Shown here: piece after piece, positions 1 to 64,000 of the stretch | Layout of the letters: each line of letters begins with the position of its first letter | Numbering within the stretch: the stretch's first letter is position 1 | NCBI RefSeq assembly: GCF_003018255.1 | Contig: NZ_CP027440.1 | Direction: 5' to 3' (one strand) | Source: Escherichia coli | Lineage (GTDB): Bacteria > Pseudomonadota > Gammaproteobacteria > Enterobacterales > Enterobacteriaceae | DNA length: 64,000 nucleotides | Program-made: the position numbers and the translations under genes | The notes under the pieces: generated by a model | Databases searched by the model: none | What the model was told of the DNA's origin: nothing | What the model saw: only the letters and a program-made list of their open reading frames with translations

Positions 1-793
1 CCGTATCGTGCGCAAGGTTGCTGACATTCTCCTTCATCGCGTTAAAACGGTTTTGCAGTTCGCGACCTACCATCAGACGGACGATATCGTCATTTGACAC
101 ATCGCTCACCATGCCGCTGCAAACGCTGCTGCCGTCTTTCATCACCGTATAGCGGTCGCAAATACGGCGAATTTCCGCCAATTTATGCGAGATATAGACG
201 ATGGCCGTACCCTCCTTACGCAACTGATTCATGATCAGAAACAAATAGTCCACCTCTTTATTAGTGAGTGAGGAGGTGGGTTCATCCATGATGATGACTT
301 TGGCGTCGAGCATCAGCGTTTTGGCAATTTCCAGCATCTGCTTGTGGCTGATAGATAAATTCGCCACTTTCTCATCTAAATCAACTTTCAAGCCCACGCG
401 TAATAACATCATGGCGGCGCGGACACGCATTTCTCGCCAGTCGATAATATTGACGCCACAGATTTTTTTCGTCAGATGACGACCAATATATAAATTTTCC
501 AGTACGGTTAATTCATCAATAACGCTGAGTTCTTGATAAATAATCCCGATGCCGAGTTGTGCCGCTAATTTATGATCCAGTTTGTTATAGTTAATGTTAT
601 TAATGGTAATGGTGCCTTTGGTCGGCTCATGTATTCCGGATAAAACTTTCATTAGCGTGGATTTACCCGCGCCATTTTCTCCTAGTAATGCATGTATTTC
701 ACCAGGATAAACCGTTAAATTAACCGACTTTAATGCGTGAACCGGACCAAAGGACTTGCCGATCCCCGCCATCGATATATATGGCGTGGCCAT
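1..793 (-). CDS. alsA: D-allose ABC transporter ATP-binding protein, N-terminal part (gene runs off the window start)
   Basis: Minus-strand frame starting at 793 (MATPYISMAGIGKSF...) with Walker A GENGAGKST; sits upstream of alsB as in the E. coli als operon (recalled). Confidence 0.85.
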   Translation of the reverse strand, partial: MATPYISMAGIGKSFGPVHALKSVNLTVYPGEIHALLGENGAGKSTLMKVLSGIHEPTKGTITINNINYNKLDHKLAAQLGIGIIYQELSVIDELTVLENLYIGRHLTKKICGVNIIDWREMRVRAAMMLLRVGLKVDLDEKVANLSISHKQMLEIAKTLMLDAKVIIMDEPTSSLTNKEVDYLFLIMNQLRKEGTAIVYISHKLAEIRRICDRYTVMKDGSSVCSGMVSDVSNDDIVRLMVGRELQNRFNAMKENVSNLAHDT

Positions 794-920
794 AAATAAC
801 CTCTCTGCACGAAATATCGTATTATTGCCTGATGGGCTACACTTATCAGGTCTACGTTCAGGTTATTTTGTTGGCCGGATAAGACACTTCATTAGCATCA
901 CCATCCGGCATCATTTAGTT

Positions 921-1856
921 TTATTGAGTGACCAGGATTGAATCGACCAGTTTAAATTCCGGTGCTTTATCCAGCGGGATAACCTTGCCGGATTTTTCAG
1001 CGTCAACCATCAGCTTCAGACCCGTTGCGCCGATATCCGCCGGGTTCTGGGCAACCGTCGCGGTCATTTGTCCGGCTTCCACCATTTTGCGGGCTTCCGG
1101 AATGCCATCTGTACCGACGACCAGCACTTTTCCCGTTTTTCCGGCGTTTGCGACAGCCTGAGCAACACCCATTGCCATCGTGTCATTCGCGCAATAGATC
1201 GCTTTAATATTCGGATTACGTTGCAACACGTTAGTGGCGACATCCAGTGCTTTAATACGGTCCCAGTCGGCAGGCTGGCTGGCGACAAGCTTGATCTGGC
1301 TTGCTTTTTTGAAGGCTTCGGTGGCACCATTACGACGCGCTTCACCGGAGGCGTTACCGGCTTTACCCTCAATGATTGCGACTTCACCCCCTTCGGCACC
1401 CAGCTTGTCAATAATGAATGACGCGCCTTTCGCCCCGACGGCAACATTATCGGTGGTGACAAAACCTTCCACATTACCGCCTGCTTTTTTCAGATTATCC
1501 ATGTCGATTTTTTCATCGAGATTGACCAGATAAATGCCTTTTTTCCATGCGCGGGCGACAGGCATGACCAGGTTCACTGAGGATAATGGTGCGAAGGCGA
1601 TACCTTTGTAATTTTTATTACTGAGATCTTCAAATAACTGCAATTGAGATTGAAAATCGCCTTCTGAAGGAGAGGCAAAAATATCAACGCTGACGCCCAG
1701 CGTTTTTGCTTCATCTTCAATGCCTTTTTTCATATCTACCCAAAATGGATTGGAGAGTGTTTTCAATACGACGGCATATTCGGCGGCAGCAAAAGCGCTG
1801 GTTGACAACATTAAGCCCACGAGTGTGCCGCTGAAATATTTCAGATATTTATTCAT
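921..1856 (-). CDS. alsB: D-allose-binding periplasmic protein
   Basis: ORF track 921..1862; signal peptide then periplasmic sugar-binding fold; start taken at MNKYLKYF to give 311 aa. Confidence 0.9.
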   Translation of the reverse strand: MNKYLKYFSGTLVGLMLSTSAFAAAEYAVVLKTLSNPFWVDMKKGIEDEAKTLGVSVDIFASPSEGDFQSQLQLFEDLSNKNYKGIAFAPLSSVNLVMPVARAWKKGIYLVNLDEKIDMDNLKKAGGNVEGFVTTDNVAVGAKGASFIIDKLGAEGGEVAIIEGKAGNASGEARRNGATEAFKKASQIKLVASQPADWDRIKALDVATNVLQRNPNIKAIYCANDTMAMGVAQAVANAGKTGKVLVVGTDGIPEARKMVEAGQMTATVAQNPADIGATGLKLMVDAEKSGKVIPLDKAPEFKLVDSILVTQ

Positions 1857-1914
1857 AATCATGTTCTCACGGTAAGGGGATAGGTAACTCCGCGATGGCG
1901 GAATTACCTTTTTC

Positions 1915-2805
1915 TTATTTCAGCGCGCCTGGTGAGAAGAAATCAACAATTGCGCCGGTTTTTTGCATATTAATATTAGCTTGTTCAATGTTGAGCTGGG
2001 CGACAGAGACAAAAAACGCGTCCAGCAAAGTTAGTTGTAATATTCTTGCCGAGGCATTACGACCTAATAACGGTGTTTCCGGGGCCGGTGAGCAAATAAT
2101 ATAATCGGCCAGCTTCGCTATCGGTGAATGGTAGCTATGCGTTATACAAATAATCTTTGCCCCGTTCTTTTTTGCCAGTTCTACAGCCGCTTTTACATCA
2201 CTGGTTCGCCCGGAATGGGTCACCACCAGCACCACATCTCCTTCCTGTAACAACGAAGCAGACATCATCATGATGTGAGCGTCCGGATAGGCCTGGCAGC
2301 GTACGCCAATGCGCAAAAACTTGTGCTGTACATCAGCACAGATTGCATTTGATCCTCCGGCACCGTACAAATCCCGCTGTCTGGCCTGATAGAAAAAGCG
2401 GGCGGCACGGTGGATCTCATCAACGTTGACGATCGACTGACCTTCCATAATGGTGCGTAAAGTGATGTTAAATACCTTATTCACCACATCCTGCGGCGCT
2501 TCATCAAAAGCCAACTCGGAAGGCAATACTTGTTCTGACTGAGAAAAATAATCTTCCAGCGCACTGCGTAAGTTACGAAAGCCGCTAAACCCCAGCAGCT
2601 TTGATACCTTAACGATCATCGCTTCAGATACCGCCAGAGCTTCTGCGACATCTTTAATTGCGGGTGCACAACTCAGGTTACCGGGTTTGAGTAACCACTC
2701 CACGATGCGGCTTTCGTTTTCTGTCATTCCTTCCTGCTTCATTCGCAGGTAAGGCGCTAACCCGATACCGTTCGGAAGCGCTGAATCAAACTCTGACTGG
2801 CTCAT
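1915..2805 (-). CDS. rpiR: RpiR/AlsR-family transcriptional repressor (HTH plus SIS domain)
   Basis: ORF track 1915..2838; start taken at MSQSEFDS (296 aa); between alsB and rpiB. Confidence 0.85.
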   Translation of the reverse strand: MSQSEFDSALPNGIGLAPYLRMKQEGMTENESRIVEWLLKPGNLSCAPAIKDVAEALAVSEAMIVKVSKLLGFSGFRNLRSALEDYFSQSEQVLPSELAFDEAPQDVVNKVFNITLRTIMEGQSIVNVDEIHRAARFFYQARQRDLYGAGGSNAICADVQHKFLRIGVRCQAYPDAHIMMMSASLLQEGDVVLVVTHSGRTSDVKAAVELAKKNGAKIICITHSYHSPIAKLADYIICSPAPETPLLGRNASARILQLTLLDAFFVSVAQLNIEQANINMQKTGAIVDFFSPGALK

Positions 2806-3162
2806 CACGTTCTCTTGTCCTTGAATTGAAGACGCCACTATATCACCACAGCAAGAACAGAAAAGATGCTGGCAACTTCACAAAAAAATAAAATTTATAA
2901 AGTTTGTTTTGTTGTGAATAATGGAGAGTGGCTTAAAATTTCATTTCATTTAATCACTTTAAAAACATGATGTTATTGTTTTCCTGGTTTATTAGATGAT
3001 AGATGTTGCTGGATAGTGAGTGTCTTTAACGCTATTGCGCTGCCAGATGTAACTCTGTAAAACAGATCGGGAAGGCGGATTTCATCGATTTTGGGTGTTT
3101 TTAATTCATTTACATCACAAATGTTTTTTGATTGTGAAGTTTTGCGCGGGCGGGGAAGATGA

Positions 3163-3612
3163 ATGAAAAAGATTGCATTTGGCTGTGATCATGTCGGTTT
3201 CATTTTAAAACATGAAATAGTGGCACATTTAGTTGAGCGTGGCGTTGAAGTGATTGATAAAGGAACCTGGTCGTCAGAGCGTACTGATTATCCGCATTAC
3301 GCCAGTCACGTCGCACTGGCCGTTGCTGGCGGAGAGGCTGATGGCGGGATTTTGATTTGTGGCACTGGCGTCGGTATTTCGATAGCGGCGAACAAGTTTG
3401 CCGGAATTCGCGCGGTCGTTTGTAGCGAACCTTATTCCGCGCAACTTTCGCGGCAGCATAACGACACCAACGTGCTGGCTTTTGGTTCACGAGTGGTTGG
3501 CCTCGAACTGGCAAAAATGATTGTCGATGCGTGGCTGGGCGCACAGTACGAAGGCGGTCGTCATCAACAACGCGTGGAGGCGATTACGGCAATAGAGCAG
3601 CGGAGAAATTGA
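3163..3612 (+). CDS. rpiB: ribose-5-phosphate isomerase B / allose-6-phosphate isomerase
   Basis: 149-aa ORF, RpiB/LacAB-like sequence (CGTGVG motif), divergent from rpiR. Confidence 0.9.
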   Translation: MKKIAFGCDHVGFILKHEIVAHLVERGVEVIDKGTWSSERTDYPHYASHVALAVAGGEADGGILICGTGVGISIAANKFAGIRAVVCSEPYSAQLSRQHNDTNVLAFGSRVVGLELAKMIVDAWLGAQYEGGRHQQRVEAITAIEQRRN

Positions 3613-3680
3613 GATTCGTCCACTACTTGCATGGATGAGTAATGACTAATGTGGATAGAGTTTCTTTTTGAGGTTGGCTA

Positions 3681-4010
3681 ATGAAACGCTTTCCGCTATT
3701 TCTTTTATTCACCCTGCTCACGCTGTCCACCGTTCCGGCCCAGGCCGATATTATCGACGACACCATTGGCAATATTCAGCAGGCGATTAACGACGCTTAT
3801 AACCCTGACCGTGGGCGAGACTATGAAGATTCGCGCGACGACGGCTGGCAGCGTGAAGTGAGCGACGATCGGCGCAGACAATATGATGACCGCCGCCGCC
3901 AGTTTGAAGATCGCCGCAGGCAGCTGGACGATCGCCAGCGCCAGCTTGATCAGGAGCGTCGGCAACTGGAAGATGAAGAGCGGAGAATGGAAGATGAGTA
4001 TGGGCGTTGA
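3681..4010 (+). CDS. yjdP: small secreted protein with repeated DDRRRQ-type motifs
   Basis: 109-aa ORF with N-terminal signal peptide and charged repeats; position between rpiB and phnP. Confidence 0.7.
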   Translation: MKRFPLFLLFTLLTLSTVPAQADIIDDTIGNIQQAINDAYNPDRGRDYEDSRDDGWQREVSDDRRRQYDDRRRQFEDRRRQLDDRQRQLDQERRQLEDEERRMEDEYGR

Positions 4011-4037
4011 TATAGGGGCCGGCGCGGGTATTTTCCC

Positions 4038-4796
4038 TCACGCCACCTCAATCTCCATCCCATCAAACCCCGCCTCAAACCCCGATGGTAGCGCGTTTTC
4101 CATCAGCCACGCATCAAACTGATGGCTGATATGGGTCAGAATCACCCGCGGCGAGCGGATAACCTGATTCAGCGCAAGCACGGTATTTAAATCACAGTGA
4201 TTACGCGGTGCATCCTCGCGCGGCGGGTGGCTGCAATCAATCACCATTACCTGCGGCTGATTATTGCGTAAAAATTTCAGCGTTTTTTCCGGCAGGCCTG
4301 CGGTGTCAGATAGCCACGCCACCCGGCTGTGCGCCGTTTCCAGTAAATAGCCGAAAGTGAGTTTTGAGTGGTTGAGCGGTAGCGGCGTGACCTGTAATCC
4401 CTGCAAATCAAACATCACAAATGGCTCCACCGTGTGGCTGAAATCAAGCAGGCCCGAATGTTTGAATAGATCGTCGCAGCCCTGTTCATCCGGCGGGCCG
4501 TAGACCGGGATCTGATCGCCCACGCCCCAGCGCAGCGGAAACAGCCCCTGCACGTGATCCATATGGTAGTGCGTCAGCAAAAACTGCTGGAACGATCCGG
4601 GCGACCAGCGATCGGCGAGATCGTGCCGCCCGGCGTCGATCAGGGTGATCGCGTCGTTAAACTTCACGACGCCGCTGCATGGCTGGCGGCGATACTGCGG
4701 TGAGCGCCGCGCTCTGACGCAGGCCACGCACTCACAGCCCCATGCGGGAACGCCCTGTGCGCCGCCAGTGCCAGTAAGTGTGAGGGTCAGGCTCAT
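4038..4796 (-). CDS. phnP: phosphoribosyl 1,2-cyclic phosphate phosphodiesterase (metallo-beta-lactamase fold)
   Basis: 252-aa ORF with HYHMDH motif; last gene of the phn operon. Confidence 0.9.
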
Positions 4797-4797
4797 G

Positions 4798-5232
4798 TTA
4801 CAGCACCTTGGTGAAGCGGAAGTGGCTCTGCTCGTAGCCTTCGCGCAGGTAAAATCGGTGCGCGTCGTGGCGCTTCACGTTGGTGGAAAGCTCAGTCATT
4901 TCGGCCCCGGCCTGGCGGGCTTCTTCTTCTGCCCATGCCAGTAATTTGCTGCCGACATTCAGACCGCGCGCCTGCGGCATCACCACCAGTTCCTGAATTT
5001 CGCCGATCCAGTTGACATGATGCAGATGAAACTGCAAATGCAGGCCGATCATGCCGACAACTTCGCCATCCAGCAGCGCCAGTTGGTAGCGCATGTTCGG
5101 ATCGCGCAGATTGGCGTTAAACCCCACGCGAAACGCCTGGTGGTCAAACTCCGCCTGTTTTAGCTCACAAATCAGCGCGTAAACTGCGTCGGTGTCGTAC
5201 TGCGTAGCCGGGCGAAGCTCACAAGCAGGCAT
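4798..5232 (-). CDS. phnO: aminoalkylphosphonate N-acetyltransferase (GNAT)
   Basis: 144-aa ORF, GNAT-like, phn operon synteny. Confidence 0.85.
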
Positions 5233-5776
5233 GGTGTTTCTCCTTCTGATGAATCAGCGTCAGCAACTTGTCGACCGACTGGCGCAGGCTGCCGTCATTA
5301 TTGAGCGTAAGACAATCCTGAGGAGTATAGCGGGCAGCGCGCGCCAGCCGGGCGTTAATTTCACTGGCATTTTCACGACCACGGTTTTCCAGGCGCTGGC
5401 GCAGGATCTCTGGCGAAACCTGTAAACAAACGGGCAGCAGCGCCGATTGATAGCGCGCCCGCGCCTGCGGCAGATGGGCGCGTGAGCCGTTGACCACCAC
5501 GTCAAATCCAGCGTGCAGCCAGAGGTCAATCTCGACGCCGACGCCATAATACAGACCGTTAGCGTGCCAGCTTAAGGCCAGAAGGTTCTGCCCCGCGCGG
5601 GTAAAAAACTCCTGCTCGCTCAGGGCGATATGGTTTTCACTTCCGGCGCTGGCGGCGCGCGTGATGTAGCGATGCGCTACCAGTAGCTGAGTTTGTTCCC
5701 GCTGGCGGAGTTCCGTCAACAGACTGTCTTTTCCGGAGCCAGAGGCCCCCATTAACCAAATCAGTTTTCCCGTCAT
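5219..5776 (-). CDS. phnN: ribose 1,5-bisphosphate phosphokinase
   Basis: 185-aa ORF with P-loop GASGSGKDS; phn synteny. Confidence 0.9.
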
Positions 5777-6912
5777 CAGAACACCCTTTTACCCTGACGC
5801 CAGACGTGGTCGATATGAATGTGATTGCCCTTGCGATGCGCCAGCACCAGGTCGGCGCGTTTGCCCTCGCCAATCACCCCGCGATCCTGAAGATTAAGCG
5901 CCTGCGCCGGATTTTTAGTCACCAGCTTCACCGCCTGCGGCAGCGTAAAGCGGTTGCTCTCGTCATCGGCGACGCGAAATGCCGCATCGAGCAGGCTGGC
6001 GGGGTAGTAGTCGGAAGAGAGGATATCCAGCAGGCCAAGCTGCGCCAGTTCACTGGCCGCCACGTTGCCGGAGTGCGAACCGCCGCGCACGATATTCGGT
6101 GCGCCCATCAGCACGTTCATGCCATGCTTGCGCGAGGCTTCTGCCGCTTCGAACGTGGTGGGAAATTCGGCGATTACGCTGCCAAGTTGGTGAGATTCAG
6201 CAACGTGGGCGTGCGTGGCGTCATCGTGGCTGGCGAGCGCAATGTGTCGCGCGCGGCACATTGCGGCGATGGTTTCGCGATTTGGCTGCGACCAGCGTGC
6301 GGCGAGCGCCAGCTGCTCTTCTTCATACTGCTGCATCTGCGCTTCGGTGAGCGAGTATTTGCCCTGATAATATTCGCGATACTTCTCGCGGTTAGCGAAC
6401 TGGCGCTGGCCCGGCGAGTGATCCATCAGCGACACCAGCGTCACCGGTTCGCGCTGCACCAGTTTTTCAAACAGCGGCAGCGTGGTGTGATGCGGCAGTT
6501 CGCAGCGCAGATGCAGACGGTGCTCGGCGCGGTTGACGCCGCGTTTCTGCGTCTCTTCGATGGCGTTGATCATCTTCTCCAGATTCTCCAGCCGATCGCC
6601 GCCGTCGCGCACGTCGCCAATCGCCACCGCGTCCAGCACGGTGGTGATGCCGCTCGCCACCATCAGCGCGTCGTGGCTACTCATTGCCGAGTGGGCGGGC
6701 CAGTCCACTTTTGGACGCGGGGTGAAGAATTTATCCAGATTATCGGTATGCAGCTCAATCAGCCCCGGCAGCAGCCAGCCACCTTCGCCGTCCATCGCTT
6801 CCGGCTGGCGGCTCTGGCTTTCGGCAAAGGCGCGAATTTTGCCATCCTGTACTTCCAGTGAACCGTGCACCACTTCGTTTTCCAGCACCAGTTTGACGTT
6901 ATTGATAATCAT
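5776..6912 (-). CDS. phnM: amidohydrolase-family RPnTP diphosphatase
   Basis: 378-aa ORF, amidohydrolase-like; phn synteny. Confidence 0.9.
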
Positions 6913-7589
6913 GAAGAGACTCCCATTGGGTGCAGGCGGTCGGCGACGTCATTGCGTACGGCTTCGTCATGGAAGATACCGACGATGGCCGCGCCACGGG
7001 CTTTGGCTTCGCGAATTAATTCCACCACCGCGGCGCTGTTTTTAGCGTCCAGCGAGGCGGTGGGTTCATCCAGCAGCAGAATCGGATAGTCGACGATAAA
7101 GCCACGGGCGATGTTGACGCGCTGCTGTTCGCCGCCGGAGAAGGTCGATGGTGCCAGGTGCCACAGGCGTTCAGGCACGTTCAGGCGCGTCAGTAATCGG
7201 GCGGCTTTAGCGGCGCAGGCTTCACGCGGTACGCCGGTATCGAGCAGAGGCTGCATCACCACTTCCAGTGCCGAAATACGCGGGATGACGCGCAGAAACT
7301 GGCTCACCCAGCCGATGGTGGTTTTGCGGATCTCCACCACTTTGCGGGCTGGCGCGGTGACCAGGTCTACCCATTCCTCACCGTGTTTGATCTGGATTTG
7401 CCCTTCGTCGGGCAGATAGTTGGCGTACAGCGAGCGCAGCAGGGTTGATTTTCCGCTGCCGGAGTGGCCGTGAAGCACCACGCATTCGCCTGCGTTGACG
7501 GTGAGCGAGGCACGTTGTAAGACGGGCAGGCGCACGCCGTTTTGCTGATGCAGGATGAAGGTTTTACTGACGTTTTGTACGTTAATCAT
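6909..7589 (-). CDS. phnL: C-P lyase complex ABC-type ATPase
   Basis: ORF track 6909..7703; start taken at [11 protein letters not shown] (226 aa) because the upstream extension runs into a REP cluster; Walker [10 protein letters not shown]. Confidence 0.85.
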
Positions 7590-7609
7590 TTTTCGCCTCG
7601 TGGTTCGGG

Positions 7610-7696
<87 letters not shown>

Positions 7697-7699
7697 GGC

Positions 7700-8458
7700 T
7701 CAATTCTGCAAAACCGATGACACCAGCAGTTGTGTATACGGATGGTGCGGGTCGTCGAGCACGCGGTCGGTTAACCCACTCTCCACCACTTTCCCTTGCT
7801 TCATTACCAGCAAACGGTCCGCCAGCAGACGGGCGACGCCTAAATCGTGGGTGACAATCACTACCGCCAGGTTAAGCTCCATCACCAGACCGCGGAGCAG
7901 GTCCAGCAGGCGCGCCTGTACCGACACATCCAGCCCGCCAGTGGGTTCATCCATAAACACCAGCTTCGGATGCGTCACCAGGTTGCGGGCAATCTGCAAA
8001 CGTTGCTGCATGCCGCCGGAAAAGGTGGTCGGCAGGTCGTCGATCCGGTTGGCGGGAATCTCCACCTCTTCCAGCCATTTCTGCGCGGTGGCGCGAATAT
8101 CGCCGTAATGACGCGCTCCGGTTGCCATCAACCGTTCGCCGATATTGCCGCCTGCCGACACCTGGCGGCGCAGGCCGTCAAGCGGATGCTGATGCACCAC
8201 ACCCCATTCGGTGCGCAGCAGGCGACGGCGGTCGGCCTCGCTCATCGCGTACAGCGAACGGTTCTCGTAGCGAATTTCCCCTTGCTGTGGTGTCAGGCGG
8301 GCGGAAATTGATTTCAGTAGCGTGGTCTTCCCGGAACCGGACTCCCCAACAATGCCCAGAACTTCTCCCGGCCATAAATCAAAAGAGACATCGCTAAAGC
8401 CTTTGCCCGGCGCGTAAAGGTGGGTCAGGTTATTGACCGAAAGTAACGGTTGATTCAT
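7700..8458 (-). CDS. phnK: C-P lyase complex ABC-type ATPase
   Basis: ORF track 7700..8488; start at MNQPLLSV (252 aa); Walker [10 protein letters not shown]. Confidence 0.9.
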
Positions 8459-9300
8459 TGGTTTTTTGCCTCGCTCTGTTGGCGGCAATAATCGGTATCG
8501 GAGCAGACAAACATGCGGTTTCCGGCGTCATCCAGCACCACTTCATCAAGATAGCTGTGGGTCGATCCGCAGATGGCGCACGGCTCATTCCACTGCTGAA
8601 CGGTGAACGGGTGATCGTCGAAATCGAGGCTTTCCACGCGGGTAAACGGCGGCACCGCATAGATGCGCTTCTCGCGCCCCGCGCCGAACAGTTGCAGGGC
8701 GGGCATCATGTTCATTTTCGGGTTATCAAATTTCGGGATCGGCGACGGGTCCATTACGTAGCGCCCGTTTACCTTCACCGGATAGGCGTAGGTGGTGGCG
8801 ATATGACCGAAGCGGGCGATATCTTCATACAGCTTCACCTGCATCACGCCGTACTCCTCCAGCGCGTGCATGGTGCGGGTTTCCGTTTCGCGCGGCTCGA
8901 TAAAGCGCAGCGGTTCGGGGATCGGCACCTGGAAAATAATGATCTGATCTTCGGTCAGCGGCGTTTCGGGGATGCGGTGGCGCGTCTGGATAAGCGTCGC
9001 ATCGTCCGTACGTTCAGTGGTGTTTACCCCGGTCACGCGCTTAAAGAAGTTACGGATCGACACCGCGTTGGTGGTGTCGTCCGCGCCCTGGTCAATCACC
9101 TTCAGCACATCGCTTTCGCCAATCACGCTGGCGGTAAGCTGTATGCCGCCGGTTCCCCAGCCGTAGGGCATCGGCATCTCGCGCCCGCCAAACGGCACCT
9201 GATAACCGGGGATCGCCACCGCTTTTAAGATGGCGCGGCGGATCATGCGTTTGGTCTGCTCGTCGAGGTAGGCAAAGTTGTAGCCGCTCAGATTAGCCAT
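8455..9300 (-). CDS. phnJ: C-P lyase catalytic subunit (radical SAM-like, Cys-rich C-terminus)
   Basis: ORF track 8455..9489; start at MANLSGYNF (281 aa); C-terminal CxxCx..C cluster. Confidence 0.9.
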   Translation of the reverse strand: MANLSGYNFAYLDEQTKRMIRRAILKAVAIPGYQVPFGGREMPMPYGWGTGGIQLTASVIGESDVLKVIDQGADDTTNAVSIRNFFKRVTGVNTTERTDDATLIQTRHRIPETPLTEDQIIIFQVPIPEPLRFIEPRETETRTMHALEEYGVMQVKLYEDIARFGHIATTYAYPVKVNGRYVMDPSPIPKFDNPKMNMMPALQLFGAGREKRIYAVPPFTRVESLDFDDHPFTVQQWNEPCAICGSTHSYLDEVVLDDAGNRMFVCSDTDYCRQQSEAKNQ

Positions 9301-10357
9301 GGTTCTGCTCCTGTTGCAGACGTTTGAGTAGCTCCAGTTCGGCCTGGAAATCGACGTAGTGCGGGAGTTTAAGGTGCGAGACAAAGCCTGCGGCTTCGAC
9401 GTTGTCGGCATGCGCCAGCACGAACTCTTCATCCTGCGCCGGGCCTGTCGCGTGCTCGCCGTACTCCGGGGCTTGTAGAGCGCGGTCAACCAGCGCCATC
9501 GCCATCGCTTTGCGCTCGCTCATGCCGAACACCAGCCCGTAGCCGCGCGTGAAGTGCGGCGGCTCATCCGGCGGGTCGATAAAACCGTTGACCATTTCAC
9601 ATTCGGTCATCAGCAGTTCGCCGACGTTCACCGCAAATCCCAGCTCTTCCGGCACAATCGACACGTCGATATAGCCGCTGCGGATTTCGCCTGCGAACGG
9701 ATGATTGCGTCCGTAACCACGCTGGGTGGAGTAGGCCAGCGCCAGCAAATAGCCTTCGTCGCCGCGCATTAATTGTTGCAGGCGGGAGGAGCGTGAGCAG
9801 GGGTAAACCGGCGGCGTGCGGGTGATGTCGTCCGGCTGTGCGCCGCTATCTTCTTCAAACTTCGCCAGCCCCTGACGCGCCAGCAGGCTGAAAACGTGCG
9901 GCGACGGCTGTTGTTCGCTGTCGGCTGTGGTCAGCGTCGGCGCTTCGCCGTTTGCCAGCAGGGTGAAATCGAGCAGGCGATGGGTGTAGTCGTAGGTTGG
10001 GCCAAGCAGCTGGCCGCCGGGAATGTCTTTATAAACCGCCGAAATACGGCGTTCGAGCCGCATCTCCGTGGTGTCGAGCGGCTCGCTCACCGCCAGCTTT
10101 GCCAGCGTCGTGCGGTAGGCGCGCAACAGGAAAATCGCTTCAACGTTATCGCCGCTGGCCTGTTTCAGCGCCAGTGCCGCCAGCTCACGGTCGGCAATGC
10201 CGCCTTCGGTCATCACGCGATCTACCGCGAGGTTAAGCTGCTGTTCAATCTGGGCGACGCTCAGTTCGGGTAAATCGGTATCGCCCCGGCGTCGGCTCTC
10301 TTGCAGGGCGTGGGCGGCGTCGATCGCCTTCTCGCCCCCTTTCACGGCAACGTACAT
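9293..10357 (-). CDS. phnI: C-P lyase core complex subunit PhnI
   Basis: ORF track 9293..10477; start at MYVAVKGG (354 aa); ATGA overlap with the phnH stop. Confidence 0.9.
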   Translation of the reverse strand: MYVAVKGGEKAIDAAHALQESRRRGDTDLPELSVAQIEQQLNLAVDRVMTEGGIADRELAALALKQASGDNVEAIFLLRAYRTTLAKLAVSEPLDTTEMRLERRISAVYKDIPGGQLLGPTYDYTHRLLDFTLLANGEAPTLTTADSEQQPSPHVFSLLARQGLAKFEEDSGAQPDDITRTPPVYPCSRSSRLQQLMRGDEGYLLALAYSTQRGYGRNHPFAGEIRSGYIDVSIVPEELGFAVNVGELLMTECEMVNGFIDPPDEPPHFTRGYGLVFGMSERKAMAMALVDRALQAPEYGEHATGPAQDEEFVLAHADNVEAAGFVSHLKLPHYVDFQAELELLKRLQQEQNHG

Positions 10358-10941
10358 CAGCACACCTCCACATGAGTGGTTCGCGGGATAGCCAGCAGGC
10401 GCTCGCCGCAGGTCAGGATCAGGTCGATGCCGAGCGGGAACGGGTGCGGGCGCTCGGTAAGTTCGTGCAGAATGCACTCTGGCAGCTGCGGGGCGATCAT
10501 TCGTTCTTCGGCAATACCCGCGCCAGTAAGGCGCAGCATGCGCCCGCCGCTCAGGCTGACGACCTGTAAAATCAGCGTCGCGCCCGCTTCTGGCGCAACA
10601 GCGGTGCCGCTGGAAAGGGCGTTAAGCTGTTCGCTGGAAATCGCCTCATCCGTTACCGCGAAGGTCGCCAGTTCCGGCTGATTGACCAGCGGCGCGTTGG
10701 TATGAAAACGCAGGCTCTGGCTGACGATATCGTTACTTAATGGCGCAGAAAGCCACACCGGCGTGTCGTTATCGGCCAGCGTCAGCAGCACGCTGGTGGT
10801 GGCGATATTCAGCGGCTGCCAGCCGCGTTTGAGCTGATGCAGGGCGACAATCACGCCCGGCTCGCTCATGGCTTTTAACAGGCGACGAAAACTGTGCTGG
10901 GCATCCTGCACGGGAAGCATAAAAGCGGTTTCCAGGGTCAT
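10357..10941 (-). CDS. phnH: C-P lyase core complex subunit PhnH
   Basis: 194-aa ORF, phn synteny. Confidence 0.85.
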
Positions 10942-11390
10942 GCGTTATCTCCGCGAACCATCGTAAAGAAGTCGACCCGGCTGGCGTTTACTTCGGCCTG
11001 GCGTGCGGCAATGCGTGCCATACGGTCAGCGTTCAGCGGGGCAATAAGAGTTTCTGATAAGTTTTGAAAATGGCGGGTTTGCTGCATCAGCGCGTCAATC
11101 AGCGCGCAGCGTTCGGCGTGCTGTTTGTCGCGCCCCAGCACCCAGCTGTAGCCGAGCGTGCCGTCAGTCAGGCGTACGGCGGCGCGGGTGAGCGTGGCGT
11201 CGCCAGCAAAAAAGCGTTCGCCGGTGCCACCCATCCGCGCCTGAATCTGCACCAGGCCGGTTTCAGCGGCGCGGATTACTTCATAGTCGGCAGTGATGTT
11301 CAGCGCCTTCAGGCGGGCTGCCAGTTCAGCCGGTTGGCTGTGTGCCAGTATGGACATCCAGTGCTGGCGGGTCGCGGTATCTGCGTGCAT
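10938..11390 (-). CDS. phnG: C-P lyase core complex subunit PhnG
   Basis: 150-aa ORF, phn synteny. Confidence 0.85.
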
Positions 11391-12116
11391 TCAGTGCTCC
11401 ATAGTGAATTCAATCATGTCGGCGCGCGTCAGGCTGACGGAGTACTCCGCCGGGCTGCTTTCACCGTCACGGTGGTTAAGGGTGCGCACGCACAGCAGCG
11501 GCGACATATTCGGGATTTCAAGACGCTGGCACTCTTTGGCCTGGGCGCGGCGGGCGCTGATCCGCGTCTGGCTGCGGCGCAGCGCAATCCCCGTTTGCTC
11601 GCGCAGAAAATCGTGCAGCGAGCCGCTGTCGAAGCGTTGCAGCGTCGGCCAGAGGGTGAGGTCCGCAAAGTAGTGGTCGATTAAACAGAGCGCGACGCCG
11701 TTGACCCGGCGCAGGGTGCGCAGGTGGATAACGTTCTCGCCCTCGGTTATCCCCAGCGCGTCAGCGACGTGACCGGAGGCCGGGCGCAGCACAGACAGCA
11801 GTTTTTCGCTGGTGGGATGGCTGCCCTGATCCAGCAGGTTCTGGCTAAAACGCGCCTGGGCGTTGAGCGGGTAATCGAACGGGCGCATCAGCACCAGCAC
11901 GCCGACGCCCTGACGGCGCTGTACCCAGCCTTTTTCCACCAGTTGGTCGATGGCGCGGCGCAGGGTGTGGCGGTTCACCTCAAAGCGCGCCGCCAGTTGC
12001 TGCTCGGCGGGAAGATAGTCGCCGCAGCGGTAGTGTTGACGAAGCTCCTGCTCAAGTTTTGCGGCTATCTCCTGATAGCGTGTTGGGTAGCTGGTCGGAT
12101 GTGTAGACAAGTGCAT
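11391..12116 (-). CDS. phnF: GntR-family transcriptional regulator of the phn operon
   Basis: ORF track 11391..12125; start at MHLSTHPT (241 aa); N-terminal HTH. Confidence 0.85.
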   Translation of the reverse strand: MHLSTHPTSYPTRYQEIAAKLEQELRQHYRCGDYLPAEQQLAARFEVNRHTLRRAIDQLVEKGWVQRRQGVGVLVLMRPFDYPLNAQARFSQNLLDQGSHPTSEKLLSVLRPASGHVADALGITEGENVIHLRTLRRVNGVALCLIDHYFADLTLWPTLQRFDSGSLHDFLREQTGIALRRSQTRISARRAQAKECQRLEIPNMSPLLCVRTLNHRDGESSPAEYSVSLTRADMIEFTMEH

Positions 12117-12136
12117 AGATATCAATGCCTCGCTTA

Positions 12137-12916
12137 TCAGATAAAGTGCTTACGCAACCGTTGAGAGAGGAAATCCAGCAGGCTGACCGTGACGATAATC
12201 AGCACCATCAGGGCGCAGGTTTGCTGGAACTGGAAACCGCGAATCGCTTCCCACAGGGTGACGCCGATCCCGCCCGCGCCGACCATGCCAACAACGGTGG
12301 CCGAACGGACGTTGGATTCGAAGCGATAGAGGGAGTAGGAGATCAGCAGCGGCATCACCTGCGGCAGCACGCCGTAGAGGATCTCTTCGAGCTTGTTGGC
12401 ACCAGTGGCGCGAATACCTTCCACCGGGCCGGGTTCAATTGCTTCTACCGCTTCGGAAAGCAGTTTGGAGAGCACGCCGGTGGTGTGGATAAACAGCGCC
12501 AGTACGCCAGCGAACGGACCGAGACCGACGGCGACCACGAACAGCATGGCGAAGACCATCTCGTTAATGGCGCGGCAGGCGTCCATCAGGCGGCGAACGG
12601 GCTGATACACCCACCACGGCACCAGGTTTTCAGCGCTCATCAGGCCGAAGGGGATGGAGAGAACGACTGCCAGCGCGGTGCCCCAGACGGCGATTTGCAG
12701 CGTGACGGCCATTTCGGTGAGGTAATCCTGCCATTGGCTGAAATCGGGCGGGAAGAAGTCGGCGGCGAAGGTTGCCATGTTGCCGCCGTCTTTGATCAGC
12801 GTAAGCGGGGCCATTTCCGCGCCCTGCCACGAGACGACCAACACGGCGAGAACAATGGCCCAGCTCAGAAGCGAGAACCAGCTGCGCTTGGGTGGGGCGA
12901 TGGTGATGGTTTGCAT
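12137..12916 (-). CDS. phnE: phosphonate ABC transporter permease, uninterrupted reading frame
   Basis: ORF track 12137..12979, multi-TM protein; start taken at MQTITIAPP because the upstream extension runs into REP; no frameshift seen. Confidence 0.8.
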
Positions 12917-12929
12917 GTTTGGCTCCGGT

Positions 12930-13018
12930 CTGTAGGCCGGATAAGGTGCTTGCACCGCATCCGGCATCAACGTCTGCACATTGTCGGATGCGACGCCGGG
13001 GCGTCTTATCCGACCTAC
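12930..13018. repeat. REP pair between phnE and phnD
   Basis: tgtaggccggataaggtg...cggatgcgacgccggggcgtcttatccgacctac palindromic units. Confidence 0.7.
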
Positions 13019-13021
13019 GAT

Positions 13022-14038
13022 TTACTGCACCGCTTTACTCACCGAACTCATCGCGCTTAACGCGTTGTTCAGGCGGTCCAGGTCATCCAGTTGCGCCTGA
13101 ATGGCGCTGGTTTTTGCCAGCTTGTCCTGCTCATTCAGCCCTTTATTGCCTTTCACGCCCTGCATCTCTTTAAACAGCGCGAGCTGGCGAATCGGCACCA
13201 GTTGCAGGTCGCTGGAGGCGCGGAACGGGGCCCAGCCCAGGCGTTCCAGCACCGCTTTCTCTTCCGGCGTTTTGCCGTAGTTCATAAAGAAGTCGTAGAT
13301 CTTGTCTTTGGTGGTTTCGGACAGATTTTTGCGCCAGACGATCGGATCGCCTGGGATCAGCGGCGATTTCCAGATCACCTTCAGTTCTTTGAGCTTCTCC
13401 GGTGCGGAGGTTTTCAGCTTGTCGAGGTTTTCGGTGTTGTTGGTCGCCACATCCACCTGTTTGTTGGCGACGGCCAGCGCGTTGGTTTCATGCCCGGCGT
13501 TGACGGTGCGCTTGAAGTCGCTGGCGGAGATATTGTTTTTGGCGAAGACGTAGTAGCCGGGGACGAGGAAGCCAGAGGTGGAGTTAGGATCGCCATTGCC
13601 AAAGGTGAGATCTTTACGCTTCGCCAGCAGATCGTTCAGGTTGTTGATCGGACTGTCTTTGTTGACGATCAACACGCTCCAGTAACCTGGCGATCCATCC
13701 GCCGCGACCGTCTGGGCGAAGACCTGACCGTTGGCGCGATCCACCGCTTCCATCGCCGACAGATTGCCGTACCAGGCGATATCCACTTTGTTGAAGCGCA
13801 TTCCCTGGATAATGCCCGCGTAGTCCGGGGCAAAGAAGGCGTTGACCTTTACGCCCAGCTTCTTCTCCATATCCTGTAAGAACGGCGTCCATTGCGGTTT
13901 CAGGTTTTGCTGTGATTCCGTTGAAATAATGCCGAAATTCAGCGCCTTTTCCTGCTCTTCGGCGTGCGCCGGGCTTAACAGGGTGCTGAGGCTGAACATG
14001 CTGGTGAAGGCCAGCGAGGCAATTATCTTAGCGTTCAT
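13022..14038 (-). CDS. phnD: phosphonate ABC transporter periplasmic binding protein
   Basis: 338-aa ORF with signal peptide; phn synteny. Confidence 0.9.
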   Translation of the reverse strand: MNAKIIASLAFTSMFSLSTLLSPAHAEEQEKALNFGIISTESQQNLKPQWTPFLQDMEKKLGVKVNAFFAPDYAGIIQGMRFNKVDIAWYGNLSAMEAVDRANGQVFAQTVAADGSPGYWSVLIVNKDSPINNLNDLLAKRKDLTFGNGDPNSTSGFLVPGYYVFAKNNISASDFKRTVNAGHETNALAVANKQVDVATNNTENLDKLKTSAPEKLKELKVIWKSPLIPGDPIVWRKNLSETTKDKIYDFFMNYGKTPEEKAVLERLGWAPFRASSDLQLVPIRQLALFKEMQGVKGNKGLNEQDKLAKTSAIQAQLDDLDRLNNALSAMSSVSKAVQ

Positions 14039-14062
14039 TCGTTTTCCTCAATGATGGGGATG

Positions 14063-14851
14063 TCAGGCAGCTTTCGCGTTCTCTTCAATGCGATTAATGC
14101 TGCGGTAGAGATGGTCAAAACGTTCGTTATCAAACAGTTGGCTGCTGCCGTCGTAAAAGACGTGCCCCTGACGCAGGGCGACGATGCGTTCGCAGTAGCG
14201 CAGGGCGTAATCCACCTGATGTAGCGTGACGACCACGGTGATGCCGTCGTTCTGGTTGATGTCGCGCAGGGTGTCCATCACGATGCGCGCCGATTCCGGG
14301 TCCAGCGAGGCGATGGGTTCGTCCGCCAGAATCACCTTCGCCTGCTGCATCAGCGCGCGGGCAATCGCCACACGCTGTTGCTGTCCGCCGGAGAGGGTGG
14401 AAACGCGCTGATGGGCAAAGTGCACCATGCCAACGCGGGTCAGCGCCTGTAACGCGCGCTGTTTCTGCTCGCGGGTGAAGTAGCTAAAACAGGTGCGCCA
14501 GAATGGCGTGCTGCCGAGCGCGCCAATCAGCACGTTCTCCAGTACGCTCAGGCGATTCACCAGGTTGAATTGTTGGAAGATGTAGCCGGTATTGGCGCGG
14601 CTTTTGCGGATATCGCGGGCCAGGCGGCCTTCGCGCTGGACTGTGCGGCCCAGCAGCTCGATATGGCTACCGGCAGATTTATCGCCGGTAATCAAACCGC
14701 TTAAGTGACGTAAAAGGGTGGATTTGCCGGAACCCGACGGCCCAAGCAGAGCCACCATTTCACCGTGATGAATGTTCAGATCAACCGCGTGCAGCGCCTG
14801 ATGCTGATTGAAGGTTTTGGCGAGCTTCTCGACACGGATAATCGTTTGCAT
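14063..14851 (-). CDS. phnC: phosphonate ABC transporter ATP-binding protein
   Basis: 262-aa ORF, Walker [13 protein letters not shown] signature LSGGQQQR. Confidence 0.9.
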
Positions 14852-14983
14852 GATGCAGCCTCCCTAAAAAAGTGGCTCCATCGTGGCGGATTATTGTGAC
14901 GATTTTGTTAACTAAAAGTGACTAACGGATGAAGAGTTAACGAGATTTCGATGACAGTGCGGGAGGGCGGCCCTCCCGGCGGG

Positions 14984-15427
14984 TTAGTGCGTTGGTTGTT
15001 GTTTGACGACATTAATCATCCACGGTACGCCAAATTTATCGGTGACTTTGCCGAAGCCATGCGCCCAGAAAGTTTCCTGCCAGGCCATTTCGATTTTTCC
15101 GTTAGCTGCAAGGTTATCAAACCAGCGTTTTCCTTCTTCGACCTGTTGCGAATCGAGCACTAGCGTAAAGCCGGAGTAGCTGGCTTTTCCTGACGGTATA
15201 GCATCGCTCATCATGATGTCGCTTCCTGCAATGCGCACGTTGGCATGAGCGATGGCGGTATCGGGAAATTGCATTCCGGAAGGGCAGTTCTCGGCGCTGT
15301 CCTGCGCTGATTTCGGCATTTCGCCGAAGCTGATTTTATAGAGCAGTTCCGCGCCCAACGTACGTTGATAATAGGCAATCGCGTCGGAACAGTTACCGGC
15401 AAAAGAGAGGTAGGGACTTAACGGCAT
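14984..15427 (-). CDS. yjdN: glyoxalase/bleomycin-resistance-fold protein PhnB
   Basis: 147-aa ORF; position upstream of phnC. Confidence 0.8.
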   Translation of the reverse strand: MPLSPYLSFAGNCSDAIAYYQRTLGAELLYKISFGEMPKSAQDSAENCPSGMQFPDTAIAHANVRIAGSDIMMSDAIPSGKASYSGFTLVLDSQQVEEGKRWFDNLAANGKIEMAWQETFWAHGFGKVTDKFGVPWMINVVKQQPTH

Positions 15428-15492
15428 GATGGTGACCTCAGTTAAGAGAAGCCCGTTAAGTGTAGTTCGAAATTTATACAGATGAGAGGGAA

Positions 15493-15571
<79 letters not shown>

Positions 15572-15586
15572 CCGATCACAATACAA

Positions 15587-15922
15587 TCAGTTCTTTTTCA
15601 CAAACTCAGACTTCAGTTTCATCGGACCAAAACCGTCGATTTTGCAATCGATGTTATGGTCGCCTTCAACCAGGCGGATGTTTTTCACTTTGGTGCCAAT
15701 TTTCAGCATCGAAGAGCTACCTTTCACTTTCAGATCTTTAATGATGGTAACGCTGTCGCCGTCAGCCAGCAGATTGCCGTTAGCATCTTTAACGATCAGC
15801 TCGTCGCTTTCCTGTGCAGGTTCTGCGTCGTTCCATTCGTAGGCACATTCCGGGCAGATGTACATGCCGTTATCTTCGTAGGTGTATTCGGAGTTGCATT
15901 TTGGGCAGTGTGGTAATGACAT
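15587..15922 (-). CDS. yjdM: PhnA-family zinc-ribbon protein
   Basis: ORF track 15587..16069; start at [13 protein letters not shown] (111 aa), upstream extension crosses REP; CPxC..CPxC zinc ribbon. Confidence 0.85.
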
Positions 15923-16323
15923 GTGGATTTCCTCAAAAGTCAGCAGGGCAAAAGCGCCAAAAAACGGCAGATTGCCGAAAAAGGCCGCAATTATACACAA
16001 AATCCCTGAGTTTGTCGGGGGTACTGCTGATTTTAGACGACGATCGTTTTCATTTGAAAGGAAACGCAAAAAGAAAATAATCTTTTTGCCTCCATTTATT
16101 ATTTAAGATAAGGTTAATGCTCTACTCGTTCTTTTTTTAATTCACATGATGTTTTTATCTTTCTGACGTTTTAAACGTATTGGAAGATGTTATTTGTTCT
16201 AATAAAAAACAACACGCTAAATATAAAATTATTTCCTGCAGTAATTATAAAAGCCGAAAACAGAACTCAAAAACAATCTGGCTAAATAAAAGTAATAAAA
16301 TTTGCTTTAAGGAAGAATATTCT

Positions 16324-18552
16324 ATGTATACACAGACCCTGTATGAGTTAAGTCAGGAGGCTGAACGCCTGTTACAGCTTTCTCGCCAACAGTTGCAGTT
16401 ACTGGAAAAAATACCTCTCTCTGTACCCGGAGACGATACGCCACAACTGGCTTTACCCTGGAGTCAGCCTAATATCGCCGAACGTCACGCGATGCTGAAT
16501 AATGAGTTGCGTAAAATTTCCCGGCTGGAAATGGTGCTGGCGATTGTCGGTACCATGAAAGCAGGGAAATCAACCACCATTAATGCCATTGTTGGTACGG
16601 AGGTTCTGCCTAATCGTAATCGCCCAATGACTGCGCTGCCAACGCTTATTCGCCATACGCCCGGGCAAAAAGAACCGGTACTGCATTTTTCACATGTCGC
16701 GCCAATCGACCATTTAATTCAACAATTACAACAGCGCCTGCGTGATTGCGATATTAAGCATCTGACCGATGTGCTGGAAATAGATAAAGATATGCGTGCG
16801 CTTATGCAGCGGATTGAAAATGGCATCGCTTTCGAAAAATATTATCTGGGTGCTCAACCTATTTTTCATTGTCTGAAAAGTTTGAATGATTTGGTGCGAC
16901 TGGCGAAGGCGCTGGACGTCGATTTTCCTTTTTCTGCTTACGCCGCCATTGAGCATATTCCCGTGATTGAAGTGGAGTTTGTCCATCTGGCGGGGCTGGA
17001 GAGTTATCCCGGTCAGTTGACGTTACTGGATACCCCCGGGCCAAATGAAGCCGGGCAACCGCATCTGCAAAAAATGCTTAACCAGCAGCTGGCACGCGCC
17101 TCGGCGGTACTGGCGGTGCTGGATTATACGCAACTGAAATCGATCTCCGATGAAGAGGTCCGTGAGGCAATTTTGGCGGTGGGGCAATCGGTGCCGTTGT
17201 ATGTGCTGGTCAATAAGTTCGATCAACAGGATCGTAACAGTGACGACGCCGACCAGGTGCGGGCACTGATTTCCGGGACGCTGATGAAAGGTTGTATTAC
17301 GCCACAGCAGATATTTCCGGTGTCGTCGATGTGGGGCTACCTGGCGAATCGGGTGCGCCATGAGTTAGCCAACAACGGTAAGTTACCACCGCCAGAGCAA
17401 CAACGCTGGGTGGAAGATTTTGCCCATGCCGCGCTCGGCAGGCGCTGGCGTCATGCCGATCTGGCGGACCTCGAACATATTCGTCATGCTGCCGATCAGT
17501 TGTGGGAAGATTCGCTGTTCGCCCAGCCAATTCAGGCGTTGCTTCATGCCGCTTACGCTAACGCCTCGTTGTATGCTCTGCGATCTGCCGCGCATAAACT
17601 GTTGAATTACGCGCAGCAGGCGCGGGAATACCTGGATTTTCGTGCGCACGGGTTAAACGTCGCTTGTGAACAATTGCGGCAAAATATCCATCAGATCGAA
17701 GAAAGTTTGCAGCTATTGCAACTCAATCAGGCGCAGGTGAGCGGCGAGATTAAACATGAAATCGAGCTGGCCCTGACCTCCGCCAACCACTTTCTGCGTC
17801 AACAGCAAGATGCGCTGAATGCGCAGTTAGCCGCCTTGTTTCAGGATGATTCAGGGTCATTAAGCGAGATTCGTACCTGCTGTGAGACACTGTTACAGAT
17901 GGCGCAGAACACCATTAGTCGCGACTTTACGCTGCGTTTTGCCGAGCTGGAATCCACCCTTTGCCGGGTGTTAACCGATGTTATTCGCCCCATTGAGCAA
18001 CAAATCAAAATGGAATTGAGCGAGTCAGGGTTTCGTCCTGGGTTTCATTTTCCTGTTTTTCACGGCGTAGTTCCCCACTTCAACACTCGCCAGCTGTTCA
18101 GTGAAGTCATTTCGCGCCAGGACGCAATGGACGAGCAGAGCACGCGTTTAGGCGTTGTGCGTGAGACTTTTTCGCGCTGGTTGAATCAGCCCGACTGGGG
18201 ACGGGGAAATGAGAAATCCCCGATAGAGACGGTTGATTACAGTGCGTTGCAACGAGCATTAAGCGCAGAAGTCGATCTTTATTGCCAACAAATGGCTAAA
18301 GTTCTGGCAGAGCAGGTCGATGAATCTGTTACGGCAGGCATGAATACTTTTTTCGCTGAGTTCGCTTCATGTTTGACGGAATTACAGACGCGTTTACGCG
18401 AAAGTCTGGCTCTGCGTCAACAAAATGAATCGGTGGTCAGGCTGATGCAGCAGCAATTGCAGCAGACTGTGATGACTCATGGCTGGATTTACACCGACGC
18501 TCAGCTGTTACGCGATGATATTCAAACACTTTTCACGGCAGAACGATATTGA
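16324..18552 (+). CDS. crfC: dynamin-like large GTPase (CrfC/YjdA)
   Basis: ORF track 16180..18552; start at ATG 16324 (MYTQTLYEL, AAGGAAG RBS at 16310); P-loop GTMKAGKSTTINAIVG. Confidence 0.85.
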   Translation: MYTQTLYELSQEAERLLQLSRQQLQLLEKIPLSVPGDDTPQLALPWSQPNIAERHAMLNNELRKISRLEMVLAIVGTMKAGKSTTINAIVGTEVLPNRNRPMTALPTLIRHTPGQKEPVLHFSHVAPIDHLIQQLQQRLRDCDIKHLTDVLEIDKDMRALMQRIENGIAFEKYYLGAQPIFHCLKSLNDLVRLAKALDVDFPFSAYAAIEHIPVIEVEFVHLAGLESYPGQLTLLDTPGPNEAGQPHLQKMLNQQLARASAVLAVLDYTQLKSISDEEVREAILAVGQSVPLYVLVNKFDQQDRNSDDADQVRALISGTLMKGCITPQQIFPVSSMWGYLANRVRHELANNGKLPPPEQQRWVEDFAHAALGRRWRHADLADLEHIRHAADQLWEDSLFAQPIQALLHAAYANASLYALRSAAHKLLNYAQQAREYLDFRAHGLNVACEQLRQNIHQIEESLQLLQLNQAQVSGEIKHEIELALTSANHFLRQQQDALNAQLAALFQDDSGSLSEIRTCCETLLQMAQNTISRDFTLRFAELESTLCRVLTDVIRPIEQQIKMELSESGFRPGFHFPVFHGVVPHFNTRQLFSEVISRQDAMDEQSTRLGVVRETFSRWLNQPDWGRGNEKSPIETVDYSALQRALSAEVDLYCQQMAKVLAEQVDESVTAGMNTFFAEFASCLTELQTRLRESLALRQQNESVVRLMQQQLQQTVMTHGWIYTDAQLLRDDIQTLFTAERY

Positions 18553-19427
18553 CCAAGACGTTACTGGACGGCCCCGGTCGCGTGCTGGAGTCGATTCATC
18601 CCCGCTTTTTAGTGGATCTGGCGCAGGGCGATGATGCCCGCCATCCACAAGCCCATCAGCAGCAGTTTCGTGAACGACTGATGCAGGAACTTCTTGCGCG
18701 TGTGCAGCTTCAGGCATGGACGAACGGCGGGATGTTAAATGCGCCGCTTAGCCTGCGTCTGACATTGGTGGAAAAACTGGCGTCGATGCTGGATCCCGGT
18801 CATCTGGCGCTGACGCAGATCGCGCAACATCTGGCGCTGCTGCAAAAAATGGATCACCGCCAGCACTCTGCTTTCCCTGAGCTCCCCCAGCAAATTGCCG
18901 CCTTGTATGAGTGGTTTTCAGCCCGTTGTCGCTGGAAGGAAAAGGCGTTAACGCAACGAGGCCTACTGGTGCAGGCGGGTGAACAGAGCGAGCAAATTTT
19001 TACCCGCTGGCGTGCTGGGGCGTACAACGCCTGGTCGTTGCCTGGGCGCTGTTTTATCGTTCTGGAGGAGTTGCGTTGGGGGGCATTTGGCGATGCCTTT
19101 CGTCTGGGAAGCCCGCAAGCGGTGGCGTTGTTGCTGGGTGATTTGCGCGTGAAAGCGACACAACATCTGGCAGAGAGTATCAATGCGGCCCCGACCACGC
19201 GTCACTATTACCATCAGTGGTTTGCCTCTTCGACCATTCCGACGGGCGGGGATCATGCTGATTTTTTAAGTTGGCTGGGAAAGTGGTCCACGGCAGATAA
19301 ACAACCCGTTTGCTGGTCAGTGACCCAACGCTGGCGAACTGTCGCACTGGGGATGCCACGACTCTGTTCAGCGCAGCGTCTGGCGGGGGCAATGGTCGAG
19401 GAAATCTTCTCTGTAAATTTGGTGTAA
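18549..19427 (+). CDS. yjcZ: YjcZ family protein, overlapping partner of crfC
   Basis: 292-aa ORF overlapping the crfC stop (ATGA-type coupling). Confidence 0.8.
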   Translation: MTKTLLDGPGRVLESIHPRFLVDLAQGDDARHPQAHQQQFRERLMQELLARVQLQAWTNGGMLNAPLSLRLTLVEKLASMLDPGHLALTQIAQHLALLQKMDHRQHSAFPELPQQIAALYEWFSARCRWKEKALTQRGLLVQAGEQSEQIFTRWRAGAYNAWSLPGRCFIVLEELRWGAFGDAFRLGSPQAVALLLGDLRVKATQHLAESINAAPTTRHYYHQWFASSTIPTGGDHADFLSWLGKWSTADKQPVCWSVTQRWRTVALGMPRLCSAQRLAGAMVEEIFSVNLV

Positions 19428-19690
19428 ATAATCAGTTACATCAATGAGTCCTAAACGAAATCCATGTGTGAAGTTGATCACAAATTTAAACGCTGGTAGG
19501 GTAAAAAGGTCATTAACTGCCCAATTCAGGCGTCAACTGGTTTGATTGTACATTCCTTAACCGGAGAGTGTAAGCAAACCCGCTACGCTTGTTACAGAGA
19601 TTGCATCCTGCAATTCCCGCTCCCCTTTTGCGGCCGTCGCGCTGATTTTTCTGGCGTTTGCGGAAATGGGCCAACTCTGCGAGGAAAGCT

Positions 19691-21193
19691 ATGCTGAAAA
19701 GGAAAAAAGTAAAACCAATTACCCTTCGTGATGTCACCATTATTGATGACGGTAAACTGCGTAAAGCCATTACCGCAGCATCACTGGGTAATGCAATGGA
19801 ATGGTTTGATTTTGGTGTTTATGGTTTTGTTGCTTACGCATTAGGTAAAGTTTTTTTCCCGGGGGCTGACCCCAGCGTGCAGATGGTTGCTGCACTTGCC
19901 ACTTTCTCCGTTCCCTTTCTGATTCGACCGCTTGGTGGACTCTTCTTTGGTATGTTGGGCGATAAATATGGTCGCCAGAAGATCCTCGCTATCACTATTG
20001 TGATTATGTCGATCAGTACGTTCTGTATTGGCTTAATACCGTCCTACGACACGATTGGTATTTGGGCACCGATTCTGCTGTTGATCTGTAAGATGGCACA
20101 AGGTTTCTCGGTCGGCGGTGAATATACCGGGGCGTCGATATTTGTTGCGGAATACTCCCCTGACCGTAAACGTGGCTTTATGGGCAGCTGGCTGGACTTC
20201 GGTTCTATTGCCGGGTTTGTGCTGGGTGCGGGCGTGGTGGTGTTAATTTCGACCATTGTCGGCGAAGCGAACTTCCTCGACTGGGGCTGGCGTATTCCGT
20301 TCTTTATTGCTCTGCCGTTAGGGATTATCGGGCTTTACCTGCGCCATGCGCTGGAAGAGACCCCGGCGTTCCAGCAGCATGTTGATAAACTGGAGCAGGG
20401 CGACCGCGAAGGTTTGCAGGATGGCCCGAAAGTCTCGTTTAAAGAGATTGCCACCAAACACTGGCGCAGCCTGTTGACATGTATTGGTCTGGTAATTGCC
20501 ACCAACGTGACTTACTACATGTTGCTGACCTATATGCCGAGTTATTTGTCGCATAACCTGCATTATTCCGAAGACCACGGGGTGCTGATTATTATCGCCA
20601 TTATGATCGGTATGCTGTTTGTCCAGCCGGTGATGGGCTTGCTGAGTGACCGTTTTGGCCGTCGTCCGTTTGTGCTACTTGGTAGTGTTGCACTGTTTGT
20701 GTTGGCGATCCCGGCGTTTATTCTGATTAACAGTAACGTCATCGGCCTGATTTTTGCCGGGTTACTGATGCTGGCGGTGATCCTTAACTGCTTTACGGGC
20801 GTTATGGCTTCTACCTTGCCAGCGATGTTTCCGACGCATATCCGTTACAGCGCGCTGGCGGCGGCATTTAATATTTCGGTGCTGGTTGCCGGTCTGACGC
20901 CAACACTGGCGGCCTGGCTGGTCGAAAGCTCGCAGAATCTGATGATGCCTGCCTATTACCTGATGGTAGTGGCGGTGGTTGGTTTAATCACCGGCGTAAC
21001 CATGAAAGAGACGGCAAATCGTCCGTTGAAAGGTGCGACACCGGCGGCGTCAGATATACAGGAAGCGAAGGAAATTCTCGTCGAGCATTACGATAATATC
21101 GAGCAGAAAATCGATGATATTGACCACGAGATTGCCGATTTGCAGGCGAAACGTACTCGCCTGGTGCAGCAACATCCGCGAATTGATGAATAA
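19691..21193 (+). CDS. proP: proline/glycine betaine:H+ symporter (MFS, C-terminal coiled coil)
   Basis: ORF track 19658..21193; start at MLKRKKVKP (ATG 19691); 12-TM MFS. Confidence 0.9.
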   Translation: MLKRKKVKPITLRDVTIIDDGKLRKAITAASLGNAMEWFDFGVYGFVAYALGKVFFPGADPSVQMVAALATFSVPFLIRPLGGLFFGMLGDKYGRQKILAITIVIMSISTFCIGLIPSYDTIGIWAPILLLICKMAQGFSVGGEYTGASIFVAEYSPDRKRGFMGSWLDFGSIAGFVLGAGVVVLISTIVGEANFLDWGWRIPFFIALPLGIIGLYLRHALEETPAFQQHVDKLEQGDREGLQDGPKVSFKEIATKHWRSLLTCIGLVIATNVTYYMLLTYMPSYLSHNLHYSEDHGVLIIIAIMIGMLFVQPVMGLLSDRFGRRPFVLLGSVALFVLAIPAFILINSNVIGLIFAGLLMLAVILNCFTGVMASTLPAMFPTHIRYSALAAAFNISVLVAGLTPTLAAWLVESSQNLMMPAYYLMVVAVVGLITGVTMKETANRPLKGATPAASDIQEAKEILVEHYDNIEQKIDDIDHEIADLQAKRTRLVQQHPRIDE

Positions 21194-21304
21194 GCTGAAA
21201 CGGATGGCCTGATGTGACGCTGTCTTATCAGGCCAATTGAACTCTTAAGGTTCACTTAATCTCTGACGCGCATACTCTCCTCCAGGTTAACGGAGGAGAG
21301 TGCA

Positions 21305-21394
21305 ATGAAAAACCGTGTTTATGAAAGTTTAACTACCGTGTTCAGCGTGCTGGTGGTCAGCAGCTTTCTTTATATCTGGTTTGCCACGTTCTGA
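21305..21394 (+). CDS. pmrR: 29-aa membrane peptide PmrR, convergent with and overlapping the basS 3' end
   Basis: atg at 21305 to tga at 21392-21394 encodes MKNRVYESLTTVFSVLVVSSFLYIWFATF; not in ORF track because shorter than 60 aa. Confidence 0.7.
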   Translation: MKNRVYESLTTVFSVLVVSSFLYIWFATF

Positions 21395-22470
21395 TCTTTC
21401 TTCAGCCGTACCCAGGCCCGCGTGCCGGAAGTCTCTTGCCGGTTTTGCAGGAAAAACTGCCCGTGATGCAACTGTGTAATGCGGCTGACAATACTTAACC
21501 CCAGACCAATCCCGCCATAACGGCTGTCCATACGTACAAACGCTTTACTCAACTCCCCGCATTTACTCTCATCAATACCCGGTCCTTCATCTTCAACGGC
21601 CATGACCGCTCCGCCATCTTCTTGCAGCTTAATCATAATGTTGCTGCCTTGCGGGCTGTAACGATGGGCGTTTTCTACCAGGTTTCGCAATAACATCCGC
21701 AGCAGGGTTGCATCACCCTGAACGGTGATGTCGGCGGCGCTCTCTGGCAATAGCAGGTTTTGCTGTCGCTGGTCGAGCATGGTACTGAGTTCGTCATACG
21801 AGGGGAGAATGACATCTTCCAGCAGTTTTACATGTTGATAATTACCGGAAGAAAATGACTGTCCGGCACGCGCCAGTTGCAGCAGCTGGGAGACACTCTC
21901 CATCATCTGATCAAGTCGAGCCACTAACGGTGCTACATCAATGTGATGCGTTTTCGCCAGCAGTTCCAGATGCAAACGCACCCCCGCCAGTGGCGTTCGC
22001 AGTTCGTGCGCGACGTCAGCGGTAAACAACCTTTCGTTATCCAGCGTGCTGGTCAGGCGACTGACCAGATCGTTCAACGCCGAAACCACCGCTTCGATTT
22101 CGAGGGTGGCGCTGTGAATGGCAATAGGCGTTAAGTTGTCGGCGGTGCGCGCTTCCAGCTCTTTTTGCAGCTCCGCCAGCGGCCGGGTGATGCGGCGTAC
22201 CGCCTGATAGCAGATAAATAGCGTCAGGCTGACCATAAAGACGCCGGGGACGATCAGGCTGGCGACCGCCTCGCGGATCTCACGCATGATGTGGCGATCG
22301 TTGTTGCGATTGTCGCGTAGCGCCTGCTCAAACAGCTGAATCTGCTCGGTACTTTCATGCCATAGCCAGAAGACGCTGATCAGCTCAAACACCAACAAAA
22401 TGGCCCCAATGGTCAATATCAGCCGTTGGCGCAGCGATATTGGTCGGCGCAGAAAACGCATCAGATTCAA
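21370..22470 (-). CDS. basS: sensor histidine kinase BasS/PmrB
   Basis: 366-aa ORF with H-box HELRTPL and ATPase domain; upstream of basR. Confidence 0.9.
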   Translation of the reverse strand: MNLMRFLRRPISLRQRLILTIGAILLVFELISVFWLWHESTEQIQLFEQALRDNRNNDRHIMREIREAVASLIVPGVFMVSLTLFICYQAVRRITRPLAELQKELEARTADNLTPIAIHSATLEIEAVVSALNDLVSRLTSTLDNERLFTADVAHELRTPLAGVRLHLELLAKTHHIDVAPLVARLDQMMESVSQLLQLARAGQSFSSGNYQHVKLLEDVILPSYDELSTMLDQRQQNLLLPESAADITVQGDATLLRMLLRNLVENAHRYSPQGSNIMIKLQEDGGAVMAVEDEGPGIDESKCGELSKAFVRMDSRYGGIGLGLSIVSRITQLHHGQFFLQNRQETSGTRAWVRLKKDQNVANQI

Positions 22471-23139
22471 TTAGTTTTCCTCATTTGCGACCAGCATATA
22501 GCCAAAGCCGCGCACGGTGCGGATACGGGCTTTGCCCACTTTGTCGCGCAGATTGTGGATATGCACTTCCAGGGTGTTGGTCGAGGGTTCATTGTCCCAG
22601 TTATAGATGTCGTTGTAGAGAATTTCCCGATGCACCGGACTGCCTGCTTTGAGCATTAACCGTGACAGCAGAGCATATTCTTTGGGCGTCAGAATCAACT
22701 CTTCACCGCCCATCCATACCTGACGGCGACCCATATTCAGCGTCAGATTGCCAACAATCAGCTCACTTTCGCCCTGATTATTATGGCGTCGTAGCAGGGC
22801 GCGGATACGGGCGTGTAACTCTTCCAGCGCAAAAGGCTTCACCAGATAGTCATCGGCACCGACATCCAGCCCGGCGATTTTGTCGGTCAGCGTATCGCGA
22901 GCGGTGAGGATCAGTACCGGCAGGGTGTATTTTTTCTGCCGGATACGGGCGAGAAAATGCAGTCCATCTTCGTCGGGTAACCCTAAATCCAGTACCACCA
23001 GGCTGTAATGACCGGCCTCAAGGCTTTGTTCCGCCATCCGCGCGGTTGTCACGCCATCGCACGCGTAGCCTTCGGTTTGCGCCGCCAGAATTAATCCCTG
23101 CAATAACAGCGTATCGTCTTCAACAATCAGAATTTTCAT
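22471..23139 (-). CDS. basR: OmpR-family response regulator BasR/PmrA
   Basis: 222-aa ORF, receiver plus winged-helix domains. Confidence 0.9.
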
Positions 23140-24779
23140 TCACTCACTCTCCTGCAAGTTTGCAGAATATCATCCGCAGCCTGGTAATACTTCGTCTCAA
23201 CGCCAGTTAATCCCAATAGCGTGGAGAATAAATTATCTTGTGAATAGTGTTGCGTTTGCGCCTGTTTTTGCAGGCAGTTCTGGTCAACCTGATACCGTTT
23301 TTGATAATCCTCCGACAGCCACAGCAGCATCGGCACCTGTTTTTGGCTATCCGGGGCGATGGCATAAGGCAGACCGTGCAGATAGATGCCATTTTCACCT
23401 AACGACTCACCGTGGTCAGAAAGATAAACCAGGCTGGTGGTAAATTTATCCTGATGTTCTTTCAGCAGATTAATCGCTTTATCAACAATATAGTCGACGT
23501 AAACCAGCGTGTTGTCGTAAGTGTTCACCAGTTGCTCTTTGGTACAGGTCTGGATCTCGTTAGTGTCACAGGTTGGGGTAAATTTCCTGAACTGCGGCGG
23601 ATAGCGGTTGTAATAGGTCGGACCGTGGCTGCCGATGGTGTGTAAGACAATCACGCCATCACCCTGCAGGTTATTGATGTACTCTTCCAGCCCGTGGAAC
23701 AGCACTTCGTCATAGCATTCGCCGTTGATGCACTGACCTGGCAGATTCAGCGCGGTGACGTTCTGGTGAGGTACGCGATCGCAAACGCCTTTACAGCCGC
23801 CATCGTTGTCATTCCACAGCACGTTGATGCCCGCTCGCTGAATGATATCCAGCACGCCTTCCTGGTGCTGTGCCAGCTCTTCTTTGTAGTGCTCACGCGG
23901 CATATCCGAGAACATGCATGGTACTGAAACTGCCGTTGCCGTGCCGCAAGAGGCGGTATTAGGGAAATAGACCACGTTATCTTTTGCCAGACGAGGATTG
24001 GTTTCGCGTGGATAACCATTCAGCGAGAAATTCTCTGCGCGCGACGTTTCTCCGACGATCAAAATGGTCAGGTTTTTACGTTTCCCATTTTGCATTAATG
24101 GGTTGCGGTGAGCATCTTCACCAATGCGTATCAGTGGCAGGTTGGCTGACCGCTGGTGAGAGTACCACGACCAGCTAGCAACAATGCTGTTGGACGGGCT
24201 TAAGGATTTCACCAGCTCTTTGTTGTTGCGAAACAGCGAGGCATAGTCTTTGTAGAACAGTGCGGCAACCAGCAGAATCAGCAGTACAGAAATCAGGATG
24301 TTGGCCCCGCGGAAAAGAACGCTGCGCAGGCGTGAGGTGGTGGGGGTGATTTTGATCCAGCAGGCAATAATCGCGGCTAACACGCCACTTAACCCCAGCG
24401 TTAATAACATTCGTGGCGTCATCAGGGCATAACTTTCCGCCGGCGTAGTATCAATGATATTGGTGATCATTGAACGGTCGATGACGATGCCATAGGTCAT
24501 GATGAAATATTGTGCAGCCGCACCGACCAGAATAAACAGGCAGGCGAGTGGACGATTAAGCCATAAGAAAGAGCCTAGTGTCAGGACAATATTAATCACG
24601 CTGAATGCGACGACCGGCATCGACAAGAAAACCAGCACGTTATGCAGTGAATCCAGCGGTAACACCTGTAGCACCTGTTTAAAAAAGGCGATATTCAGGC
24701 AGACTGAGATATAAAAAGTAGCAAGTAATAACCAGGAGAATAAATTTAAAGAGGGTCTTTTTAGTAGGCGCTTCAACAT
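23136..24779 (-). CDS. eptA: lipid A phosphoethanolamine transferase
   Basis: ORF track 23136..24824; start at [14 protein letters not shown] (547 aa); N-terminal TM domain plus sulfatase-like domain. Confidence 0.9.
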
Positions 24780-24882
24780 CACGGTGTTTCCATCGAACAA
24801 AGTGCGCATATGCTCGCAAAGCAAAATTAAGCCAACCTTAAGTTCTTAAGGTTGGCTTTTATGTTTGCTTGATTAAGGGGAA

Positions 24883-26220
24883 TTAATCTTTGCTTATTGG
24901 TGCATCTAAGGGATACGGGTTTTTATGCAGCCGGTTGTAATTCAGCGCATACATGGCGGTGATTACCATCAGAGTGACAAATGACCACATAACCTCTTTC
25001 GCGCCGGACCCTACCACGGCCCAGATGCAGTAGAGGAAGGCAATGGTAGTCACTGCCAGGTATGCCGGGCGTGCTTTACCAAAGTGACCGTGGCCGAGCA
25101 GTAGTAACGCCGCACAGGTGTAAAGATATGGCACCAGTGTAAAGATGACCGACACGGAAGAAACCAGACCGAATTCTTTGGTCGCGTTTGGCGAAATGCT
25201 ACTGAGCTGGAAGATGGTCATCAAAATACCGACGATAATCAGCCCCGCCACTGGCGTGCCCGCTTTATTAACACGGGCAAAAATCGGTGGGAACAGTCCG
25301 TCATCGGCAGCGGCTTTCGCCGTTTGACCCGCCAGCAACGTCCAGCCGCCCAGTGAACCTAAGCAACCCGCAGCTGCGCAGAAGGAAACAATGGCCCCGG
25401 CGGTGTCACCCAACGCCATCCGTGCGGCATCACCGAATGGCGAAGCAGAAACGCGCAGTGCGGCATTAGGGATCATCCCCATAATCGCGGTGGTAGAAAG
25501 TACATAGCAAACGGCAGCAATCAATACCCCGCCAATGGTGGCGATAGGGACGTTGCGTTTCGGGTTTTTCACCACACCTGCGGCAACGGAGGCACTTTCC
25601 ACACCGATGAACGACCACAGCGTAACGTTAAGGGTACTTTGAATCGCACCGAAGGTGCCCAGACCGCTGACGTTCCATGCCGCCATATAGGTTTCACCAC
25701 GGAACCAGAACCAGCCAAATACGGCAATCCCGACGATGGGGATCAGCGCCAGCACGGTAGCAACGGCCTGTACGCGGGTGATCATTTTCGGACCGACAAT
25801 GTTCAGCAGGACGAAGATCCACAGCACCACGACGCAGGTGATGGTTAATACCAATGGGTCTTTCAGAATCGGGAAGAAGTAACTTAAATATCCTACGCCA
25901 ATGACCACCATGGCGATATTGCCGATCCAGCAGGCCAGCCAGTAGAGGACGTTGGTTTGATAACCGAGAAACGGGCCAAAGCAGCGGCGGGCGTAAGCGT
26001 AAGAACCACCAGGACTTGGGTCGAGGAACGACATTTTGGCGTATACCATCGAGAGCCCCAGCGCACCGATAATCGTCACCAACCATCCATAAATGGCAAT
26101 CCCGCCAGTGGAGGCCAGGTTTGCAGGTAACAGAAAAACACCTGACCCCATAATATTCCCCGACACCATCAGGGTGACGGGGATTAAGCCCACTTTGTGA
26201 GCATCAGCATCCGAAGACAT
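24883..26220 (-). CDS. adiC: arginine:agmatine antiporter (APC family)
   Basis: 445-aa polytopic ORF; adi locus synteny. Confidence 0.9.
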
Positions 26221-26356
26221 AATTAAACTCCTGCGAAGGCGAGCTTCGTGACAATAAATTACGTCGTATCATACGCCTGCATTCGATAGTTGAATTATTA
26301 TCGGCCGGGTTATCGCTGATGCCGTTATTAATATAGCTCTTCGTTAAGGTTAAAAA

Positions 26357-27118
26357 TCAGGCGACAGTGCGTTCTCTGTGCTGACTAACATAATGCAGCG
26401 GCGTCATACCGTAGAAGTCTTTAAAGACAGAAATAAAGTACGACGTACTGTTGTAGCCGCAGGACTGTGATACCTGAGAGATATTTTTACCGTCCATCAT
26501 TAATTCATTTACGGCATAGCGCATGCGGCAGGTGGTGATTATTTGGCTATAACTGGTGTTTTCGCTTTTCAGCTTTTTCTTTAACAGACTTGGGCTAAGA
26601 CATAAACAACTGGCTACCATACTAAGATTCCAGTCTTTGTGGATATCGCTTTCAATAATTTGATAAACGCTGTCACTTACACAATTACGTAACATATACA
26701 TCATTAGTGAAAGGAATTTTTTACTGTCGAGAAAACGGGATAGCACAGTGAATAATAATGCACGTGTTCGTTCCTTTTCTGACTCAGTTTCAGCGGGCAT
26801 CATGCTATGTTGCGCGGCAACGCGAAAGACGTCTGGCGTCAGGCATGGAAGGGTGAGGATGGGCGTAGCGCTACGTTGCCATACTGGTATTTGCGAGAGA
26901 TCTTTATTCAGAAACCGGAGGTAATCTTTGATGATGTCGTGACTAATATGAGCAACCAAAGTGTTATTAAGAGAGGAGACGTCGATAATATTATTTTCAC
27001 AATTTAATAACGCCATATGGTTAGCTTTAAGGCTAATAGGTTCTTTCCCATTCACCCTTATCCAGACATCTTTTTCAGTCAATAAAACAATACAAGGTTG
27101 GTCGCTGCAAATCCTCAT
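26357..27118 (-). CDS. adiY: AraC-family regulator AdiY
   Basis: 253-aa ORF with C-terminal AraC HTH. Confidence 0.85.
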   Translation of the reverse strand: MRICSDQPCIVLLTEKDVWIRVNGKEPISLKANHMALLNCENNIIDVSSLNNTLVAHISHDIIKDYLRFLNKDLSQIPVWQRSATPILTLPCLTPDVFRVAAQHSMMPAETESEKERTRALLFTVLSRFLDSKKFLSLMMYMLRNCVSDSVYQIIESDIHKDWNLSMVASCLCLSPSLLKKKLKSENTSYSQIITTCRMRYAVNELMMDGKNISQVSQSCGYNSTSYFISVFKDFYGMTPLHYVSQHRERTVA

Positions 27119-27454
27119 ACATGTACTCCTGAGTGCGAATAAAAGACCAGTTCTCGCTAAAGCGAAGCGATACCGGGAAATGGTTATATAATTGTATGAT
27201 GAATATAAACATGCATAAAAATAACGAGTTTTACTAATATTACAAATTTTTATAGTAATTTCTCATGTACATATTTTTTTACAGGCTAAAAAAAGGATAA
27301 ATAACAGGCAAAAAAAAAGCGCGGGGTGGGACCGCGCAAAAAGTATGACATTTTTTGTTTGCAGCAATTTTTATGAAAACGTTGCCATACTTAAAAGGCC
27401 TCAAGCCAGGCGGCGTAATGTTATTTAACAATTACGCCTTCAGCGGAATAGTGG

Positions 27455-29725
27455 TTACGCTTTCACACACATAACGTGGTAAATACCGTCAATAATTTCT
27501 GTCCCTTCTGTTTCGTGTTCAAATCCAGGGAAATGATGGTCCCAGGATTGCAGCGAGCGTAAATAACTTACTTGCGGACTGTTTTTATCGCCGAAGTTTT
27601 CACCAGACAGCAGCATCGGGATTCCTGGCGGATACGGGATAACTGAGTTTGCCGCGATACGTCCTGGCAGATTTTCAATGGATACCAGTTCGACATTGTT
27701 GTCGACAATCGCGTTGTACGCTTCACGCGGGGTGATTTCCGCCACCGGCAGGCCGGAATAGGCTTCGTTCAACCGTGCGCCAGGGTTGTTTTCTTTCAGC
27801 CAGGCAAACATGGTGTCACCCAGATCGTGAATCCCCATGTTCGCGTAAGTGTCAGGATATTGTTCAACAAGTTCCGGCATCACCTGCGCCAGCGGTGTGT
27901 TGGCGTCATAGTGGCGTTTGAAGGAGCAAAGGGTGTTAACCAGAGTCCCCCATTTCCCACGGGTTACGCCCATAGAGAACAGGAACATAATTTGGAAGTC
28001 AGTGGTGCGGGTAGGCACAATGCCGTGGCGACCAAGCCAGGCAGTGACCAGCGCCGCCGGAACACCGGTTTCTTCCAGTTCACCATCTTCACCCATTCCC
28101 GGAGCAAGGATGCTGACTTTAATCGGGTCGAGCATACTCCAGTTATCCGGAATATCTTTGAAGCCGTGCCAGCTTTCGCCCGGATGCATTACCCAGCAGT
28201 CCTGAACGGTGGTCAGCAGTTTGGTTGGTGCGTCAGCAAAGTCATAGGTTTTGCCGGTTTGTGGGTCGGTGACGACTTCTTTGTTCCACGGTTTGAAGAA
28301 CCAGCTACCGTCAGCGGTGAACTCTTTATACAGCCGCGCCATCGCCTGACGAAAATCAACCGCTTCGTCGATCACTTCCTGCGTCAGTGACAGGCCGCTG
28401 TTGCCGTCCATCATCGACACCGCCACGTCGTTGGATGCGCAGATGGCATACAGCGGGGAGGTGGTGGCATGCATCATGTAGGCCTGGTTGAAGCGGGAGA
28501 AGTTAATCGCCCCACGACCTTCACGTACATGAATATAAGAGGCCTGTGACAGTGCATTCAGCAGTTTGTGGGTGGAGTGGGTGGCGAAAACGGTAGGACC
28601 GTTGTGATCGCCAGGTTCGCCGCGCATGGCATAGTGATCGGCATAGATCGGGTTGAAACGTGCATAGCCGTACCAGGCTTCGTCAAAGTGCAGACGATCG
28701 GAGGTTTTTTCCAGCAGATCCTGCGCTTCTTTAGCGTTATAACACACGCCGTCATAAGTACAGTTGGTCACCACGCAGTAAGACGGTTTTTGCCCGGCTT
28801 TGTCTTTAGTCAGCGGGCTTTCACTGATTTTCTTCTGCAAGGTTTCAGGTTGCATTTCCTGCGGATAGATTGGCCCGATAATGCCGTAGCGGTTGCGGCT
28901 TGGCACCATGTAGACCGGTTTCGCGCCTGTCAGCATCAAGCCTTGTTCGATGGATTTATGGCAGTTACGGTCAACGACCACGACATCGTTATCGGTCATG
29001 CAAGCCTGCATGATAGTGCGGTTAGAGCCGGAAGTACCGACGACTACCGACCAGGAGCGATCGGCACCAAATACGCGTGCGGCATATTTTTCGCTTTCGC
29101 CAAATGCGCCAGTATGGTCAAGCAAAGAACCGAGGGAAGTGCGTTCGATGCCCATGTCGGTGCGGAACAGATTTTCACCATAGTAGTCATGGTAGAAACG
29201 TCCGGCGGGTGTTTTGGTAAAACCAACGCCACCCTGGTGGCCTGGCGCTGCCTAGGAATATTCATGGATGTCGCTATATTTCATCAGCGCGCTGAACAGT
29301 GGCGGCAACAGTTGCTGGCGGTAGCGGGTCATCGCGGCAACGGCGCGTCCGGCGATAAAGTCGGCGGTATCTTCCAGAATCCAGGCGAATTCATCGACAA
29401 GCTCCAGCAGATCCCGGTCCATTGCGGCGAGGGCTTTTTCCCGATCGCCCAACAGGAAGACCGGCACGTTTTGTTGGCGCTCATGAAGCTTACCGATCAA
29501 TTGTCTGACGTTTTGATGTTCGTCCGGATGTTCCATTTGATAGCTGAACATCAGGCAGTCAATGGCTTCGTTTGAAGAGAGAATGGCAAAACCATCATCA
29601 AAGGAGGTGGATTTAATCACGGTAACATTTTGCTGGCTTAAAGCATCTGCCAGACGCTCAACGGCGTTACCGACCCAGGTGTCTTGATGGAGAAACTCGC
29701 TTTCAACAATTAATACTTTCATCAT
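27455..29725 (-). pseudogene. adiA: biodegradative arginine decarboxylase interrupted by one in-frame amber codon (plus-strand cta at 29252-29254)
   Basis: ORF track splits the gene into 29252..29725 (N-terminal 157 aa) and 27455..29155; both lie in the same frame with only TAG between ...SDIHEYS and AAPGHQGG... Confidence 0.7.
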
Positions 29726-29920
29726 TGCTTACCCGGTTATGAAGGAATCTTCGTTGCGGGCAAGTATCTTCCGGCCTTTTCGGGCTGTAAAGCGCGTGAA
29801 AAACAAACATTTTTGAAATATTTGTTTTTATAAACAATATGTTATGTGATTATTTTAAATTATTTCCACTGCTTATTATCGACGGCTAAACTATTTTTTT
29901 GGCTGATACTGATATCGTCT

Positions 29921-30829
29921 TTAGCCGGGAAACGTCTGGCGGCGCTGTTGGCTAAGTTTGCGGTATTGTTGCGGTGACATGCCGACATATTTGCCGAACG
30001 TGCTGTAAAAACGGCTACTCGAACGAAAGCCTGCCGTCAGGGCAATATCGAGAATACTTTTATCGGTATCGCTCAGTAACGCGCGAACGTGGTTGATGCG
30101 CATCGCGGTAATGTACTGTTTCATCGTCAATTGCATGACCCGCTGGAATATCCCCATTGCATAGTTGGCGTTAAGTTTGACGTGCTCAGCCACATCGTTG
30201 ATGGTCAGTGCCTGATCATAGTTTTCGGCAATAAAGCCCAGCATCTGGCTGACATAAAATTGCGCATGGCGCGAGACGCTGTTTTTGTGTGTGCGCGAGG
30301 TTTTATTGACCAGAATCGGTTCCCAGCCAGAGAGGCTAAATCGCTTGAGCATCAGGCCAATTTCATCAATGGCGAGCTGGCGAATTTGCTCGTTCGGACT
30401 GTTCAATTCCTGCTGCCAGCGGCGCACTTCAAACGGGCTAAGTTGCTGTGTCGCCAGTGATTTGATCACCATGCCGTGAGTAACGTGGTTAATCAGGTCT
30501 TTATCCAGCGGCCAGGAGAGAAACAGATGCATCGGCAGATTAAAAATCGCCATGCTCTGACAGGTTCCGGTATCTGTTAGTTGGTGCGGTGTACAGGCCC
30601 AGAACAGCGTGATATGACCCTGATTGATATTCACTTTTTCATTGTTGATCAGGTATTCCACATCGCCATCGAAAGGCACATTCACTTCGACCTGACCATG
30701 CCAGTGGCTGGTGGGCATGATATGCGGTGCGCGAAACTCAATCTCCATCCGCTGGTATTCCGAATACAGCGACAGCGGGCTGCGGGTCTGTTTTTCGTCG
30801 CTGCTGCACATAAACGTATCTGTATTCAT
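29921..30829 (-). CDS. melR: AraC-family melibiose operon regulator
   Basis: 302-aa ORF, C-terminal AraC HTH; divergent from melA. Confidence 0.9.
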   Translation of the reverse strand: MNTDTFMCSSDEKQTRSPLSLYSEYQRMEIEFRAPHIMPTSHWHGQVEVNVPFDGDVEYLINNEKVNINQGHITLFWACTPHQLTDTGTCQSMAIFNLPMHLFLSWPLDKDLINHVTHGMVIKSLATQQLSPFEVRRWQQELNSPNEQIRQLAIDEIGLMLKRFSLSGWEPILVNKTSRTHKNSVSRHAQFYVSQMLGFIAENYDQALTINDVAEHVKLNANYAMGIFQRVMQLTMKQYITAMRINHVRALLSDTDKSILDIALTAGFRSSSRFYSTFGKYVGMSPQQYRKLSQQRRQTFPG

Positions 30830-31111
30830 GGATGGCTCTCTTTCCTGGAATATCAGAATTATGGCAGGAGTGAGGGAGGATGACTGCGAGTGGGAGCACG
30901 GTTTTCACCCTCTTCCCACAGCGGCGAGGGGAGCGTCCGAGCATCATGAGGCCGAAAACTCTGCTTTTCAGGTAACTTATTCCCATAAACTCAGATTTAC
31001 TGCTGCTTCACGCAGGATCTGAGTTTATGGGAATGCTCAACCTGGAAGACGGAGGTTTTCTGCAGATTCGCCTGCCATGATGAAGTTATTCAAGCAAGCC
31101 AGGAGATCTGC

Positions 31112-32164
31112 ATGATGTCTGCACCCAAAATTACATTTATCGGCGCTGGTTCGACGATTTTCGTTAAAAATATTCTTGGTGATGTGTTCCATCGCGAGGC
31201 GCTGAAAACGGCGCATATTGCCCTGATGGACATTGATCCCACCCGCCTGGAAGAGTCGCATATTGTGGTGCGCAAGCTGATGGATTCAGCAGGGGCCAGC
31301 GGCAAAATCACCTGCCACACCCAACAGAAAGAAGCCTTACAGGATGCCGATTTTGTCGTGGTGGCATTTCAGATTGGCGGTTATGAACCTTGCACGGTGA
31401 CTGATTTCGAGGTCTGTAAGCGGCATGGTCTGGAACAAACCATTGCCGATACGTTGGGGCCGGGCGGTATTATGCGCGCGCTACGTACCATTCCGCATCT
31501 GTGGCAAATTTGCGAGGACATGACGGAAGTCTGCCCCGATGCCACCATGCTCAACTACGTTAACCCAATGGCGATGAATACCTGGGCGATGTATGCCCGC
31601 TATCCGCATATCAAACAGGTAGGGCTGTGCCATTCGGTGCAGGGAACGGCGGAAGAGCTGGCGCGTGACCTCAATATCGACCCGGCTACGCTGCGTTACC
31701 GTTGCGCAGGTATCAACCATATGGCGTTTTACCTGGAACTGGAGCGCAAAACCGCCGACGGCAGTTACGTGAATCTCTACCCGGAACTGCTGGCGGTTTA
31801 TGAAGCAGGGCAGGCACCGAAGCCGAATATTCATGGCAATACTCGCTGCCAGAATATTGTGCGCTACGAAATGTTCAAAAAGCTGGGCTACTTCGTCACG
31901 GAATCGTCAGAACATTTTGCTGAGTACACGCCGTGGTTTATTAAGCCAGGTCGTGAGGATTTGATTGAGCGTTATAAAGTACCGCTGGATGAGTACCCGA
32001 AACGCTGCGTCGAGCAGCTGGCGAACTGGCATAAAGAGCTGGAGGAGTATAAGAACGCCTCCCGGATTGATATTAAACCGTCACGGGAATATGCCAGCAC
32101 AATCATGAACGCTATCTGGACTGGCGAGCCGAGTGTGATTTACGGCAACGTCCGTAACGTATAG
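31112..32164 (+). pseudogene. melA: alpha-galactosidase, 5' fragment (about 349 codons) truncated by prophage insertion
   Basis: GH4 N-terminus MMSAPKITFIGAGS; the frame ends ...IYGNVRNV* exactly where prophage-end sequence begins; full-length MelA is recalled as about 451 aa. Confidence 0.8.
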
Positions 32165-32260
32165 CGCGGCGATTTTTTTGATACCGATTTGCATTTCATT
32201 TGATACCGCTGAAAAACGCCGATACGCAACTTATTTGATACTAAATCGGCGCTTTTCTTT
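32165..32260. repeat. prophage right-end terminal region with three direct TTTGATAC(C/T) repeats; candidate transposase-binding sites
   Basis: Repeats at 32177, 32199 and 32234 plus a GAAAAACGC motif, immediately inside the melA junction. Confidence 0.45.
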
Positions 32261-32287
32261 TGAGTTTTAGAATGAGTTTTTAAGCGC

Positions 32288-33025
32288 TCATTCACTCTCT
32301 TTCAAACCAGTTTTAACTGTTTGTGGTTTTGGGTAAGGCTGGACTTTGAATAGCTTTGTGTTGAGGCGTTTTCTGGCCCTCTTGTTCAGAAACCGGATGT
32401 AACGAAACTGTCGGAACTTATGCACACTGGCTCTGTCGATATTAGCCCTCAGATGTTCACCTCGTTGTCCGCCTCGTTTAATGGCACTCCTGCAAATCTC
32501 GTGATACCACTCGCCATCAAGTTCATAGAATGTTGATTCATGGCTGCCTACATAATCAAAATTGCTTGCCTGATACACGACACCAAGACAGCCACAACGC
32601 TCATCTGCAAACGACTGAACCCACTGTACCTGCGGATAAAGCTGCCTGATTAGCTTGAGCGCGTAACTGATTGCCCTTGATTCGGAGTTTCTCGGCATAC
32701 AGTCATGCATCCATAGCCGGTTAAGCTCCATATATTCTCGGTTCTGCGTACCCGTTACGACGCGTGCACCACTGTTTGGGTTAAGGGCGTAACCCCATTG
32801 CATTACGCCAACAAGTTCCCGTTCTGAAAATATACCCAGATGAAGGTAGGAATTATTTACGAAACGGTGGCTGTAATGTTTATTGACGATAACCAGTCTG
32901 GCCAGCCAGCAACTTATTGTCTCAACCCGCAACTCACGGGAGCCATAACCAACGATATTGTCGTTATAGCGAATAAGTTCAGGCGTGCTGATGATACGGG
33001 ATGTGACTTGCTTTCTGTTCCCCAC
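32288..33025 (-). CDS. mom: Mom-like DNA modification (adenine carbamoylmethylation) protein
   Basis: 245-aa ORF overlapping the 3' end of a com-like gene, last gene before the prophage end as in Mu; true start probably internal. Confidence 0.6.
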
Positions 33026-33179
33026 GACAGGATTTCCTTGTGTATGTGGGGTGCTCTGTGGCGCTCGGAGATGTGATTTGATTGAGGGTTTTACAGCGCG
33101 GACATTTTACTTCCAGATAACTGAAACTGGCCCGTGCCAGTAGCTTATTGCAGTGTCGGCACCGTATGTTTCGATACAT
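32979..33179 (-). CDS. com: Com-like zinc-finger translational activator of mom
   Basis: [14 protein letters not shown]...EVKCPRCKT... aligns with Mu Com (IRCKNCNKLL...IRCPRCK) from memory; overlaps the mom start. Confidence 0.7.
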
Positions 33180-33585
33180 GGCCGCATAACCTCCTGCTTT
33201 GTTGTTGATGCCTTTCTCATGCAATCGATCGACAAAAACGATCGATTCGATTTGTTTAATTGATACAACAAATAGATTTAAAAGTCATCAACAATGATTC
33301 AGGGCGGTGATTATTTACTTAAAGAAACGAAGAGTTAGGTGGTGAAAACGATCATAAAATGATCATTTTATTGACTTTTTATACAGTGAAGGTAGGATCG
33401 CGCGTATATGTAGTATGTTTCAAATCAACAGGATACTACATAAAAGGGAAACCCAGCATAGCTGGAACTATGCTGGGTCAATCTGTAAAAACTTGCATCA
33501 ATGCTTTACTTCGAGCTCGTGGCGTATCCTATGATATTCCCCGGTCTCCTGTAAAGCAGAGATGCATAAAAAGGAGATCTTTATC
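33180..33585. promoter_or_regulatory. AT-rich divergent control region upstream of com-mom with five GATC sites (33227, 33240, 33350, 33361, 33396)
   Basis: GATC density well above the roughly 1 per 256 bp expected by chance; position matches the methylation-sensitive region upstream of mom in Mu. Confidence 0.45.
33452..33477 (-). terminator. 10-bp-stem hairpin followed on the minus strand by a T-rich run
   Basis: cccagcatag ctggaa ctatgctggg; minus-strand downstream sequence tttcccttttta. Confidence 0.45.
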
Positions 33586-33756
33586 ATGGATAAAGAGCCT
33601 GTTTGCCCTGCCTGTAAGACTCCCTTACAGCTCATCTATCGCCGTTCTCGATCTCAAAATGGCAAGACATACAAACCAAAAAATGCTTCCTGTTTCAGGA
33701 TGCTGATATGTCCTGCCTGTTCTCCCCGGAGGGAAAATACACAAAACGTGCATTAA
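33586..33756 (+). CDS. small zinc-ribbon protein (CPAC...CPAC), the only plus-strand gene in the prophage part
   Basis: ATG 33586 preceded by AAGGAG at 33571-33576; MDKEPVCPACKTPL...MLICPACSP; ORF track 33562..33756. Confidence 0.45.
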   Translation: MDKEPVCPACKTPLQLIYRRSRSQNGKTYKPKNASCFRMLICPACSPRRENTQNVH

Positions 33757-33794
33757 CAAATTCACCCGGCAGGGAAACCTGCCGGTCGGTATTG

Positions 33795-34040
33795 TTACAT
33801 CATAGTACCGTCAGTTCCGGGTTGAACCGGCTCTGGTTGCTCTACGGGTTGAGGCTCATTTTCCGTGCTGTTTTCAGCCGGAGAACGACCAACCATTCGG
33901 GCCAGCACTTCATCAACATATGCGTCGATTTGTGCCTCAAAATCCTTGCGAACCTGCGCCTTCAGCACGCGGTTCACTTCTTCAGAATAAAGTGCCTGTT
34001 TGACAAGCTCTTCAGTAACCGTGCCTTTAATCTCTGGCAT
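33795..34040 (-). CDS. hypothetical acidic 81-aa protein
   Basis: ORF with AGGAG RBS upstream of ATG; no recognisable motif. Confidence 0.45.
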   Translation of the reverse strand: MPEIKGTVTEELVKQALYSEEVNRVLKAQVRKDFEAQIDAYVDEVLARMVGRSPAENSTENEPQPVEQPEPVQPGTDGTMM

Positions 34041-34075
34041 GAATATTCTCCTTTCCTTTTCTGGTTCACAAAAAA

Positions 34076-34255
34076 TTAAATCTGACCGGAGTCTTTCGGC
34101 TGCGGCATTACAGCACCGCTTTTTATCTTTTCCTCGGCAGCTGCATCAATTTTATTTCGAAAATAATTGCGAATAATTTTATAACCACCGCTGACAAGCA
34201 ACAGACAACAAACCACCGTGCAGAAATACAGCAGGCAGACGTTTATATATGTCAT
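34076..34255 (-). CDS. hypothetical 59-aa single-pass membrane protein
   Basis: MTYINVCLLYFCTVVCCLLLVSGGYKIIRNYF... read from the minus strand, GAGG RBS; below the ORF-track length cutoff. Confidence 0.4.
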   Translation of the reverse strand: MTYINVCLLYFCTVVCCLLLVSGGYKIIRNYFRNKIDAAAEEKIKSGAVMPQPKDSGQI

Positions 34256-34312
34256 ATAAGCCTCACTCTTATTAACTGATGTTACAGCCGGATAAATTCC
34301 CGGCCGTCACGA

Positions 34313-36361
34313 TTATGCCGCAGGGGTATTAACCTCAAGGACAACGCTCTCAAAAGACACGCCATAAGTTGCCCCTTTGGTGACATCTGTCAGTGTCAGC
34401 GTATCTTTGGCAGGGGAAAGTGCATCTTTCACCATCTGGAATGCCTGGCCCGGAGTGCCATCCAGCACAGGCGTTACCTGGGCACTTCCCGCCGTAAACT
34501 TCAGGACAAGTGTATGCCACTGGTTATTGTAGGCTCCAAATGATCCCAGTTTCGTATTCCCCCCTGTTTTATGGTGCATCAGATTTAACTGGCCGCCTGT
34601 TGTCTGGAGATAATACGCCATCAGGAACGGTGTGCCTGTACCACTCATGGTTACACCTTCCGGGACCGTATCGGTGTGGAGGTAAATACCCAGAGCAAAC
34701 TGGCCTTCTTTTACTTCACCTGACAGACGGAATTTACAGGTCAACTGACCACCATGCTTCAGAAGTTCACCGGCTGCATCAGTTCCATGGGTAAGCGTCC
34801 AGGTTTTTCCGCTTTGTTTGGATACGGTCAACGCTTTACCTTCGTCCGTCAGCTGGATTGTACCATCTGTAATTTTCCAGCCCTGAGCCGGGGCTTCTCC
34901 TGCTGATGCTTTAAGTGAAAGCAGCGTACGGAGTGACGGGGATGTCGGATGGGGGGACTCACTGCCTCCTGGCTGACTACCTGTCGGCGCTTCCGGTTTC
35001 CCACCCGGCGCGGGCTGAGGCAGGGCTTCACCATCAGGGGCCACACCGGCAATAAATGCAGAGGTCAGACCTGCATATTTAAGAATTGCTGATGCAAAAC
35101 GATCTGAGACCAGAAAACGGCGCGCCCAGGAGCTAAAATGGGTTGCCCTGGATGCTGTTGTCCAGTTGCCATCTCCCCGTGATTCCGCACCATAATACCC
35201 GGCAGAAGCGATATCCGGGTCGTGCTCCGGCAGGTTGGTCGCGGTTTTATTACCGAACTCATCGTGCATCAGTGGAACAAAGTGAATGTTCTCGGAAGCC
35301 CGGTTTTTATATCCGCTATAAATGGTTTCATATGCCGCCGGGTTCTTCTCTTTCCAGTCATAGGTTGTGTCACCACATAACCACGGCACACTGTCTGATG
35401 AACCACCAATACACTGACCGGAGAAAGCACCAAGATCCGCACGGAATTTTTTCACCATCGCAGTAAACTGGGCACCATGCTGGGCCGGGGTCGCTTTAAG
35501 GTCTCCTTCCCCCTGAATCCATACGACAGATAACAGCACATTCTTTGGATTCGCCTCAAGTGCCGCTTTAGTTCGACTGACAAGATCCTGATACAGTGGG
35601 GTATCCACTCCCCAGCGTAGTGACGCCTCGGCTGCACCACTTGCCGGATCGAATGAGCCAACTGCGCCGGTTGTAAAAGCAGAGCCGCCACGGGCACAGG
35701 GAACCAGTAAAATCCCGGCATCAGCAGGAATCACCGGTAATACTTTTTTCGCAATATGAAGTCCCTGCCCCACACAACCATACTGCCCTTTTTTCAGGTC
35801 TGCTTTTGGATGGTTCAGCAGACTCATATTCTGAACATCATGAAGGCAGTGATCTGCTGGAATGATTTCATTGTATTTGCAGGGAATACCTCCGGGGGTT
35901 TGTGTATTCCTGCGTGCCAGCTGCATAATACGTGGATCAGGACGATCATAAGAATCCGGAAGGGGCAACCCTTCACCATAAGATGAAGCATTGGACTGGC
36001 CGGCTATAACAATCACGTAATACCAGGAAGGGGAGCTGGAAGCAGTTTCATTTCCTGACGGACGGGTATGTGTTTCAGCATTATCCCAGTCTGACGGTTC
36101 AGCAGTACCGGCAACATCAGCACTTAACGGAATGACCGCACCAATACCCGCTCCGGTAATTTCCACACTCGGATCACCGGATACTGGCCTTACCCACAGG
36201 CAATCCCGTGTATTAAAACTGATGAGACAGTCAGCAAATGTCATTCCTCCTTTTGTTTCGGCCGGAGGAAAGGGAGCCTCAAGAAATGCCGCTGTACCAC
36301 CGGAAACTTTAACAGTAAAGTTTCCGGGCATTGATGATAGTTGAACCCATTTGGACGTCAT
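34313..36361 (-). CDS. SGNH/SASA-type sialate O-acetylesterase-like protein with C-terminal beta-rich putative carbohydrate-binding domain (resembles prophage NanS-p family)
   Basis: 682-aa ORF; IAGQSNASSYG esterase signature, Pro-rich linker, about 200-aa C-terminal domain; no signal peptide. Confidence 0.55.
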   Translation of the reverse strand: MTSKWVQLSSMPGNFTVKVSGGTAAFLEAPFPPAETKGGMTFADCLISFNTRDCLWVRPVSGDPSVEITGAGIGAVIPLSADVAGTAEPSDWDNAETHTRPSGNETASSSPSWYYVIVIAGQSNASSYGEGLPLPDSYDRPDPRIMQLARRNTQTPGGIPCKYNEIIPADHCLHDVQNMSLLNHPKADLKKGQYGCVGQGLHIAKKVLPVIPADAGILLVPCARGGSAFTTGAVGSFDPASGAAEASLRWGVDTPLYQDLVSRTKAALEANPKNVLLSVVWIQGEGDLKATPAQHGAQFTAMVKKFRADLGAFSGQCIGGSSDSVPWLCGDTTYDWKEKNPAAYETIYSGYKNRASENIHFVPLMHDEFGNKTATNLPEHDPDIASAGYYGAESRGDGNWTTASRATHFSSWARRFLVSDRFASAILKYAGLTSAFIAGVAPDGEALPQPAPGGKPEAPTGSQPGGSESPHPTSPSLRTLLSLKASAGEAPAQGWKITDGTIQLTDEGKALTVSKQSGKTWTLTHGTDAAGELLKHGGQLTCKFRLSGEVKEGQFALGIYLHTDTVPEGVTMSGTGTPFLMAYYLQTTGGQLNLMHHKTGGNTKLGSFGAYNNQWHTLVLKFTAGSAQVTPVLDGTPGQAFQMVKDALSPAKDTLTLTDVTKGATYGVSFESVVLEVNTPAA

Positions 36362-36460
36362 AATAATCAGCCTGTTCCTGAATAAACTGAATTATCATAT
36401 CCACAGACCGATAAACGCCATTTTGCGTTAATTCAGTAAAGGCCCAACAAAGAGAGCGTC

Positions 36461-37021
36461 TTATTTTTCCGAAACGCTCGCAGGATAATAACGATAAAGG
36501 GTTGAAAGACCGATATCAAAAATAAGTGCCACCTGTCTTCGACTGACACCCCCGGCCAGTAAACGCCCGACCTGCTCGTATTGTTCCTGCGTGAGACGGC
36601 GGGGTCTGCCGCCGGTTCGTCCCCTTTCACGGGCAGCTGCAAGACCAGCCCGTGTCCGTTCGACAATTAATTCACGCTCCATTTCTGCCAGCGCACCCAT
36701 TATGTGAAAAAAGAAACGCCCCATGGGGGTTGACGTATCAATGTTGTCAGTAAGACTACGAAAATTTATCCCCTGTTGCTGTAATTCATCTGTCAGCGCA
36801 ACAAGGTGGCGCATACTGCGCCCCAGCCTGTCCAGTTTCCAGACCATCAGTGTGTCACCGGGTTTTAGTTTCTTCAGTGCCCGCTTCAGTCCCGGCCGCT
36901 GTGTCGTTTTACCACTCATTTTGTCTTCAAAAATCTGCTCACATCCTGCACATTCCAGCGCATTTCTTTGTAAACCGGTGTTCTGGTCATTTGTTGATAC
37001 GCGTATATAGCCAATCAGCAT
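36461..37021 (-). CDS. gin: serine DNA invertase of the Gin/Hin/Cin/Pin family
   Basis: MLIGYIRVSTNDQNTGLQRNAL...GRFFFHIMGALAEMERELI aligns closely with Mu Gin (recalled); adjacent to the invertible segment. Confidence 0.9.
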   Translation of the reverse strand: MLIGYIRVSTNDQNTGLQRNALECAGCEQIFEDKMSGKTTQRPGLKRALKKLKPGDTLMVWKLDRLGRSMRHLVALTDELQQQGINFRSLTDNIDTSTPMGRFFFHIMGALAEMERELIVERTRAGLAAARERGRTGGRPRRLTQEQYEQVGRLLAGGVSRRQVALIFDIGLSTLYRYYPASVSEK

Positions 37022-37076
37022 GTATTTACCTTCCTTAAAAAGAGGTGAAAATGCCTTTTAAAACAGATATACGGTA

Positions 37077-37102
37077 TCCCTGAAAACCTCGGTTTACGGG
37101 AA
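37077..37102. promoter_or_regulatory. gix-like recombination site, gin-proximal (crossover core TC at 37089-37090)
   Basis: tccctgaaaacc tc ggtttacgggaa matches the gix/hix consensus TTATCCAAAACC TC GGTTTACAGGAA (recalled). Confidence 0.65.
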
Positions 37103-37471
37103 ACGGTAAATAAGGCTGCTGATGCCCTGCCATCGGGTGGAACCGCCGTGGCAGCAAACAGACTCGCCACCCCAAGAAATATTAATGGCGTTCCTTTTGA
37201 CGGAACGCAGGATATCAACATCACGTCAGGAATGACGCAGTCAACCGCAGATGGCCGGTATGTACAGAATGTTCAGCTTGGAGCACAGAGCTATCATTCA
37301 CCCGGAGGCAATGAAATATCATGGAATTACAGCGCACCTTCCGGTTGTATGCTTTCCGGTATTAACGTGCAGGAAACCGGCTCCCGGTCTGCGGACAATA
37401 TCGGTGGGGTCTATTATCGCCCGGTTCAGATTTATATTAATAATGCCTGGAGAACGGTAAGTTCAGTGTAA
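37091..37471 (+). CDS. promoterless alternative tail-fibre C-terminal cassette (S'v-like) inside the invertible segment
   Basis: Open frame from the gix core: GLRETVNKAADALPSGGTAVAANRLATPRNINGVPFDGTQDINITSGMTQS... shares its first 50 codons with the expressed fibre then diverges; ORF track 37148..37471. Confidence 0.6.
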   Translation, partial: GLRETVNKAADALPSGGTAVAANRLATPRNINGVPFDGTQDINITSGMTQSTADGRYVQNVQLGAQSYHSPGGNEISWNYSAPSGCMLSGINVQETGSRSADNIGGVYYRPVQIYINNAWRTVSSV

Positions 37472-37505
37472 ACCACAGAAAAGGGTGCTGAATGCACCCT
37501 CTGAA

Positions 37506-38027
37506 TTATTCCGGTTTTTCCGGCCAGGGAATCGCCTGGTAATGCCCCTCACTGGCAATATCATTAAAGTGCATTTCTTTAAGCTGTCGGATATACGCCA
37601 TCCAGCGCGTCAGCTGTAATTTATTTTCATCGCTAATCATGTCCAGTTTTAATTCTGTTTTCCAGTCATCCACGGTTTCGTTGGCTTCCTGGAGCAGCGA
37701 TGAGCGACGCTTTTCAGCAACCGTCTTCCAGTTTACCGGCACCTTTGATATCAGGCCATCAGAAAACTGCCAGTTACCGTCAATATTCACACCTTCCGGC
37801 AGTTCGTCCACTTCAACAACAGTAAAACCTGCCGGATATAAAGCAGAGACATCTTCAGCAACAGAGCAGATAATACCCGTTACAGGCGAAATACAGAGTT
37901 TGTATTTCTTTGTGAAAAGCGGGATAGATTCATAAAAATCCCTTCCGTCCTCACTCTGGAAATACTGAACATCCTCACCATAGGGTTTGTGTTCCGGGTA
38001 ATATCGTTTTACGTTAATAAGCTCCAT
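37506..38027 (-). CDS. tail fibre assembly (chaperone) protein, U-like
   Basis: ORF track 37506..38138; start at MELINVKRYYPEH (AAGGTG RBS); downstream of the fibre gene. Confidence 0.7.
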   Translation of the reverse strand: MELINVKRYYPEHKPYGEDVQYFQSEDGRDFYESIPLFTKKYKLCISPVTGIICSVAEDVSALYPAGFTVVEVDELPEGVNIDGNWQFSDGLISKVPVNWKTVAEKRRSSLLQEANETVDDWKTELKLDMISDENKLQLTRWMAYIRQLKEMHFNDIASEGHYQAIPWPEKPE

Positions 38028-38106
38028 TATTTCACCTTGTTTTTGTTGAAAAGACAAAATCATCATATATTTATTCAGATAATCTGTTTTTTGAACTACT
38101 GCACTT

Positions 38107-38994
38107 TTATGCGCTGGAAGCTGTTTTCCACGAACCATCTATCAGAAACTGAACAGGTCGATAATATGCGGTTACCGTTGCATTACCATCACCAGCGACA
38201 TCAAGCCCTGTAAGTACGCATCCGTCAGGAACTTCAAAAATATTATATTGCATTCCAATCGTTGACCTTGAACCTCTTCGAATGCTTTGAACATAACGTG
38301 AGTCAGCCACAGACTGCGTCATCCCCGATGTAATATTTATATCCTGCGTTCCGTCAAATGGGACACCATTAATATTTCTTGGAGTGGCGAGTTTATTCGC
38401 TGCAACAGCCGTTCCGTTCGATGGCAGGGCATTCGCCGCCTTATTTACCGTTTCCCGTAAACCGACGTTATCGATAAAAGCGCCTTTATCCGGAATGTCT
38501 GCGCCGTTCTGCTCCCTGCGCAGGTAACGGTTATCACCTTCGCTTTTGCTGTAAACATCCAGATTATTACGGGCGGTTCCCGCATTCTCCAGGTCGGCAA
38601 GGTTCTGATCCTTCGCCAGAGCATTAACGTCACCGGGACCAAGACTGTTTTTTGTGGCAAGCGCCCCAAGACCAAGATAACCACGGGCAAGACGCTGGGC
38701 TTCCGCACCGGCATCAGCAATTTCTTTCAGGTTGTTTTTCCGGGAAAAGGCATTCGCAGCGATAATGGCTTTAATGGACAGCGTAAGCTGGTTTAACTGC
38801 GCCTTATCCGGCTGAATACTGGCTTCAGCCAGAATATTCAGCAGTTCGGCCTGGAGAATATTCAGCCAGTCCTGACCAATCCAGCTGATACCTTTTTGTC
38901 CGTCACCTTCGGTAAACCAGGTGGTGGTATTACTCTGCGCCGGTGCCAGCGCAGGCATATTCGCCACGCCGGAATTATTATCAACATGAAACAT
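38107..38994 (-). CDS. tail fibre protein (S-like); constant part outside and variable C-terminus inside the invertible segment
   Basis: 295-aa ORF; the gix site at 38452-38477 lies in-frame inside the coding sequence (codons FIDNVGLRE). Confidence 0.75.
   Translation of the reverse strand: MFHVDNNSGVANMPALAPAQSNTTTWFTEGDGQKGISWIGQDWLNILQAELLNILAEASIQPDKAQLNQLTLSIKAIIAANAFSRKNNLKEIADAGAEAQRLARGYLGLGALATKNSLGPGDVNALAKDQNLADLENAGTARNNLDVYSKSEGDNRYLRREQNGADIPDKGAFIDNVGLRETVNKAANALPSNGTAVAANKLATPRNINGVPFDGTQDINITSGMTQSVADSRYVQSIRRGSRSTIGMQYNIFEVPDGCVLTGLDVAGDGNATVTAYYRPVQFLIDGSWKTASSA
38452..38477. promoter_or_regulatory. gix-like recombination site, distal (core GA at 38464-38465), inside the tail-fibre gene
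   Basis: ttcccgtaaacc ga cgttatcgataa; same left half and core as the inverted site at 37077-37102. Confidence 0.65.
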
Positions 38995-39554
38995 TAAATA
39001 GTCTCCTCTTCATGGCTGTTTGCATACACGTAAATAAACGTCTGCCATGCAGGCTTATAACGGTTCAGAATACATTCCAGCGCACCGCCTTCATAAATAC
39101 GCAGCGGCGTGAGAATATCATCCAGCACATTCATATTCCGGTAGCCGGTTTCACTGTTAATCGTGACAATACTGACCCACTGTGAATCCGGTGATGGCTG
39201 AATATCTATTTCATAACCAAACTCTGCCGCAAACCGGATATAAAATTCACGGTTAAGAGAGGGTTTCATCCGGTATTTATTCCCGGCATAACGCTGACGC
39301 TCCTGAATGGTTGCGCCGGTCATATCACATTCCGGTAACCCCAGATAACGCTCCCAGTCTTCCAGCAGCAGACGGGATGAATCAGGAAAACGTTCTGCCA
39401 GCATCTGGTTACCGGTCCAGGAAACACGCTCCGTGGAATGACTGAGGCCCAGGCACAAAGCCGCAAGAACGGATGACGGCCGCTTATCCCATGCCAGCCC
39501 GTCAGGCAGCAACTGCAACAGGGCACGCTGATGCGGGGTCAGGGTTACAGCCAT
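38994..39554 (-). CDS. tail protein (Mu gp48 / YmfQ-like)
   Basis: 186-aa ORF between the baseplate J-like gene and the tail fibre, Mu order. Confidence 0.6.
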   Translation of the reverse strand: MAVTLTPHQRALLQLLPDGLAWDKRPSSVLAALCLGLSHSTERVSWTGNQMLAERFPDSSRLLLEDWERYLGLPECDMTGATIQERQRYAGNKYRMKPSLNREFYIRFAAEFGYEIDIQPSPDSQWVSIVTINSETGYRNMNVLDDILTPLRIYEGGALECILNRYKPAWQTFIYVYANSHEEETI

Positions 39555-40630
39555 GTGATTTCCCCCACGGTCAGCAACTCTGTATCTCCGGCCATCACGG
39601 ACTTCAGCGGGCTGCGAACTTCAAAATCCTCCAGTCCTTTCACCCCTGCAACAGCCCGCCAGAATGATGAAGGCAATACAAGTCCACCCGGCCGCGATTC
39701 GTTATAAAGCAGGTCCGTTAATGCCTGTTTTACGGCAGCCTGATTTTCCGGCGTTTTGGGTACAATCCTGATCTCAAACGCCACCGGCTTATTGGTCAGC
39801 TTAAACACGCTGATTGTCGGCCCAAGTGGCTGACCAACGGGCTGGCCCGTCGCCGGATCATCATGACTGCGGATATAATCCGCCACCCGCTTCACATCAC
39901 CTTCTCCGGGGAAAATGTCAGGGTTATTATCCTGAACAAAAGTCACACCAACACTACCCGCCTCAGGCCATTCAGGCTTACACCATGCCCGCGTCACGCC
40001 CGGTACTTCCCGTGCCCAGCGTTCAAAATCATACTGTGTTCCCCCTGATGGCGGGTTCTGTACCCGGAATACCAGCCTGGACAGCAACTCCGGCACCGTT
40101 TCCACATCCGCACCACCGGTGAGTCCCGTGCCGGTGACCGTGGCTGTCTGGTTGATGCCCGCCTGTGGCGTGATAAAGGACAGGCGGGTTCCGGTCGGGG
40201 TATTTCCAGCGCGCCCCGCACTTTCCGCCTCCACATTAACATTCAGTGTTCCGGCTTTTCCGGTCGCAGAGCCGGTGATGCGGTACACAACACCATCGCT
40301 TCGCTGAAGGAGTACGCCTTCCGTGATCCCTGCATCCGTGGTCAGCATCAGTTGTACCGGTCCGTCAGCGCGGGAAGCCGGTTTACGGATGACACCCCAG
40401 AATGCGCAGTGTTTCAGGAGTTCGGCTTCATCAGCTTCTGTCGGAATTATCTGCCGGGAGATCCAGGCCAGATGTTCATGCTCCTGTGCTGACAGACCCG
40501 CCAGTGCATACGCAATGGCATTCAGGGTGGTTTCATTCACGCCCGGCTGCGAACCGGGCAGGCGCTGGCTGATATCCTGTTGTGTCTGTGTGATCAGTTG
40601 CGCCAGTGGTAAGGGCTGATAAGGCATCAT
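39545..40630 (-). CDS. baseplate J-like protein (Mu gp47)
   Basis: 361-aa ORF, position and size in Mu order. Confidence 0.65.
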   Translation of the reverse strand: MMPYQPLPLAQLITQTQQDISQRLPGSQPGVNETTLNAIAYALAGLSAQEHEHLAWISRQIIPTEADEAELLKHCAFWGVIRKPASRADGPVQLMLTTDAGITEGVLLQRSDGVVYRITGSATGKAGTLNVNVEAESAGRAGNTPTGTRLSFITPQAGINQTATVTGTGLTGGADVETVPELLSRLVFRVQNPPSGGTQYDFERWAREVPGVTRAWCKPEWPEAGSVGVTFVQDNNPDIFPGEGDVKRVADYIRSHDDPATGQPVGQPLGPTISVFKLTNKPVAFEIRIVPKTPENQAAVKQALTDLLYNESRPGGLVLPSSFWRAVAGVKGLEDFEVRSPLKSVMAGDTELLTVGEITWL

Positions 40631-41064
40631 TCCCCCTTCATATCAGCATAAAAAATCATCGGATGTCTGCTTCCGTCCGGCAGGGTGATTTTCACGGAAA
40701 GCGAAAGGCGAGCATGCCCCACACGCATGGCATGGCATACCACGGATGTGGCAGCACCGCTTTTATGCAGCCACGCCAGCGCTTCATCAGCATAGGCCTG
40801 TGCACGGCTGACCACGGAGGACAGCGTCTTTTCACGGCTTAACAGCCAGAGACGGGAGCCAACGGGGCGCTCCCGGAAACTGTCTCCCCACCATCCCCGA
40901 CGGTCACGGGTGCCGTCAGGGATTTCATCGGAATCCAGCGCCCGCCTGTCCGTAAACAGTGAAATAATGACCGCAGTCAGCAGGCTGTTATCCGTCAGAA
41001 GATCTGCGCCGTTCAGTTGCAGGGAACCGCAACCCTGATCCCAGACGACAGCAATATCAGCCAT
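40627..41064 (-). CDS. baseplate protein (Mu gp46 / GPW-like)
   Basis: ORF track 40627..41277; start taken at MADIAVVWDQG to avoid a long overlap with the upstream gene. Confidence 0.55.
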   Translation of the reverse strand: MADIAVVWDQGCGSLQLNGADLLTDNSLLTAVIISLFTDRRALDSDEIPDGTRDRRGWWGDSFRERPVGSRLWLLSREKTLSSVVSRAQAYADEALAWLHKSGAATSVVCHAMRVGHARLSLSVKITLPDGSRHPMIFYADMKGE

Positions 41065-41671
41065 TCTCTGGTCCTCCCGTTTTGCTGCCTTCACCGTTAT
41101 CGTGATGCACATGACCTGAATAGGTGATCCCGGCAATAACCGCTTCGGACATCGTGAACGTCCCCTGTGATCTTCCGGTGCCGTCAATGGACACATTGCC
41201 TTTGACATGCAGGTTCTTATCCACTGTGACATTACCGGTAAAGTGAGCCTCCGGTGTATCCACCTGAACACCTTCATCGGCGTAAATCTCCAGCGTCTTA
41301 CAGGTCACAATGATCCGGCCGTTCTTTGTCAGACGTATACGGTGCCCCTCATGGTGATACACGCCGGTATCTCCGGCGGTAAGTCCGGTCGGGCGACTGC
41401 GGCGGTCTTCCACCACAAGCACCACGGCCTGATCCCGTTGTCCGCCAGCACAGGCCAGAAAAACTTCCGCACCAGGCAGGGGGACGCTGATTTGCCCGTA
41501 CTGCTGGGGGCGTTCAACGTCATCAAAGGTTTCACCATCCATACCGGTGATTTGCACATTCTGGATTTTTAGCGTGTCCGTTGTGCCGGTCAGTACACCA
41601 CGCCCGAACAGCAGACGAACACCCCGCATTACGGGGGCCAGAAGGCGGCTGATGACTTCGTCATTCATCAT
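41057..41671 (-). CDS. baseplate assembly / spike protein V-like (Mu gp45)
   Basis: 204-aa ORF, position in Mu order. Confidence 0.6.
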   Translation of the reverse strand: MMNDEVISRLLAPVMRGVRLLFGRGVLTGTTDTLKIQNVQITGMDGETFDDVERPQQYGQISVPLPGAEVFLACAGGQRDQAVVLVVEDRRSRPTGLTAGDTGVYHHEGHRIRLTKNGRIIVTCKTLEIYADEGVQVDTPEAHFTGNVTVDKNLHVKGNVSIDGTGRSQGTFTMSEAVIAGITYSGHVHHDNGEGSKTGGPENG

Positions 41672-42785
41672 TGAATTTAATCCCCTGTTTTTTCATCTGT
41701 GCCCGCACGAAGGCGTCCACGTCACCCGCATTTCCGCTTCCGCTGTTTCCCGGCTCTGCCGGAACAATAAAGCCGTCACGGGGTGCCAGAATCAGACGGG
41801 TGGTTTCGCCGTGATTTGCATCCAGCGAAAACTCCACCTGACAGACAAGAAGATCACGCTCTTCCACTCCGGTGCGGGGAGCCGTGACAGCCGTCAGCAG
41901 GTTGATATCCCACAACTGGCCGTTCTCCCGAAACCAGTGCCGCACGGTGGCTGTCAGGCGCACAGAGCGGGCAACCGCCCGGCGCATTTCTCGGACAGCC
42001 CTCTGGCGTGCACCGTCTGCATCAACAGCATGATCCGCCAGCACAATTTTCGGTCTGTAACGGTGGATGGCACTGTCTGTCACCGTACCAACGGGTGCGG
42101 CCAGCGTTCCGGCTGTCAGTGCATCCCCGGCATGACCACCACCACGCCCGTGCCCCCGTACACGGTATTCACTGTGGCGCAGACGGTGATCCACGTTGTG
42201 ATCCAAATCCAGCAGATTTTCGCCCAGCGTCAGCGTGTCGCCACGCTGACTGCCGGCCTGAGTGAAAACCAGTTCACCGGCGGCATTACTGGTTACCAGG
42301 ACGCCTCTGTGTCTCGCGGCCCGTGTCAGCGCATCTGCCACGGTTTCTGAGTTTTCCAGTGTGAAGGTGGAAAAGGGCCGGGCTGCCGTTGCATCATTTA
42401 CCTGCCAGCGCACCGTGACCCCGAACGGAGCACACAAATCTGAAGCAATGTGCTCCAGCGTGCGGTTCCTCCACTGGCTGCCCGGATGAATGGCTGAACA
42501 GTCCACCAGGTCACCGGTTTTATCCCGTCCGCTGAGCGTGATCTGAAAACGCGTGGCGCTGATGCGCTGCCGGACCTGATCCAGCCAGCCAGTGATCACA
42601 GGCTGACCGTCAATGCGCAATTCCAGAGACTGACCGGCACGGACGGATGACGGAAGGCGTACACCGGGCATCATTACCCCCAGTTCAAAGGAGCCCGCCA
42701 GATGTTCAAGAGAGCGACGAACACTCACCGTCAGCCAGCCGGAAAAAATCTCACCGCCCAGATACAGTTCAACCCTGCTGCTCAC
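41661..42785 (-). CDS. tail protein P-like (Mu gp44)
   Basis: 374-aa ORF, Mu order. Confidence 0.6.
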   Translation of the reverse strand: MSSRVELYLGGEIFSGWLTVSVRRSLEHLAGSFELGVMMPGVRLPSSVRAGQSLELRIDGQPVITGWLDQVRQRISATRFQITLSGRDKTGDLVDCSAIHPGSQWRNRTLEHIASDLCAPFGVTVRWQVNDATAARPFSTFTLENSETVADALTRAARHRGVLVTSNAAGELVFTQAGSQRGDTLTLGENLLDLDHNVDHRLRHSEYRVRGHGRGGGHAGDALTAGTLAAPVGTVTDSAIHRYRPKIVLADHAVDADGARQRAVREMRRAVARSVRLTATVRHWFRENGQLWDINLLTAVTAPRTGVEERDLLVCQVEFSLDANHGETTRLILAPRDGFIVPAEPGNSGSGNAGDVDAFVRAQMKKQGIKFNDE

Positions 42786-44139
42786 TAATCACCTCCACTG
42801 AATGGCCTCCGGGAATGAACAGCGGATCAACAATACCGTTACGGCGCACAAAACGTTGCCAGCCGGTACTGTTCCCGGTGGCACGGTACAGGGTCACCAG
42901 TGCAGGCTCGGTGGTACGTACAGTCACTACTGTTGCACCGGGTAGCTGAACTCCCCGTGTATTCAGATCCTCTGTCAGTGCCAGTCTGGCATCACGAAGC
43001 GTCAGCGCCGTGGCGGTATACCCCTGCCCGGACAGTGTCATCACCTGCCGTTCGAGCGCTTCGCTTAAGTCACGGTTAATGCGCTGAAGATCAACTGAAC
43101 TTTCCAGCCAGACAGGCCAGGTACGGTGGGCTGCGTCACTGTCCGGCAGGGTTTCCTGACTGAGAACCTGATCCAGCAGTTTTCCCACGGTCTGTGCCTG
43201 GGCCACCACGGCAGCACTCTGCATTACCGCCCGTATCAGACGAATATTCTTTTGTGCTGCCGGTGTCAGACCGATGAGAGTCTGCGGATTATCCTGCTCA
43301 TCCAGCACGTAACGCAGGGAAGATAATGTCCTGTACAGTTGCGGCATTCCCTGAGAGACGGCGGATGTCGTCCGGCCGATACTGCCACCGGGCCGGGTAT
43401 TCAGGCCTCCTGAAGACAGTGACGGCAGCGATGGCAGGGTGATCAGGGCACTGAAAAGCCCCGCAAAAGATGAGGCCATGCGGGAAGGTGCTGTCAGTAA
43501 TGCCGTGGCATTCCCTTTCAGCGCCGTGAACGTGGCAGTAAAGGCACTGATATCCTGTACAATCCCCATGCCGGAAACGGCATTTTCCAGGGCGGACACC
43601 TTATCGCTGATGGTTTCGGTCATTGCCTGGACATCGTGCATTCCGTCAGAAATCACCGTCCAGCCCGCTTCCAGGGTTTCAAAAACCTTCCCGAGCGCGG
43701 TGGTACTCTTCTGCTCCAGAATGGCGGCCGTGTCCTGTGTGACAGCAGGTGCGGTATCATCACTTACCGGCGTGACATTAATGGTGAACTCAACCACGCC
43801 CTGTTCAGCAGCGTTATAACGACTTTCAAAGCTGTTTATCAGCACATTTAACGTGCCGTAATCCGGGTGAAGCAGCTCCCCGGCACCGGGAGCACGAAGG
43901 GCATCACGCAGACGATTTCGCTGTGTCTGAACATCATCCCCCATCACAAGTACACTGAACGTAAATTCAGCCAGTTTAGGTCCCAGATCGTCTGCACCAC
44001 CGGTTTCCCGTAACGGATATTCCCGACGGACAATGTTTCGCCCGCCACGTTCGCGCTGCTCACGCCAGACGAGGAACGGCACACCACGGAACGCACCACG
44101 ACCGTCACCAGAGGCCATAATTCCCTCCGTTCCAGACAT
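42769..44139 (-). CDS. DNA circularisation protein N-like (Mu gp43)
   Basis: 456-aa ORF directly downstream of the tape measure gene, Mu order. Confidence 0.6.
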   Translation of the reverse strand: MSGTEGIMASGDGRGAFRGVPFLVWREQRERGGRNIVRREYPLRETGGADDLGPKLAEFTFSVLVMGDDVQTQRNRLRDALRAPGAGELLHPDYGTLNVLINSFESRYNAAEQGVVEFTINVTPVSDDTAPAVTQDTAAILEQKSTTALGKVFETLEAGWTVISDGMHDVQAMTETISDKVSALENAVSGMGIVQDISAFTATFTALKGNATALLTAPSRMASSFAGLFSALITLPSLPSLSSGGLNTRPGGSIGRTTSAVSQGMPQLYRTLSSLRYVLDEQDNPQTLIGLTPAAQKNIRLIRAVMQSAAVVAQAQTVGKLLDQVLSQETLPDSDAAHRTWPVWLESSVDLQRINRDLSEALERQVMTLSGQGYTATALTLRDARLALTEDLNTRGVQLPGATVVTVRTTEPALVTLYRATGNSTGWQRFVRRNGIVDPLFIPGGHSVEVISEQQG

Positions 44140-46180
44140 TCACATCCAGTCCGTGACCGGACGTGTCATCAATATCAATACTGCGAGCCTGCCACCCTTC
44201 CGGGGCAACCAGCTCCACACGGGCAGAGGCTTTTTGTACCGCCTGTCCACTGCTTTCATCATCACTGCCCCGTAATTTCTGCCAGGCTTCAGTCAGCCAT
44301 CCCCCCAGATAGTTACCGAGATAGCTGCCCACCGTAGAACCAATGGCAATCCCCACAGGTCCGGCTGCCGCCCCCAGCGCACCACCGGCAATACTGCCTG
44401 CAAGAGAGCCGACCGCTTCTCCCTTGTCTGTGGCACTGGCGCTGCCATCCAGCAGAACCGGGGCTGCCATCGCGCCAGCCCACAGGGCACCTCCACCCAG
44501 CCGGCCGGCCAGTCCACCGGCACTGCGGAAAAAGCCGGAGAAACGCCCCAGCCCCATGCGGCTACCGACAGACGAAAGTAACCCACCGGCGCGCCCCATC
44601 ATGCGCCCCCAGAACCCTGCCCCACCAGAAGAGGGAGACGGTGGCACTGGGGACGGTGGCAGGGGAGGCGTGACCGGTCTTCCGCGCCCCGGTCCGCGTT
44701 TCCTGCGGCCCCGCCCCTGACGTCCGCCTGAGGATGTATCGGTCGCGCCGGTGCCGGACAGTCCTCCTGTGGGCCAGTTTGTTACAAGTACTGGCTGAAC
44801 GGCTGCCGGATTTACCCCGGTAAGAAAGTTTATAAAACGTTGCCCTCGTCCCTGAGATGTGCCTGGTGGTGTTCCGGCCGGAGGAGAGCGCCGGAAAGGT
44901 GAAGTCAGGAAGGCCGCCGCTGATAATCCGTATCCCAGCAATGCAGCACCCGGACGTATAATCCCCGTTCCGACAGCCCGCGCCATTTTCAGGGCACGGG
45001 TGGCGAGATACATGTACAGCAGGTATTTCGCGGCAGTCTGTGCCCCCTGACCAATGCGATCCAGCGCATCACCATAGCCCGCATCCCGCAGAGCCTGAAG
45101 CGTGTCGCGTACCTTTCTGATCGCCTGATAAAACCCTGTCACTGCATCACGGGCATACTCAAAGCCCTGGTTCATGGCTGATGCCGTGCTTTCCGCCAGG
45201 GAATGGTAACTGCCATCAGATTTGGCACTGTCAACCCATGAAAGAAATCCCCTGAGATTACCCTTCAGTTTTTCAAATGGCCCACTGTCCATCACATCCC
45301 GGGCAAACTGGTCCCAGACGTCACCCATCATGGCCGTCAGGCCACTCCAGGAATTCATTGCGTCCTTTTGTGCTCCCCTGGCCTGTTCCGCCAGCGTCTG
45401 AAATAACAGGCGAATACTGTCCGGCCCAAGCAGCCCTTTTTCACCAAGTTTTCTGACCACTTTCTGGTCCACACCCAGACGATCAGCCAGCACGCGGTAG
45501 GCATTAATGCCGTAGGTGGCAAGAATATTTGCATCCGCCGCCTGAATACTGCCTCTTGCATACATCTGTTTCAGTTGCAGGGATGCCCCCTGTGCATCGG
45601 ACAGTGACCAGCCGCCCACGGCCCCCTGATCCTGAAGCATGGTGACAAAATTTCGGGCCTCCCTGTCACTCATACCAAAGCCCAGACTGGACGTATATTC
45701 CTGCATGACGCCAGCCAGCCCCCAGGTGGTTTCCTTCGCATTCTGTATTGCCCACCTGCGGACATCATCCGTTTTCGCCCGATCCCCTTTGTAAAGGGAG
45801 TTCAGGCGAATCATATAGGTTTCCATCTCCGCTGCCGGGCGAATAAATCCCCGGTTAAAGCCATATACAGCAGCACCACCGGCCAGCATTCCGTAAAGAT
45901 TGCTGATCCGCCCGATGGTGCCGGTAATACTGCCCTGAAGACGGTCAAAATCAGAAGTGACATGGCGGATACTGCCCCGCACCCCGGCCAGCGTGCGCTG
46001 CATCCTGCTTCCGAGTACATCTGTTTCCTGCCCGGCACGGCGGGCAGCATTTCCCAGGCCACCCAGCCCCGCCTGGCCGGAGCGTGAGAATGCCCCCAGC
46101 TCCTGTGACCACTGGCGGGATTTGGCTGAGATATTGCCGAGCAAATCAACTATCAGAGATGCTCTGAGATTTCGGGCCAT
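44105..46180 (-). CDS. tail tape measure protein
   Basis: 691-aa ORF with Gly/Ala-rich and Pro-rich low-complexity stretches, between chaperone and N. Confidence 0.75.
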   Translation of the reverse strand: MARNLRASLIVDLLGNISAKSRQWSQELGAFSRSGQAGLGGLGNAARRAGQETDVLGSRMQRTLAGVRGSIRHVTSDFDRLQGSITGTIGRISNLYGMLAGGAAVYGFNRGFIRPAAEMETYMIRLNSLYKGDRAKTDDVRRWAIQNAKETTWGLAGVMQEYTSSLGFGMSDREARNFVTMLQDQGAVGGWSLSDAQGASLQLKQMYARGSIQAADANILATYGINAYRVLADRLGVDQKVVRKLGEKGLLGPDSIRLLFQTLAEQARGAQKDAMNSWSGLTAMMGDVWDQFARDVMDSGPFEKLKGNLRGFLSWVDSAKSDGSYHSLAESTASAMNQGFEYARDAVTGFYQAIRKVRDTLQALRDAGYGDALDRIGQGAQTAAKYLLYMYLATRALKMARAVGTGIIRPGAALLGYGLSAAAFLTSPFRRSPPAGTPPGTSQGRGQRFINFLTGVNPAAVQPVLVTNWPTGGLSGTGATDTSSGGRQGRGRRKRGPGRGRPVTPPLPPSPVPPSPSSGGAGFWGRMMGRAGGLLSSVGSRMGLGRFSGFFRSAGGLAGRLGGGALWAGAMAAPVLLDGSASATDKGEAVGSLAGSIAGGALGAAAGPVGIAIGSTVGSYLGNYLGGWLTEAWQKLRGSDDESSGQAVQKASARVELVAPEGWQARSIDIDDTSGHGLDVNVWNGGNYGLW

Positions 46181-46306
46181 ACTTACTGCTTCGTTCTGAT
46201 GATTTTTTCTGTCTGTCGGCAGTGCCGGTAAAGTTGCGACAGGGGGAGGTTAAGCGCCCATTCCGGACCGCTTTTTGTCACCATCCCCAGGATAATTGCC
46301 GCTTCT

Positions 46307-46801
46307 TCAATCTGATCCCGACACTGCGCCTGATCGCCCCCGGTCAGCTGCCAGCTTTCCGGCAAGCGCGGTATCCAGCAGGCTGACCGCTGCCATCAGG
46401 CGGGAGAGATCGCGCTCGCTTAACTGTCCAATCTGACGGGGTGACAACGGACCTTCAATGTCTCCCACTGCGGCAATCTGACGGCGCAGCAGTGCAACAC
46501 CGCGTAACGACGGAGACGCTATCAGCATCGGGCCATTGTTTGTCTCCACCACGCGCTCGGCTTCTGCTTCTGCGTCAATACTGTCTTTCGCTGTCAGTTC
46601 CCGGAACGTGACACGATATTCACGGGTCTCACCAAACGGCAGACCATCAAGCAGATCCACATATCCCTTTGCCAGTTGCTCTGTCAGCCCGGCAGTGCGT
46701 GGATCAGCCCCCTCAAGTGCTTCCCGGATTGCCTCCATCACGGCTGCCTCGGAAACTGCCGTTTTTTTCTTACGTGTGGTCATTTTATTTTTCCTGATCA
46801 C
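46307..46801 (-). CDS. tail assembly chaperone-like protein (Mu gp41), with a 60-codon overlapping alternative frame 46183..46365
   Basis: 164-aa ORF between tube and tape measure; the overlapping ORF ends 3 nt before the tape measure start. Confidence 0.55.
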   Translation of the reverse strand: MIRKNKMTTRKKKTAVSEAAVMEAIREALEGADPRTAGLTEQLAKGYVDLLDGLPFGETREYRVTFRELTAKDSIDAEAEAERVVETNNGPMLIASPSLRGVALLRRQIAAVGDIEGPLSPRQIGQLSERDLSRLMAAVSLLDTALAGKLAADRGRSGAVSGSD

Positions 46802-47163
46802 TGAACACGGGTACTGGTGGCGCTGGCGAACTTCACGGAGATCTCCCCGCCACCGTCAAGCGAGGCCGGTTCACTGCTCCAGGCCTTCGTCATCATGTGG
46901 ACTTCGCCGGTATCCGCCACAAACTCGATAGTGACCGCAGTCCAGTTGTTGATTTCATCAGCGGCTGGTGAGCCTTCTCCGCCTGCCGGAAATTTGCAGT
47001 CCAGCGTCGCTTCACGTGGTTTCTGGCGGTAACCATAGACTTTCGCGCCTTTCACCACTTCACGTTCAAAACCTGACGGAGAAAATGTAGCCCCCTCAAG
47101 CGTCTCGTATTCCTGACCGTTCACACGGATAGTGGCCGTGCCCTGATACTGTTTTCCGCTCAT
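46798..47163 (-). CDS. tail tube protein (Mu M-like)
   Basis: 121-aa ORF directly downstream of sheath. Confidence 0.7.
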   Translation of the reverse strand: MSGKQYQGTATIRVNGQEYETLEGATFSPSGFEREVVKGAKVYGYRQKPREATLDCKFPAGGEGSPAADEINNWTAVTIEFVADTGEVHMMTKAWSSEPASLDGGGEISVKFASATSTRVQ

Positions 47164-47171
47164 GCCTTACC

Positions 47172-48674
47172 TCACAAAATGAAACGGATCTGTGCTGCCA
47201 GGAAGCGGAACTGGTTAACCAGATCCGGCGTGCATAACACGTCAAGACGGTTTCGATCTGACGCATTACGCTCCACAAGCAGATTCTTTTTAAAGGTGTC
47301 CAGATTTTCGACCAGCCCGAGTTCCACCCACTCTTCACCCAGCGAAATTAACTGAAGCTTCATGATCTCCGGCGTCACGATATTCTGACCGGCACGAACG
47401 GGCGTCCCGTCATCAGCCAGTTTATGGCGCGGAAAACGTTGTGTGATAAAAGTACGCAGGGAATAACGCAGCCAGGAGAGGGTGTAGATGGTTTCCACAT
47501 CCAGATAGCTGGGATCACTTTCGCCGTACACGTTCTGGCGATACATGGTCACCTGACGTTCGATCTGAACCACATCACCGGCAGCCACACTGACCGTGGC
47601 AATCCCTCCCCACAGCAGACTGTTACGCTCTTCACGCGTCAGACGATCGGCCGGAGCCGGGGCCATGCGTGACGGAAGCGCCAGCGTCTGAAGCGGACGC
47701 GCAGGATCTGCTCCCAGAGAGGGTGCACAGGTGGCACAGACCGCCGCTGCCCAGAGGTAATCCGGTTCAGGGGCTTTGGGAATGGATGTGCAGGTCGCCA
47801 GAAAATCATTGCGTTTTGCCCCGAATGCCTGCACCTCACCAAACGTGCCGGTATGTGCCAGCCACAGCACGCCGTCAGACATTTTGGCCGGTCCCCAGCG
47901 TTTCAGAAGCTCATCACTGATGATTTTCAGGTTTGCATCATCCTTATAGGGCATGACGACATAGTTGTACTGGCGATCGCCCATCCCCGCCACGCTTCGG
48001 GTGATATCCGGGTTAGCCGCTTTTTGTTTCGGATAGGCTATAGCGACCTGTATTCCTTCCGGGGTTGCTTCCCCGTCGTGATAGTTCAGGCGCACATCAT
48101 GAACGGAGCATTCACCGGTAAAGCGGGCGGTGATCCCCAGAGACCCTTTCAGACCTGCGCCATTATCACCACTTCCTGCACCAGAGGAGGCCGTGAAGGG
48201 CGCGTCAGGATCGGCATTGATCAGCGCGGCCAGCTCGTCGGTCAGTTCTTTGCCTTTCTTACCTTTTGGTGCCGGGAGTGTATAACGCCGCCCCCCCACG
48301 CAGGCATAAACAATCCCGTCACGGGTGACCGTTCCGGTCAGATTCATGGCCGCAGCCGTTGCCTGTCCGGTGCCGTTCCCCTGAGCAATGGCATACAGTT
48401 CAGCATCAGGATTGATGGCGATAAATTCCGCCACCATCAGGGCAATCATGGAACCGCGCCCCCAGAGTTCTGTTGCCTGAGACGCACGGGTGATCCTGAC
48501 CGGAACATCCAGAACACCGGCACCGTCCACGGCATTCTCTTTCATTCTCGCCTGACCAAACAGCAGCACACACTGACGCTGTGCCGGAGTGCCGGTGACA
48601 GCCATGGAGTTATTAAACTCAACCTCAATCAGCGGTATACGGCGGTCATTACCGATCCCGTCAAAATTAATCAT
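47172..48674 (-). CDS. contractile tail sheath protein (Mu L-like)
   Basis: 500-aa ORF, Mu order. Confidence 0.75.
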   Translation of the reverse strand: MINFDGIGNDRRIPLIEVEFNNSMAVTGTPAQRQCVLLFGQARMKENAVDGAGVLDVPVRITRASQATELWGRGSMIALMVAEFIAINPDAELYAIAQGNGTGQATAAAMNLTGTVTRDGIVYACVGGRRYTLPAPKGKKGKELTDELAALINADPDAPFTASSGAGSGDNGAGLKGSLGITARFTGECSVHDVRLNYHDGEATPEGIQVAIAYPKQKAANPDITRSVAGMGDRQYNYVVMPYKDDANLKIISDELLKRWGPAKMSDGVLWLAHTGTFGEVQAFGAKRNDFLATCTSIPKAPEPDYLWAAAVCATCAPSLGADPARPLQTLALPSRMAPAPADRLTREERNSLLWGGIATVSVAAGDVVQIERQVTMYRQNVYGESDPSYLDVETIYTLSWLRYSLRTFITQRFPRHKLADDGTPVRAGQNIVTPEIMKLQLISLGEEWVELGLVENLDTFKKNLLVERNASDRNRLDVLCTPDLVNQFRFLAAQIRFIL

Positions 48675-48916
48675 TGCGGTTTCTCCTTATCGGATGCCGG
48701 TTGGGCGACCGGTTTTTCTGTCGCAGTCGTTGCATCCGCAGATACAGCCGGAGCCTCTTCAGCGGCTTTTTCAGCCTGAATGACATCGCCGTCATCAAGA
48801 CGCCGACACCAGAACGGCGTAAAGGGCTTTTCCTCCCCCTCCTGTGCCAGCGGGCGCATTGTGTCGGGATCACGAATCAGGCGTCCCGGCGCGGGTTTGA
48901 TAAAGATGGTTTTCAT
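48671..48916 (-). CDS. hypothetical protein (Mu gp38-like)
   Basis: 81-aa ORF, Mu order. Confidence 0.45.
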   Translation of the reverse strand: MKTIFIKPAPGRLIRDPDTMRPLAQEGEEKPFTPFWCRRLDDGDVIQAEKAAEEAPAVSADATTATEKPVAQPASDKEKPQ

Positions 48917-49477
48917 TTACAGTTCCTCCGGCGGTTCGACCGCCGTTGTCGTGTTCCCCGGCAAATCAATATGTGCCTCAAACGGCGGCGTACCGGGCGG
49001 CTCCACAAAGGTTTCGTAATGACGCAGGAAGTCGTCCAGCGAGCTGGTATCGGTCAGCGGTGCGATCATTTCCTCGCAGGAGAAATAAAGCGCATACATC
49101 ACCGCACCACTGTCCGCCTGGGTTTCGGTGTAACCGTTGACCGCCTTTTCAAAGTAAAGCGGTGAGGTTTTTTCTGTTCTGAAGCCGTTAAGCACGGCAA
49201 TCAGCCGGGCCACAATCTGATACAGTCCGGGACGGCTGGCCTCACGCCCGTTGAGCATGTCGCCGATGACGTAGAACACCCAGTGACTGACCAGGCGACC
49301 ACGGGTACGGCCTTCACCGGCACCCAGCCAGGCAACGTAGATCGCCGGGGCGTTAATCAGCATGGTGCGCAGTACGCTGTCGCTCCAGTCGCCGGGATGC
49401 GTGTCAACAGACACCAGTTCATTCCCGAAATACTCACGGATACGGGCGATGTATGCCTGTTCGGTTTCCGTAATCAT
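48917..49477 (-). CDS. virion protein (Mu gp37-like)
   Basis: 186-aa ORF, Mu order. Confidence 0.5.
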   Translation of the reverse strand: MITETEQAYIARIREYFGNELVSVDTHPGDWSDSVLRTMLINAPAIYVAWLGAGEGRTRGRLVSHWVFYVIGDMLNGREASRPGLYQIVARLIAVLNGFRTEKTSPLYFEKAVNGYTETQADSGAVMYALYFSCEEMIAPLTDTSSLDDFLRHYETFVEPPGTPPFEAHIDLPGNTTTAVEPPEEL

Positions 49478-49893
49478 ATGAAGCCCTTCTGGTTGCGCCC
49501 GAATACCGCTGCATCAGACTGAACCTGTGGTAAATCCCCGGATTCAGGGGCCGCACCGTTCGTATCCACACCGACCGGCACATTGCCGTTCATGACATCT
49601 TTCAGCCAGGCCAGCGCTTCACGGTAACGGTCACGCGCCTGATCGGAGGCTCGCTGATCGCACAGGTAATAAAAGGCAATCGCGCAACAGTGCTGAACAA
49701 GAACGGCCGGAATAACCTCCAGCGGCAACGTGTAACGGGCGGACAGATAGCTGTCGATAAGGGCTGACGCATCTGTCAGCGCCCGGTTCAGCTTGCGCGT
49801 GTCCGGCTCATCCGAACGGGGCACAGCCAGTAACGGCCTGAGCAAATCCTCGCGGTAACGCGCCCGCATATCGGTTTCAGTGGCGTAATTCAT
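49474..49893 (-). CDS. virion protein (Mu gp36-like)
   Basis: 139-aa ORF, Mu order. Confidence 0.5.
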   Translation of the reverse strand: MNYATETDMRARYREDLLRPLLAVPRSDEPDTRKLNRALTDASALIDSYLSARYTLPLEVIPAVLVQHCCAIAFYYLCDQRASDQARDRYREALAWLKDVMNGNVPVGVDTNGAAPESGDLPQVQSDAAVFGRNQKGFI

Positions 49894-50243
49894 GCGCGGG
49901 CCTTTTTCGCCTGTTTCGCTTTGTTACCGGTCTTTTTCCGGGGAGTATCCTGTCCGGCTTCGGCTAAATCTGTACCGGCCACTGCATGAACCACACCCGC
50001 CACGCTCCCCGCATCATCAGCAGGCGTCTGTAGTATTCGCACAGTGAGGCATGGCTCCGCCTCCAGTCGGGCAAGCTGCTCCGGGGAGACCTCAACCTGC
50101 TGACGTCCACGCGTGAACAGGAACCCCGCACGACGAAACGCCGAACGACTGCAACGCACTTCTGCCAGCACTGTGACAGAATTGTCACCACTGACCTGAA
50201 GACCTGAATCATCTGTTGCTGCCACAGTGTGATGTTCATTCAT
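49890..50243 (-). CDS. hypothetical protein downstream of major head gene (Mu gp35-like)
   Basis: 117-aa ORF. Confidence 0.4.
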   Translation of the reverse strand: MNEHHTVAATDDSGLQVSGDNSVTVLAEVRCSRSAFRRAGFLFTRGRQQVEVSPEQLARLEAEPCLTVRILQTPADDAGSVAGVVHAVAGTDLAEAGQDTPRKKTGNKAKQAKKARA

Positions 50244-50286
50244 ATTTGCCCTCCGCAGGGGCCGGGCCGTAAGCCCGGCTCACCGT

Positions 50287-51234
50287 TTACAGATAATCCG
50301 CGACAACCAGCTCCAGCTTGCCCTTCATCTCGTTAGAGACGGTTGCGTTTCCGTCTGCGAACAGTTCACGCTCCAGCAGCTGCACCGCCTGTTTTTCCAG
50401 CGAGGTGGGGACAACAATATGGGTGGGTTTGATGCCGAGTTTGCGGCCACCGTCAGCGGTAAATTCGCGCATGGCTGACCAGCCGTGCCACAGTGCATCC
50501 AGCGTCAGCGGTGACTGCATCATGTAGGCCATCTGCCAGAAGCCGTAGCCCACATTGCGACGGGCGGATGCACCAAACACAAATTCGTTATCGGTGAATG
50601 CGCGACCTTCATCGACTTTGGTCTGGGCAACCAGTTCAGCCTTACGGCGATCCTGATAAATCAGCGGTTTGATTGCGCGTGAACAGTCGAGCAGATACCA
50701 GGCAGGACCGCTGTAATCCGCTTGTGCACCGACAGAGCCGGTTTTTGCCACAAACATATTGCTGACCATCTGCGCATCCCCGGAGCCATCCACTTTGGGG
50801 TAAACAGGATGTTCGGTATCAAAGAAGTTCTGGCCGTCATAGCAGGCCGCATTAATCCCGTCACGAAGAGCAGCAAAGACCAGTTCATCCGGTTGTGCCG
50901 CAGCAGCGCGCCCCATCTCCTGGAACAACGGGGAATAAATACCGAGGTTATCGTCTTCGAAGTCATCGCGGTTAATGGCGACGGTGCCTTCAAAGGTTTT
51001 GTTCACGATGGCATAGCCATAGGCCTTCATCTTCTCGATGACGCGGGAGCCGATCCACTCACGGAACTGCGGGAACTGCCCCAGCCAGCCGTAGGTGTTG
51101 GATTTCGACGTGGACGGTACGGTCATCGCAATTTTTTTGTACTGCGACGGGGCCATGGACATCCCGGCCTGAAAATCAGAACGGTAGCCCGTCATCAGGG
51201 CGGTGATCATCGCCGGTGTAATCGGGGTAGGCAT
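50287..51234 (-). CDS. major head subunit (Mu T-like)
   Basis: 315-aa ORF directly downstream of protease/scaffold gene. Confidence 0.75.
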   Translation of the reverse strand: MPTPITPAMITALMTGYRSDFQAGMSMAPSQYKKIAMTVPSTSKSNTYGWLGQFPQFREWIGSRVIEKMKAYGYAIVNKTFEGTVAINRDDFEDDNLGIYSPLFQEMGRAAAAQPDELVFAALRDGINAACYDGQNFFDTEHPVYPKVDGSGDAQMVSNMFVAKTGSVGAQADYSGPAWYLLDCSRAIKPLIYQDRRKAELVAQTKVDEGRAFTDNEFVFGASARRNVGYGFWQMAYMMQSPLTLDALWHGWSAMREFTADGGRKLGIKPTHIVVPTSLEKQAVQLLERELFADGNATVSNEMKGKLELVVADYL

Positions 51235-52358
51235 TATTGCATTTCCTCTTTCATTTTCAGGAACTCGGCTTCGGTTTTACCCAGCAGTTTGGCGGCCGCG
51301 ATATCTTCAGCCGACAGCACAGCGGTGGCAGTCTTTTTATCCGGCACGGTCACGGTGTCGGTCTGAAGGCCGGTCAGGGCCGCAACCGGCTGGCGGGCGT
51401 CAAGCTGTGCAGAAAGTGCCGCAACGCCAATCTGCCCGCCCAGTTGTTCCAGATAGCCGCGTTCGCTTTTGAAGATGCGCCCTTCGGATTCAGCCTTGTC
51501 CAGCACCTGCTCCAGCGTGGTGCTGCCGTGCTGCGCCGACAGCGCAACGTATTCGGTACGCAGGGCGTTATACGTTTCAACGGGCACGTATTTCGTCAGA
51601 TCAATACTGCCGCCAGCCGGTGTGCCTTTTGCGGTTTCCAGCTCTGCCGACAGACTGGCGACCTGTGTTTTCAGGTTGTCGTGTGCATCCGCACGGGTTT
51701 TGATCCCGGTGAGGGCAGACAGCGCCGCCGTGCCCAGCTCCGGCGTAAATTCGTCACCGTCAGCCACGGTCAGACCGAGCGCCGTCAGCAACTGGCGTAA
51801 TTGCTCATTCATGGAGGTATCCTTTAAAGGAGGGTTTAAGGCGTTATAAAGGTCATCCGCCGACAGTGCGGCGACAGGATTCATGCCGGTCAGACCGGGG
51901 TCACCGGTAATAGCCAGCATCCGAAGTTCGACAGGTTCGCCGGTGCTCTCGTCATAGCCAATCACCGGTGAAAACCAGGGGAATTCGTTATTACGCAGAT
52001 GTTCAAGGGCCGGAGGGTTCCACTTCGGGCGCACCTCGAAACCTCGCTCTTCACTGAAGCGAAAATTCTCCGGTGAGGCCATCACAAAACCGGCAGCCGG
52101 TGCCGGATGTCCCTCAATCAGGGTCTGGTGGTTGTAGTCAATTTTCACCGGCTGATTGAGCGCCACAACACGGGAGACCATGCGCTCAACGGCTGCATGG
52201 TTGATCAGCCAGCCCTCGGCCGGTTTTTCCGGGCGACCGTCACGGGCCTTTACCCGACCGGCTGGCATGATCTGACACCAGTCACCGTCCCCGTCTGCGG
52301 ACAGGCTGATGGCATTCAGAATGGCATAAGCAAGTTTGGGCGTGTTTTTCGTCTTCAT
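51234..52358 (-). CDS. head maturation protease with nested scaffold (Mu I/Z-like)
   Basis: 374-aa ORF, Ala-rich coiled C-terminal half. Confidence 0.7.
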   Translation of the reverse strand: MKTKNTPKLAYAILNAISLSADGDGDWCQIMPAGRVKARDGRPEKPAEGWLINHAAVERMVSRVVALNQPVKIDYNHQTLIEGHPAPAAGFVMASPENFRFSEERGFEVRPKWNPPALEHLRNNEFPWFSPVIGYDESTGEPVELRMLAITGDPGLTGMNPVAALSADDLYNALNPPLKDTSMNEQLRQLLTALGLTVADGDEFTPELGTAALSALTGIKTRADAHDNLKTQVASLSAELETAKGTPAGGSIDLTKYVPVETYNALRTEYVALSAQHGSTTLEQVLDKAESEGRIFKSERGYLEQLGGQIGVAALSAQLDARQPVAALTGLQTDTVTVPDKKTATAVLSAEDIAAAKLLGKTEAEFLKMKEEMQ

Positions 52359-52534
52359 TCCGGCAGCATAGGCCGGGAATTTTCAGGGCGGGTTTTGCGG
52401 GATTTCAGGAAGTGCTTCCAGGGGAAAAATACAAAGGCGCTTCACGCAGATTTTAAAGCCCGTTAAATACAGGTTAGAAAATCACGACACGCGCCTGAAG
52501 GGGGTAAGGTAATGCATTTGCATACCTTAAACAA
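52359..52534 (-). promoter_or_regulatory. 176-bp non-coding gap upstream of the protease gene with imperfect palindrome aggtaatgcatttgcatacctt; candidate activator-dependent late promoter
   Basis: The only sizeable gap inside the otherwise tightly packed head operon. Confidence 0.3.
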
Positions 52535-53008
52535 TTAAGGCGTTTCTGTGGCCTTTTTAAAGCGTTTTCTGATTTCGTCCATGATCTCCTGCTCTGCCAC
52601 CTGATCAAAGCCCATATACGGACGTGCACCAATGGCCGCCGGTCCCGGCGGCATACCTGGCAGGCCACCCCACTGATGAATGGCCGCATAAGGCTCATTT
52701 GATCCAATCAGCGCCCAGGTGTCGCCATAATCCGTGGTCAGGCGTCGGGCCAGATCGCCGTTCAGCGTCAGGATTTTGCCGGGCATGTATCCCTTACGGG
52801 TACGCCACTTGCGGTAAGGATCTGACCAGTCATGCCAGCGTTCGCCGTCCGGCTCTTTTTCCTGTTCAAACGCCATTTCTGACGATGACAGAAGGCTGGA
52901 CGCCACACTGCGGGCCAGGTCTTTTCCGCCACCCACAAACTGAAGCCGGGCAAAGACCCGCTGGAGACGCGTAACGTCAACAACGACGGCGGCATCAATG
53001 GATGACAT
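52535..53008 (-). CDS. virion morphogenesis protein (Mu G-like)
   Basis: 157-aa ORF between F-like and I-like genes. Confidence 0.6.
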   Translation of the reverse strand: MSSIDAAVVVDVTRLQRVFARLQFVGGGKDLARSVASSLLSSSEMAFEQEKEPDGERWHDWSDPYRKWRTRKGYMPGKILTLNGDLARRLTTDYGDTWALIGSNEPYAAIHQWGGLPGMPPGPAAIGARPYMGFDQVAEQEIMDEIRKRFKKATETP

Positions 53009-53129
53009 ATTGCCTCCGTATAAAATATGAATATAAAATAAGCAGGCGGTCAGTGTACGCTTAACTGGTAAAGTCGGTGCCTGCCTCCGGGTGGATCATG
53101 TATGCGGGTTCGACCCCCGCCACTGACCG

Positions 53130-54461
53130 TTAATCAATATCTCCTTCCAGTACCTCAAGCATTCCGCCCCGGATATCCGATTTCAGCTTATCCATATTGA
53201 TAACCCGGTAAGCATTAACAATCACATCCAGTTTATCCGGCTGACGCTTCAGGCTGTACGGTGCATTAACGGCAATCTGCACACTGCCATCCTGATTTTC
53301 CACGATATACATCAGATTGTTGTGCCGTTTGTCCCACAGTACCGCTTTTGGCCTTGCCAGCATTGCCGGTAAGCGCCCGAAATCCTCCGGTGTCAGGGCG
53401 ATACCGTCATTCTGATGTTTCATGCTGTCCGCATGGAGCACATTTTTACCGCTCATCGCCAGCAGGCGGGCCGGTGGCGTTCCCGTCCGGCTTTCCACCG
53501 CCTGCGCAATGCTTTCGGTCATAAAGCCCAGCGTGCGGATATCGTTACCGCCTCGCCGGGTTTTCATGATGTTTTTTGCCCAGATGCGGAACGCCAGCTG
53601 CCGCTCCGGGCTGTTGTTCATCTCCTGAACCACCATTTCCCGTAACGCCGGGCTTTTCACCTCGATCAACTTGCGGAGCAGCGCCTGGTCTGTGCCGAAC
53701 GCCGCCGAACCGGGGTTATATGACCAGCCCACATCCGGTGTCATGGTTCTGGTGCCATCTGAATATGTGGTCACCGGCATTTCTCTGACTTCTCCGGTCT
53801 GCTTATCCACGCCAGCCTCAACATTGCGGGTGGAAAGATGATCCTGACCGGATGAAACGGATAACCCCATTGCATCCAGACGGGTCTGAGACAATGGCCG
53901 GACACGGCAGCGGCAGTTCCAGCCATTGGGTGGGTAGTGTGTATTCCAGAACGGATCGTCATAGCGGAATACCAGACCGTTAAGGGCGGAATGCGCCGGG
54001 CGGGTGCGGCTGTCCATCACCGCCACATACTGCCAGAACGGATGCGTGTCCGTGTTGTTCATCATCTGCGTGTAACGCCCGGCATTGTAAGCCACGCGGG
54101 TGTTCACGTTGTAAATCAGCGCCAGACGGCGGGGACAGCCCAGCTGCACTTCTTCTGCGTTACCGGCGCTGTCCACCACAATCTGCTTTCCCCACCATCC
54201 CAGCTTTTGCAGGCGGGGGGTCAGTGTGCGGATAAATGCTTTCTGTGAAATCCCCTCATCAATGGCCCGTTGCACTTCCGCCTGTAGTGTGGTCAGTACG
54301 TCCAGGCGTGCCACTTTTGCCGCCGTGAACGAACGGGCATGAACATCCGCGTCTGTTTCGAACCAGTTCCAGCTGATATGCGCCCCTTTGGCGCGGAAGT
54401 ATGCCACCGCCTCTTTTGAGGGAAGCGTGGCGGCATAACCTAAATCAATCCCCTGTGCCAT
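53130..54461 (-). CDS. head morphogenesis protein (Mu F-like)
   Basis: 443-aa ORF downstream of portal. Confidence 0.65.
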   Translation of the reverse strand: MAQGIDLGYAATLPSKEAVAYFRAKGAHISWNWFETDADVHARSFTAAKVARLDVLTTLQAEVQRAIDEGISQKAFIRTLTPRLQKLGWWGKQIVVDSAGNAEEVQLGCPRRLALIYNVNTRVAYNAGRYTQMMNNTDTHPFWQYVAVMDSRTRPAHSALNGLVFRYDDPFWNTHYPPNGWNCRCRVRPLSQTRLDAMGLSVSSGQDHLSTRNVEAGVDKQTGEVREMPVTTYSDGTRTMTPDVGWSYNPGSAAFGTDQALLRKLIEVKSPALREMVVQEMNNSPERQLAFRIWAKNIMKTRRGGNDIRTLGFMTESIAQAVESRTGTPPARLLAMSGKNVLHADSMKHQNDGIALTPEDFGRLPAMLARPKAVLWDKRHNNLMYIVENQDGSVQIAVNAPYSLKRQPDKLDVIVNAYRVINMDKLKSDIRGGMLEVLEGDID

Positions 54462-56043
54462 CCAGCATCCCCTTCATTTCCGCAGCAAACATGGCATCAC
54501 TGAGCAGCGTCATCAGGCGGGAATCATCCATTTCACGGTAAAGGGCAGGCAGGTCTGCCAGTGCCTCCGCCAGCCCCCGCGTTCTGATGGCATCAATGAC
54601 CGGCTCCAGTACCGGGTCGATGGCCTCCTGTAACCGGCGGGCAGGCACCGCATCCCCCATGTCGTCCAGTTCATCTCGGGGGCTGCTTTTCGCTTCCGGC
54701 AGTCTGGCAGCCAGCGCTGTCTGCTCTGTCTTCTCCTGTTTTTCCGGTGGCATCTCTTTGTCTGTCTGAGCAGGTTCATTGCCACTCTGACGGACACGGA
54801 AGATGGCTTCACCGGGGGCAGGCTGTGGAATACCGGTCTGCTCCCGTACCCAGGGATCAGGAATATCCATCCCCGTACTGAGCTGCATCACCGCACTGGT
54901 GATTTTGGTGATATCCCCCGGCTCTTTTGTCTGGAAACAGATACGCGGCAGGCGACGGATATCAATGGCGTGGGCGGTGTTCAGGGCATACAGCGGATAC
55001 ACCAGATCGCGGTTCAGCGTGGCGGCCAGCTGACGTAAATCAGAATCCCTGATTTCCCGGCGCACCTCGTTATGCACTTCACCCAGCGAACGTGCGCCCT
55101 TGTCTCCGGCTTCCGTGGTCAGCGTGCCGCCGAGGATAGCTTTGGAGATGGAACGCTCCCCCCACGAAATCATGGTTTCAAACGGATCGGCCTGACCGTT
55201 CGCTGCCGCCTGAAACTCCAGCGACATCCCGGCCGGGATGATCCCGCCTGTACGTCGCCCGATATCCATCACCGCCCGCATCAGGGCGCTTTTCTGCTCC
55301 GGTGTTGCCCCGGAGGGGTATTTACCGACCTTCATCGGCAGGCCGTACACCTCCAGAAATTCAGCCAGATCGCGCACGGAATAGTTTTTGAAAATGAACG
55401 GCCAGATAAGCGTTCTGACAAGCCCCGTCGCACCACCGTAGCCGGTGCGTGAACGTGACTGATGCACTATCCAGCCAAAGGGCTGAAACGCCACCCCGGC
55501 ATGGCTGCCGTCACGCAGCCGCAGTTCGCTCAAATCATCCGGGTTAAGGCAGAAATGCCCGCTGTCACGCCAGCGGATGGCGCGGATGATGTGCATTTTA
55601 CCGAGCATCCCGTGCTCAATCTCCATGCAGGAATAGCCTTTCAGGATGGCATCGGTGGCATCAAACAGCATGGCATCAAACCAGTCGGCGGAATGCAGAT
55701 ATTCGTCGAGCATTTCCGCGTCCTTTTTCTCATTCGCGCTGGCGTTCGGGGGCGGCTCAATACTCCAGGGCACGCCCTGAATGGCAAGACGTCGCTTGCC
55801 CAGCTCTGCAAAAAGGTGGGTATCCTTTTCTTCAATGTCAGCGGCCAGATCGGACTGGGCAATCAGATCGCCACGTTCAGCCCCGCGAAGGCACTGTGCC
55901 GCCCGGTTCGGGGTGATACCCGAGGCCGGATGTTCAATATAACGGCTGGCAATCTGCGGAATATCCAGCGCGGCGCTCTGCATCTCCGGGTCAAAGGAGA
56001 AAGGTTTTCCGTCAAGATCAATTATACGTCCCACTACCAGCAC
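54445..56043 (-). CDS. portal protein (Mu gp29-like)
   Basis: 532-aa ORF directly downstream of terminase large subunit. Confidence 0.7.
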   Translation of the reverse strand: MLVVGRIIDLDGKPFSFDPEMQSAALDIPQIASRYIEHPASGITPNRAAQCLRGAERGDLIAQSDLAADIEEKDTHLFAELGKRRLAIQGVPWSIEPPPNASANEKKDAEMLDEYLHSADWFDAMLFDATDAILKGYSCMEIEHGMLGKMHIIRAIRWRDSGHFCLNPDDLSELRLRDGSHAGVAFQPFGWIVHQSRSRTGYGGATGLVRTLIWPFIFKNYSVRDLAEFLEVYGLPMKVGKYPSGATPEQKSALMRAVMDIGRRTGGIIPAGMSLEFQAAANGQADPFETMISWGERSISKAILGGTLTTEAGDKGARSLGEVHNEVRREIRDSDLRQLAATLNRDLVYPLYALNTAHAIDIRRLPRICFQTKEPGDITKITSAVMQLSTGMDIPDPWVREQTGIPQPAPGEAIFRVRQSGNEPAQTDKEMPPEKQEKTEQTALAARLPEAKSSPRDELDDMGDAVPARRLQEAIDPVLEPVIDAIRTRGLAEALADLPALYREMDDSRLMTLLSDAMFAAEMKGMLDGTGD

Positions 56044-57698
56044 CCCCGATCAAATTCATGATATGCCTCATCGTCATCACGATAACCGCCCTCCATGGCC
56101 CGCGACCGCTCCGGCAGCGCCTGACAGGCTGATTCATCCAGGATGAAGCCCTCCATGTATGACGCCCGGTTTGCCATACAGAGCGCCACGGCAAAATCGC
56201 CATGGCGGCGGGCGTTCACAGCCGTTGCGTTCTGGTCCTTCGTACGCCCCTTGTCAATTTGCGGGATACCGTTCACCACCTTCACATGGCGCAAATCATC
56301 AAGCGTGGTCTGATGGCGGGCGACGAGGATATTCTGATCCTCAAACTCGGCCTTCAGTTTTGGCATCCACTCGCCGTACCACTTCGGCGATAACATCACG
56401 CAGTCGATGATGTCCGGGCCAAAGGCCAGCAGCGCGGCTTCGGCCAGATAGCCGCCGTTACCGGTGGCGTCGAACGCCGCACCGACCAGCGCCGGAACGC
56501 GGGTCAGGATGTACATCATCACCTGCTCCTGCTGGGCATACGGCAGGTTGCGCAGCTCCACGCGAAACACCTCGCGTTTTGCCAGGGATTCAGTGATTTC
56601 CAGCAGCACAAAGCAGGAGAGGTCACCGATGCGGGCAAAGTCTTCCCCGAAGCTGAAGCGGGAACGGGGATTTAACGCCTCTAAAAGCGGTTTTAAATGT
56701 TCTTCACACCAGGTTAAAACCTCCGATTCACGCAGCCATGCGGCACGGCTGATGAAGTCGTCCGGGGCTTCAAACGTCAGAATCGGGATGTCGCGGAGCA
56801 TCGCCATTTCAATAAGCGCGTGAGGAATATAGGCACCGCCGGATTTTTTCGGGATACAGCCGTATTCCTCGTCGGCATCCTCACGGGTCGGGGCGTTTTT
56901 GTAGAGATCATCACGCCACTTCTGCTCGCTTTCCGGTGACCATTCGCGGCCGGTGACATAACAGATACGACGGTACAGCCCGTCCGCAATGGCATCATCC
57001 AGGGTAATGCGGTGGACGCTGTAATCCTTGCGCCCCTCGCGGGCTTCCTGAATGTACTGATTAAACAGATTATCGACGCCGTTATGCGTGGAGATAATAC
57101 GCACGCGCGCGCCCCACATGGTGAGCGCCATTGCCGCCTTGAGAAGCTCATCCAGTGACTCGTGGAACGCGGCTTCATCAATCACCACATCCCCCTGAAG
57201 GCCGCGCAGGTTTGACGGACGGGAAGACAGTGCCTGAATTTTGAATCCACTGTTCGGAAAGCGGATCATGTAGGTCAGAATTTCTTCTTTTTTATCCCGA
57301 TCCCAGAAGGTCTGCTCATACACATCAGCATCTGCCAGCTGGTTAAAGGCACGGGAGAACAGTGCGCAGGCAGAAATATATTCCAGCGCCATCTCCTGCT
57401 TTGACCCCACATAAAACACATTGCGGCCACCACGCCGCTTAGGCTTTGCGGCGGTAATGACGTTACGCCCGGCTTCCGCCCAGGTAAGCCCGGTGCGGCG
57501 GGATTTTTCCGCGATGCAGACCTCGCTTTCATCCTCAAACCAGCGGGCCTGATAATCCAGAAATACCGGCATATCACCGGGCAAATCAAGGCTGTCCGGC
57601 ACATCCACGCCCAGCAGGGCTTTTTCACCGGCCAGATCAATTTTGCGGGTGGAGACGGTATTCGTCAGTAAGGGGGAGAGTTCTTCGGCGTTATTCAT
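56034..57698 (-). CDS. terminase large subunit (Mu gp28-like)
   Basis: 554-aa ORF; size and position upstream of portal. Confidence 0.75.
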   Translation of the reverse strand: MNNAEELSPLLTNTVSTRKIDLAGEKALLGVDVPDSLDLPGDMPVFLDYQARWFEDESEVCIAEKSRRTGLTWAEAGRNVITAAKPKRRGGRNVFYVGSKQEMALEYISACALFSRAFNQLADADVYEQTFWDRDKKEEILTYMIRFPNSGFKIQALSSRPSNLRGLQGDVVIDEAAFHESLDELLKAAMALTMWGARVRIISTHNGVDNLFNQYIQEAREGRKDYSVHRITLDDAIADGLYRRICYVTGREWSPESEQKWRDDLYKNAPTREDADEEYGCIPKKSGGAYIPHALIEMAMLRDIPILTFEAPDDFISRAAWLRESEVLTWCEEHLKPLLEALNPRSRFSFGEDFARIGDLSCFVLLEITESLAKREVFRVELRNLPYAQQEQVMMYILTRVPALVGAAFDATGNGGYLAEAALLAFGPDIIDCVMLSPKWYGEWMPKLKAEFEDQNILVARHQTTLDDLRHVKVVNGIPQIDKGRTKDQNATAVNARRHGDFAVALCMANRASYMEGFILDESACQALPERSRAMEGGYRDDDEAYHEFDRGCW

Positions 57699-58279
57699 CA
57701 GGCTTTACCCAACAGAATCCCCTTAATACGGGACTCAAGCTGTTCACTCATCCCGTCCACGCCGCGCAGCTCGTCGGTGACGGCGTTTGCCATCTCTTCA
57801 GCAAATGCAGCCCGGATTTCTTTTTCACGCTTAATGCTGCGCTCGGCGGCACTTTCCGCACGCTGTGCTGACAGGAGGATGTCCTTAATAAGACGCATAT
57901 CCACGTCGCTGTCACTGTTCAGGGATTCGGTCGCGGCACGCAGACGGCGGTACATCAGGGCGCGGGACATCTCCAGAATCAGCGCTGTGGTTTCACCGGT
58001 TGGCTTGTCTCCCAGTTCGGCCATCATGGCTTTTGTCTGCTCGCGTAAATCACGCAGGTTACGGGCAATCAGCTCATTACGGGAGGCTTCCCGGCTGATG
58101 GCCGCCGGTGAAAGCTGCTGCTCTTCCGGCAGGCCCGCCTCACGGATCAGACGGTTGATTTCCTCGCGTATCTGGACCTGCGTCAGACGTTTTTCACGCA
58201 GCATTTCCAGCAGTGGCTTACGGATGCTGTCGGGGAGCAAATCCACCTTGCGCACGCGTCCACGCGTCGGCTTGTCCAT
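57698..58279 (-). CDS. terminase small subunit-like / DNA-binding protein (Mu gp27-like)
   Basis: 193-aa charged helical ORF immediately upstream of the large terminase. Confidence 0.5.
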   Translation of the reverse strand: MDKPTRGRVRKVDLLPDSIRKPLLEMLREKRLTQVQIREEINRLIREAGLPEEQQLSPAAISREASRNELIARNLRDLREQTKAMMAELGDKPTGETTALILEMSRALMYRRLRAATESLNSDSDVDMRLIKDILLSAQRAESAAERSIKREKEIRAAFAEEMANAVTDELRGVDGMSEQLESRIKGILLGKA

Positions 58280-58281
58280 CG

Positions 58282-58572
58282 TTACCCCCTTGCGCGTGGT
58301 TTCTTCACACCCGGAACGCTGGCGCGACCTTCCGCCACATCCTGACCCCGGCCGGTCAGTTCGGCGATGAAATAACCGTTAACGAGCGTGCGCTTACGCA
58401 CCAGTCCCTGCTCGGCAAGCCAGGCAATGTGGGTGTGAACGGTGTCGCGGGACACGCGGTGGCCGTAATCATCCAGACAGTCCTGGAGCACGGATTCACC
58501 CAGTTCACCGTTGTAATCTGCCAGCGACCGCAGAATGACCAGACGCTGATCTTCAGTAATGAAATCACTCAT
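58282..58572 (-). CDS. hypothetical protein (Mu gp26-like)
   Basis: 96-aa ORF. Confidence 0.4.
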   Translation of the reverse strand: MSDFITEDQRLVILRSLADYNGELGESVLQDCLDDYGHRVSRDTVHTHIAWLAEQGLVRKRTLVNGYFIAELTGRGQDVAEGRASVPGVKKPRARG

Positions 58573-58877
58573 TGCGTTTTTTTCCTTACAGCCTGCTCCA
58601 GCAGCAGTTCGTTCTGATAGGAGACAGAGCGGAGCGTGGCGTTCGTGGTTTTCAGTTCACCCCGCAGGGTCACGATTTCCACATTCAGACGGTTGACCTC
58701 GGCTTCTGTCGGCAGTGACGACAGGCGGGTTTCCACCTTCTCAACGCGGTCGGAGAGTTTTTCAAAGGCCTCGCGGGGGACAAACGTTTTGCGCATCAGC
58801 GCCATGAATATCCCGCCAGCGGTTGCCGTCGCCGAAAGGATCGGCACAACATAATCTTTAACGATGCTGACCCACAT
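58569..58877 (-). CDS. membrane protein with one TM helix and coiled coil; candidate endolysin-release (releasin-like) lysis factor
   Basis: 102-aa ORF, N-terminal hydrophobic segment ILSATATAGGIFMALM, sits in the lysis-proximal block. Confidence 0.35.
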   Translation of the reverse strand: MWVSIVKDYVVPILSATATAGGIFMALMRKTFVPREAFEKLSDRVEKVETRLSSLPTEAEVNRLNVEIVTLRGELKTTNATLRSVSYQNELLLEQAVRKKTQ

Positions 58878-59085
58878 GACGGGCCTCCATGATGTTCTGG
58901 CAGTTCACACAACGGATGGCATCCGGCACAGCAACAAGACGTGCGGCGGGGATCTCTCCGCCACAGTCCGCGCAGACACGTCTGCCCGGAGCATCCATTG
59001 CCCGGCGCTTACGTGTCAGCCGGTTACAAAGGGCGCGTTCTGATCCCCGCTCCATCACAGCCTGAGCACGATCTGAATCATCCAT
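58858..59085 (-). CDS. TraR/DksA-family C4 zinc-finger protein
   Basis: CADCGGEIPAARLVAVPDAIRCVNC motif (CxxC-17-CxxC); start taken at MDDSDRAQ. Confidence 0.6.
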   Translation of the reverse strand: MDDSDRAQAVMERGSERALCNRLTRKRRAMDAPGRRVCADCGGEIPAARLVAVPDAIRCVNCQNIMEARHVGQHR

Positions 59086-59095
59086 ACCTTTTTCC

Positions 59096-59467
59096 TTACT
59101 TCGTCTTTCCTGCCGGAACAGCAGGCGTTCCGGCCATATCAGTAAATTCATGTTGTCGCCGCGCCTCCAGACGACGAATACTGGCCTTGTCCACGTTGCA
59201 GTTCTTGATCACCGCCAGCAGTTGCAGGTTGTAAGTGACCGATGCCCCAAACGTGAACGGCTCCGGCGCAGGAGGGACCAGGCAGTCAGCCAGCCATTCA
59301 GCGGGGATCGGCACCGGCTTCACAGGCACGTATTTCACAGACGGCCCGGCGCACCCGATCAGCCACATCATCAGGAACAGGGGCAGAGGCCGCAGGCACT
59401 GCCGCCAGCGACCGGCGGACAACGCTCTGCTGCCCCTCGCTGTGCTGAATGTTCTGTTGTTTTTCAT
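59096..59467 (-). CDS. o-spanin (Rz1-like) lipoprotein, out of frame within and beyond the Rz-like gene
   Basis: Lipobox LIGC followed by a proline-rich mature region; read from the alternative frame of ORF 59096..59662. Confidence 0.5.
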   Translation of the reverse strand: MKNNRTFSTARGSRALSAGRWRQCLRPLPLFLMMWLIGCAGPSVKYVPVKPVPIPAEWLADCLVPPAPEPFTFGASVTYNLQLLAVIKNCNVDKASIRRLEARRQHEFTDMAGTPAVPAGKTK

Positions 59468-59648
59468 TCGTGGCCGCCTCACTGATTTGTGAAATGAGTT
59501 GCAGGGTGTGCTGCTGATTTGCCAGCACCTGACGCGCCTCATCCCGCTCACGCACAAGCACCTGATTATTGTCTTCAAGGCGCTGCGTCTTCTGGTGCAT
59601 TCCCCATATAGCGGCAACCAGTACAGCGATAATCCCCAGCGCCGCCAT
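59298..59648 (-). CDS. i-spanin (Rz-like), start uncertain
   Basis: N-terminal TM helix then charged coiled coil; ORF track 59298..59819 overlaps lys, so an internal start was chosen. Confidence 0.5.
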   Translation of the reverse strand: MAALGIIAVLVAAIWGMHQKTQRLEDNNQVLVRERDEARQVLANQQHTLQLISQISEAATNEKQQNIQHSEGQQSVVRRSLAAVPAASAPVPDDVADRVRRAVCEIRACEAGADPR

Positions 59649-59760
59649 GCACGCCCCGGCAATCAGGGCCGGTAAGGCATTATTCACCGCAGCCACAGGA
59701 CACCCCGTAACAGCAGTACCGCACACAGCAGCGCTATCATGAGCGGTCGCCAGAAGCGGT

Positions 59761-60261
59761 TCAGACTTTCGGCAAGTCGTAGCGACATAACCATTCATCC
59801 GCCGAACGGCGGGCCTCAAGGCCGGGGAGTTTCACCCCCTTTGAATAAATCCAGCGGATATACTGCTTACAGGACGCGGGCATCTGCCCGGCATTGATCA
59901 GGCGCAGAAGCGTGGAGTTGCGAAAGTTCGTTTCACCGGCCCAGAAGATCCACGAAGCCAGCGCCACCGTCTGACCACGGGTAAGCGGCACCTGAACACG
60001 CCGATCAATGGCCGCAAAGGCCCATTTCATGTCCTTTTCCAGTAGTTCCAGGCATTCTTCATCTGTCAGGGTCATACCCGGTTTCACATCCGGGCCGGTA
60101 TGGCCGTAACAGATGGTGGGTGTACCGGAGGGATCGATATACGTGGAGTTTTCTTTCCCTTCCCAGTAACCGGTGTAATGCGTGGCAATCGTGAACGTCC
60201 CGGCACCGGCCAGAACAAGGGCAATCAGCTTTTTACGCAGTGGTGCGGGGAGTTTTGGCAT
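59761..60261 (-). CDS. SAR endolysin (T4-lysozyme-like, GH24)
   Basis: N-terminal Gly/Ala-rich weak TM (LIALVLAGAGTFTIA) then E...D...T catalytic spacing (YWEGKE..YIDPSGTPTICYG). Confidence 0.7.
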   Translation of the reverse strand: MPKLPAPLRKKLIALVLAGAGTFTIATHYTGYWEGKENSTYIDPSGTPTICYGHTGPDVKPGMTLTDEECLELLEKDMKWAFAAIDRRVQVPLTRGQTVALASWIFWAGETNFRNSTLLRLINAGQMPASCKQYIRWIYSKGVKLPGLEARRSADEWLCRYDLPKV

Positions 60262-60332
60262 TGTTACGCTGTCTCATGATGTTCTCTGAGTCAGCGTAAC
60301 GGTGAAGGAGAGGCGGCAGGCTTTGCGGAATA

Positions 60333-60758
60333 TCAGAAAAGTGGCGGTTGCGTTCTTGCCAGATGCAGACGGCGCTGTTCGCGTATGACGGTATAAATCT
60401 GGGTTTCTGACATCCGGTAATGGCGGCGAAGGGATTCAATTTTCTCGCCCCGGTCCCAGCGCGAAAATATCTCATTGTTTCGCAGCTCGGCAAAGAGAGA
60501 TTCCCCGACCGGCAGGTAATAACCCCGTCCGCCCATATAGGCTGCCTGAGCCGCAGCCACCTTGCGTGCCAGTTTACCGGCCAGTACCGGCTCAATCCCC
60601 TGACGCTGAAGTTCTGCGCCGGTGACTTCAACCAGTTCTGACAGGGTCCGCGGCCAGTTCTTTTTGAGAACATCATCAGGGATGTCATCAAGGCGGTCGA
60701 TAAGGGCGTGCAGTTGCTCACTGTCACCACCAAACATGCTCATCTGAGTTTCTGCCAT
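60333..60758 (-). CDS. Mor/C-family transcriptional activator
   Basis: C-terminal region GGRGYYLP...IYTVIREQRRL resembles Mu Mor (GGGQVYIP...VYKAIRRMRRL, recalled); immediately upstream of the lysis gene. Confidence 0.65.
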   Translation of the reverse strand: MAETQMSMFGGDSEQLHALIDRLDDIPDDVLKKNWPRTLSELVEVTGAELQRQGIEPVLAGKLARKVAAAQAAYMGGRGYYLPVGESLFAELRNNEIFSRWDRGEKIESLRRHYRMSETQIYTVIREQRRLHLARTQPPLF

Positions 60759-60827
60759 ATCAGCCTCCGGTTCTCGCGTTCCCGGTAAGTTTAAAATAAA
60801 AATCCCGCGTTGTGGCGGGATTTGGAG

Positions 60828-61337
60828 TTAACGGGGAAGTGATTTTTCATACTGCCTGCAAACGGCGTCATACCCCATCAGCGTGCGTTCGGGCATTCCC
60901 ATCGCGGCCAGCATTTTGCGGCGGTGCCATCGCTTGAGACGCTCCAGCACATCTGAGGCCAGGGCGGGGTGTTGCTCCAGCCACTGCCAGTTTGCCACAC
61001 CTTCGCCGCCGTTTTGCGCGGCCGTCTGCGATTTCACCCAGCGGTTAAGGGCGGTTTCCGCACCATCGGTGATAAAGCCCTGCCGGTGCATCACCTTCCA
61101 GATGGCGCGAATTTTGGCGGTCACCGTACCCGGTTTTAAGGCCCGGTTAACCGGGTTCTGACGCACTTTAAAACCGCGTTTTTTGAAAACATCCAGCACG
61201 CGGGATAACTCATCCGGTGACATATCCCGGCAGCTGGTTTTGCCGGTGGCTGCCAGCAGCGCGGATGTATAAGTCTCATCATCCAGGGCAAGCTCGCGCT
61301 TTGCCACATGAATGGCGGATATCAGTTTTCCTCTCAT
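60828..61337 (-). CDS. GemA-like (DUF1018) early regulatory protein
   Basis: 169-aa ORF with N-terminus LISAIHVAKRELALDDETY typical of the family; position before Mor/C as in Mu. Confidence 0.55.
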   Translation of the reverse strand: MRGKLISAIHVAKRELALDDETYTSALLAATGKTSCRDMSPDELSRVLDVFKKRGFKVRQNPVNRALKPGTVTAKIRAIWKVMHRQGFITDGAETALNRWVKSQTAAQNGGEGVANWQWLEQHPALASDVLERLKRWHRRKMLAAMGMPERTLMGYDAVCRQYEKSLPR

Positions 61338-61630
61338 ACCGTATTTACCTTTTTACGGACATGGAAAGCCTTTTCTGCCTCATCCCACCGGGCATGGTGT
61401 GTTGGTGGAATAATCATTATGTGCCAGCCATCTCTGGTTGTTATCCGGCAGAAAAATTCACCGCTATATAACACAATGGCCTGCTGAATGAGCGCATCAG
61501 CCGCCCGTTCAACCGGATGTCTTTTATCAAAAAAGCAGATGATTTTTCGACATAACCACCGGGTAATAACAAATGCGCCGAAAAAGGATGTGATATATAA
61601 GCACCAGAACAACAGAGAACTATTGTCCAT
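61334..61630 (-). CDS. hypothetical early-region membrane protein
   Basis: 98-aa ORF with hydrophobic N-terminus. Confidence 0.35.
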   Translation of the reverse strand: MDNSSLLFWCLYITSFFGAFVITRWLCRKIICFFDKRHPVERAADALIQQAIVLYSGEFFCRITTRDGWHIMIIPPTHHARWDEAEKAFHVRKKVNTV

Positions 61631-61817
61631 TATCTTTCTCCTTATTCAGTCTTCTGCGACATTCGGCACAGTCATCAGGGCTTTCAAATGTATCCGGCTC
61701 GCGATTATGAGCCAGATATAACCACCGCCTACATATACTGATATTATCGCCAGTTTTAAAAAAATGATGCTTCTTAGCCATCAGAGGGCGCGCCCATCCA
61801 GCGGGTAGACTATTCAT
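61620..61817 (-). CDS. hypothetical early-region protein
   Basis: 65-aa ORF. Confidence 0.3.
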   Translation of the reverse strand: MNSLPAGWARPLMAKKHHFFKTGDNISICRRWLYLAHNREPDTFESPDDCAECRRRLNKEKDNGQ

Positions 61818-62184
61818 TTGCTTTATCCTCCATACTGGACAAAATCATCTGTATTAATGTCGGGCGTGGAGATATACGCATTTCATTAAGCGTCTGAAGG
61901 GCAGCAACAGCTGCCTGTTTATCGGTGCCTTTGGCAATTTCCGCAAGAGAATGCACAATCCATAACGGACTTAACGCCACGACTGAATCCAGAATCATGT
62001 CATCCATAATAATTTCTGACACATCCCGCTTATCACATTCCTTATCCATAAAAGAAACGATTTTTTCCACATCTTCCGGTTTCATGCCTCCGGCGATAAG
62101 AAATTTGCGATACTCATAAGACGATCTTAATTCAATACTCATATTCATCTCCTGTAACTCTGACAAGGACGTGATTTTTCTCAT
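61810..62184 (-). CDS. hypothetical early-region protein
   Basis: 124-aa ORF, overlapping start/stop with neighbours. Confidence 0.4.
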   Translation of the reverse strand: MRKITSLSELQEMNMSIELRSSYEYRKFLIAGGMKPEDVEKIVSFMDKECDKRDVSEIIMDDMILDSVVALSPLWIVHSLAEIAKGTDKQAAVAALQTLNEMRISPRPTLIQMILSSMEDKANE

Positions 62185-62366
62185 TTATGTTTTCCAGTAA
62201 TACGGATATATATGTCGATAAGAAGATTCATAATAAACAGGAAGAGCGACATCCTGATAAAGAACCAAATATCTGGCATCATGGACAGGTTTCCTGTAAT
62301 CGCAAATATAACCCCCCCCCCCAACACCGGAACGAAAATTGCGAAAAATACAAGTCTCTTTATCAT
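62181..62366 (-). CDS. hypothetical small membrane protein
   Basis: 61-aa ORF with two hydrophobic segments. Confidence 0.35.
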   Translation of the reverse strand: MIKRLVFFAIFVPVLGGGVIFAITGNLSMMPDIWFFIRMSLFLFIMNLLIDIYIRITGKHK

Positions 62367-62914
62367 GGCGTTAACTCCCGTAATACAGCGTCCTCGGCAG
62401 TCCGGCGATGGTGATAAATAAAATTCACCGTACTCTCGGATAATTCAAATTTCTCGCCTATTTCCCGGAAGGTAAGACGTCGTGGTGATTCAGCATCCCG
62501 TAATTCACGAATAAGATGAACATCATCGTCAGGTATACGGGTGAAGGGCAGCAATTCTCCGTATTTTTTCATGCTTACGCCAATATATCGCGCCCGATTG
62601 TGGACAGAATCCCGGTCTCGCCCCAGATATTCTCCTATTTGCTTACCGGTCATCGTTCTGGCATTTTTTCGGATAAATTTATCTTCATCATGTTTAAATC
62701 TTGGACGTTTGCATTTGAGCAACTCCGGGTAAGTACCGCGTAATAAAACAATCCGGTTATGTACACCCCAGAAACTTCTTTTTACCCTGACAGCAATATC
62801 CTTAACCGGGGTGGATGGATAAAGCGCAATCAGCAGCGCATCTTCTTCAGGTGTCCACGCACGGACATGAGCAGGTGCCTGACCTTTTCGCCCCATGGGT
62901 TGTAAAATCATCAT
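62363..62914 (-). CDS. hypothetical early-region protein with several helix-turn-helix-like segments
   Basis: 183-aa basic ORF with HTH-like stretches (TGKQIGEYLGRDRDSVHNRARYIG, LTFREIGEKFELSESTVNFI). Confidence 0.4.
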   Translation of the reverse strand: MMILQPMGRKGQAPAHVRAWTPEEDALLIALYPSTPVKDIAVRVKRSFWGVHNRIVLLRGTYPELLKCKRPRFKHDEDKFIRKNARTMTGKQIGEYLGRDRDSVHNRARYIGVSMKKYGELLPFTRIPDDDVHLIRELRDAESPRRLTFREIGEKFELSESTVNFIYHHRRTAEDAVLRELTP

Positions 62915-62917
62915 ACA

Positions 62918-63433
62918 TCACCCCCTGACTCGCTTTTCAGCAGCATAAAACTCATCAGACAGAATTTCGGTCATTTTCTGATTTGCGGGTTTTACGCCGC
63001 ACTCAAGGTAAATCACATCGTCAACGCAGAACCACTTCACAGGGCCAAACATGATTGCCGAGAAATCAATACCCAGCCAGAACAACAGTGCATCGGTTCT
63101 GGCATACGTGACGGGCGAATATTCACGCCACAGACTGTTAAGTTCGTCAGAGGCAACGCGCAGGGCTTTGGGAATACGTGATGTGCGCGGTGTGCAGCTC
63201 CAGCCATTCGACGCAGTCGGTTTTCGCCATAAGTCGCGATGAAAAGGATATTTGTCATCCATAAAGCGCAGCCCTTTAAAACAAAAGCCACTGATACCGG
63301 ATACAAATACCGACCGGCACGCAACATTCAGCACGGCCTCAAGGCGTTTTGCCTCATCCTTAACTTTCTGGCAGTCCTGCTGATATTTTTGCCACGCGGC
63401 CAGCGCGGAAGGGTTTGATGTTTTAAAGAACAT
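62918..63433 (-). CDS. hypothetical early-region protein
   Basis: 171-aa ORF. Confidence 0.4.
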   Translation of the reverse strand: MFFKTSNPSALAAWQKYQQDCQKVKDEAKRLEAVLNVACRSVFVSGISGFCFKGLRFMDDKYPFHRDLWRKPTASNGWSCTPRTSRIPKALRVASDELNSLWREYSPVTYARTDALLFWLGIDFSAIMFGPVKWFCVDDVIYLECGVKPANQKMTEILSDEFYAAEKRVRG

Positions 63434-63966
63434 TACGCCACCTCCGCAGATATCCCGGCAGGCGCGGCCGTCCGGTCAACAATCAGGTAACGCAGAACGC
63501 GCGAGGTGATATTCCAGCCGCTTAAACCGCAGATAATGACACCCAGGCGTATGTCGATATACGCCATCACAAACTGGGGCACGCCTTCTTTCATGGCCTG
63601 CTCATCAACTTCAGCCACCACATAAACGGTTTCACAGGTCAGAACGCCCTGAGCAAATTCCCACGCCATTGACGGAATATCATGCCCCTCAATCCACGGC
63701 AGGGATTTTCTGAAGCTGCACCACTGAACATCATCAGCCGCACCTTCCTGGCTGCATTTGCGACGAACCGGCTGCACCGGGCGGGGACGCGGAATATCAT
63801 AAAAACCGTTACATTCCGTCAGCACCCCGGCATCGACCGCATCACGCAGAAAATAAACCATCGAGGATGGCGGCATATTCATTTTTTCAGCCAGAATGCC
63901 GCAGGTCAGACGCCCGTAAATACTCAGCCAGTTTTTAACCCCTTCAAGCACTTTTGCATCAATCAT
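63433..63966 (-). CDS. hypothetical early-region protein with N-terminal winged-helix-like segment
   Basis: 177-aa ORF. Confidence 0.4.
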   Translation of the reverse strand: MIDAKVLEGVKNWLSIYGRLTCGILAEKMNMPPSSMVYFLRDAVDAGVLTECNGFYDIPRPRPVQPVRRKCSQEGAADDVQWCSFRKSLPWIEGHDIPSMAWEFAQGVLTCETVYVVAEVDEQAMKEGVPQFVMAYIDIRLGVIICGLSGWNITSRVLRYLIVDRTAAPAGISAEVA

Positions 63967-64000
63967 GAATTATTCCTCCGTCAGCGCCACATATTCAGAA

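Follow-up and report, generated by a model that had tools for sequence, protein, structure and literature searches.

PhnCDE is an ABC importer for phosphonates through which phosphate is also taken up, and the story of the 8-bp sequence in the phnE gene of Escherichia coli K-12 has been known since 1991. RefSeq flags the K-12 gene as a pseudogene ("frameshifted"), and its deposited translation contains three internal stops, running out of frame past approximately residue 141 and meeting a stop near residue 190. K-12 is cryptic for phosphonates owing to an 8-bp insertion in phnE (PMC6469041), and its revertants have lost GCTGGCGT at ORF positions 407-414 through slippage (PMC6469041, PMC4759930), a deletion that arises "with a high frequency" (PMC4759930, PMC6469041). 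The function of PhnE has been demonstrated experimentally for such K-12 revertants and for E. coli B. Among solved structures, the closest to PhnE by sequence is MetI, the permease of the methionine ABC importer (PDB 3dhw, 6cvl), with which it shares the type I ABC-importer permease fold (PhnE residues 125-254 aligned with MetI residues 80-210, E = 6e-6). The similarity is only distant, the substrate is a different one and the number of N-terminal helices differs; a sequence search at E<=0.001 found no solved structure of PhnE itself.

The window analysed here, a stretch of 64,000 nt of E. coli chromosomal DNA, carries phnE on the minus strand at 12137..12916, as a CDS of 780 nt with an ATG start, encoding 259 aa plus a stop and containing no internal stops. 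An earlier note on this DNA had described an uninterrupted phnE frame at 12137-12979. An ORF of exactly this extent does exist (it is the maximal minus-strand ORF across phnE, 280 aa from a GTG, and it is uninterrupted), but its upper limit is not that of the gene, which starts at 12916, and the strand, which the note had left unstated, is the minus strand. The placement of the true start at this ATG is based on homology and on the RefSeq annotation of the near-identical strain 104, and the start of the E. coli B gene lies likewise. The 63 nt upstream of the ATG (12917..12979) are noncoding, because they fall within the phnD-phnE spacer, which carries a REP pair. This spacer (12917..13021, with no strand assigned) holds the palindromic pair together with the spurious ORF extension from the GTG at 12979, and it includes a REP-type element recognized by the Rfam model naRNA4 (12935..13015, plus strand, 68.7 bits). 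It differs by 1 nt from the spacer of K-12 and from that of E. coli B. In other strains the length of the spacer varies, as judged from matches that fall into two pieces and together account for 91% of the query.

The K-12 frameshift is located in a tract with a period of 8 nt, which in the window consists of two units (12496..12511, minus strand; 16 nt, CDS nt 406-421, codons 136-141). On the coding strand, the tract reads GCTGGCGT ACTGGCGC in both the window and strain 104, as compared with GCTGGCGT GCTGGCGT GCTGGCGC in K-12 MG1655 (three units, 24 nt) and GCTGGCGT GCTGGCGC in E. coli B (two perfect units). In the window and strain 104, repeat unit 2 opens with a synonymous G>A change (GTG>GTA, Val), and thereby only 6 nt of the direct repeat are perfect, instead of 7 nt. 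The earlier note had described K-12 phnE as a pseudogene with an 8-bp duplication, had read the frame in the window as continuous and had proposed a pairwise alignment with K-12 as a check. Alignment of phnE from the window, K-12 MG1655 and strain 104 revealed a single indel, namely 8 extra bases in K-12, and no frameshift in the window. The absence of the extra unit and of any other indel relative to K-12 bears out the continuous frame, and the description of the K-12 allele agrees with the alignment, the RefSeq annotation and the published account (PMC6469041). The window therefore does not carry the K-12-type cryptic allele, as defined by three units, a 24-nt tract and a +8 frameshift.

Apart from the tract, the alleles are very similar. 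K-12 phnE is the same gene at the same position and, with its extra unit removed, is 96.0% identical to the window at the nucleotide level, with 30 synonymous codon differences and one non-synonymous, so that the sole residue by which the window protein differs from the repaired K-12 PhnE (259 aa) is I21V. The E. coli B gene resembles that of the window in its locus, its 780-nt CDS, its two repeat units and its phnD-phnE-phnF context, and its protein again differs by I21V alone; the two genes are separated by 27 nucleotide substitutions, 26 of them synonymous, one being the G>A change that interrupts the direct repeat. Since short tandem repeats can in principle be miscalled, a three-unit tract might have been collapsed to two during assembly. 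We regard this as having practically no chance of being correct: the tract is merely 16-24 nt long, far below read length, and the two-unit allele with its G>A marker recurs in strain 104 and in about 400 other complete genomes.

The product of the window gene is 100% identical to the strain 104 protein WP_001193496.1. It matches the NCBIfam PhnE equivalog TIGR01097 with 311.3 bits (cut-off, 216.7) over residues 16-258, corresponding to profile positions 8-251 of 252, and it contains a Pfam BPD_transp_1 domain (PF00528) at residues 88-258 (91.8 bits). By its equivalog score, which rules out a chance ORF, the predicted phnE is a real gene. The full-length family match is accompanied by a permease domain with an EAA loop, and the gene adjoins phnC and phnD and is followed downstream by C-P lyase genes. 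In ABC permeases of the BPD_transp_1 type, the ATPase subunit docks at the EAA loop. In the window protein the 20-residue motif occupies positions 166-185, i.e. 3' of the repeat tract (codons 136-141), and because the loop lies downstream of the tract the extra K-12 unit is inactivating. The third GCTGGCGT unit of K-12 phnE removes the EAA loop together with the C-terminal membrane segments; the window lacks this unit.

Genes rich in GC often have a long ORF on the opposite strand, and phnE is no exception: a plus-strand ORF of 311 aa (12125..13060) runs antisense across all of it and exceeds the phnE ORF in length. That this ORF should be the real gene is next to inconceivable, given that it has no Pfam match at E<=0.1, that the product of the minus strand matches the PhnE equivalog over its full length, and that the minus-strand gene is annotated in every RefSeq genome examined. 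We therefore rejected the plus-strand ORF as a gene; in all likelihood it is a side effect of GC-rich coding sequence on the other strand.

The genes of the phn operon follow one another on the minus strand in the order phnC-D-E-F-G...P, from 14851 down to 4038. Upstream of phnE lie phnC (14063..14851), encoding the importer ATPase (262 aa, intact, of K-12 length; NF007438, 604 bits against a cut-off of 365), and phnD (13022..14038), encoding the periplasmic phosphonate-binding protein (338 aa, intact, of K-12 length; TIGR03431, 376.5 bits against a cut-off of 261), in which 336 of 339 positions are identical to K-12 when the stop codon is counted. Downstream, phnF (11391..12116) encodes the GntR-family repressor of the operon (241 aa, intact, identical to the K-12 protein; NF007486, 518.6 bits against a cut-off of 363). 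It is followed by the ten intact genes of the C-P lyase core and accessory enzymes, phnG-H-I-J-K-L-M-N-O-P (4038..11390), all of K-12 length and, like the preceding genes, on the minus strand. NCBIfam equivalogs identified phnG (10938..11390), phnH (10357..10941), phnK (7700..8458) and phnL (6909..7589). PhnI and PhnJ had no NCBIfam match and were assigned by Pfam instead, with 515 bits to the PhnI family (9293..10357) and 502 bits to the PhnJ family (8455..9300). The remaining genes were assigned to Pfam families, namely phnM (5776..6912) to Amidohydro (amidohydrolase family), phnN (5219..5776) to AAA_18/AAA_33, phnO (4798..5232) to GNAT and phnP (4038..4796) to Lactamase_B_2 (metallo-beta-lactamase fold). 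All of the phn family assignments exceed the curated cut-offs.

The limits of the phn genes in the window were transferred from the coordinates of strain 104. Each of the 14 genes, from phnC to phnP, has an ATG start, a terminal stop and no internal stops, and the lengths of their products (262, 338, 259, 241, 150, 194, 354, 281, 252, 226, 378, 185, 144 and 252 aa) equal those in K-12 and strain 104. The claim of the earlier note that the operon is complete, with every gene from phnC to phnP intact, accordingly holds at the sequence level, where 14 of 14 ORFs are in order and of full length. Over its 10,590 coding nt, the operon is 95.5% identical to that of K-12. Of the codons that differ, 394 do so synonymously and 66 non-synonymously, a ratio of approximately 6:1 that indicates purifying selection.

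Taken together, the locus is, with high probability, a wild-type open allele of phnE, encoding the permease of PhnCDE, within an otherwise intact 14-gene phn operon, and the strain is predicted to be Phn+. With two repeat units instead of three, the frame continues through the C-terminal half of the protein, including the EAA loop at residues 166-185, while a frameshift of the K-12 type at codons 136-141 would abolish all of PhnE downstream. Under phosphate starvation, the phnC promoter would be activated by PhoB, alkylphosphonates would be imported by PhnCDE, and phosphate would be released by the PhnGHIJKLM C-P lyase pathway together with PhnN, PhnO and PhnP. Since all 14 phn genes are intact, the strain should be Phn+ without a reversion event; both the use of phosphonates and the uptake of phosphate via PhnCDE are predicted to proceed without the reversion that K-12 needs.

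The expression of the operon depends in this scheme on the phnC promoter, whose Pho-box region (14895..14928, minus strand), as seen in the alignment with K-12, is a variant haplotype. It contains three substitutions relative to K-12 (CTGTTAG>CCGTTAG, AAT>AGT and AACC>AACA), one of them a T>C change that alters position 2 of the upstream CTGT half-site. The 121-nt stretch upstream of and into phnC has five differences from K-12 (95.9% identity) and is matched at >=99% by about 393 of 5,398 E. coli records, nearly all of the others sharing the K-12 sequence. The K-12 PhoB motif for phnC defined by ChIP-seq is ATTAACCAAATCGTCACA (PMC10294691). In the window this motif reads GTTAACAAAATCGTCACA, and the half-site cores TTAAC and CGTCAC are the same as in K-12. 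The TGTCA tract of the PhoB half-site is contacted in the major groove, and among the promoters tested in K-12 that of phnC was the PhoB target of lowest affinity (PMC4447250).

It might be argued from these substitutions, one of which falls within the TGT of the upstream half-site, and from the near-invariance of the promoter in the other E. coli records (95.9% identical to the window), that the frames of the operon are intact while an altered Pho box keeps its expression in this lineage low or absent. We consider such silencing very unlikely. The promoter-proximal ChIP-seq motif retains both of its half-site cores, and through the C>A substitution the spacer becomes more AT-rich and comes nearer to the consensus; moreover, the haplotype occurs in about 393 records and thus represents a stable lineage polymorphism. 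All 14 genes are open and display the synonymous excess described above. In addition, the affinity of PhoB in K-12 was tracked only by the time of onset, whereas the level of expression did not follow it (PMC4447250).

To place this allele among those of the species, we compared the repeat region with complete E. coli genomes, in which the alleles were counted indirectly, by sorting BLAST matches into identity bands and noting the span of the match in sampled rows. By this measure, about 81% of approximately 5,390 complete E. coli records carry a two-unit open allele and about 19% a three-unit allele of the K-12 type, although the collection is rich in laboratory derivatives of K-12, which inflate the three-unit share (~1,000 of ~5,390). 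When a 108-nt K-12 query was used, 1,001 records matched at >=99% (sampled rows spanning 108 nt, i.e. three units) and eight at 95-99%, the remaining 4,379 falling at 80-95% (sampled rows spanning 100 nt, i.e. two units). With the corresponding 100-nt query from the window, 999 records matched at 80-90% (sampled rows spanning 108 nt) and 4,338 at >=90% (sampled rows spanning 100 nt). The window 100-mer is matched at >=99% by about 404 of approximately 5,340 complete-genome records.

An open phnE is thus the majority state in E. coli; the window is ordinary in this respect and K-12 is the exception, an unusual strain because the frame is open in about 81% of complete genomes. The sequence of the window at this locus is less common. 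The 1.1-kb phnE region finds matches in 5,396 of 5,426 E. coli genomes, and because only 72 records match it at >=99% identity, the window represents a minority lineage at this locus. Searches of the literature turned up no relevant population survey of phnE alleles in natural isolates.

The three-unit allele is also found outside K-12. A "frameshifted" three-unit phnE is present in strain 33-6 from a broiler chicken and in strain D53-1 from a dog, and carriers of the allele include pork and human isolates; in addition, a single record, that of the human isolate FDAARGOS_1248, contains a tract of four units. To our knowledge, published accounts treat the OFF allele as a peculiarity of K-12. 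If this is indeed the accepted view, it would need revising, since the three-unit allele occurs in isolates of chicken, dog, pork and human origin. Nearly all of the three-unit alleles (1,001 of ~1,009) share a 108-mer identical to that of K-12, a pattern more suggestive of descent within a single clade than of switching that occurs often and independently.

Reversible ON/OFF switching of phnE in K-12 was reportedly described by Iqbal et al. in 2004. It may be asked whether the frame in the window is likewise open only because a slipped-strand switch, rapidly reversible, happens to be in its ON phase, cultures of the strain containing many OFF cells with three units, the more so as slippage at this tract is known from K-12, where 8 bp are frequently deleted (PMC4759930, PMC6469041), and as three- and four-unit alleles exist in natural isolates. 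We find this very improbable, because the tract of the window is interrupted, its perfect repeat being 6 nt instead of 7 nt, and because the distribution of the three-unit alleles, almost all on the K-12 108-mer, points mainly to inheritance in one clade. The expanded form of the window haplotype is also missing from the records: a synthetic three-unit query searched against all E. coli genomes found at best a 96.3% match, to an allele of the K-12 type, although this search has little power with regard to slippage, as three-unit alleles are nearly confined to one backbone. It is conceivable, albeit doubtful, that the synonymous G>A change (GTG>GTA) in unit 2 even stabilizes the ON state of phnE in its lineage (about 400 of ~5,340 records); by contrast, the K-12-like haplotype with a perfect repeat has expanded to three units in approximately 1,000 records and to four in one. 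If such stabilization were real, the tract would be a contingency locus on some backbones only.

An open phnE is the common and long-recognized wild-type state of a well-studied operon, and its presence in the window has little importance beyond correct annotation. It may be mildly useful to those who employ K-12 as a reference, since the three-unit frameshifted genomes, about 19% of the complete E. coli genomes in a collection enriched in K-12 derivatives, include animal and human isolates.

The phn operon lies within the gene order als - rpiB - yjdP - phnP...phnC - yjdN - yjdM - crfC - proP - basRS - eptA - adiC. The phn region (4038..15572) is more diverged from K-12 (95.6% nucleotide identity) than are its flanks (97.1-97.7%). 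A second REP-type element of the naRNA4 family (15492..15569, minus strand, 96 bits) is located between yjdN and yjdM, and in the yjdN-yjdM region the alignment with K-12 breaks, the K-12 sequence being longer by about 500 bp. Further along, a full-length match to the enterobacterial sRNA STnc630 (21236..21401, plus strand, 178.5 bits against a gathering score of 55) was found downstream of proP, where it overlaps the pmrR/pmrB end of the basRS region.

The window ceases to be colinear with strain 104 at position 32159 (junction 32159/32160), where a Mu-like transposable prophage is inserted into melA. The prophage occupies 32160..64000, i.e. at least 31.8 kb, and runs off the end of the window. 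It leaves a melA remnant (31112..32164, plus strand) in which the truncated ORF for alpha-galactosidase is only 350 aa long, as compared with the intact melA of strain 104 (1,356 nt, about 451 aa). Since melA is interrupted by the prophage, the strain is probably unable to use melibiose. Copies of this prophage with 99-100% identity occupy different positions on the chromosomes of other E. coli, and in phage records the homologous stretch is labelled "inserted Bacteriophage Mu-like phage".

Follow-up and report, generated by a model that had tools for sequence, protein, structure and literature searches.

The question raised by this locus was whether an arginine decarboxylase gene interrupted by one in-frame stop codon represents a genuine null allele and, if so, by which route it arose and what it would mean for the strain. 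The window (the whole analysed stretch of Escherichia coli DNA, 64 kb in length) carries this gene, adiA, encoding the biodegradative arginine decarboxylase, on the minus strand between positions 27455 and 29722 (755 codons and a stop counted from the RefSeq start). With high confidence, the window adiA can be considered a real null allele of recent origin in a natural E. coli isolate.

An alternative upstream ATG of adiA is located at 29725 and gives a protein starting with MMKV instead of MKV, the start used in RefSeq and K-12. The translation of 27455–29725 on the minus strand gave 757 codons with a single internal stop (DIHEYS*AAPGHQGG) in addition to the normal terminal one, and the frame was open on either side of it. 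The minus strand around the interruption reads cat gaa tat tcc TAG gca gcg cca ggc cac cag ggt (HEYS*AAPGHQG), the plus-strand cta at 29252–29254 being the amber codon of adiA. It replaces Trp157 in the K-12 numbering, which is codon 158 when counted from the MMKV start. The position and the codon assigned to this amber by the first-pass annotation were exactly those obtained from the minus-strand translation. The list of open reading frames split adiA into a 157-aa ORF (29252–29725) and a 566-aa ORF (27455–29155).

The set used for comparison consisted of 5426 complete RefSeq E. coli genomes, in 5410 of which the 2271-nt adiA sequence was matched. The best match was found in NZ_AP025214.2 (strain 2017.09.02CC), which encodes an intact adiA product (WP_001308282.1) from a gene lying between melR and adiY-adiC. 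The two alleles are identical at 2270 of 2271 nt, and the single difference, at nt 473, is A in the window and G in the relative. The TGG to TAG change at a Trp codon, proposed earlier from the sequence alone, was the only base distinguishing the window from NZ_AP025214.2 over the whole gene, and the earlier identification of the gene as adiA was confirmed by the annotation of this intact allele one nucleotide away. The intact AdiA of NZ_AP025214.2 matched PDB 2vyc chain A over residues 1–755, and this near-identity to the solved enzyme, together with the conserved melR-adiA-adiY-adiC context, identified the gene as the AdiA orthologue.

The distribution of the two forms of the codon was examined using a 41-mer centred on the amber site, for which any 28-nt megablast seed must span the variable base. 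Of the 5426 complete E. coli genomes, 5202 contained the TGG form, which served as a positive control, and not one contained the TAG form. A 26-nt TAG-bearing pattern scanned over GTDB representative genomes gave 0 matches as well. The comparison of adiA with related strains, which had been suggested by the first-pass annotation, placed TGG both in the nearest complete genome and in the great number of genomes positive for the control.

At a larger scale, the best match to the window over 24 kb among the 5426 complete E. coli genomes showed 99.1% identity, and the chromosomal part of the window (1–32159) was collinear with its E. coli relatives at 98.6–99.3%. Two tracts in this part stood out: the phnK-phnJ tract (7792–8366), with 35 substitutions present in the window but in none of six relatives, and the phnI tract (10025–10480), with 20 such substitutions. 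The private changes fell mostly in third codon positions, the encoded proteins being 98.8–99.6% identical, and both tracts look, from the sequence, like imported recombinant segments.

The stop codon was also present in one further public record. This was a Logan contig of SRA run SRR8931299, found by an exact-sequence look-up of the 350-aa product of a melA::prophage fusion located in the window (described below), the only other public record returned. The contig, which contains the TAG 41-mer, aligns to window positions 21111–37116 without a mismatch, one homopolymer indel being the sole difference. The SRR8931299 assembly was built separately from k-mers; the run could stem from the same isolate or even be the source data of the window, and it is counted as read support and not as a second isolate. 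The homopolymer at 27302–27310 is 9 A long in the window and 8 A long in the six relatives, as it is in the SRR8931299 assembly, which indicates that neither assembly was copied from the other; the extra A probably reflects a homopolymer error of the assembly or else a harmless variant in length. The other chromosomal genes that were checked (32/32) were full length, free of stops and frameshifts, which argues against a low-quality assembly.

The predicted N-terminal product of the interrupted gene (29255–29722, minus strand; 156 aa, or 157 aa from the upstream ATG) has PF03709 (OKR_DC_1_N, residues 18–134, E = 2e-26) as its sole Pfam domain. The downstream open frame (27455–29155, minus strand; 566 codons from the first in-frame ATG after the TAG) matched profile positions 51–416 of 417 of PF01276 (E = 2e-164) and PF03711 (E = 3e-43). 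Across both fragments, the PF03709 wing domain, the PF01276 major PLP domain and the PF03711 C-terminal domain followed one another in order. The uninterrupted 755-aa frame of the Orn-Lys-Arg decarboxylase family is broken by the TAG at codon 157, and adiA was therefore filed as a pseudogene of the family and not as a functional member. With a sense codon in the orthologues and a stop reproduced in the SRR8931299 assembly and in at least 13 other samples (see below), it is a nonsense pseudogene.

Translation would end after 156 residues, giving the wing domain without the PLP-binding catalytic core. Translation of the 566-codon frame was considered and rejected. No Shine-Dalgarno-like sequence was found by eye in the 20 nt before its ATG, and the frame is devoid of the start of the major domain; judged by these features, it is probably not translated. 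Since the N-terminal fragment comprises the wing domain only, the loss of arginine decarboxylase activity and of arginine-dependent acid resistance (AR3) is the likely phenotype, and the strain is predicted to be without AR3 while the regulator AdiY and the antiporter AdiC remain.

Both neighbours had been described as intact, which was borne out. The adiY gene, encoding the adi transcriptional activator (26357–27118, minus strand; 253 aa), and the adiC gene, encoding the arginine/agmatine antiporter (24883–26220, minus strand; 445 aa), are full length, and their products are 100% identical to AdiY and AdiC of the intact relative NZ_AP045067.1. The intrinsic terminator of adiA (27310–27337, minus strand) consists of a GC stem-loop and a T-run, with 9 T here and 8 in the relatives and the SRR8931299 assembly; this T-run, the plus-strand A-run at 27302–27310, forms the 3' end of the AdiZ-homologous region. 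In Salmonella, RNase E releases the sRNA AdiZ from the adiA 3'UTR; AdiZ lacks a dedicated promoter, and homologues have been reported for Escherichia–Shigella (bioRxiv 10.1101/2025.06.06.658255). It is speculative that the early adiA stop could lower the AdiZ homologue through polarity. The Rfam scan of the adi region gave nothing at threshold. A consensus scan also matched a GC hairpin (GCCACC-AGGG-TGGC) followed by a T-rich stretch inside adiA (29241–29228, minus strand), 10 nt downstream of the TAG; the number of such hairpin and T-stretch matches in the adi region was not above the shuffled expectation.

The base change lies in a former Dcm site. The plus-strand sequence at 29252–29256 is CTAGG in the window and CCAGG in all six relatives, with the changed base at 29253 being the inner C, and the 32-kb chromosomal part contains only 5 CTAG tetramers, including the one thus created. 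In the ancestral coding strand of adiA, TCC TGG GCA contains CCTGG. The context is that of a Dcm hotspot, i.e., an ancestral CCWGG with a C-to-T change at the inner C. Dcm methylates the inner cytosine of CCWGG, and the deamination of 5-methylcytosine yields thymine, which is a classic route to amber mutations in E. coli; G:C-to-A:T transitions are, in any case, the commonest spontaneous change. CCWGG sites are established hotspots of G:C-to-A:T changes (PMC13250602, PMC10710837). In the proposed course of events, 5-methylcytosine at the inner C of the non-coding strand would have deaminated to T, escaping very-short-patch repair, and this single G:C-to-A:T transition would have turned the TGG of Trp157 into TAG. 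The origin of the adiA amber by deamination at the Dcm site is probable on the strength of this motif, with Dcm activity in the strain taken as an assumption, as the dcm and vsr genes are outside the 64-kb window.

The adiA gene contains 17 Dcm sites, 10 of which are amber-capable. Alleles retrieved via the 566-aa fragment carried three distinct nonsense changes, W115*, W158* and Q164* (MMKV numbering), and all three (3/3) were changes of a Dcm inner C, although within codons 1–189 such changes are 4 among 63 possible nonsense substitutions, or among 17 transitions. Counted as raw contigs, the predicted fragments gave a mean of 97 per Dcm codon (nine codons) and of 51 per non-Dcm codon (twelve codons; one-sided p = 0.08), a comparison confounded by contig-end cuts. 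Exact look-ups of truncated proteins return many genes cut at contig ends, often beside common SNPs (e.g., adiA nt 414), and fragment contig counts therefore overstate nonsense alleles unless the places are inspected one by one. For blocks with the longest fragment contig of at least 10 kb, the counts were 95 for W158, 46 for W225 and 49 for W351 among the Dcm codons, compared with 7 for W475, 16 for W511 and 15 for Q138 among the non-Dcm ones, many of which are not true stops; this cleaned comparison involves three codons on each side. Two observations count against the hotspot: of the 8 stops at the Dcm codon W225, 3 were TGA, a change not of the Dcm type, and the synonymous counterpart of the W157 amber change (nt 471, opposite strand of its Dcm site) was found in 0 of the 5426 genomes. 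The hotspot reading has a good basis in chemistry and sequence context, but the excess recurrence at Dcm sites over non-Dcm sites was only suggestive.

The same amber was found in public data outside the complete E. coli set. The exact 157-aa N-terminal fragment was present on 196 public contigs, some of them labelled Shigella boydii by the NCBI submitters, and the exact 566-aa downstream fragment on 42. A TAG at this adiA codon was confirmed in 14 retrieved loci from at least 13 samples, including the complete genomes CP026836.1, CP026845.1 and CP026877.1. These public TAG haplotypes differ from that of the window at 19–27 positions and from each other at 3–31. Four TAG alleles (the window, L016, L012 and L020) are mutually 16–31 nt apart, and L016, L012 and L020 each have complete E. 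coli genome partners scoring as a one-mismatch TGG match; for L016 and strain 118UI, the sole mismatch was checked and is nt 473. Four diverged TAG alleles, each one step from its own TGG allele, imply at least four independent origins.

The group comprising CP026836.1, CP026845.1 and CP026877.1 shares 99.6% identity with the closest E. coli allele. In this S. boydii-type group, L022 carries the same TAG followed by a frameshift and an extra stop, and L023 the same TAG followed by a stop at codon 519; these further lesions in two members indicate that the adiA pseudogene is older there. Other knockouts of adiA were also noticed in public records. A W115* and Q164* double amber (nt 344 and 490, both Dcm sites) occurs in loci L009, L010 and L018. 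An 8-bp deletion, CCAGGCCA, at adiA nt 481–488, between two direct CCAGG repeats and only 8 nt downstream of the TAG position of the window, occurs in loci L011, L013 and L014. Apart from the deletion in L011 and the TAG in L012, these two loci have an identical adiA haplotype. Further nonsense alleles comprise W225*, W351*, W475* and W511*. Null alleles of adiA appear to segregate at low frequency across E. coli and to be fixed in the S. boydii-type group. The searchable literature on adiA pseudogenes, stop codons and Shigella gave no description of the W157* allele.

Such recurrence could be read as a sign of positive selection, with the knockout being an adaptive loss of AR3 and not a neutral or mildly deleterious recent accident. 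The independent origins of one amber, at least four or five in number, speak for it, as do the other independent knockouts (W115* with Q164*, the 8-bp deletion, W225*, W351*, W475* and W511*), the finding of two different lesions on the single haplotype shared by L012 and L011, and the apparent fixation of the TAG with secondary decay in the S. boydii-type group. However, the TAG stays rare, being present in 0 of the 5426 complete E. coli genomes, and among hundreds of thousands of sequenced isolates one would expect to meet any nonsense change of the transition type a few times in a dispensable gene; nonsense alleles outside the hotspots were also seen. Selection for the loss is thus judged unlikely. 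Still more doubtful is the wider proposal in which adiA would be a repeated target of adaptive loss in some E. coli and Shigella niches, its ten amber-capable Dcm sites acting as one-step 'off' positions and W157*, W114* and Q163* (K-12 numbering) being convergent and selected.

A recent accident being preferred, it could have happened in the window lineage itself or been brought in by recombination from a TAG-bearing lineage, e.g., of the S. boydii type. The occurrence of the same TAG in other lineages and the visibly mosaic character of the region, with divergent tracts in phnK-J and phnI, would suit an import. It is nevertheless highly improbable, because at adiA nt 414 and nt 495 every TAG allele sampled has a base other than that of the window, and the window matches the intact H1 allele at each of the remaining 2270 positions. 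The differences at nt 414 and 495 flank the TAG, and an imported tract would therefore need to be at most 80 nt long.

With a de novo origin retained, the amber might still be read through, by a suppressor tRNA encoded elsewhere or by efficient natural read-through, leaving adiA functional. The lack of a second lesion in the gene, as if it were under selection, agrees with this, but it is equally expected of a very recent mutation 1 nt from an intact allele. Amber suppressors are rare in natural isolates, and no tRNA gene was found in the 64-kb window, including the prophage. The stop is absent from the 5426 complete E. coli genomes, and the secondary lesions following the TAG in L022 and L023 indicate that it is not tolerated as a sense codon there. 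Read-through sufficient to keep adiA working is accordingly very hard to credit.

A sequencing or assembly error, with G as the true base and adiA intact, is essentially excluded: the amber site lies in a Dcm motif, where systematic nanopore errors are known to occur, which would allow a long-read miscall, and the A9 versus A8 run at 27302–27310 hints that the assembly is not error-free, but the TAG recurs in the SRR8931299 assembly with 0 substitutions over 16 kb, the 32 neighbouring genes are without a frameshift or stop and the identical change is present in many unrelated public assemblies. A systematic artefact of base calling at methylated Dcm sites was ruled out, since 83 of the 84 ancestral CCWGG sites in the chromosomal 32 kb are kept and the amber site is the only one with an inner-C-to-T change relative to the six relatives (1/84). 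The first-pass annotation had held that the stop could equally be a sequencing error; this option, largely refuted by the reproduction of the TAG in SRR8931299, is countered also by the same amber in at least 13 other public samples and by the single changed site among 84.

A second knockout is present within 3 kb of the first in the same strain. The melA gene (31112–32164) is interrupted by a Mu-like transposable prophage, with the junction at 32159/32160. MelA is cut after residue 349 of 451, and a 350-aa fusion ORF is unique to the junction, which was found in 0 of the 5426 complete E. coli genomes. The prophage spans 32160–64000, to the window end, and is at least 31.8 kb long. Near the junction, it carries genes for Mom (32288–33025, minus strand), a DUF6645/SASA tail-fibre-like protein (34313–36361) and a Gin-type invertase (36461–37021), as well as baseplate genes. 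Over its first 9.8 kb, it shows 100% identity to a prophage of E. coli strain War; identity is approximately 88% to the 'Mu-like phage' inserts carried within Stx phages and only about 72%, over 0.6 kb, to Mu, D108 and SfMu. In the closest relatives (L001/L003, NZ_AP025214.2, and L005, NZ_AP045067.1), yjdF directly follows melA and no melB is annotated, whereas melB is present in the more distant relatives L006–L008. In this lineage, the melibiose operon may therefore already have lacked a part when the prophage inserted into melA. Like the Dcm context of the amber site and the recurrence of the amber in other lineages, the melA knockout was absent from the first-pass annotation.

Altogether, the adiA amber is a real but ordinary pseudogene, of an allele already in public records and of a kind that is textbook. 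The gene is best annotated as a pseudogene and not as two 'hypothetical proteins'. The amber matters for strain-level phenotype prediction and annotation only and opens no new question.

The change can be set beside several known systems. In 1978, Coulondre et al. reportedly traced the amber hotspots of lacI to CCAGG Dcm sites, arising from 5-methylcytosine deamination. The adiA amber shares with these hotspots, and with CCWGG spectra (PMC13250602), the motif, the inner C and the amber outcome. Unlike the lacI CAG to TAG changes, the methylated C in adiA would be on the non-coding strand, giving TGG to TAG, and the adiA amber was seen in natural isolates, whereas those in lacI came from a selected laboratory collection. 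It thus offers a clean natural case of a methylation-site amber arising repeatedly on different backgrounds.

The loss of the cad lysine decarboxylase in Shigella and EIEC is described as a pathoadaptive 'black hole' (cited in PMC3143133 and PMC4229854). Both cad and adiA show the recurrent inactivation of an acid-inducible amino-acid decarboxylase in E. coli and Shigella; however, cad loss is near-universal in Shigella, with an experimentally shown virulence benefit, whereas losses of adiA are sporadic and the gene is expressed in S. flexneri (PMC4229854).

The public W157* alleles (CP026836.1, CP026845.1 and CP026877.1; EFZ8619250.1 / ESA97602.1, Shigella boydii) have the same codon change and 157-aa and 566-aa frames identical to those of the window. 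Their haplotype is 21–24 nt from the window allele, and some members carry secondary lesions, in contrast to the window TAG, which is of separate origin on an E. coli background with intact neighbouring genes. Compared with K-12 AdiA (PDB 2VYC), the window has the same gene in the same locus (melR-adiA-adiY-adiC-eptA) with the same PF03709, PF01276 and PF03711 domains, but its frame is broken at codon 157, and the wing domain would be the sole product of normal translation.

Follow-up and report, generated by a model that had tools for sequence, protein, structure and literature searches.

An Sp18-type Mu-like prophage in melA of Escherichia coli with a TA right terminus and a 4-bp target duplication

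Mu-type phages follow two rules where they join their host: the right terminus ends in CA-3′, and the target is cut with a 5-nt stagger. The prophage Sp18 of E. coli Sakai has been described as Mu-like, predicted to be intact, non-circularising and inserted at strain-specific sites (PMC2669165, PMC7430833, PMC10132054). No circular Sp18 DNA was found in Sakai, and mitomycin C did not induce the prophage there (PMC2669165). The window analysed here, a stretch of 64,000 nt from E. coli (contig NZ_CP027440.1), contains a prophage which is, as judged from its sequence, a Mu-like phage of the Sp18 type, already known from Shiga-toxin-producing E. coli. Across all 31.8 kb of phage DNA in the window it is ~99% identical to O157 prophages, a value that refers to these O157 copies, as Sakai Sp18 itself was compared by its termini, which are identical, and by its duplication. 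Identity to the relatives L001, L002, L006 and L013 is 98–99.95%. Among 5,426 complete E. coli genomes, 231 have the phage right end, at 283 places in all, and its insertion loci vary (ypdA, psiE, dcuC, torS, mhpD and others); insertion into a gene is an ordinary event for such a phage.

Colinear with K-12 over 27189–32159, the host DNA of the window then breaks off, and phage DNA begins at 32160:

31112..32164, plus strand: truncated melA, 350 codons, of which 1–349 encode alpha-galactosidase, followed by Val and TAG from phage DNA
32156..32159: AACG target duplication, 4 bp; the second copy follows the left end at the equivalent of 71000–71003, outside the window
32160..32260, plus strand: phage right end (attR-like), terminus 5′-TATAGCG

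The sequence-only reading had melA normal up to codon 349 and then running into phage DNA, and this is confirmed with the junction exactly at 32160. MelA residues 1–349 differ from K-12 MelA (451 aa) by three substitutions and from MelA of strain 13P477T by none, and the TAG stop of the interrupted gene lies at 32162–32164. Through the insertion MelA loses its last 102 residues, and the truncated protein covers only profile positions 2–330 of 432 of the NCBIfam alpha-galactosidase PRK15076. The junction reads ...GTCCGTAACG followed by TATAGCG, and the empty K-12 site at the insertion point reads GTCCGTAACGATGG. None of the 5,426 complete E. coli genomes has the junction of melA with the phage right end, and the viral, metagenome and genome contigs scanned gave no exact-pattern match to it. 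The predicted left junction had no exact-pattern match in the same contigs either, with a pattern that is blind to a synonymous GGT-to-GGA change present there.

The sequence past position 64000 was taken from contig_5 of an independent short-read assembly, SRR8931299 (Logan), which is 100% identical to window positions 61039–64000 (0 mismatches in 2,962 bp); a further overlap between assembly and window, of 16,006 bp, has one gap. From this match we infer that both come from the same strain. Encoded in the continuation are a MuA-family transposase and a MuB-like ATPase, together with a Ner-like protein and a repressor. The phage left end, which begins with TG, is also there and is directly adjoined by the 3′ part of melA, whose ORF beyond the phage has a GTG start. 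The left junction reads ...GGTTACA followed by AACGATGGATTG, and the 5′ and 3′ parts of melA are contiguous save for the duplicated AACG. The prophage is 38,840 bp long, from 32160 to the equivalent of position 70999, ~7.0 kb past the window end.

The transposition proteins and the repressor that had been predicted to lie past the window end are indeed there. The transposase of 696 aa has the Pfam domains Mu-transpos_C (E 3.5e-17) and HTH_Tnp_Mu_1 (E 1e-4) and is 23% identical to MuA, its D, D and E motifs aligning with those of the latter. The adjoining ATPase of 310 aa has a Phage-MuB_C domain and is 48% identical to MuB. The repressor module, of a 203-aa CI type, is one of at least four alternatives among Sp18-type phages. 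The earlier proposal of transposition instead of site-specific integration is supported by the transposase, the duplication and both junctions; the phage has neither an integrase nor an att site, and the sole recombinase by PHROGs and Pfam is a Gin-type invertase. ARAGORN found no tRNA genes in the 64-kb window, and Rfam at gathering thresholds gave host sRNAs alone. On these sequences we consider it almost certain that an intact Sp18-type Mu-like temperate phage entered melA at codon 349/350 by DDE transposition as a simple insertion. A chimeric assembly, or a melA allele that is short by nature, might come to mind, as the window ends inside the phage. However, both junctions are present in the independent assembly, the stop codon is phage-encoded, and the closest lineage with an intact gene, looked at for such a short allele, carries the full melA of 451 aa, so that we give this explanation practically no credence.

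The junction could also be one side of a Mu-mediated rearrangement, that is, an adjacent deletion or inversion with the 3′ part of melA lost or elsewhere. Such an event has a precedent in strain 2313, whose prophage is flanked by hyaE and torS and lacks a duplication, and melB, which the sequence-only reading expected past the phage together with the 3′ part of melA, is indeed missing downstream of the latter in SRR8931299. Nevertheless, the left end is followed by precisely those bases of melA that come next, with AACG duplicated. In addition, the same melB-less arrangement occurs in 1,264 of the 5,426 complete genomes (23%), and the melB-less melA–yjdF junction is identical in these genomes and in the phage-free strain L035. 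Thus, the loss of melB is unrelated to the phage, and a rearrangement appears very improbable.

The simple insertion was also expected to render the host melibiose-negative. This is probably moot, since melB was already absent in the lineage, and the insertion is therefore probably not what abolished melibiose use; the mel operon was already crippled without melB before the phage had any consequence for MelA. In L035, melA is inactivated by a nonsense codon. The inactivation of melA on a melB-less background, by the phage here and by a nonsense codon there, agrees with relaxed selection on the mel gene that remains. We see no new host biology in this locus, where a prophage that is widespread and already described has inserted once more, in an already decaying operon.

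The phage genes lie on the minus strand in Mu order: mom, com, gin, tail, head, terminase, lysis, mor, gemA and early genes. The features in the window are as follows:

32288..33025, minus strand: mom, DNA modification (PHROG 1384, E 1e-83; Pfam Mom), reading toward the right end as in Mu
32979..33179, minus strand: com, translational activator of mom (PHROG 13819 gpCom, E 5e-13)
33359..36361: cargo block of ~3 kb between gin and com, without Mu counterpart
33359..34079, plus strand: remnants of a hypothetical gene, with a frameshift annotated in L001 (99% identical)
33795..34040, minus strand: DUF826 (Pfam)
34076..34255, minus strand: DUF1378 (Pfam)
34313..36361, minus strand: NanS-p type sialate O-acetylesterase, 682 aa (Pfam SASA, DUF6645; PDB 3PT5 NanS, E 3e-110; 6YP6 NanS-p, E 1e-41)
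36461..37021, minus strand: Gin-type serine DNA invertase, 186 aa (PHROG 125, E 6e-95; Pfam Resolvase, HTH_7)
37082..38472: invertible tail-fibre segment with 185-nt inverted repeats (37082–37266, 38288–38472)
37506..38138, minus strand: tail fibre assembly gene (PHROG 136, E 9e-58)
38107..38994, minus strand: tail fibre gene (PHROG 1833, E 5e-137), its variable C-terminal part within the invertible segment
38994..49477, minus strand: baseplate and tail module, ORFs of the same sizes as those annotated in L001 (99% identical)
49474..58279, minus strand: head and packaging module (gp436, HI1506-related, major head T, protease/scaffold I, G, F, portal H, large terminase, Gp27)
58282..60261, minus strand: small late genes and lysis cassette (DUF2730, TraR/DksA, Rz1/LysC, Rz-like DUF2570, lysozyme)
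60333..60758, minus strand: mor, middle operon regulator (Pfam Mor on the identical protein)
60828..61337, minus strand: gemA/gp16 (Pfam GemA on the identical protein)
61334..64000, minus strand: distal early (semi-essential) region, seven small ORFs
62918..63433, minus strand: Gp12-like
63433..63966, minus strand: Gp11_C-like

PHROGs matches, all on the minus strand, comprise Mom, Com, the DNA invertase, tail fibre, tail fibre assembly, sheath (PHROG 165, E 3e-198), major head and large terminase proteins, and a match to PHROG 286 falls within the mor/gemA stretch 60333..61337. Pfam domains on identical or near-identical relatives follow in Mu order with Mu F, Mu portal, Gp27, lysozyme, Rz/Rz1, Mor and GemA. 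The baseplate and tail module contains YmfQ, baseplate J, gp46, V, baseplate assembly, DNA circularisation protein, tape measure, tail assembly, tube, sheath, DUF2635 and DUF1834. The invertible segment has the opposite orientation to that in the O157 relatives L001 and L002. A minus-strand string in Mu order from mom to GemA had been read from the window; the order stands but not its end at GemA, as seven more early ORFs extend up to 63966. In window and continuation together, mor, gemA, gam, kil, gin, com and mom are all present, and the genes stand in Mu order.

A fixed defective remnant, unable to transpose or to form particles, would be in line with the one frameshifted plus-strand cargo gene and with the behaviour of Sakai Sp18 towards mitomycin C (PMC2669165). 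On the other side, Sp18 is predicted to be intact (PMC2669165), and here the structural, lysis, regulatory and transposition ORFs are all equal in length to those of the relatives, and both ends and the duplication are intact. In addition, the absence of the melA insertion from all 5,426 complete genomes suggests a recent event. We consider a defective remnant unlikely and return to the intact phage and its ends.

The terminal bases at the junction in the window had been noted not to be TG, and the right end in fact reads TATAGCG. An atypical end and a shifted junction had both been considered, and the former is borne out but not the latter: every one of the 12 copies looked at, Sakai Sp18 included, has TA at the right end (...GCTATA-3′). 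All 12 have TG at the left end; with respect to the terminal pair 5′-TG...CA-3′ the left end conforms and the right end does not. As bases outside the phage would be replaced at each replicative transposition, the conserved terminal bases must lie inside the transposed unit. Cleavage of the right end one base inside or outside the terminal T is ruled out by the conservation of this T in every copy at unrelated sites, and a left end starting with GT by that of the terminal TG. When either boundary is shifted, the duplication shrinks to 3 bp or breaks.

The target duplication, expected to be 5 bp, is only 4 bp here (AACG). The same length is found in 11 of 12 simple insertions, among them Sakai Sp18 with TAAA and a case in LC727895.1 annotated by its depositors, the lone 5-bp duplication being that of L014/L012. 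Two 4-bp duplications were compared with empty K-12 sites and agree; for the dcuC-like insertion site no K-12 counterpart was matched.

Both ends carry three copies of TTTGATACYR, a repeat that is not known to resemble the Mu consensus. At the right end these direct repeats lie at 32177, 32199 and 32234 (offsets +18, +40 and +75), which are three of the four occurrences in 64 kb with 0.31 expected by chance, and at the left end the offsets are +18, +113 and +165. They are presumed transposase-binding sites, equivalent to R1–R3 and L1–L3 of Mu, and as in Mu they lie close together at the right end but are split at the left.

From the junction sequences we suggest that Sp18-type phages are likely a natural exception to the Mu rules, with a TA-3′ right end and a 4-nt, occasionally 5-nt, stagger. 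The TA-3′ end and 4-nt stagger are stated in one GenBank feature line and were not found in the literature searched. If true, these phages would provide a natural system for how a MuA-family transpososome reads the terminal dinucleotide and for its active-site spacing. Since the TA end is real and typical of the family, junction callers that assume TG...CA and 5 bp will misplace Sp18-type boundaries by a base; of modest value, too, are the consistent 4-bp duplications across Sp18-type phages.

By analogy to Mu, the transposase bound to the end repeats would cut the 3′ ends (...TTACA-3′ at the left, ...GCTATA-3′ at the right), MuB would deliver the target, and the cut ends would be joined to target phosphates 4 nt apart, a stagger read from the junction sequences only; gap repair would then yield the 4-bp duplication. 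Lysogeny might be kept by the CI-type repressor of 203 aa, whose transcription at the left end runs outward, and lytic growth would proceed via replicative transposition and headful packaging. Likewise, Gin may invert the tail-fibre segment and thereby switch host range, and Com and Mom may bring about modification of the phage DNA.

The comparison with known systems can be summarised as follows. SfMu and D108 (Muvirus) have the same lifestyle and gene order, but their only megablast match is ~600 bp at ~72% in the portal/F region, and they group with Mu and not with the Sp18 type. Mu itself (Muvirus mu, NC_000929) shares the plan c, ner, A, B, kil, gam, mor, lysis, head, tail, gin, com, mom, the MuA-family domain set, three repeats per end with Mu-like spacing, the left-end TG and the use of many unrelated chromosomal sites. 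At the nucleotide level its likeness is confined to a single megablast match of ~600 bp (~72%, portal/F region) of 23.8 kb queried. The prophage in melA differs from Mu in its right terminus (TA, not CA), its duplication (4 bp, not 5), its transposase, its CI-type repressor and the extra cargo block. With Sp18 of Sakai (NC_002695.2, 5040970–5079724) and the Sp18-type phages, including LC727895.1 ‘Mu_JNE122137’, it has in common the gene order, the ends TGTAACC... and ...GCTATA, the 4-bp duplication, the NanS-p/DUF1378/DUF826 cargo and the Gin-invertible fibre segment. It is distinguished from these relatives by the flipped invertible segment, the 203-aa CI-type repressor module and small allelic differences, and from Sakai Sp18 by the insertion site, which is sorM in Sakai and melA here.

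The truncation of melA is real. Over residues 1–349 the open reading frame differs from K-12 MelA (451 aa) by 3 substitutions and is identical to MelA of strain 13P477T, and then foreign DNA is read, giving residue 350 (Val) and a TAG stop (32162–32164). The insertion thereby strips 102 C-terminal residues from MelA, and with the NCBIfam alpha-galactosidase model the frame covers profile positions 2–330 of 432 only. Host DNA is colinear with adiA-melR-melA of K-12 from 27189 to 32159 (98.4% identity), where the host match ends. The sequence-only reading, in which melA is normal to codon 349 and then runs into phage DNA, agrees with both comparisons. The melA–phage junction is present in none of 5,426 complete E. 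coli genomes. In the same host segment a TGG-to-TAG nonsense change (29252–29254, at about codon 157) splits adiA, the gene for biodegradative arginine decarboxylase, into ORFs of 157 aa and 566 aa; the gene is intact (755/756 aa) in K-12 and the closest complete genomes.

Truncated melA and features of the prophage in the window
31112..32164, plus strand: truncated melA, ORF of 350 residues
33359–36361: cargo block of 3 kb between gin and com
36461..37021: Gin-type invertase, 186 aa, the sole recombinase found in the phage
37082–37266 and 38288–38472: 185-nt inverted repeats bounding an invertible segment of 1.4 kb

Between 32160 and 64000 the minus strand holds nearly every long ORF. PHROGs matches comprise Mom, Com, DNA invertase, tail fibre, tail fibre assembly, sheath, major head protein and large terminase; Pfam matches, recorded for identical or near-identical proteins, comprise Mu F, Mu portal, Gp27, lysozyme, DUF2570/Rz, LysC/Rz1, TraR, Mor, GemA, Gp12 and Gp11_C. 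The Pfam-matched genes follow the order of phage Mu, and the proposed minus-strand string in Mu order is therefore borne out from Mom and Com to GemA and beyond. As mom reads towards 32160, this position is the right end of the phage and the window shows the phage reversed. That the phage entered by transposition rather than by an integrase is in line with the Gin-type invertase being its only recombinase. The tail fibre gene has its variable end within the invertible segment, whose orientation is opposite to that in O157 relatives. The cargo block, which Mu does not have, encodes a 682-aa NanS-p type 9-O-acetyl-sialate esterase and has DUF1378 and DUF826 genes, all of types typical of lambdoid Stx prophages. 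A frameshifted plus-strand gene lies in the block as well.

Two smaller features of the head region are recorded here. The HI1506-related ORF (49890–50243) encodes 117 aa vs 122–139 aa in relatives; 56 nt are missing in this region relative to the alignment with an O157 relative (L001), and no tandem repeat was detected at this ORF. A tRNA-like sequence (53049–53128, plus strand) lies between genes F and G of the phage and is antisense to both. It scores 31 bits with the Rfam tRNA model (gathering score 29); the acceptor and T arms are good, the anticodon arm is abnormal. It is not called by ARAGORN, and shuffled sequence folds with an energy no worse than its own (z −0.8). The NCBI annotation pipeline names the homologous spot in relatives ‘tRNA-OTHER’.

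A single record of exactly this truncated MelA protein exists, in the Logan assembly of SRR8931299 (contig_137, corresponding to window 21111–37116 with a single gap). Contig_5 of this assembly (L042), located via the protein that the melA 3′ remnant encodes from a GTG start, continues the window, since the 2,962 bases at its beginning match 61039–64000 without a difference.

Genes and end of the phage on contig_5 past 64000, in order
180-aa ORF, Gam, three small ORFs, Kil, one small ORF
MuB-like ATPase, 310 aa, 48% identical to MuB
Transposase, 696 aa
Ner-like HTH_35 protein, 88 aa
CI-type repressor, 203 aa, divergently oriented
Phage left end, ...CACCTGGTTACA

The transposase matches Pfam Mu-transpos_C (E 3.5e-17), HTH_Tnp_Mu_1 (E 1e-4) and, weakly, rve; its identity to MuA is 23%, and the GDG, SDN/IDN and E motifs align. 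The MuA/MuB-like transposition proteins and the repressor sought past 64000 are therefore in place, and so is the 3′ part of melA: the bases directly after the left end are AACGATGGATTGATTGATAACC..., that is, melA from codon 349 on. The prophage thus measures 38,840 bp, from 32160 to position 70999 in window numbering carried onward, and is a simple insertion flanked by duplicated AACG. At the left junction (contig_5 9940–10273) the phage end gives an in-frame ATG (..AAATGATTCACCTGGTTACA/AACGAT.., the slash marking the junction), which would make a 109-codon ORF fusing MIHLVT to MelA residues 349–451, situated downstream of the repressor gene, which reads outward; the recorded gene call begins at a later GTG instead.

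The melB gene, which had been expected next, is absent. Here yjdF follows, then fumB and dcuB.

Host junction on contig_5
10274–10293 (equivalent to about 71312–71331): gap of 20 bp between the melA stop and the start of yjdF (product 216 aa)

The same melA–yjdF junction is found in a phage-free sample (L035) and, without melB, in 1,264 of the 5,426 complete genomes, so that the loss of melB is an old, common haplotype and not due to the phage. In the phage-free sample melA differs from that of the phage-bearing strain at 10 of 1,048 bases (about 1%) and has its own nonsense codon, E339*, which suggests that melA decay followed melB loss. As the dedicated permease had already been lost in the lineage, the predicted melibiose-negative phenotype probably did not depend on the insertion.

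The left end starts TGTAACCAGG in each of 12 copies from unrelated sites and the right end starts TATAGCGCGG in all copies examined, with varying bases before each; over 231 genomes most BLAST alignments begin exactly at the right-end terminal T. Both ends align in register, with the first TTTGATACCG repeat at base 18, and differ at base 2 (G at the left, A at the right). Thus the Sp18-type family, the Mu-like prophages named after Sp18 of O157:H7 Sakai, has a TA right terminus. The reported non-TG terminus is genuine, and the accompanying suggestion of a shifted junction falls, since every copy examined has the same terminal bases. Direct repeats lie at +18, +40 and +75 of the right end and at +18, +113 and +165 of the left end, a layout resembling R1–R3 and L1–L3 of Mu. 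The motif occurs four times in the 64-kb window, and three of these occurrences fall inside 67 bp at the right end (0.31 expected by chance).

Target duplications, read by overlapping the host flanks of paired prophage ends
melA insertion (window/SRR8931299): AACG
L001: GGTG
L002 (ypdA): TCAG
L015/L013: AAGG
L016/L007: GGCA
L017/L010: TATA
L018/L011: TCTG
L019/L021: TAAT
L022 (mhpD): TTCT
Sakai Sp18: TAAA
LC727895.1: AGAG (depositors’ annotation ‘duplication due to insertion’)
L014/L012: TTAAA (5 bp)

The duplication at melA is 4 bp and not the 5 bp that had been expected; comparison with empty K-12 sites confirmed 4 bp for mhpD and ypdA. The single exception among the tabulated insertions, strain Z1323MEC0002 (L014/L012), has its 5-bp flank overlap at an A-run, which is either an occasional 5-nt stagger or later slippage. 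If the conserved terminal bases were outside the transposed unit, every round of replicative transposition would replace them, so they must belong to it; the junctions are most simply read to mean that Sp18-type transposition would use a 4-nt target stagger. In E. coli strain 2313 (NZ_AP027159.1 1251500–1292500) the genes flanking the prophage are hyaE and torS, which lie about 20 kb apart on the K-12 map, and comparison of the flanks gave no duplication. This copy is evidently rearranged, with the look of an adjacent deletion or a rearrangement tied to the phage.

Across the 5,426 complete genomes the right end has 283 locations, in many different genes, and these fall in 231 of the genomes. 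Whole prophages of O157:H7 are 98–99.7% identical to the window, and another relative (L006) shows 5 differences in 10,568 bases. Within this otherwise 98–99% identical phage the immunity module is mosaic among relatives (left ends of L004–L013, L031–L033 and L042): the repressor has 203 aa (HTH_3 + Phage_CI_repr), 172 aa (Mu c-like, HTH_Tnp_Mu_1), 176 aa or 194 aa, and Ner (88, 81 or 82 aa) and the transposase (696 or 694 aa) vary to match. The literature calls the family Sp18-like; Sakai Sp18 is Mu-like, predicted intact, inserted in sorM and non-circularising, with strain-specific positions elsewhere (PMC2669165, PMC7430833, PMC10132054). The insertion in melA, correctly and well read from the sequence, is an ordinary event: the family is already described, the copy is near-identical, and the site is new.

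Among GenBank phages megablast gave 82% coverage at ~87% identity only to ‘inserted Bacteriophage Mu-like phage’ regions in two Stx phage records, whereas for Mu, D108 and SfMu the match was limited to a ~600-bp portal/F stretch (~72% identity). What goes beyond the textbook is the TA right terminus, the 4-bp duplication, already known as a recorded GenBank feature, and the very divergent MuA-family transposase; all three are traits of the whole Sp18 family and are visible in Sakai too.

Follow-up and report, generated by a model that had tools for sequence, protein, structure and literature searches.

Candidate transposase-binding repeats at the right end of an Sp18-like, Mu-like prophage in melA of Escherichia coli

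The DNA analyzed here (the window) is a stretch of 64,000 nucleotides from Escherichia coli contig NZ_CP027440.1, in which the alpha-galactosidase gene melA is cut by a prophage (Table 1). Megablast comparison against 5399 E. coli genomes places the last melA-homologous position at 32159. Uninterrupted melA reads GTAACG followed by ATGGATTGAT past the junction point (ATGGATT directly after GTAACG); given this native continuation, the phage starts at 32160 with TATAGCGCGG. The interrupted open reading frame (ORF) extends into the phage end and, according to the ORF list, terminates with the stop codon at 32162-32164. This interruption (31112-32164) should deprive the strain of alpha-galactosidase and abolish melibiose use, while melB, which normally follows melA, would lose its connection to the mel promoter. 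On the prophage side, the DNA of the mom-like ORF is ~71% identical to Mu mom, and the identical sequence bears the label "Mom family" in RefSeq. The gap between the melA junction and the mom stop, given as 100 bp in the preliminary description, measures 128 bp. Within it, the block 32160-32260 is the stretch conserved with a relative in which the adjacent gene differs: the ends of Mu-like phages residing in Stx phages, next to an unrelated gene, match it at 93% identity.

Table 1. Coordinates of the features discussed in the text, numbered from the first nucleotide of the window.
Feature	Position	Strand	Remarks
Rfam match, STnc630	21236-21401	+	host DNA
Rfam match, naRNA4	12935-13015	+	host DNA
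Rfam match, naRNA4	15492-15569	-	host DNA
melA, 5' part (alpha-galactosidase)	31112-32159	+	cut by the prophage at nt 1048 of 1356 (codon 350)
AACG, predicted copy of the 4-bp target-site duplication	32156-32159		inferred from the family; partner expected beside the left end, off the window
attR, right-end block of the Sp18-like transposable prophage	32160-32260	+	terminus, three predicted transposase sites, inverted repeat
Terminal 17 bp, TATAGCGCGGCGATTTT	32160-32176	+	first base is the phage terminus, the cleavage/joining point; terminal dinucleotide 5'-TA
R1, core TTTGATACC	32171-32186 (core 32177-32185)	+	nt 18-26 from the terminus
R2, core TTTGATACC	32193-32208 (core 32199-32207)	+	nt 40-48; 22 bp after R1
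R3, core TTTGATACT	32228-32243 (core 32234-32242)	+	nt 75-83; same orientation as R1 and R2
13-nt inverted repeat	32211-32257		arms GAAAAACGCCGAT (32211-32223) and ATCGGCGCTTTTC (32245-32257); R3 lies in the 21-nt loop
mom-like DNA-modification gene	32288-33025	-	last gene ahead of the right end

The 31.8 kb from 32160 to 64000 are ~99% identical to, and collinear with, a complete 38.7-kb copy of the element on NZ_CP027368 (hereafter L005), except for an invertible tail-fiber segment that is flipped. The inverted stretch spans 37085-38027 of the window and corresponds to a tail-fiber (G-segment-like) invertible region in the opposite orientation. The gene order of L005 is Mu-like: a repressor-like gene, a Ner-like helix-turn-helix gene, the transposase, an AAA ATPase (MuB-like), Gam and Mor are followed by lysis, head and tail genes, the invertase, com and mom. 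The transposase gene lies ~1.2 kb from the left end and thus outside the window, which stops ~6.8 kb before the left end of the melA copy; left ends were consequently read from full-length family members. From these we predict that the left junction of the melA copy reads GGTTA(C/T)A followed directly by AACGATGGATTGAT. The L005 transposase is 99% identical to that of LC727881, a record from a study in which the Mu-like phages were described as Sp18-like (PMC10132054). The prophage in melA is, as judged by its sequence, an Sp18-like, Mu-like transposable phage of the same element family as Sp18 and the Sp18-like phages of Shiga-toxin-producing E. coli (STEC), an assignment based on comparison with L005 and LC727881. 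Sp18 of E. coli O157:H7 Sakai measures 38,759 bp (PMC7430833); it is predicted to be intact, and its DNA is packaged and not circularized (PMC2669165). The location of Sp18-like phages varies between strains and includes the interior of Stx phages (PMC10132054, PMC7430833). In the near-identical L005, RefSeq places a "tRNA-OTHER" inside the prophage (approximately 21282-21361, corresponding to 53131-53210 of the window), with a head-morphogenesis gene on one side and a virion-morphogenesis gene on the other. ARAGORN found no tRNA in the whole window. Rfam matches above the gathering score in the host part comprise the STnc630 sRNA and two REP-derived naRNA4 elements.

The right-end block carries three copies of TTTGATAC(C/T), all on the plus strand and spaced 22 and 35 bp apart, precisely as the preliminary description had reported. 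A repeat search extended the repeat unit to 16 nt (GCGATTTTTTTGATAC, GCATTTCATTTGATAC and GCAACTTATTTGATAC for R1, R2 and R3, respectively). We considered whether such an arrangement could be a chance cluster in AT-rich DNA, or else the functionless relic of a dead end. The AT-rich sequence, the shortness of the core and the occurrence of isolated copies elsewhere would all accommodate chance. TTTGATACY occurs five times in the 64-kb window, however, against 0.63 expected (sd 0.86) from 100 dinucleotide-preserving shuffles, none of which reached five, and three of the five matches fall inside 66 bp. The two isolated copies of TTTGATACC, at 2600-2608 (+) in host DNA and at 50815-50823 (-) in the region of the prophage major-head-protein gene, are unclustered and within the number expected by chance.

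The preliminary description interpreted the repeats as counterparts of the R1-R3 transposase sites of Mu and proposed to look for inverted copies of the same motif at the other prophage end. We therefore gathered 20 right and 16 left ends of the family, drawn from IMG/VR contigs, two records of Stx phages and complete genomes. All 20 right ends open with TATAGCGCGG behind unrelated flanks, whereas the left ends start with TGTAACCAGG in 12 copies and with TATAACCAGG in four. Reading inward from the left terminus of the full-length, ~99% identical copies, TTTGATACC occupies nt 18-26 and 113-121 and TTTGATACT occupies nt 165-173. In these family members the motif TTTGATAC(C/T) is hence present in the inverted orientation at nt 18, 113 and 165. 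R1 and L1 lie at equal distances (17 bp) from their respective termini. Left ends that have another immunity region differ in the surroundings of L2 and L3, yet their cores have not moved. Counted over L005, TTGATAC occurs three times at each end and only five times scattered inside the prophage; the locus total is 13 against 3.9 expected. The termini themselves are not uniform: the right terminal dinucleotide is TA in 20/20 E. coli copies, and the left one is TG (12 copies) or TA (four).

Variable flanks fix the termini and thereby also the length of the target-site duplication. At the six loci for which ends could be matched (L001/L003, L002/L004, L005, L008/L027, L014/L031 and L039), a 4-bp duplication was found in every pair: GATG, CTCT, TCCA, TTCT, TGTT and, in Limnobaculum, TTCA. 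When the flanks of LC727881 are joined with a single GATG, the resulting sequence matches at least eight uninterrupted Stx2c phages over 600/600 positions, a result that rules out TG...CA termini combined with a 5-bp duplication. In GenBank, the submitted records LC727881 and LC727895 likewise carry a 4-bp duplication in their annotation. Mu is reported to duplicate 5 bp and B3 6 bp (PMC8705779). In our literature search, whose coverage was incomplete, no paper tied Mu-like phages to a 4-bp duplication, so that this property of the Sp18-like family is possibly undescribed so far.

The right end is present at 284 places, distributed over many loci, in 232 of 5426 complete E. coli genomes, with up to four copies per genome and occasional copies on plasmids. 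The end is thus in active use, as indicated by the many insertion sites, the several copies per genome and the clean 4-bp duplications, which argues against a dead end. Its features are those of the end of a Mu-type transposable phage, namely the position, the inverted motif, the three-site spacing and the target duplications at many loci.

Relatives of the transposase were sought with a peptide-pattern scan (one genome per species) and by tblastn of phage records. The Sp18-like transposase of E. coli is 79% identical to that of Yersinia phage vB_YpM_5, about 55-56% identical to those of Klebsiella phage Kp4866-3 and of Limnobaculum, Raoultella and Pluralibacter (the last three chromosomal), 47% to that of Pseudomonas phage VW-6B, 43% to that of Haemophilus phage SuMu and ~31% to those of D3112-like Pseudomonas phages. 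Three right ends were recovered among these relatives (vB_YpM_5, Kp4866-3 and Limnobaculum), each with cores at nt 18/40/74-75. The left ends of vB_YpM_5, Kp4866-3, Limnobaculum and Raoultella place their cores at nt 18/88-122/130-165, and in Pluralibacter a three-site left-end cluster with the same spacing lies at the start of the contig. The comparison with ends of other Mu-like phages, also suggested in the preliminary description, therefore shows four lineages (transposase identities of 55-79%) that keep the core positions; with E. coli included, five lineages have a core at nt 18. TTGATA is invariant in 37 unique sites, and the consensus reads AAnnnA-TTTGATAC-Y-R. Across the right ends of four lineages, 7/9, 7/9 and 8/9 positions are invariant in the cores of R1, R2 and R3, respectively, compared with 4/26 in the R2-R3 spacer, which contains GAAAAACGC. 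The recurrence of the cores at the same positions in five lineages, together with their excess over expectation, makes a chance cluster or a functionless relic barely credible. We conclude that the three TTTGATAC repeats are very probably transposase-binding sites at the right end of the prophage, and the proposal of R1-R3-type sites thus gains backing from comparison with the ends of the family.

More distant relatives show how the recognition sequence changes. The right end of VW-6B has retained the tip (TGTAGCGCGGCGAAAAA) and a layout of 18/40/73, with TTCTGGAC as its core, and the end repeats of SuMu combine a TTTTGCATA-type core with a 22-bp step. Since the cores of VW-6B and SuMu differ while the layout is kept, the core appears to vary with the transposase and the architecture to stay constant. 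Over residues 131-205, the VW-6B transposase is least similar to that of E. coli (28% identity), compared with 57% for Limnobaculum, which keeps the motif. Apart from the cores, the right tip T(G/A)TAGCGCGGCGA is kept from E. coli to VW-6B (47% transposase identity) and resembles TGAAGCGGCGCACGA of Mu, with AGCGCG (nt 4-9 of the tip) invariant across lineages; the cleavage site may thus involve a contact that is conserved in its own right. The right terminal dinucleotide is TA in vB_YpM_5 and Kp4866-3, as in E. coli, and TG in Limnobaculum and VW-6B. The earlier remark that the sequence is clearly not Mu's own end is correct for the sites, which differ from the 22-bp site of Mu, but goes too far for the tip.

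Two of the relatives have peculiarities of their own. Contig NZ_JADRCR010000009 of Limnobaculum allomyrinae (L039, 2620-9690) contains a 7.07-kb "mini-Mu-like" element flanked by the 4-bp duplication TTCA. It consists of a three-core left end, a repressor-like gene, a Ner-like gene, A, B, a few small ORFs and a right end with cores at nt 18/40/75, and represents a naturally occurring mini-element or else a prophage that has undergone an internal deletion. In vB_YpM_5 (L043), left-end nt 28-80, the L1-L2 spacer, are close to nt 28-75 of Mu (the pac-site region), although the transposase sites are of the TTTGATAC type, and the last ~26 residues of the A protein are identical to the MuA C-terminus. 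The Mu-like spacer and the MuA C-terminus imply that both the ends and the transposases are mosaics.

The preliminary description had also singled out GAAAAACGC as a motif of the right end. The sequence is indeed present, at 32211-32219, but it forms part of the left arm of the 13-nt inverted repeat, whose arms are 92% complementary, and is not a conserved end element. We thus rejected GAAAAACGC as a transposase site, as it belongs to an inverted-repeat arm that is not conserved among lineages; its 9-nt match to Mu R1 is probably a coincidence.

The inverted repeat raises the alternative that the region serves chiefly to terminate or regulate mom transcription through a hairpin, and that the repeats are by-products of this structure and not protein sites. 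Several properties would suit such a hairpin. The inverted repeat brackets R3, and the mom-sense RNA folds strongly (-21.6 kcal/mol, z = -5.9) ahead of a U-run. It is retained in an E. coli end variant without mom, next to a different gene, and Limnobaculum has a canonical hairpin with T-runs directly after R3. Yet R1 and R2 lie outside the hairpin, the left end, at which no gene terminates, has three cores as well, and the Yersinia and Klebsiella ends keep the cores without the inverted repeat, which was found in none of the other lineages compared (Yersinia, Klebsiella and Limnobaculum ends). A scan for consensus terminators made no call at the inverted repeat, whose 21-nt loop is beyond the limit of the scan. 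We regard it as very unlikely that a hairpin accounts for the region. Most likely the hairpin coexists with the transposase sites and does not explain the repeats, and the inverted repeat is possibly a mom terminator that shares space with attR. Because R3 lies in the loop of the inverted repeat, its conservation within E. coli may be due in part to some other role.

The protein expected to read these sites is the 696-residue A protein, which is 22% identical to MuA. Pfam matched the Mu DNA-binding domain (weakly) and Mu-transpos_C in this protein and did not detect the MuA DDE_2 and I-gamma families. At the sequence level, the catalytic core most resembles those of retroviral integrases (a weak match to the rve model). 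When the N-terminus was modeled, the best match was to the end-binding subdomains I-beta and I-gamma of MuA, and with moderate confidence the model suggests that the A protein carries a bipartite MuA-like end-binding domain of another sequence specificity. The distinct transposase specificity proposed earlier agrees with the non-Mu core and with the low identity between the two transposases.

In Mu, HU and IHF are used in transpososome assembly, and the pac site is near the left end. With this precedent, the repeats might instead bind a protein other than the transposase: a nucleoid protein of the IHF type, a packaging protein or the repressor of the phage. Read on the opposite strand, the core becomes GTATCAAA, which does contain ATCAA, the core of IHF sites, and the conserved upstream AA becomes TT on that strand, but the TT is 5 nt and not 4 nt from ATCAA, so that the WATCAANNNNTTR consensus is missed. 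Moreover, the core has been replaced wholesale as the transposase diverged (TTCTGGAC in VW-6B, TTTTGCATA in SuMu), in hosts that have IHF-type proteins in common, and the sites are fixed 17 bp from both termini in inverted orientation. Packaging is a poor fit in particular, given that the Mu pac site is at the left end only and these sites are at both ends. Binding of such a protein therefore seems highly improbable as the explanation of the repeats.

Taken together, it is highly likely from these sequence comparisons that 32160-32260 is the attR of an Sp18-like prophage, and that its inward-pointing TTTGATAC(C/T) cores are A-transposase sites, the counterparts of R1-R3. In the mechanism that we propose, each core would bind one A monomer through its N-terminal pair of helix-turn-helix domains, similar to I-beta/I-gamma of MuA. 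R1 and L1, each 17 bp from a terminus, would set the catalytic domains on the terminal T(A/G), and with R1 and R2 spaced by 22 bp, or two helical turns, adjacent monomers would share a face of the double helix, as they do in Mu. Once paired with the left end (nt 18, 113 and 165), the termini would be cut and joined to the target with a 4-bp stagger. We infer transposase binding to the cores, one monomer per site and the roles of the individual sites; our literature search found no binding or transposition experiment on these sites. The strongly conserved core is only ~10 bp, so that how far each site extends and how many monomers it holds are guesses.

Repeats of transposase sites at the end of a transposable phage are an expected feature, and the surprise is small. 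What is added is modest: for a common STEC prophage family, the end code is spelled out and the TA terminus and 4-bp stagger are documented. Sp18-like prophages occur in ~4% of complete E. coli genomes, mostly those of Shiga-toxin producers, and insert in genes, such as melA, and in Stx phages. We searched the literature on Sp18-like phages, with partial coverage, and found no description of end sequences or of a transposase-binding motif; the end motif of these phages thus appears to be undescribed so far. Exact termini, the duplication and the motif allow genome annotation to set the limits of such prophages at single-base resolution and to separate intact copies from those with damaged ends; mini-elements could also be designed that should not cross-react with Mu.

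Among known transposable phages, the Sp18-like A protein is nearer to the rve-type transposases of the B3, D3112 and SuMu type (43% identity to SuMu, ~31% to D3112-like phages) than to MuA (22%), and SuMu shares the 22-bp step between end repeats. The core motifs of this group differ from the Sp18-like one, however, and the duplication speaks against membership in the B3 type, as it is reported to be 6 bp in B3 (PMC8705779) and is 4 bp in the Sp18-like family. According to a 2021 paper, all Mu- and B3-like phages described before the TA-TA prophages of Leptospira have TG-CA ends (PMC8705779). The Leptospira elements are Mu-like transposable prophages that share the non-canonical TA terminal dinucleotides (PMC8705779), but they differ from the Sp18-like family in their 6-bp duplication, their B3/Tn552-type transposases and their unrelated host phylum, and no motif is common to both. 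It is possible, although we put it somewhat below an even chance, that the Sp18-like phages, together with their relatives from Yersinia, Klebsiella and Limnobaculum, form a distinct branch set apart from both Mu and B3 by its own AAnnnA-TTTGATAC-YR code, termini in ...TA-3' or ...CA-3' and a 4-bp stagger. If so, they would represent a naturally orthogonal Mu-like transposition system, uncharacterized though common in pathogenic E. coli.

The closest parallel in architecture is Mu itself. Both phages have three sites per end, the first of which ends ~26-27 bp from the terminus. R1 and R2 of Mu (6-27 and 28-49) are separated by the same 22-bp step as the Sp18-like R1 and R2, and the long L1-L2 spacer of Mu (L1 at 6-27, L2 at ~111 and L3 at ~151) is mirrored by the Sp18-like positions 18/113/165. 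In both, no further gene lies between mom and the right end, the tips are alike (TGAAGCGGCGCACGA in Mu, TATAGCGCGGCGA in the window prophage), and the modeled N-terminus of the Sp18-like transposase appears to fit I-beta/I-gamma of MuA. The differences concern recognition and chemistry at the ends. The core is TTTGATAC(Y) in place of the CGAAA(A)-type 22-mer of Mu, and a search of the Sp18-like ends for the 22-bp MuA consensus repeats (with CGAAA(A) in the 3' half) found none. R3 is direct in the window prophage and inverted in Mu, the right terminus is TA and not TG, the duplication is 4 bp and not 5, and the transposase, besides its low identity to MuA, lacks a Pfam DDE_2 match and shows the weak rve/retroviral-integrase match instead. 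In the site consensus, the TA right terminus and the 4-bp duplication, the family departs from phage Mu proper. The Sp18-like family thus offers a natural comparison with Mu, in which a shared site architecture is combined with differences in the core that is recognized, in the terminal dinucleotide and in the stagger at the target.

Follow-up and report, generated by a model that had tools for sequence, protein, structure and literature searches.

A com–mom operon with a putative Dam/OxyR operator at the right end of an Sp18-type Mu-like prophage in Escherichia coli melA

The locus described here is an ordinary com–mom operon. It lies at the right-hand terminus of a well-known E. coli prophage, Mu-like and of the Sp18 type, that is inserted in melA. 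Across the 64-kb stretch of DNA that was analysed (hereafter the window; features are collected in Table 1), the observations are best explained jointly, with a probability of about 0.78, by an Sp18-type com–mom module in which translation of mom would depend on a hairpin–Com switch and transcription on a proximal Dam/OxyR operator, with the more distal GATC sites lying outside this switch. Judged from its sequence, the GATC "cluster" upstream of com is two separate things, a proximal pair and a distal group of three, rather than one control unit. The module itself is already known, and RefSeq names its genes as Mom family and Com family proteins.

Table 1. Coordinates of the features discussed, in window positions (a dot marks features given without a strand).
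Feature	Position	Strand	Basis or remark
Prophage right end with three GTATCAAA-containing direct repeats	32160..32241	.	Repeats are putative transposase-binding sites; host melA is cut at 32159
mom, adenine methylcarbamoylation (DNA modification) enzyme, 245 aa, GTG start	32288..33025	-	Pfam, PHROG, Mu Mom alignment
com, zinc-ribbon translational activator of mom, 66 aa	32979..33179	-	Pfam, PHROG, Mu/D108 Com alignment
Predicted translation-inhibition hairpin, stem CCCCAC/GUGGGG	33020..33051	-	Folding and covariation
Small hairpin (arms GCGC and GCAC, loop CACAGA) directly 5′ of the start hairpin of mom	33051..33064	-	Position of the Com target in Mu; covariation
Candidate com–mom core promoter (low confidence): -35 TCGATC (33227–33232), 16-nt spacer, -10 CATCAA (33205–33210), start near 33198	33205..33232	-	Inferred
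Proximal GATC pair, 33227 and 33240, 13 bp apart, in palindrome AATCGATCG-N7-CGATCGATT	33223..33247	.	Proposed Dam-sensitive OxyR half-site
Overlapping OxyR tetramer consensus matches	33228..33295	.	13/20 at 33228–33264 (both GATC inside); 13, 13 and 14/20 further upstream
Three distal GATC: 33350 and 33361 as GATCAT-AAA-ATGATC inverted repeat, 33396 inside TAGGATC	33350..33399	+	Around a sigma-70-like site
Intrinsic terminator, 13-bp stem followed by T run	33450..33479	-	Ends the esterase/DUF1378/DUF826 transcript and separates it from com–mom
Small zinc-ribbon ORF, 56 aa, CPACK...CPAC, ribosome-binding site AAGGAG	33586..33756	+	ORF list; PHROG 9584 weak, E = 0.008

With respect to genomic setting, the window contains E. 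coli chromosomal DNA with melR at 29921–30829 and a melA reading frame that starts at 31112 and ends at 32164. This frame matches positions 2–330 of the 432-position profile alone, which marks melA as a truncated gene. A BLAST comparison of 32100–33800 with 5,426 complete E. coli genomes recovered the same element in ~200 of them. The com–mom module is carried by ~220 complete E. coli genomes, in many of which the genes are annotated as Mom/Com. Homology to the E. coli copies (~200 genomes, at differing chromosomal sites) begins at window position 32158–32160, and the flanking genes vary from copy to copy (otsA/araF, sbmA, dcuC and others), as expected of a transposable phage. One near-identical annotated copy displays the Mu gene order, namely repressor, transposase, AAA ATPase, Gam, Mor/C-family activator, lysozyme, Mu-type head and tail genes, invertase, Com and Mom. 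In the window, the Mor/C-family protein of the phage is encoded at 60333–60758. A repeat search located the three GTATCAAA repeats within 32176–32241, and these look like right-end transposase sites. Gene order, varied insertion sites and terminal repeats together identify the element as a Mu-like transposable phage, the left end of which lies outside the window. Sp18 of O157 Sakai has been described as an intact Mu-like phage (PMC2669165). The last gene of the com–mom operon ends 128 nt from the phage right end (~32160). On its other side, the spacer/moron block (33280–34300) matched, in a BLAST search of phage genomes, only Mu-like insertions inside two Stx phage records.

The identity of the 245-aa reading frame as Mom could have been overturned by a profile search, and instead the product matched the Pfam Mom family (PF25680) over the full length of the model (positions 1–202 of 202, E = 9.9e-77) as well as PHROG 1384 (E = 1.2e-83). 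No NCBIfam model matched Mom, Com, the zinc-ribbon ORF or the esterase, so the identification rests on Pfam and PHROGs. Acetyl-CoA binding, iron binding or activity of Mu Mom depends on residues H48, Y49, R101, S114, D139 and Y149 (PMC7261163), and all six are identical in the window protein, where the alignment places them at H50, Y51, R103, S116, D141 and Y151. The same work numbers Mu Mom as a protein of 231 aa (PMC7261163), which implies a GTG start; the window mom frame has no in-frame ATG upstream, in agreement with a GTG start here as well. By homology, Mom would be a GNAT-fold enzyme dependent on iron and acetyl-CoA. Late in lytic growth it would modify the adenine of phage DNA to N6-methylcarbamoyl-adenine, and this modification is expected to shield the phage DNA from restriction.

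The com gene lies directly upstream of mom and overlaps it by 47 nt (32979–33025). A preliminary description of this DNA had pictured a Com-like zinc finger overlapping the start of a Mom-like ORF at a prophage end, and each element of that picture is present: both reading frames, the overlap and the right end near 32160. The Com protein contains the motif CPRCK and matches Pfam Zn_ribbon_Com (PF10122, E = 2.2e-12) together with the gpCom families PHROG 13819 and 6417. Alignment with the Mu proteins, proposed at the same early stage, gave pairwise identities of 79% for Mom and 46% for Com, the latter value applying to both Mu and D108 Com. In Mu Com the zinc-binding cysteines are C6, C9, C26 and C29. 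Aligned with the Com proteins of Mu and D108, the window protein keeps all four zinc cysteines, as C7, C10, C26 and C29. Translation of com is served by a ribosome-binding site, GGAGG, at 33190–33194. A leaderless com transcript starting from the TATGCG hexamer at 33183–33188 was considered and rejected, as this hexamer is only 4 nt from the ATG, is preceded by the strong GGAGG and is missing in sister lineages.

In 10 genomes, the same com and hairpin stand ahead of another modification gene, encoding a Dcm-type methyltransferase. These sister E. coli prophages, with com followed by the methyltransferase, share the cassette logic of a known system in which a DNA-modification gene at the mom position is preceded by a Com homolog. 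The window itself has a true Mom.

In terms of translational control, a stem-loop prediction at the mom start had been suggested earlier, and folding indeed returned a CCCCAC/GUGGGG hairpin with the mom ribosome-binding site AAGGA (33035–33039) in its loop and the GUG start (33023–33025) in its 3′ arm. Folding predicts this start hairpin not only in the window but also in Mu, HH35 and AST198. From 80 related loci gathered from viral contigs, 14 distinct versions of the mom-start region were aligned. All cells of the start hairpin (100%) are paired across these 14 lineages, the outer pair being C-G in seven and U-A in the other seven, and its loop ranges from 11 to 20 nt in length. The small hairpin shows compensatory changes at all four of its base pairs, with 92.9% of cells paired over the same lineages; the window copy carries one C·A mismatch. 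Column 18 of the alignment is able to pair in either hairpin, a property that suits a switch. Folding of the whole segment yielded a stability no greater than that of shuffled sequence (z = -0.28), and an Rfam scan of 32100–34300 at a permissive threshold returned two chance-level matches and no known RNA family.

In Mu, Com reportedly binds beside the inhibitory hairpin and frees the mom start, a mechanism associated with the work of Hattman in 1999 and of Wulczyn and Kahmann. By analogy, the RNA arrangement in the window is that of Mu, with its structure shown by covariation and the binding of Com carried over from the Mu system. The presence of both hairpins and their covariation across the 14 lineages uphold the Mu-type arrangement for Com-activated translation that had been anticipated for this locus. 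The mom ribosome-binding site and GUG start would be locked in the CCCCAC/GUGGGG hairpin, and Com, translated from the same mRNA, would bind the small upstream hairpin and open the mom start, as in Mu.

With respect to transcriptional control, five GATC sites do lie within 175 bp upstream, starting at 33227, 33240, 33350, 33361 and 33396, exactly as the preliminary description had placed them. The window contains 245 GATC (one per 261 bp), and under a Poisson model the probability of five in any given 175-bp stretch is 6.5e-4. The same density, at least five GATC per 175 bp, is nevertheless reached in four further stretches of the window, all in host DNA, so that GATC density alone is weak evidence. 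Methylation-sensitive control had been proposed for the cluster as a whole; this idea is plausible for 33227/33240 in view of the Mu alignment and the OxyR-consensus matches, but it finds no support for 33350/33361/33396, in whose place HH35 and AST198 have unrelated sequence.

The counterparts of the proximal pair in the Mu alignment are GATC sites 2 and 3 of Mu, which are also 13 bp apart, in the Mu sequence AATCGATCGGTAATACAGATCGATT. Among 12 distinct equal-length variants of the Sp18 clade, a 21-nt GATC core is invariant, and the 14 nt just downstream of it vary in sequence at a fixed length. More broadly, 44 of the 46 distinct com-upstream regions of Mu-like phages contain two or more GATC within 140 nt at spacings of 13 and/or 18 bp, and a 13-bp-spaced pair is found in 30 of the 46. 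It is this conservation that sets the proximal pair apart from a chance occurrence.

In Mu, OxyR binds the three-GATC region only when it is unmethylated and represses the mom promoter (PMC3378877), and control of mom by Dam and OxyR has been described elsewhere as well (PMC2909390). Both strands of the whole 64-kb window were scored against the OxyR tetramer consensus (20 specified positions), a bare consensus that favours AT-rich DNA. Eight of the ten best positions (13–14/20) fall in 33228–33295, and the validated OxyR site of Mu itself reaches 13/20 under the same scoring. When the local 121 nt was subjected to 3000 dinucleotide-preserving shuffles, the maximum score had a P of ~0.003, and the number of high-scoring positions was attained by none of the shuffles. 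A second half-site-like sequence is located 22 bp upstream of the GATC-bearing half-site. Methylation-sensitive control is, at the level of sequence, well supported by homology for these two of the five GATC sites. The two proximal GATC would constitute one half-site of an OxyR tetramer site; without Dam methylation of these sites OxyR would bind and block transcription, and full methylation would prevent binding. A 23-nt inverted repeat flanking the operator (33193–33215 and 33281–33303) was also considered as an RNA fold that would mask the ribosome-binding site of com and was set aside, as its arms are poorly matched in sister variants.

The alternative that survives best is that the distal GATC density is due to chance and has no function, and that the proximal palindrome amounts to no more than a weak terminator-like hairpin on the plus strand, an account that we regard as credible in part and yet somewhat doubtful. 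The four equally dense stretches elsewhere in the window are in keeping with it, as is the flagging of the proximal palindrome as a plus-strand terminator-like hairpin; moreover, GATC and ATCGAT are self-complementary, such that any pair will give a hairpin. For the proximal pair only, this explanation runs against the homology to the Mu operator, the GATC pairs upstream of com in 44 of 46 lineages, the invariant core beside a variable patch, and an OxyR-motif enrichment that is significant relative to shuffles.

The promoter that a proximal Dam/OxyR operator would control is less sharply defined. A consensus scan found no minus-strand sigma-70 promoter between the terminator and com, and the hexamers of the low-confidence candidate in Table 1 each match the consensus at 3 of 6 positions. 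In sister variants, the -10 position reads TATCAA or TATCAT, and the stretch from the GATC pair to this hexamer keeps its length while its sequence varies. Related clades in which Com begins MPHNVRC or MHHDVRC have a good TATACT or TATAGT hexamer directly after the GATC pair. With regard to the late activator, the C-like protein of this phage is 39% identical to Mu C, and its lys and I late promoters share CTGA.AT.CCGCAAA.CC (TCCCGCAAA.CC), 38 nt upstream of TAYGCT. When the motif derived from lys and I was scanned over the prophage for activator C sites, only the lys and I sites matched, with none upstream of com; dependence of com–mom on the C-like activator is therefore unproven. Most likely, the operator overlaps the -35 and spacer of the com–mom promoter and is not placed, as in Mu, upstream of a site for activator C, in which case bound OxyR would cover the promoter itself.

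The three distal sites lie 110–170 nt further upstream than the proximal pair. The segment that contains them is conserved only within the 96–100% identical Sp18 lineage, and unrelated sequence occupies this place in the sister prophages HH35 and AST198. A plus-strand promoter-like element, TTGACT-16-TAGGAT at 33371–33398, is flanked by the distal GATC and faces the zinc-ribbon ORF. The terminator beyond it is retained, with an altered stem sequence, in variant 2013C-4081. These distal GATC would belong to a lineage-specific spacer carrying the promoter-like element that faces the zinc-ribbon gene, and would stand outside the mom switch. With respect to that gene, a 154-aa divergent "hypothetical protein" annotated in some O157 genomes, of which the window version is called "frameshifted" in RefSeq, was examined and rejected, as it arises from two 1-nt indels and its N-terminal part is implausible. 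The 56-aa zinc-ribbon ORF alone is retained consistently, in contrast to the 154-aa annotated version, and it persists in the lineage variants whatever the upstream frame. No Pfam family matches it.

A second alternative assigns the distal GATC a role of their own, as part of a promoter for the plus-strand zinc-ribbon gene in which 33396 lies in the -10, the dyad upstream of the -35 acts as an operator, and Dam tunes that gene and not mom. We consider this unlikely. Its attraction is that 1.7 kb of sequence contains just two consensus promoter matches, of which TTGACT-16-TAGGAT is one, with a GATC overlapping its -10 and the dyad placed 10–20 nt upstream of the -35, and that the ORF has a good ribosome-binding site and is retained across variants. 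The two promoter-like matches are, however, no more than are found in shuffled sequence (mean 2.9), and the ORF begins 190 nt downstream, beyond two stable hairpins, and is without a recognised family. As for the earlier suggestion that a single region might control both com–mom and the zinc-ribbon gene, it finds no support; the two starts are 407 nt apart with a strong minus-strand terminator between them.

The last alternative, that all five GATC form one extended Dam-sensitive com–mom control region, maybe a two-site gtr-like switch with its promoter upstream of 33300, is in our view very improbable: two GATC pairs ~120 bp apart, both with dyad symmetry, loosely resemble the two-pair layout of P22 gtr, CCTGAATC at ~33300 is weakly like the start of the phage late-promoter motif at ~37 nt from a TATCAA hexamer, and the distal sites are retained across the Sp18 lineage, but the spacing of the distal pair is 11 bp where an OxyR half-site calls for 13 bp, the distal sites coincide with no OxyR-consensus match of at least 13/20, HH35 and AST198 retain com and the proximal pair with unrelated sequence in place of the distal segment, retention among copies that are 96–100% identical tells little, and the late-promoter motif is without its key core, CCGCAAA.

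Regulation of com–mom in Mu and D108 was reportedly reviewed by Hattman in 1999, and the window operon, read as an Sp18-type module with a proximal operator, resembles that system in several respects. Here too com–mom closes the right end of a transposable phage as its last operon, and the two genes overlap by a similar length (47 nt in the window, ~50 nt in Mu, with a GTG start). The tested active-site residues of Mom are conserved within its 79% identity to the Mu enzyme, the four cysteines of Com are kept, and both the Com-site hairpin and the start-codon hairpin are conserved. Upstream, the 13-bp GATC pair occurs in a homologous ATCGATCG...GATCGATT context.

Several differences from Mu are also apparent. 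Mu has three GATC spaced 18 and 13 bp, whereas the window has only the 13-bp pair; the first site of Mu, 18 bp upstream, is missing, and the next GATC upstream of the proximal pair is 110 nt away. The pair lies at -64/-51 from the com ATG in the window as compared to -91/-78 in Mu, that is, 27 nt closer, and this compressed geometry is common to the related clades with Com beginning MPHNVRC or MHHDVRC. The Mu C-binding site, T-run and TAAGAT -10 are unrecognisable in the alignment upstream of window com. In Mu, gin is directly upstream of com; window gin is at 36461–37021, and a 3-kb block intervenes that contains a NanS-like esterase (SASA and DUF6645 domains), DUF1378, DUF826, the zinc-ribbon ORF and the terminator. 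Finally, the Com proteins themselves have diverged to the 46% identity noted above. The clade-specific position of the operator is a minor variation on a known system.

In its operator, the window also resembles the Dam/OxyR epigenetic switches of E. coli agn43 and of gtr from Salmonella phage P22. In gtr, 13-bp GATC pairs lie inside single OxyR half-sites (PMC2909390). The window shares with agn43 and gtr a GATC pair exactly 13 bp apart in one OxyR dimer half-site, with a second half-site 22 bp away (predicted in the window), and an operator that probably overlaps the core promoter. The gtr start is 33 bp downstream of the last GATC, and the candidate start in the window (~33198) is ~32 bp downstream. 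Unlike gtr, the window has only one GATC-bearing half-site, which makes the two alternative methylation states of gtr impossible here. The target also differs from that of agn43 and gtr in being a lytic-phase phage gene. A stronger version of this likeness, in which the Sp18-clade mom promoter has been rewired such that the Dam/OxyR operator sits over the core promoter as in agn43/gtr and the C-activator site has been lost, strikes us as improbable. If such rewiring were true, mom transcription would be set mainly by methylation of two GATC and could be C-independent or heterogeneous from cell to cell, with additional tuning from a variable (CAA)n tract that separates the -10 hexamer from the ribosome-binding site.

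The clade-specific operator geometry provides a small natural experiment on rearrangement of the Mu mom circuit, as does the replacement of mom by a cytosine methyltransferase behind the same com/hairpin cassette. Beyond correct annotation, the locus is of little importance. As far as its sequence indicates, the module represents an apparently functional anti-restriction DNA modification system in a widespread prophage of Shiga-toxin-producing and other E. coli, and this system may broaden the range of hosts that the phage can enter.

In a small subset of E. coli genomes, the Sp18-type com gene is followed not by mom but by a gene for a Dcm-type C5 cytosine methyltransferase (TIGR00675). Out of 5,426 complete genomes of the species, 10 have this arrangement, and two examples, at loci designated L006 and L008, are included in the feature list below. 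Specifically, the CCCCAC/GUGGGG start hairpin is identical in the methyltransferase-bearing modules and the mom-bearing Sp18-type module, and the methyltransferase begins at the same GUG as mom, with the opening codons (V-G-N-K-K) common to both. From these shared elements it follows that the com and hairpin cassette has been recombined onto another DNA-modification gene. No published account of a cytosine methyltransferase in the mom position emerged from a narrow literature search.

Features of the com-mom region, related loci and candidate late promoters
Feature	Location	Strand	Details
NanS-like sialate O-acetylesterase gene	window, within 33795-36361	-	682 aa; SASA and DUF6645 domains
DUF1378 gene	window, within 33795-36361	-	
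DUF826 gene	window, within 33795-36361	-	
Stable hairpin	window, 33409-33442		9-bp stem
Stable hairpin, minus-strand terminator	window, 33450-33479	-	13-bp stem
com-methyltransferase module	L006, 3134-4340		E. coli AST198
com-methyltransferase module	L008, 1525-2731		strain 2013C-4081
Motif-bearing upstream regions, lysozyme and protease (I) genes	window, 52360-52410 and 60270-60340	-	

With respect to the com leader, the stretch from the candidate -10 hexamer to the ribosome-binding site of com includes a short (CAA)n tract (33199-33207). Its copy number differs among variants, with three repeats in the window and five in L012, another of the compared loci, and the tract may represent a length polymorphism acting on the com leader.

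Divergent to com, the RefSeq annotation places a "frameshifted hypothetical protein" at 33294-33756 (+), an intact 154-aa version of which is annotated in some O157:H7 genomes; the two forms are separated by two 1-nt indels. The N-terminal two-thirds of the 154-aa frame look non-coding, because a promoter-like site and two hairpins lie inside them, and the only part that every variant retains is the C-terminal 56-aa zinc-ribbon ORF, equipped with a ribosome-binding site of its own. The two hairpins adjoin each other and would fall at the 5' end of any plus-strand transcript begun at the promoter-like site (33371-33398). On that strand, the predicted pair could serve as a structured leader or else as a small RNA; an Rfam scan over the hairpin region gave nothing above chance level.

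Whereas the interval between the invertase gene gin (36461-37021) and com is empty in Mu, the window prophage carries a block of three inserted genes there. The same trio probably also occurs in Stx-converting lambdoid phages, within their late regions. A BLAST search of 33280-34300 against phage genomes found no DNA-level matches to other phages.

In terms of late transcription, the upstream regions of the prophage lysozyme and protease (I) genes share a 20-nt motif, CTGA.AT.CCGCAAA.CC.GCC, with TACGCT or TATGCT exactly 38 nt downstream. These are probably the binding sites and -10 hexamers for the prophage's C-like late activator, and their spacing is unlike that of Mu late-promoter sequences.

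At the host boundary, none of the top matches listed for that set of 5,426 complete genomes crosses the melA junction, so the exact insertion site was not seen among them. The prophage breaks this alpha-galactosidase gene (31112-32164), and the melA profile match in the window covers only positions 2-330 of 432. With melA interrupted in this manner, the strain should be unable to use melibiose.
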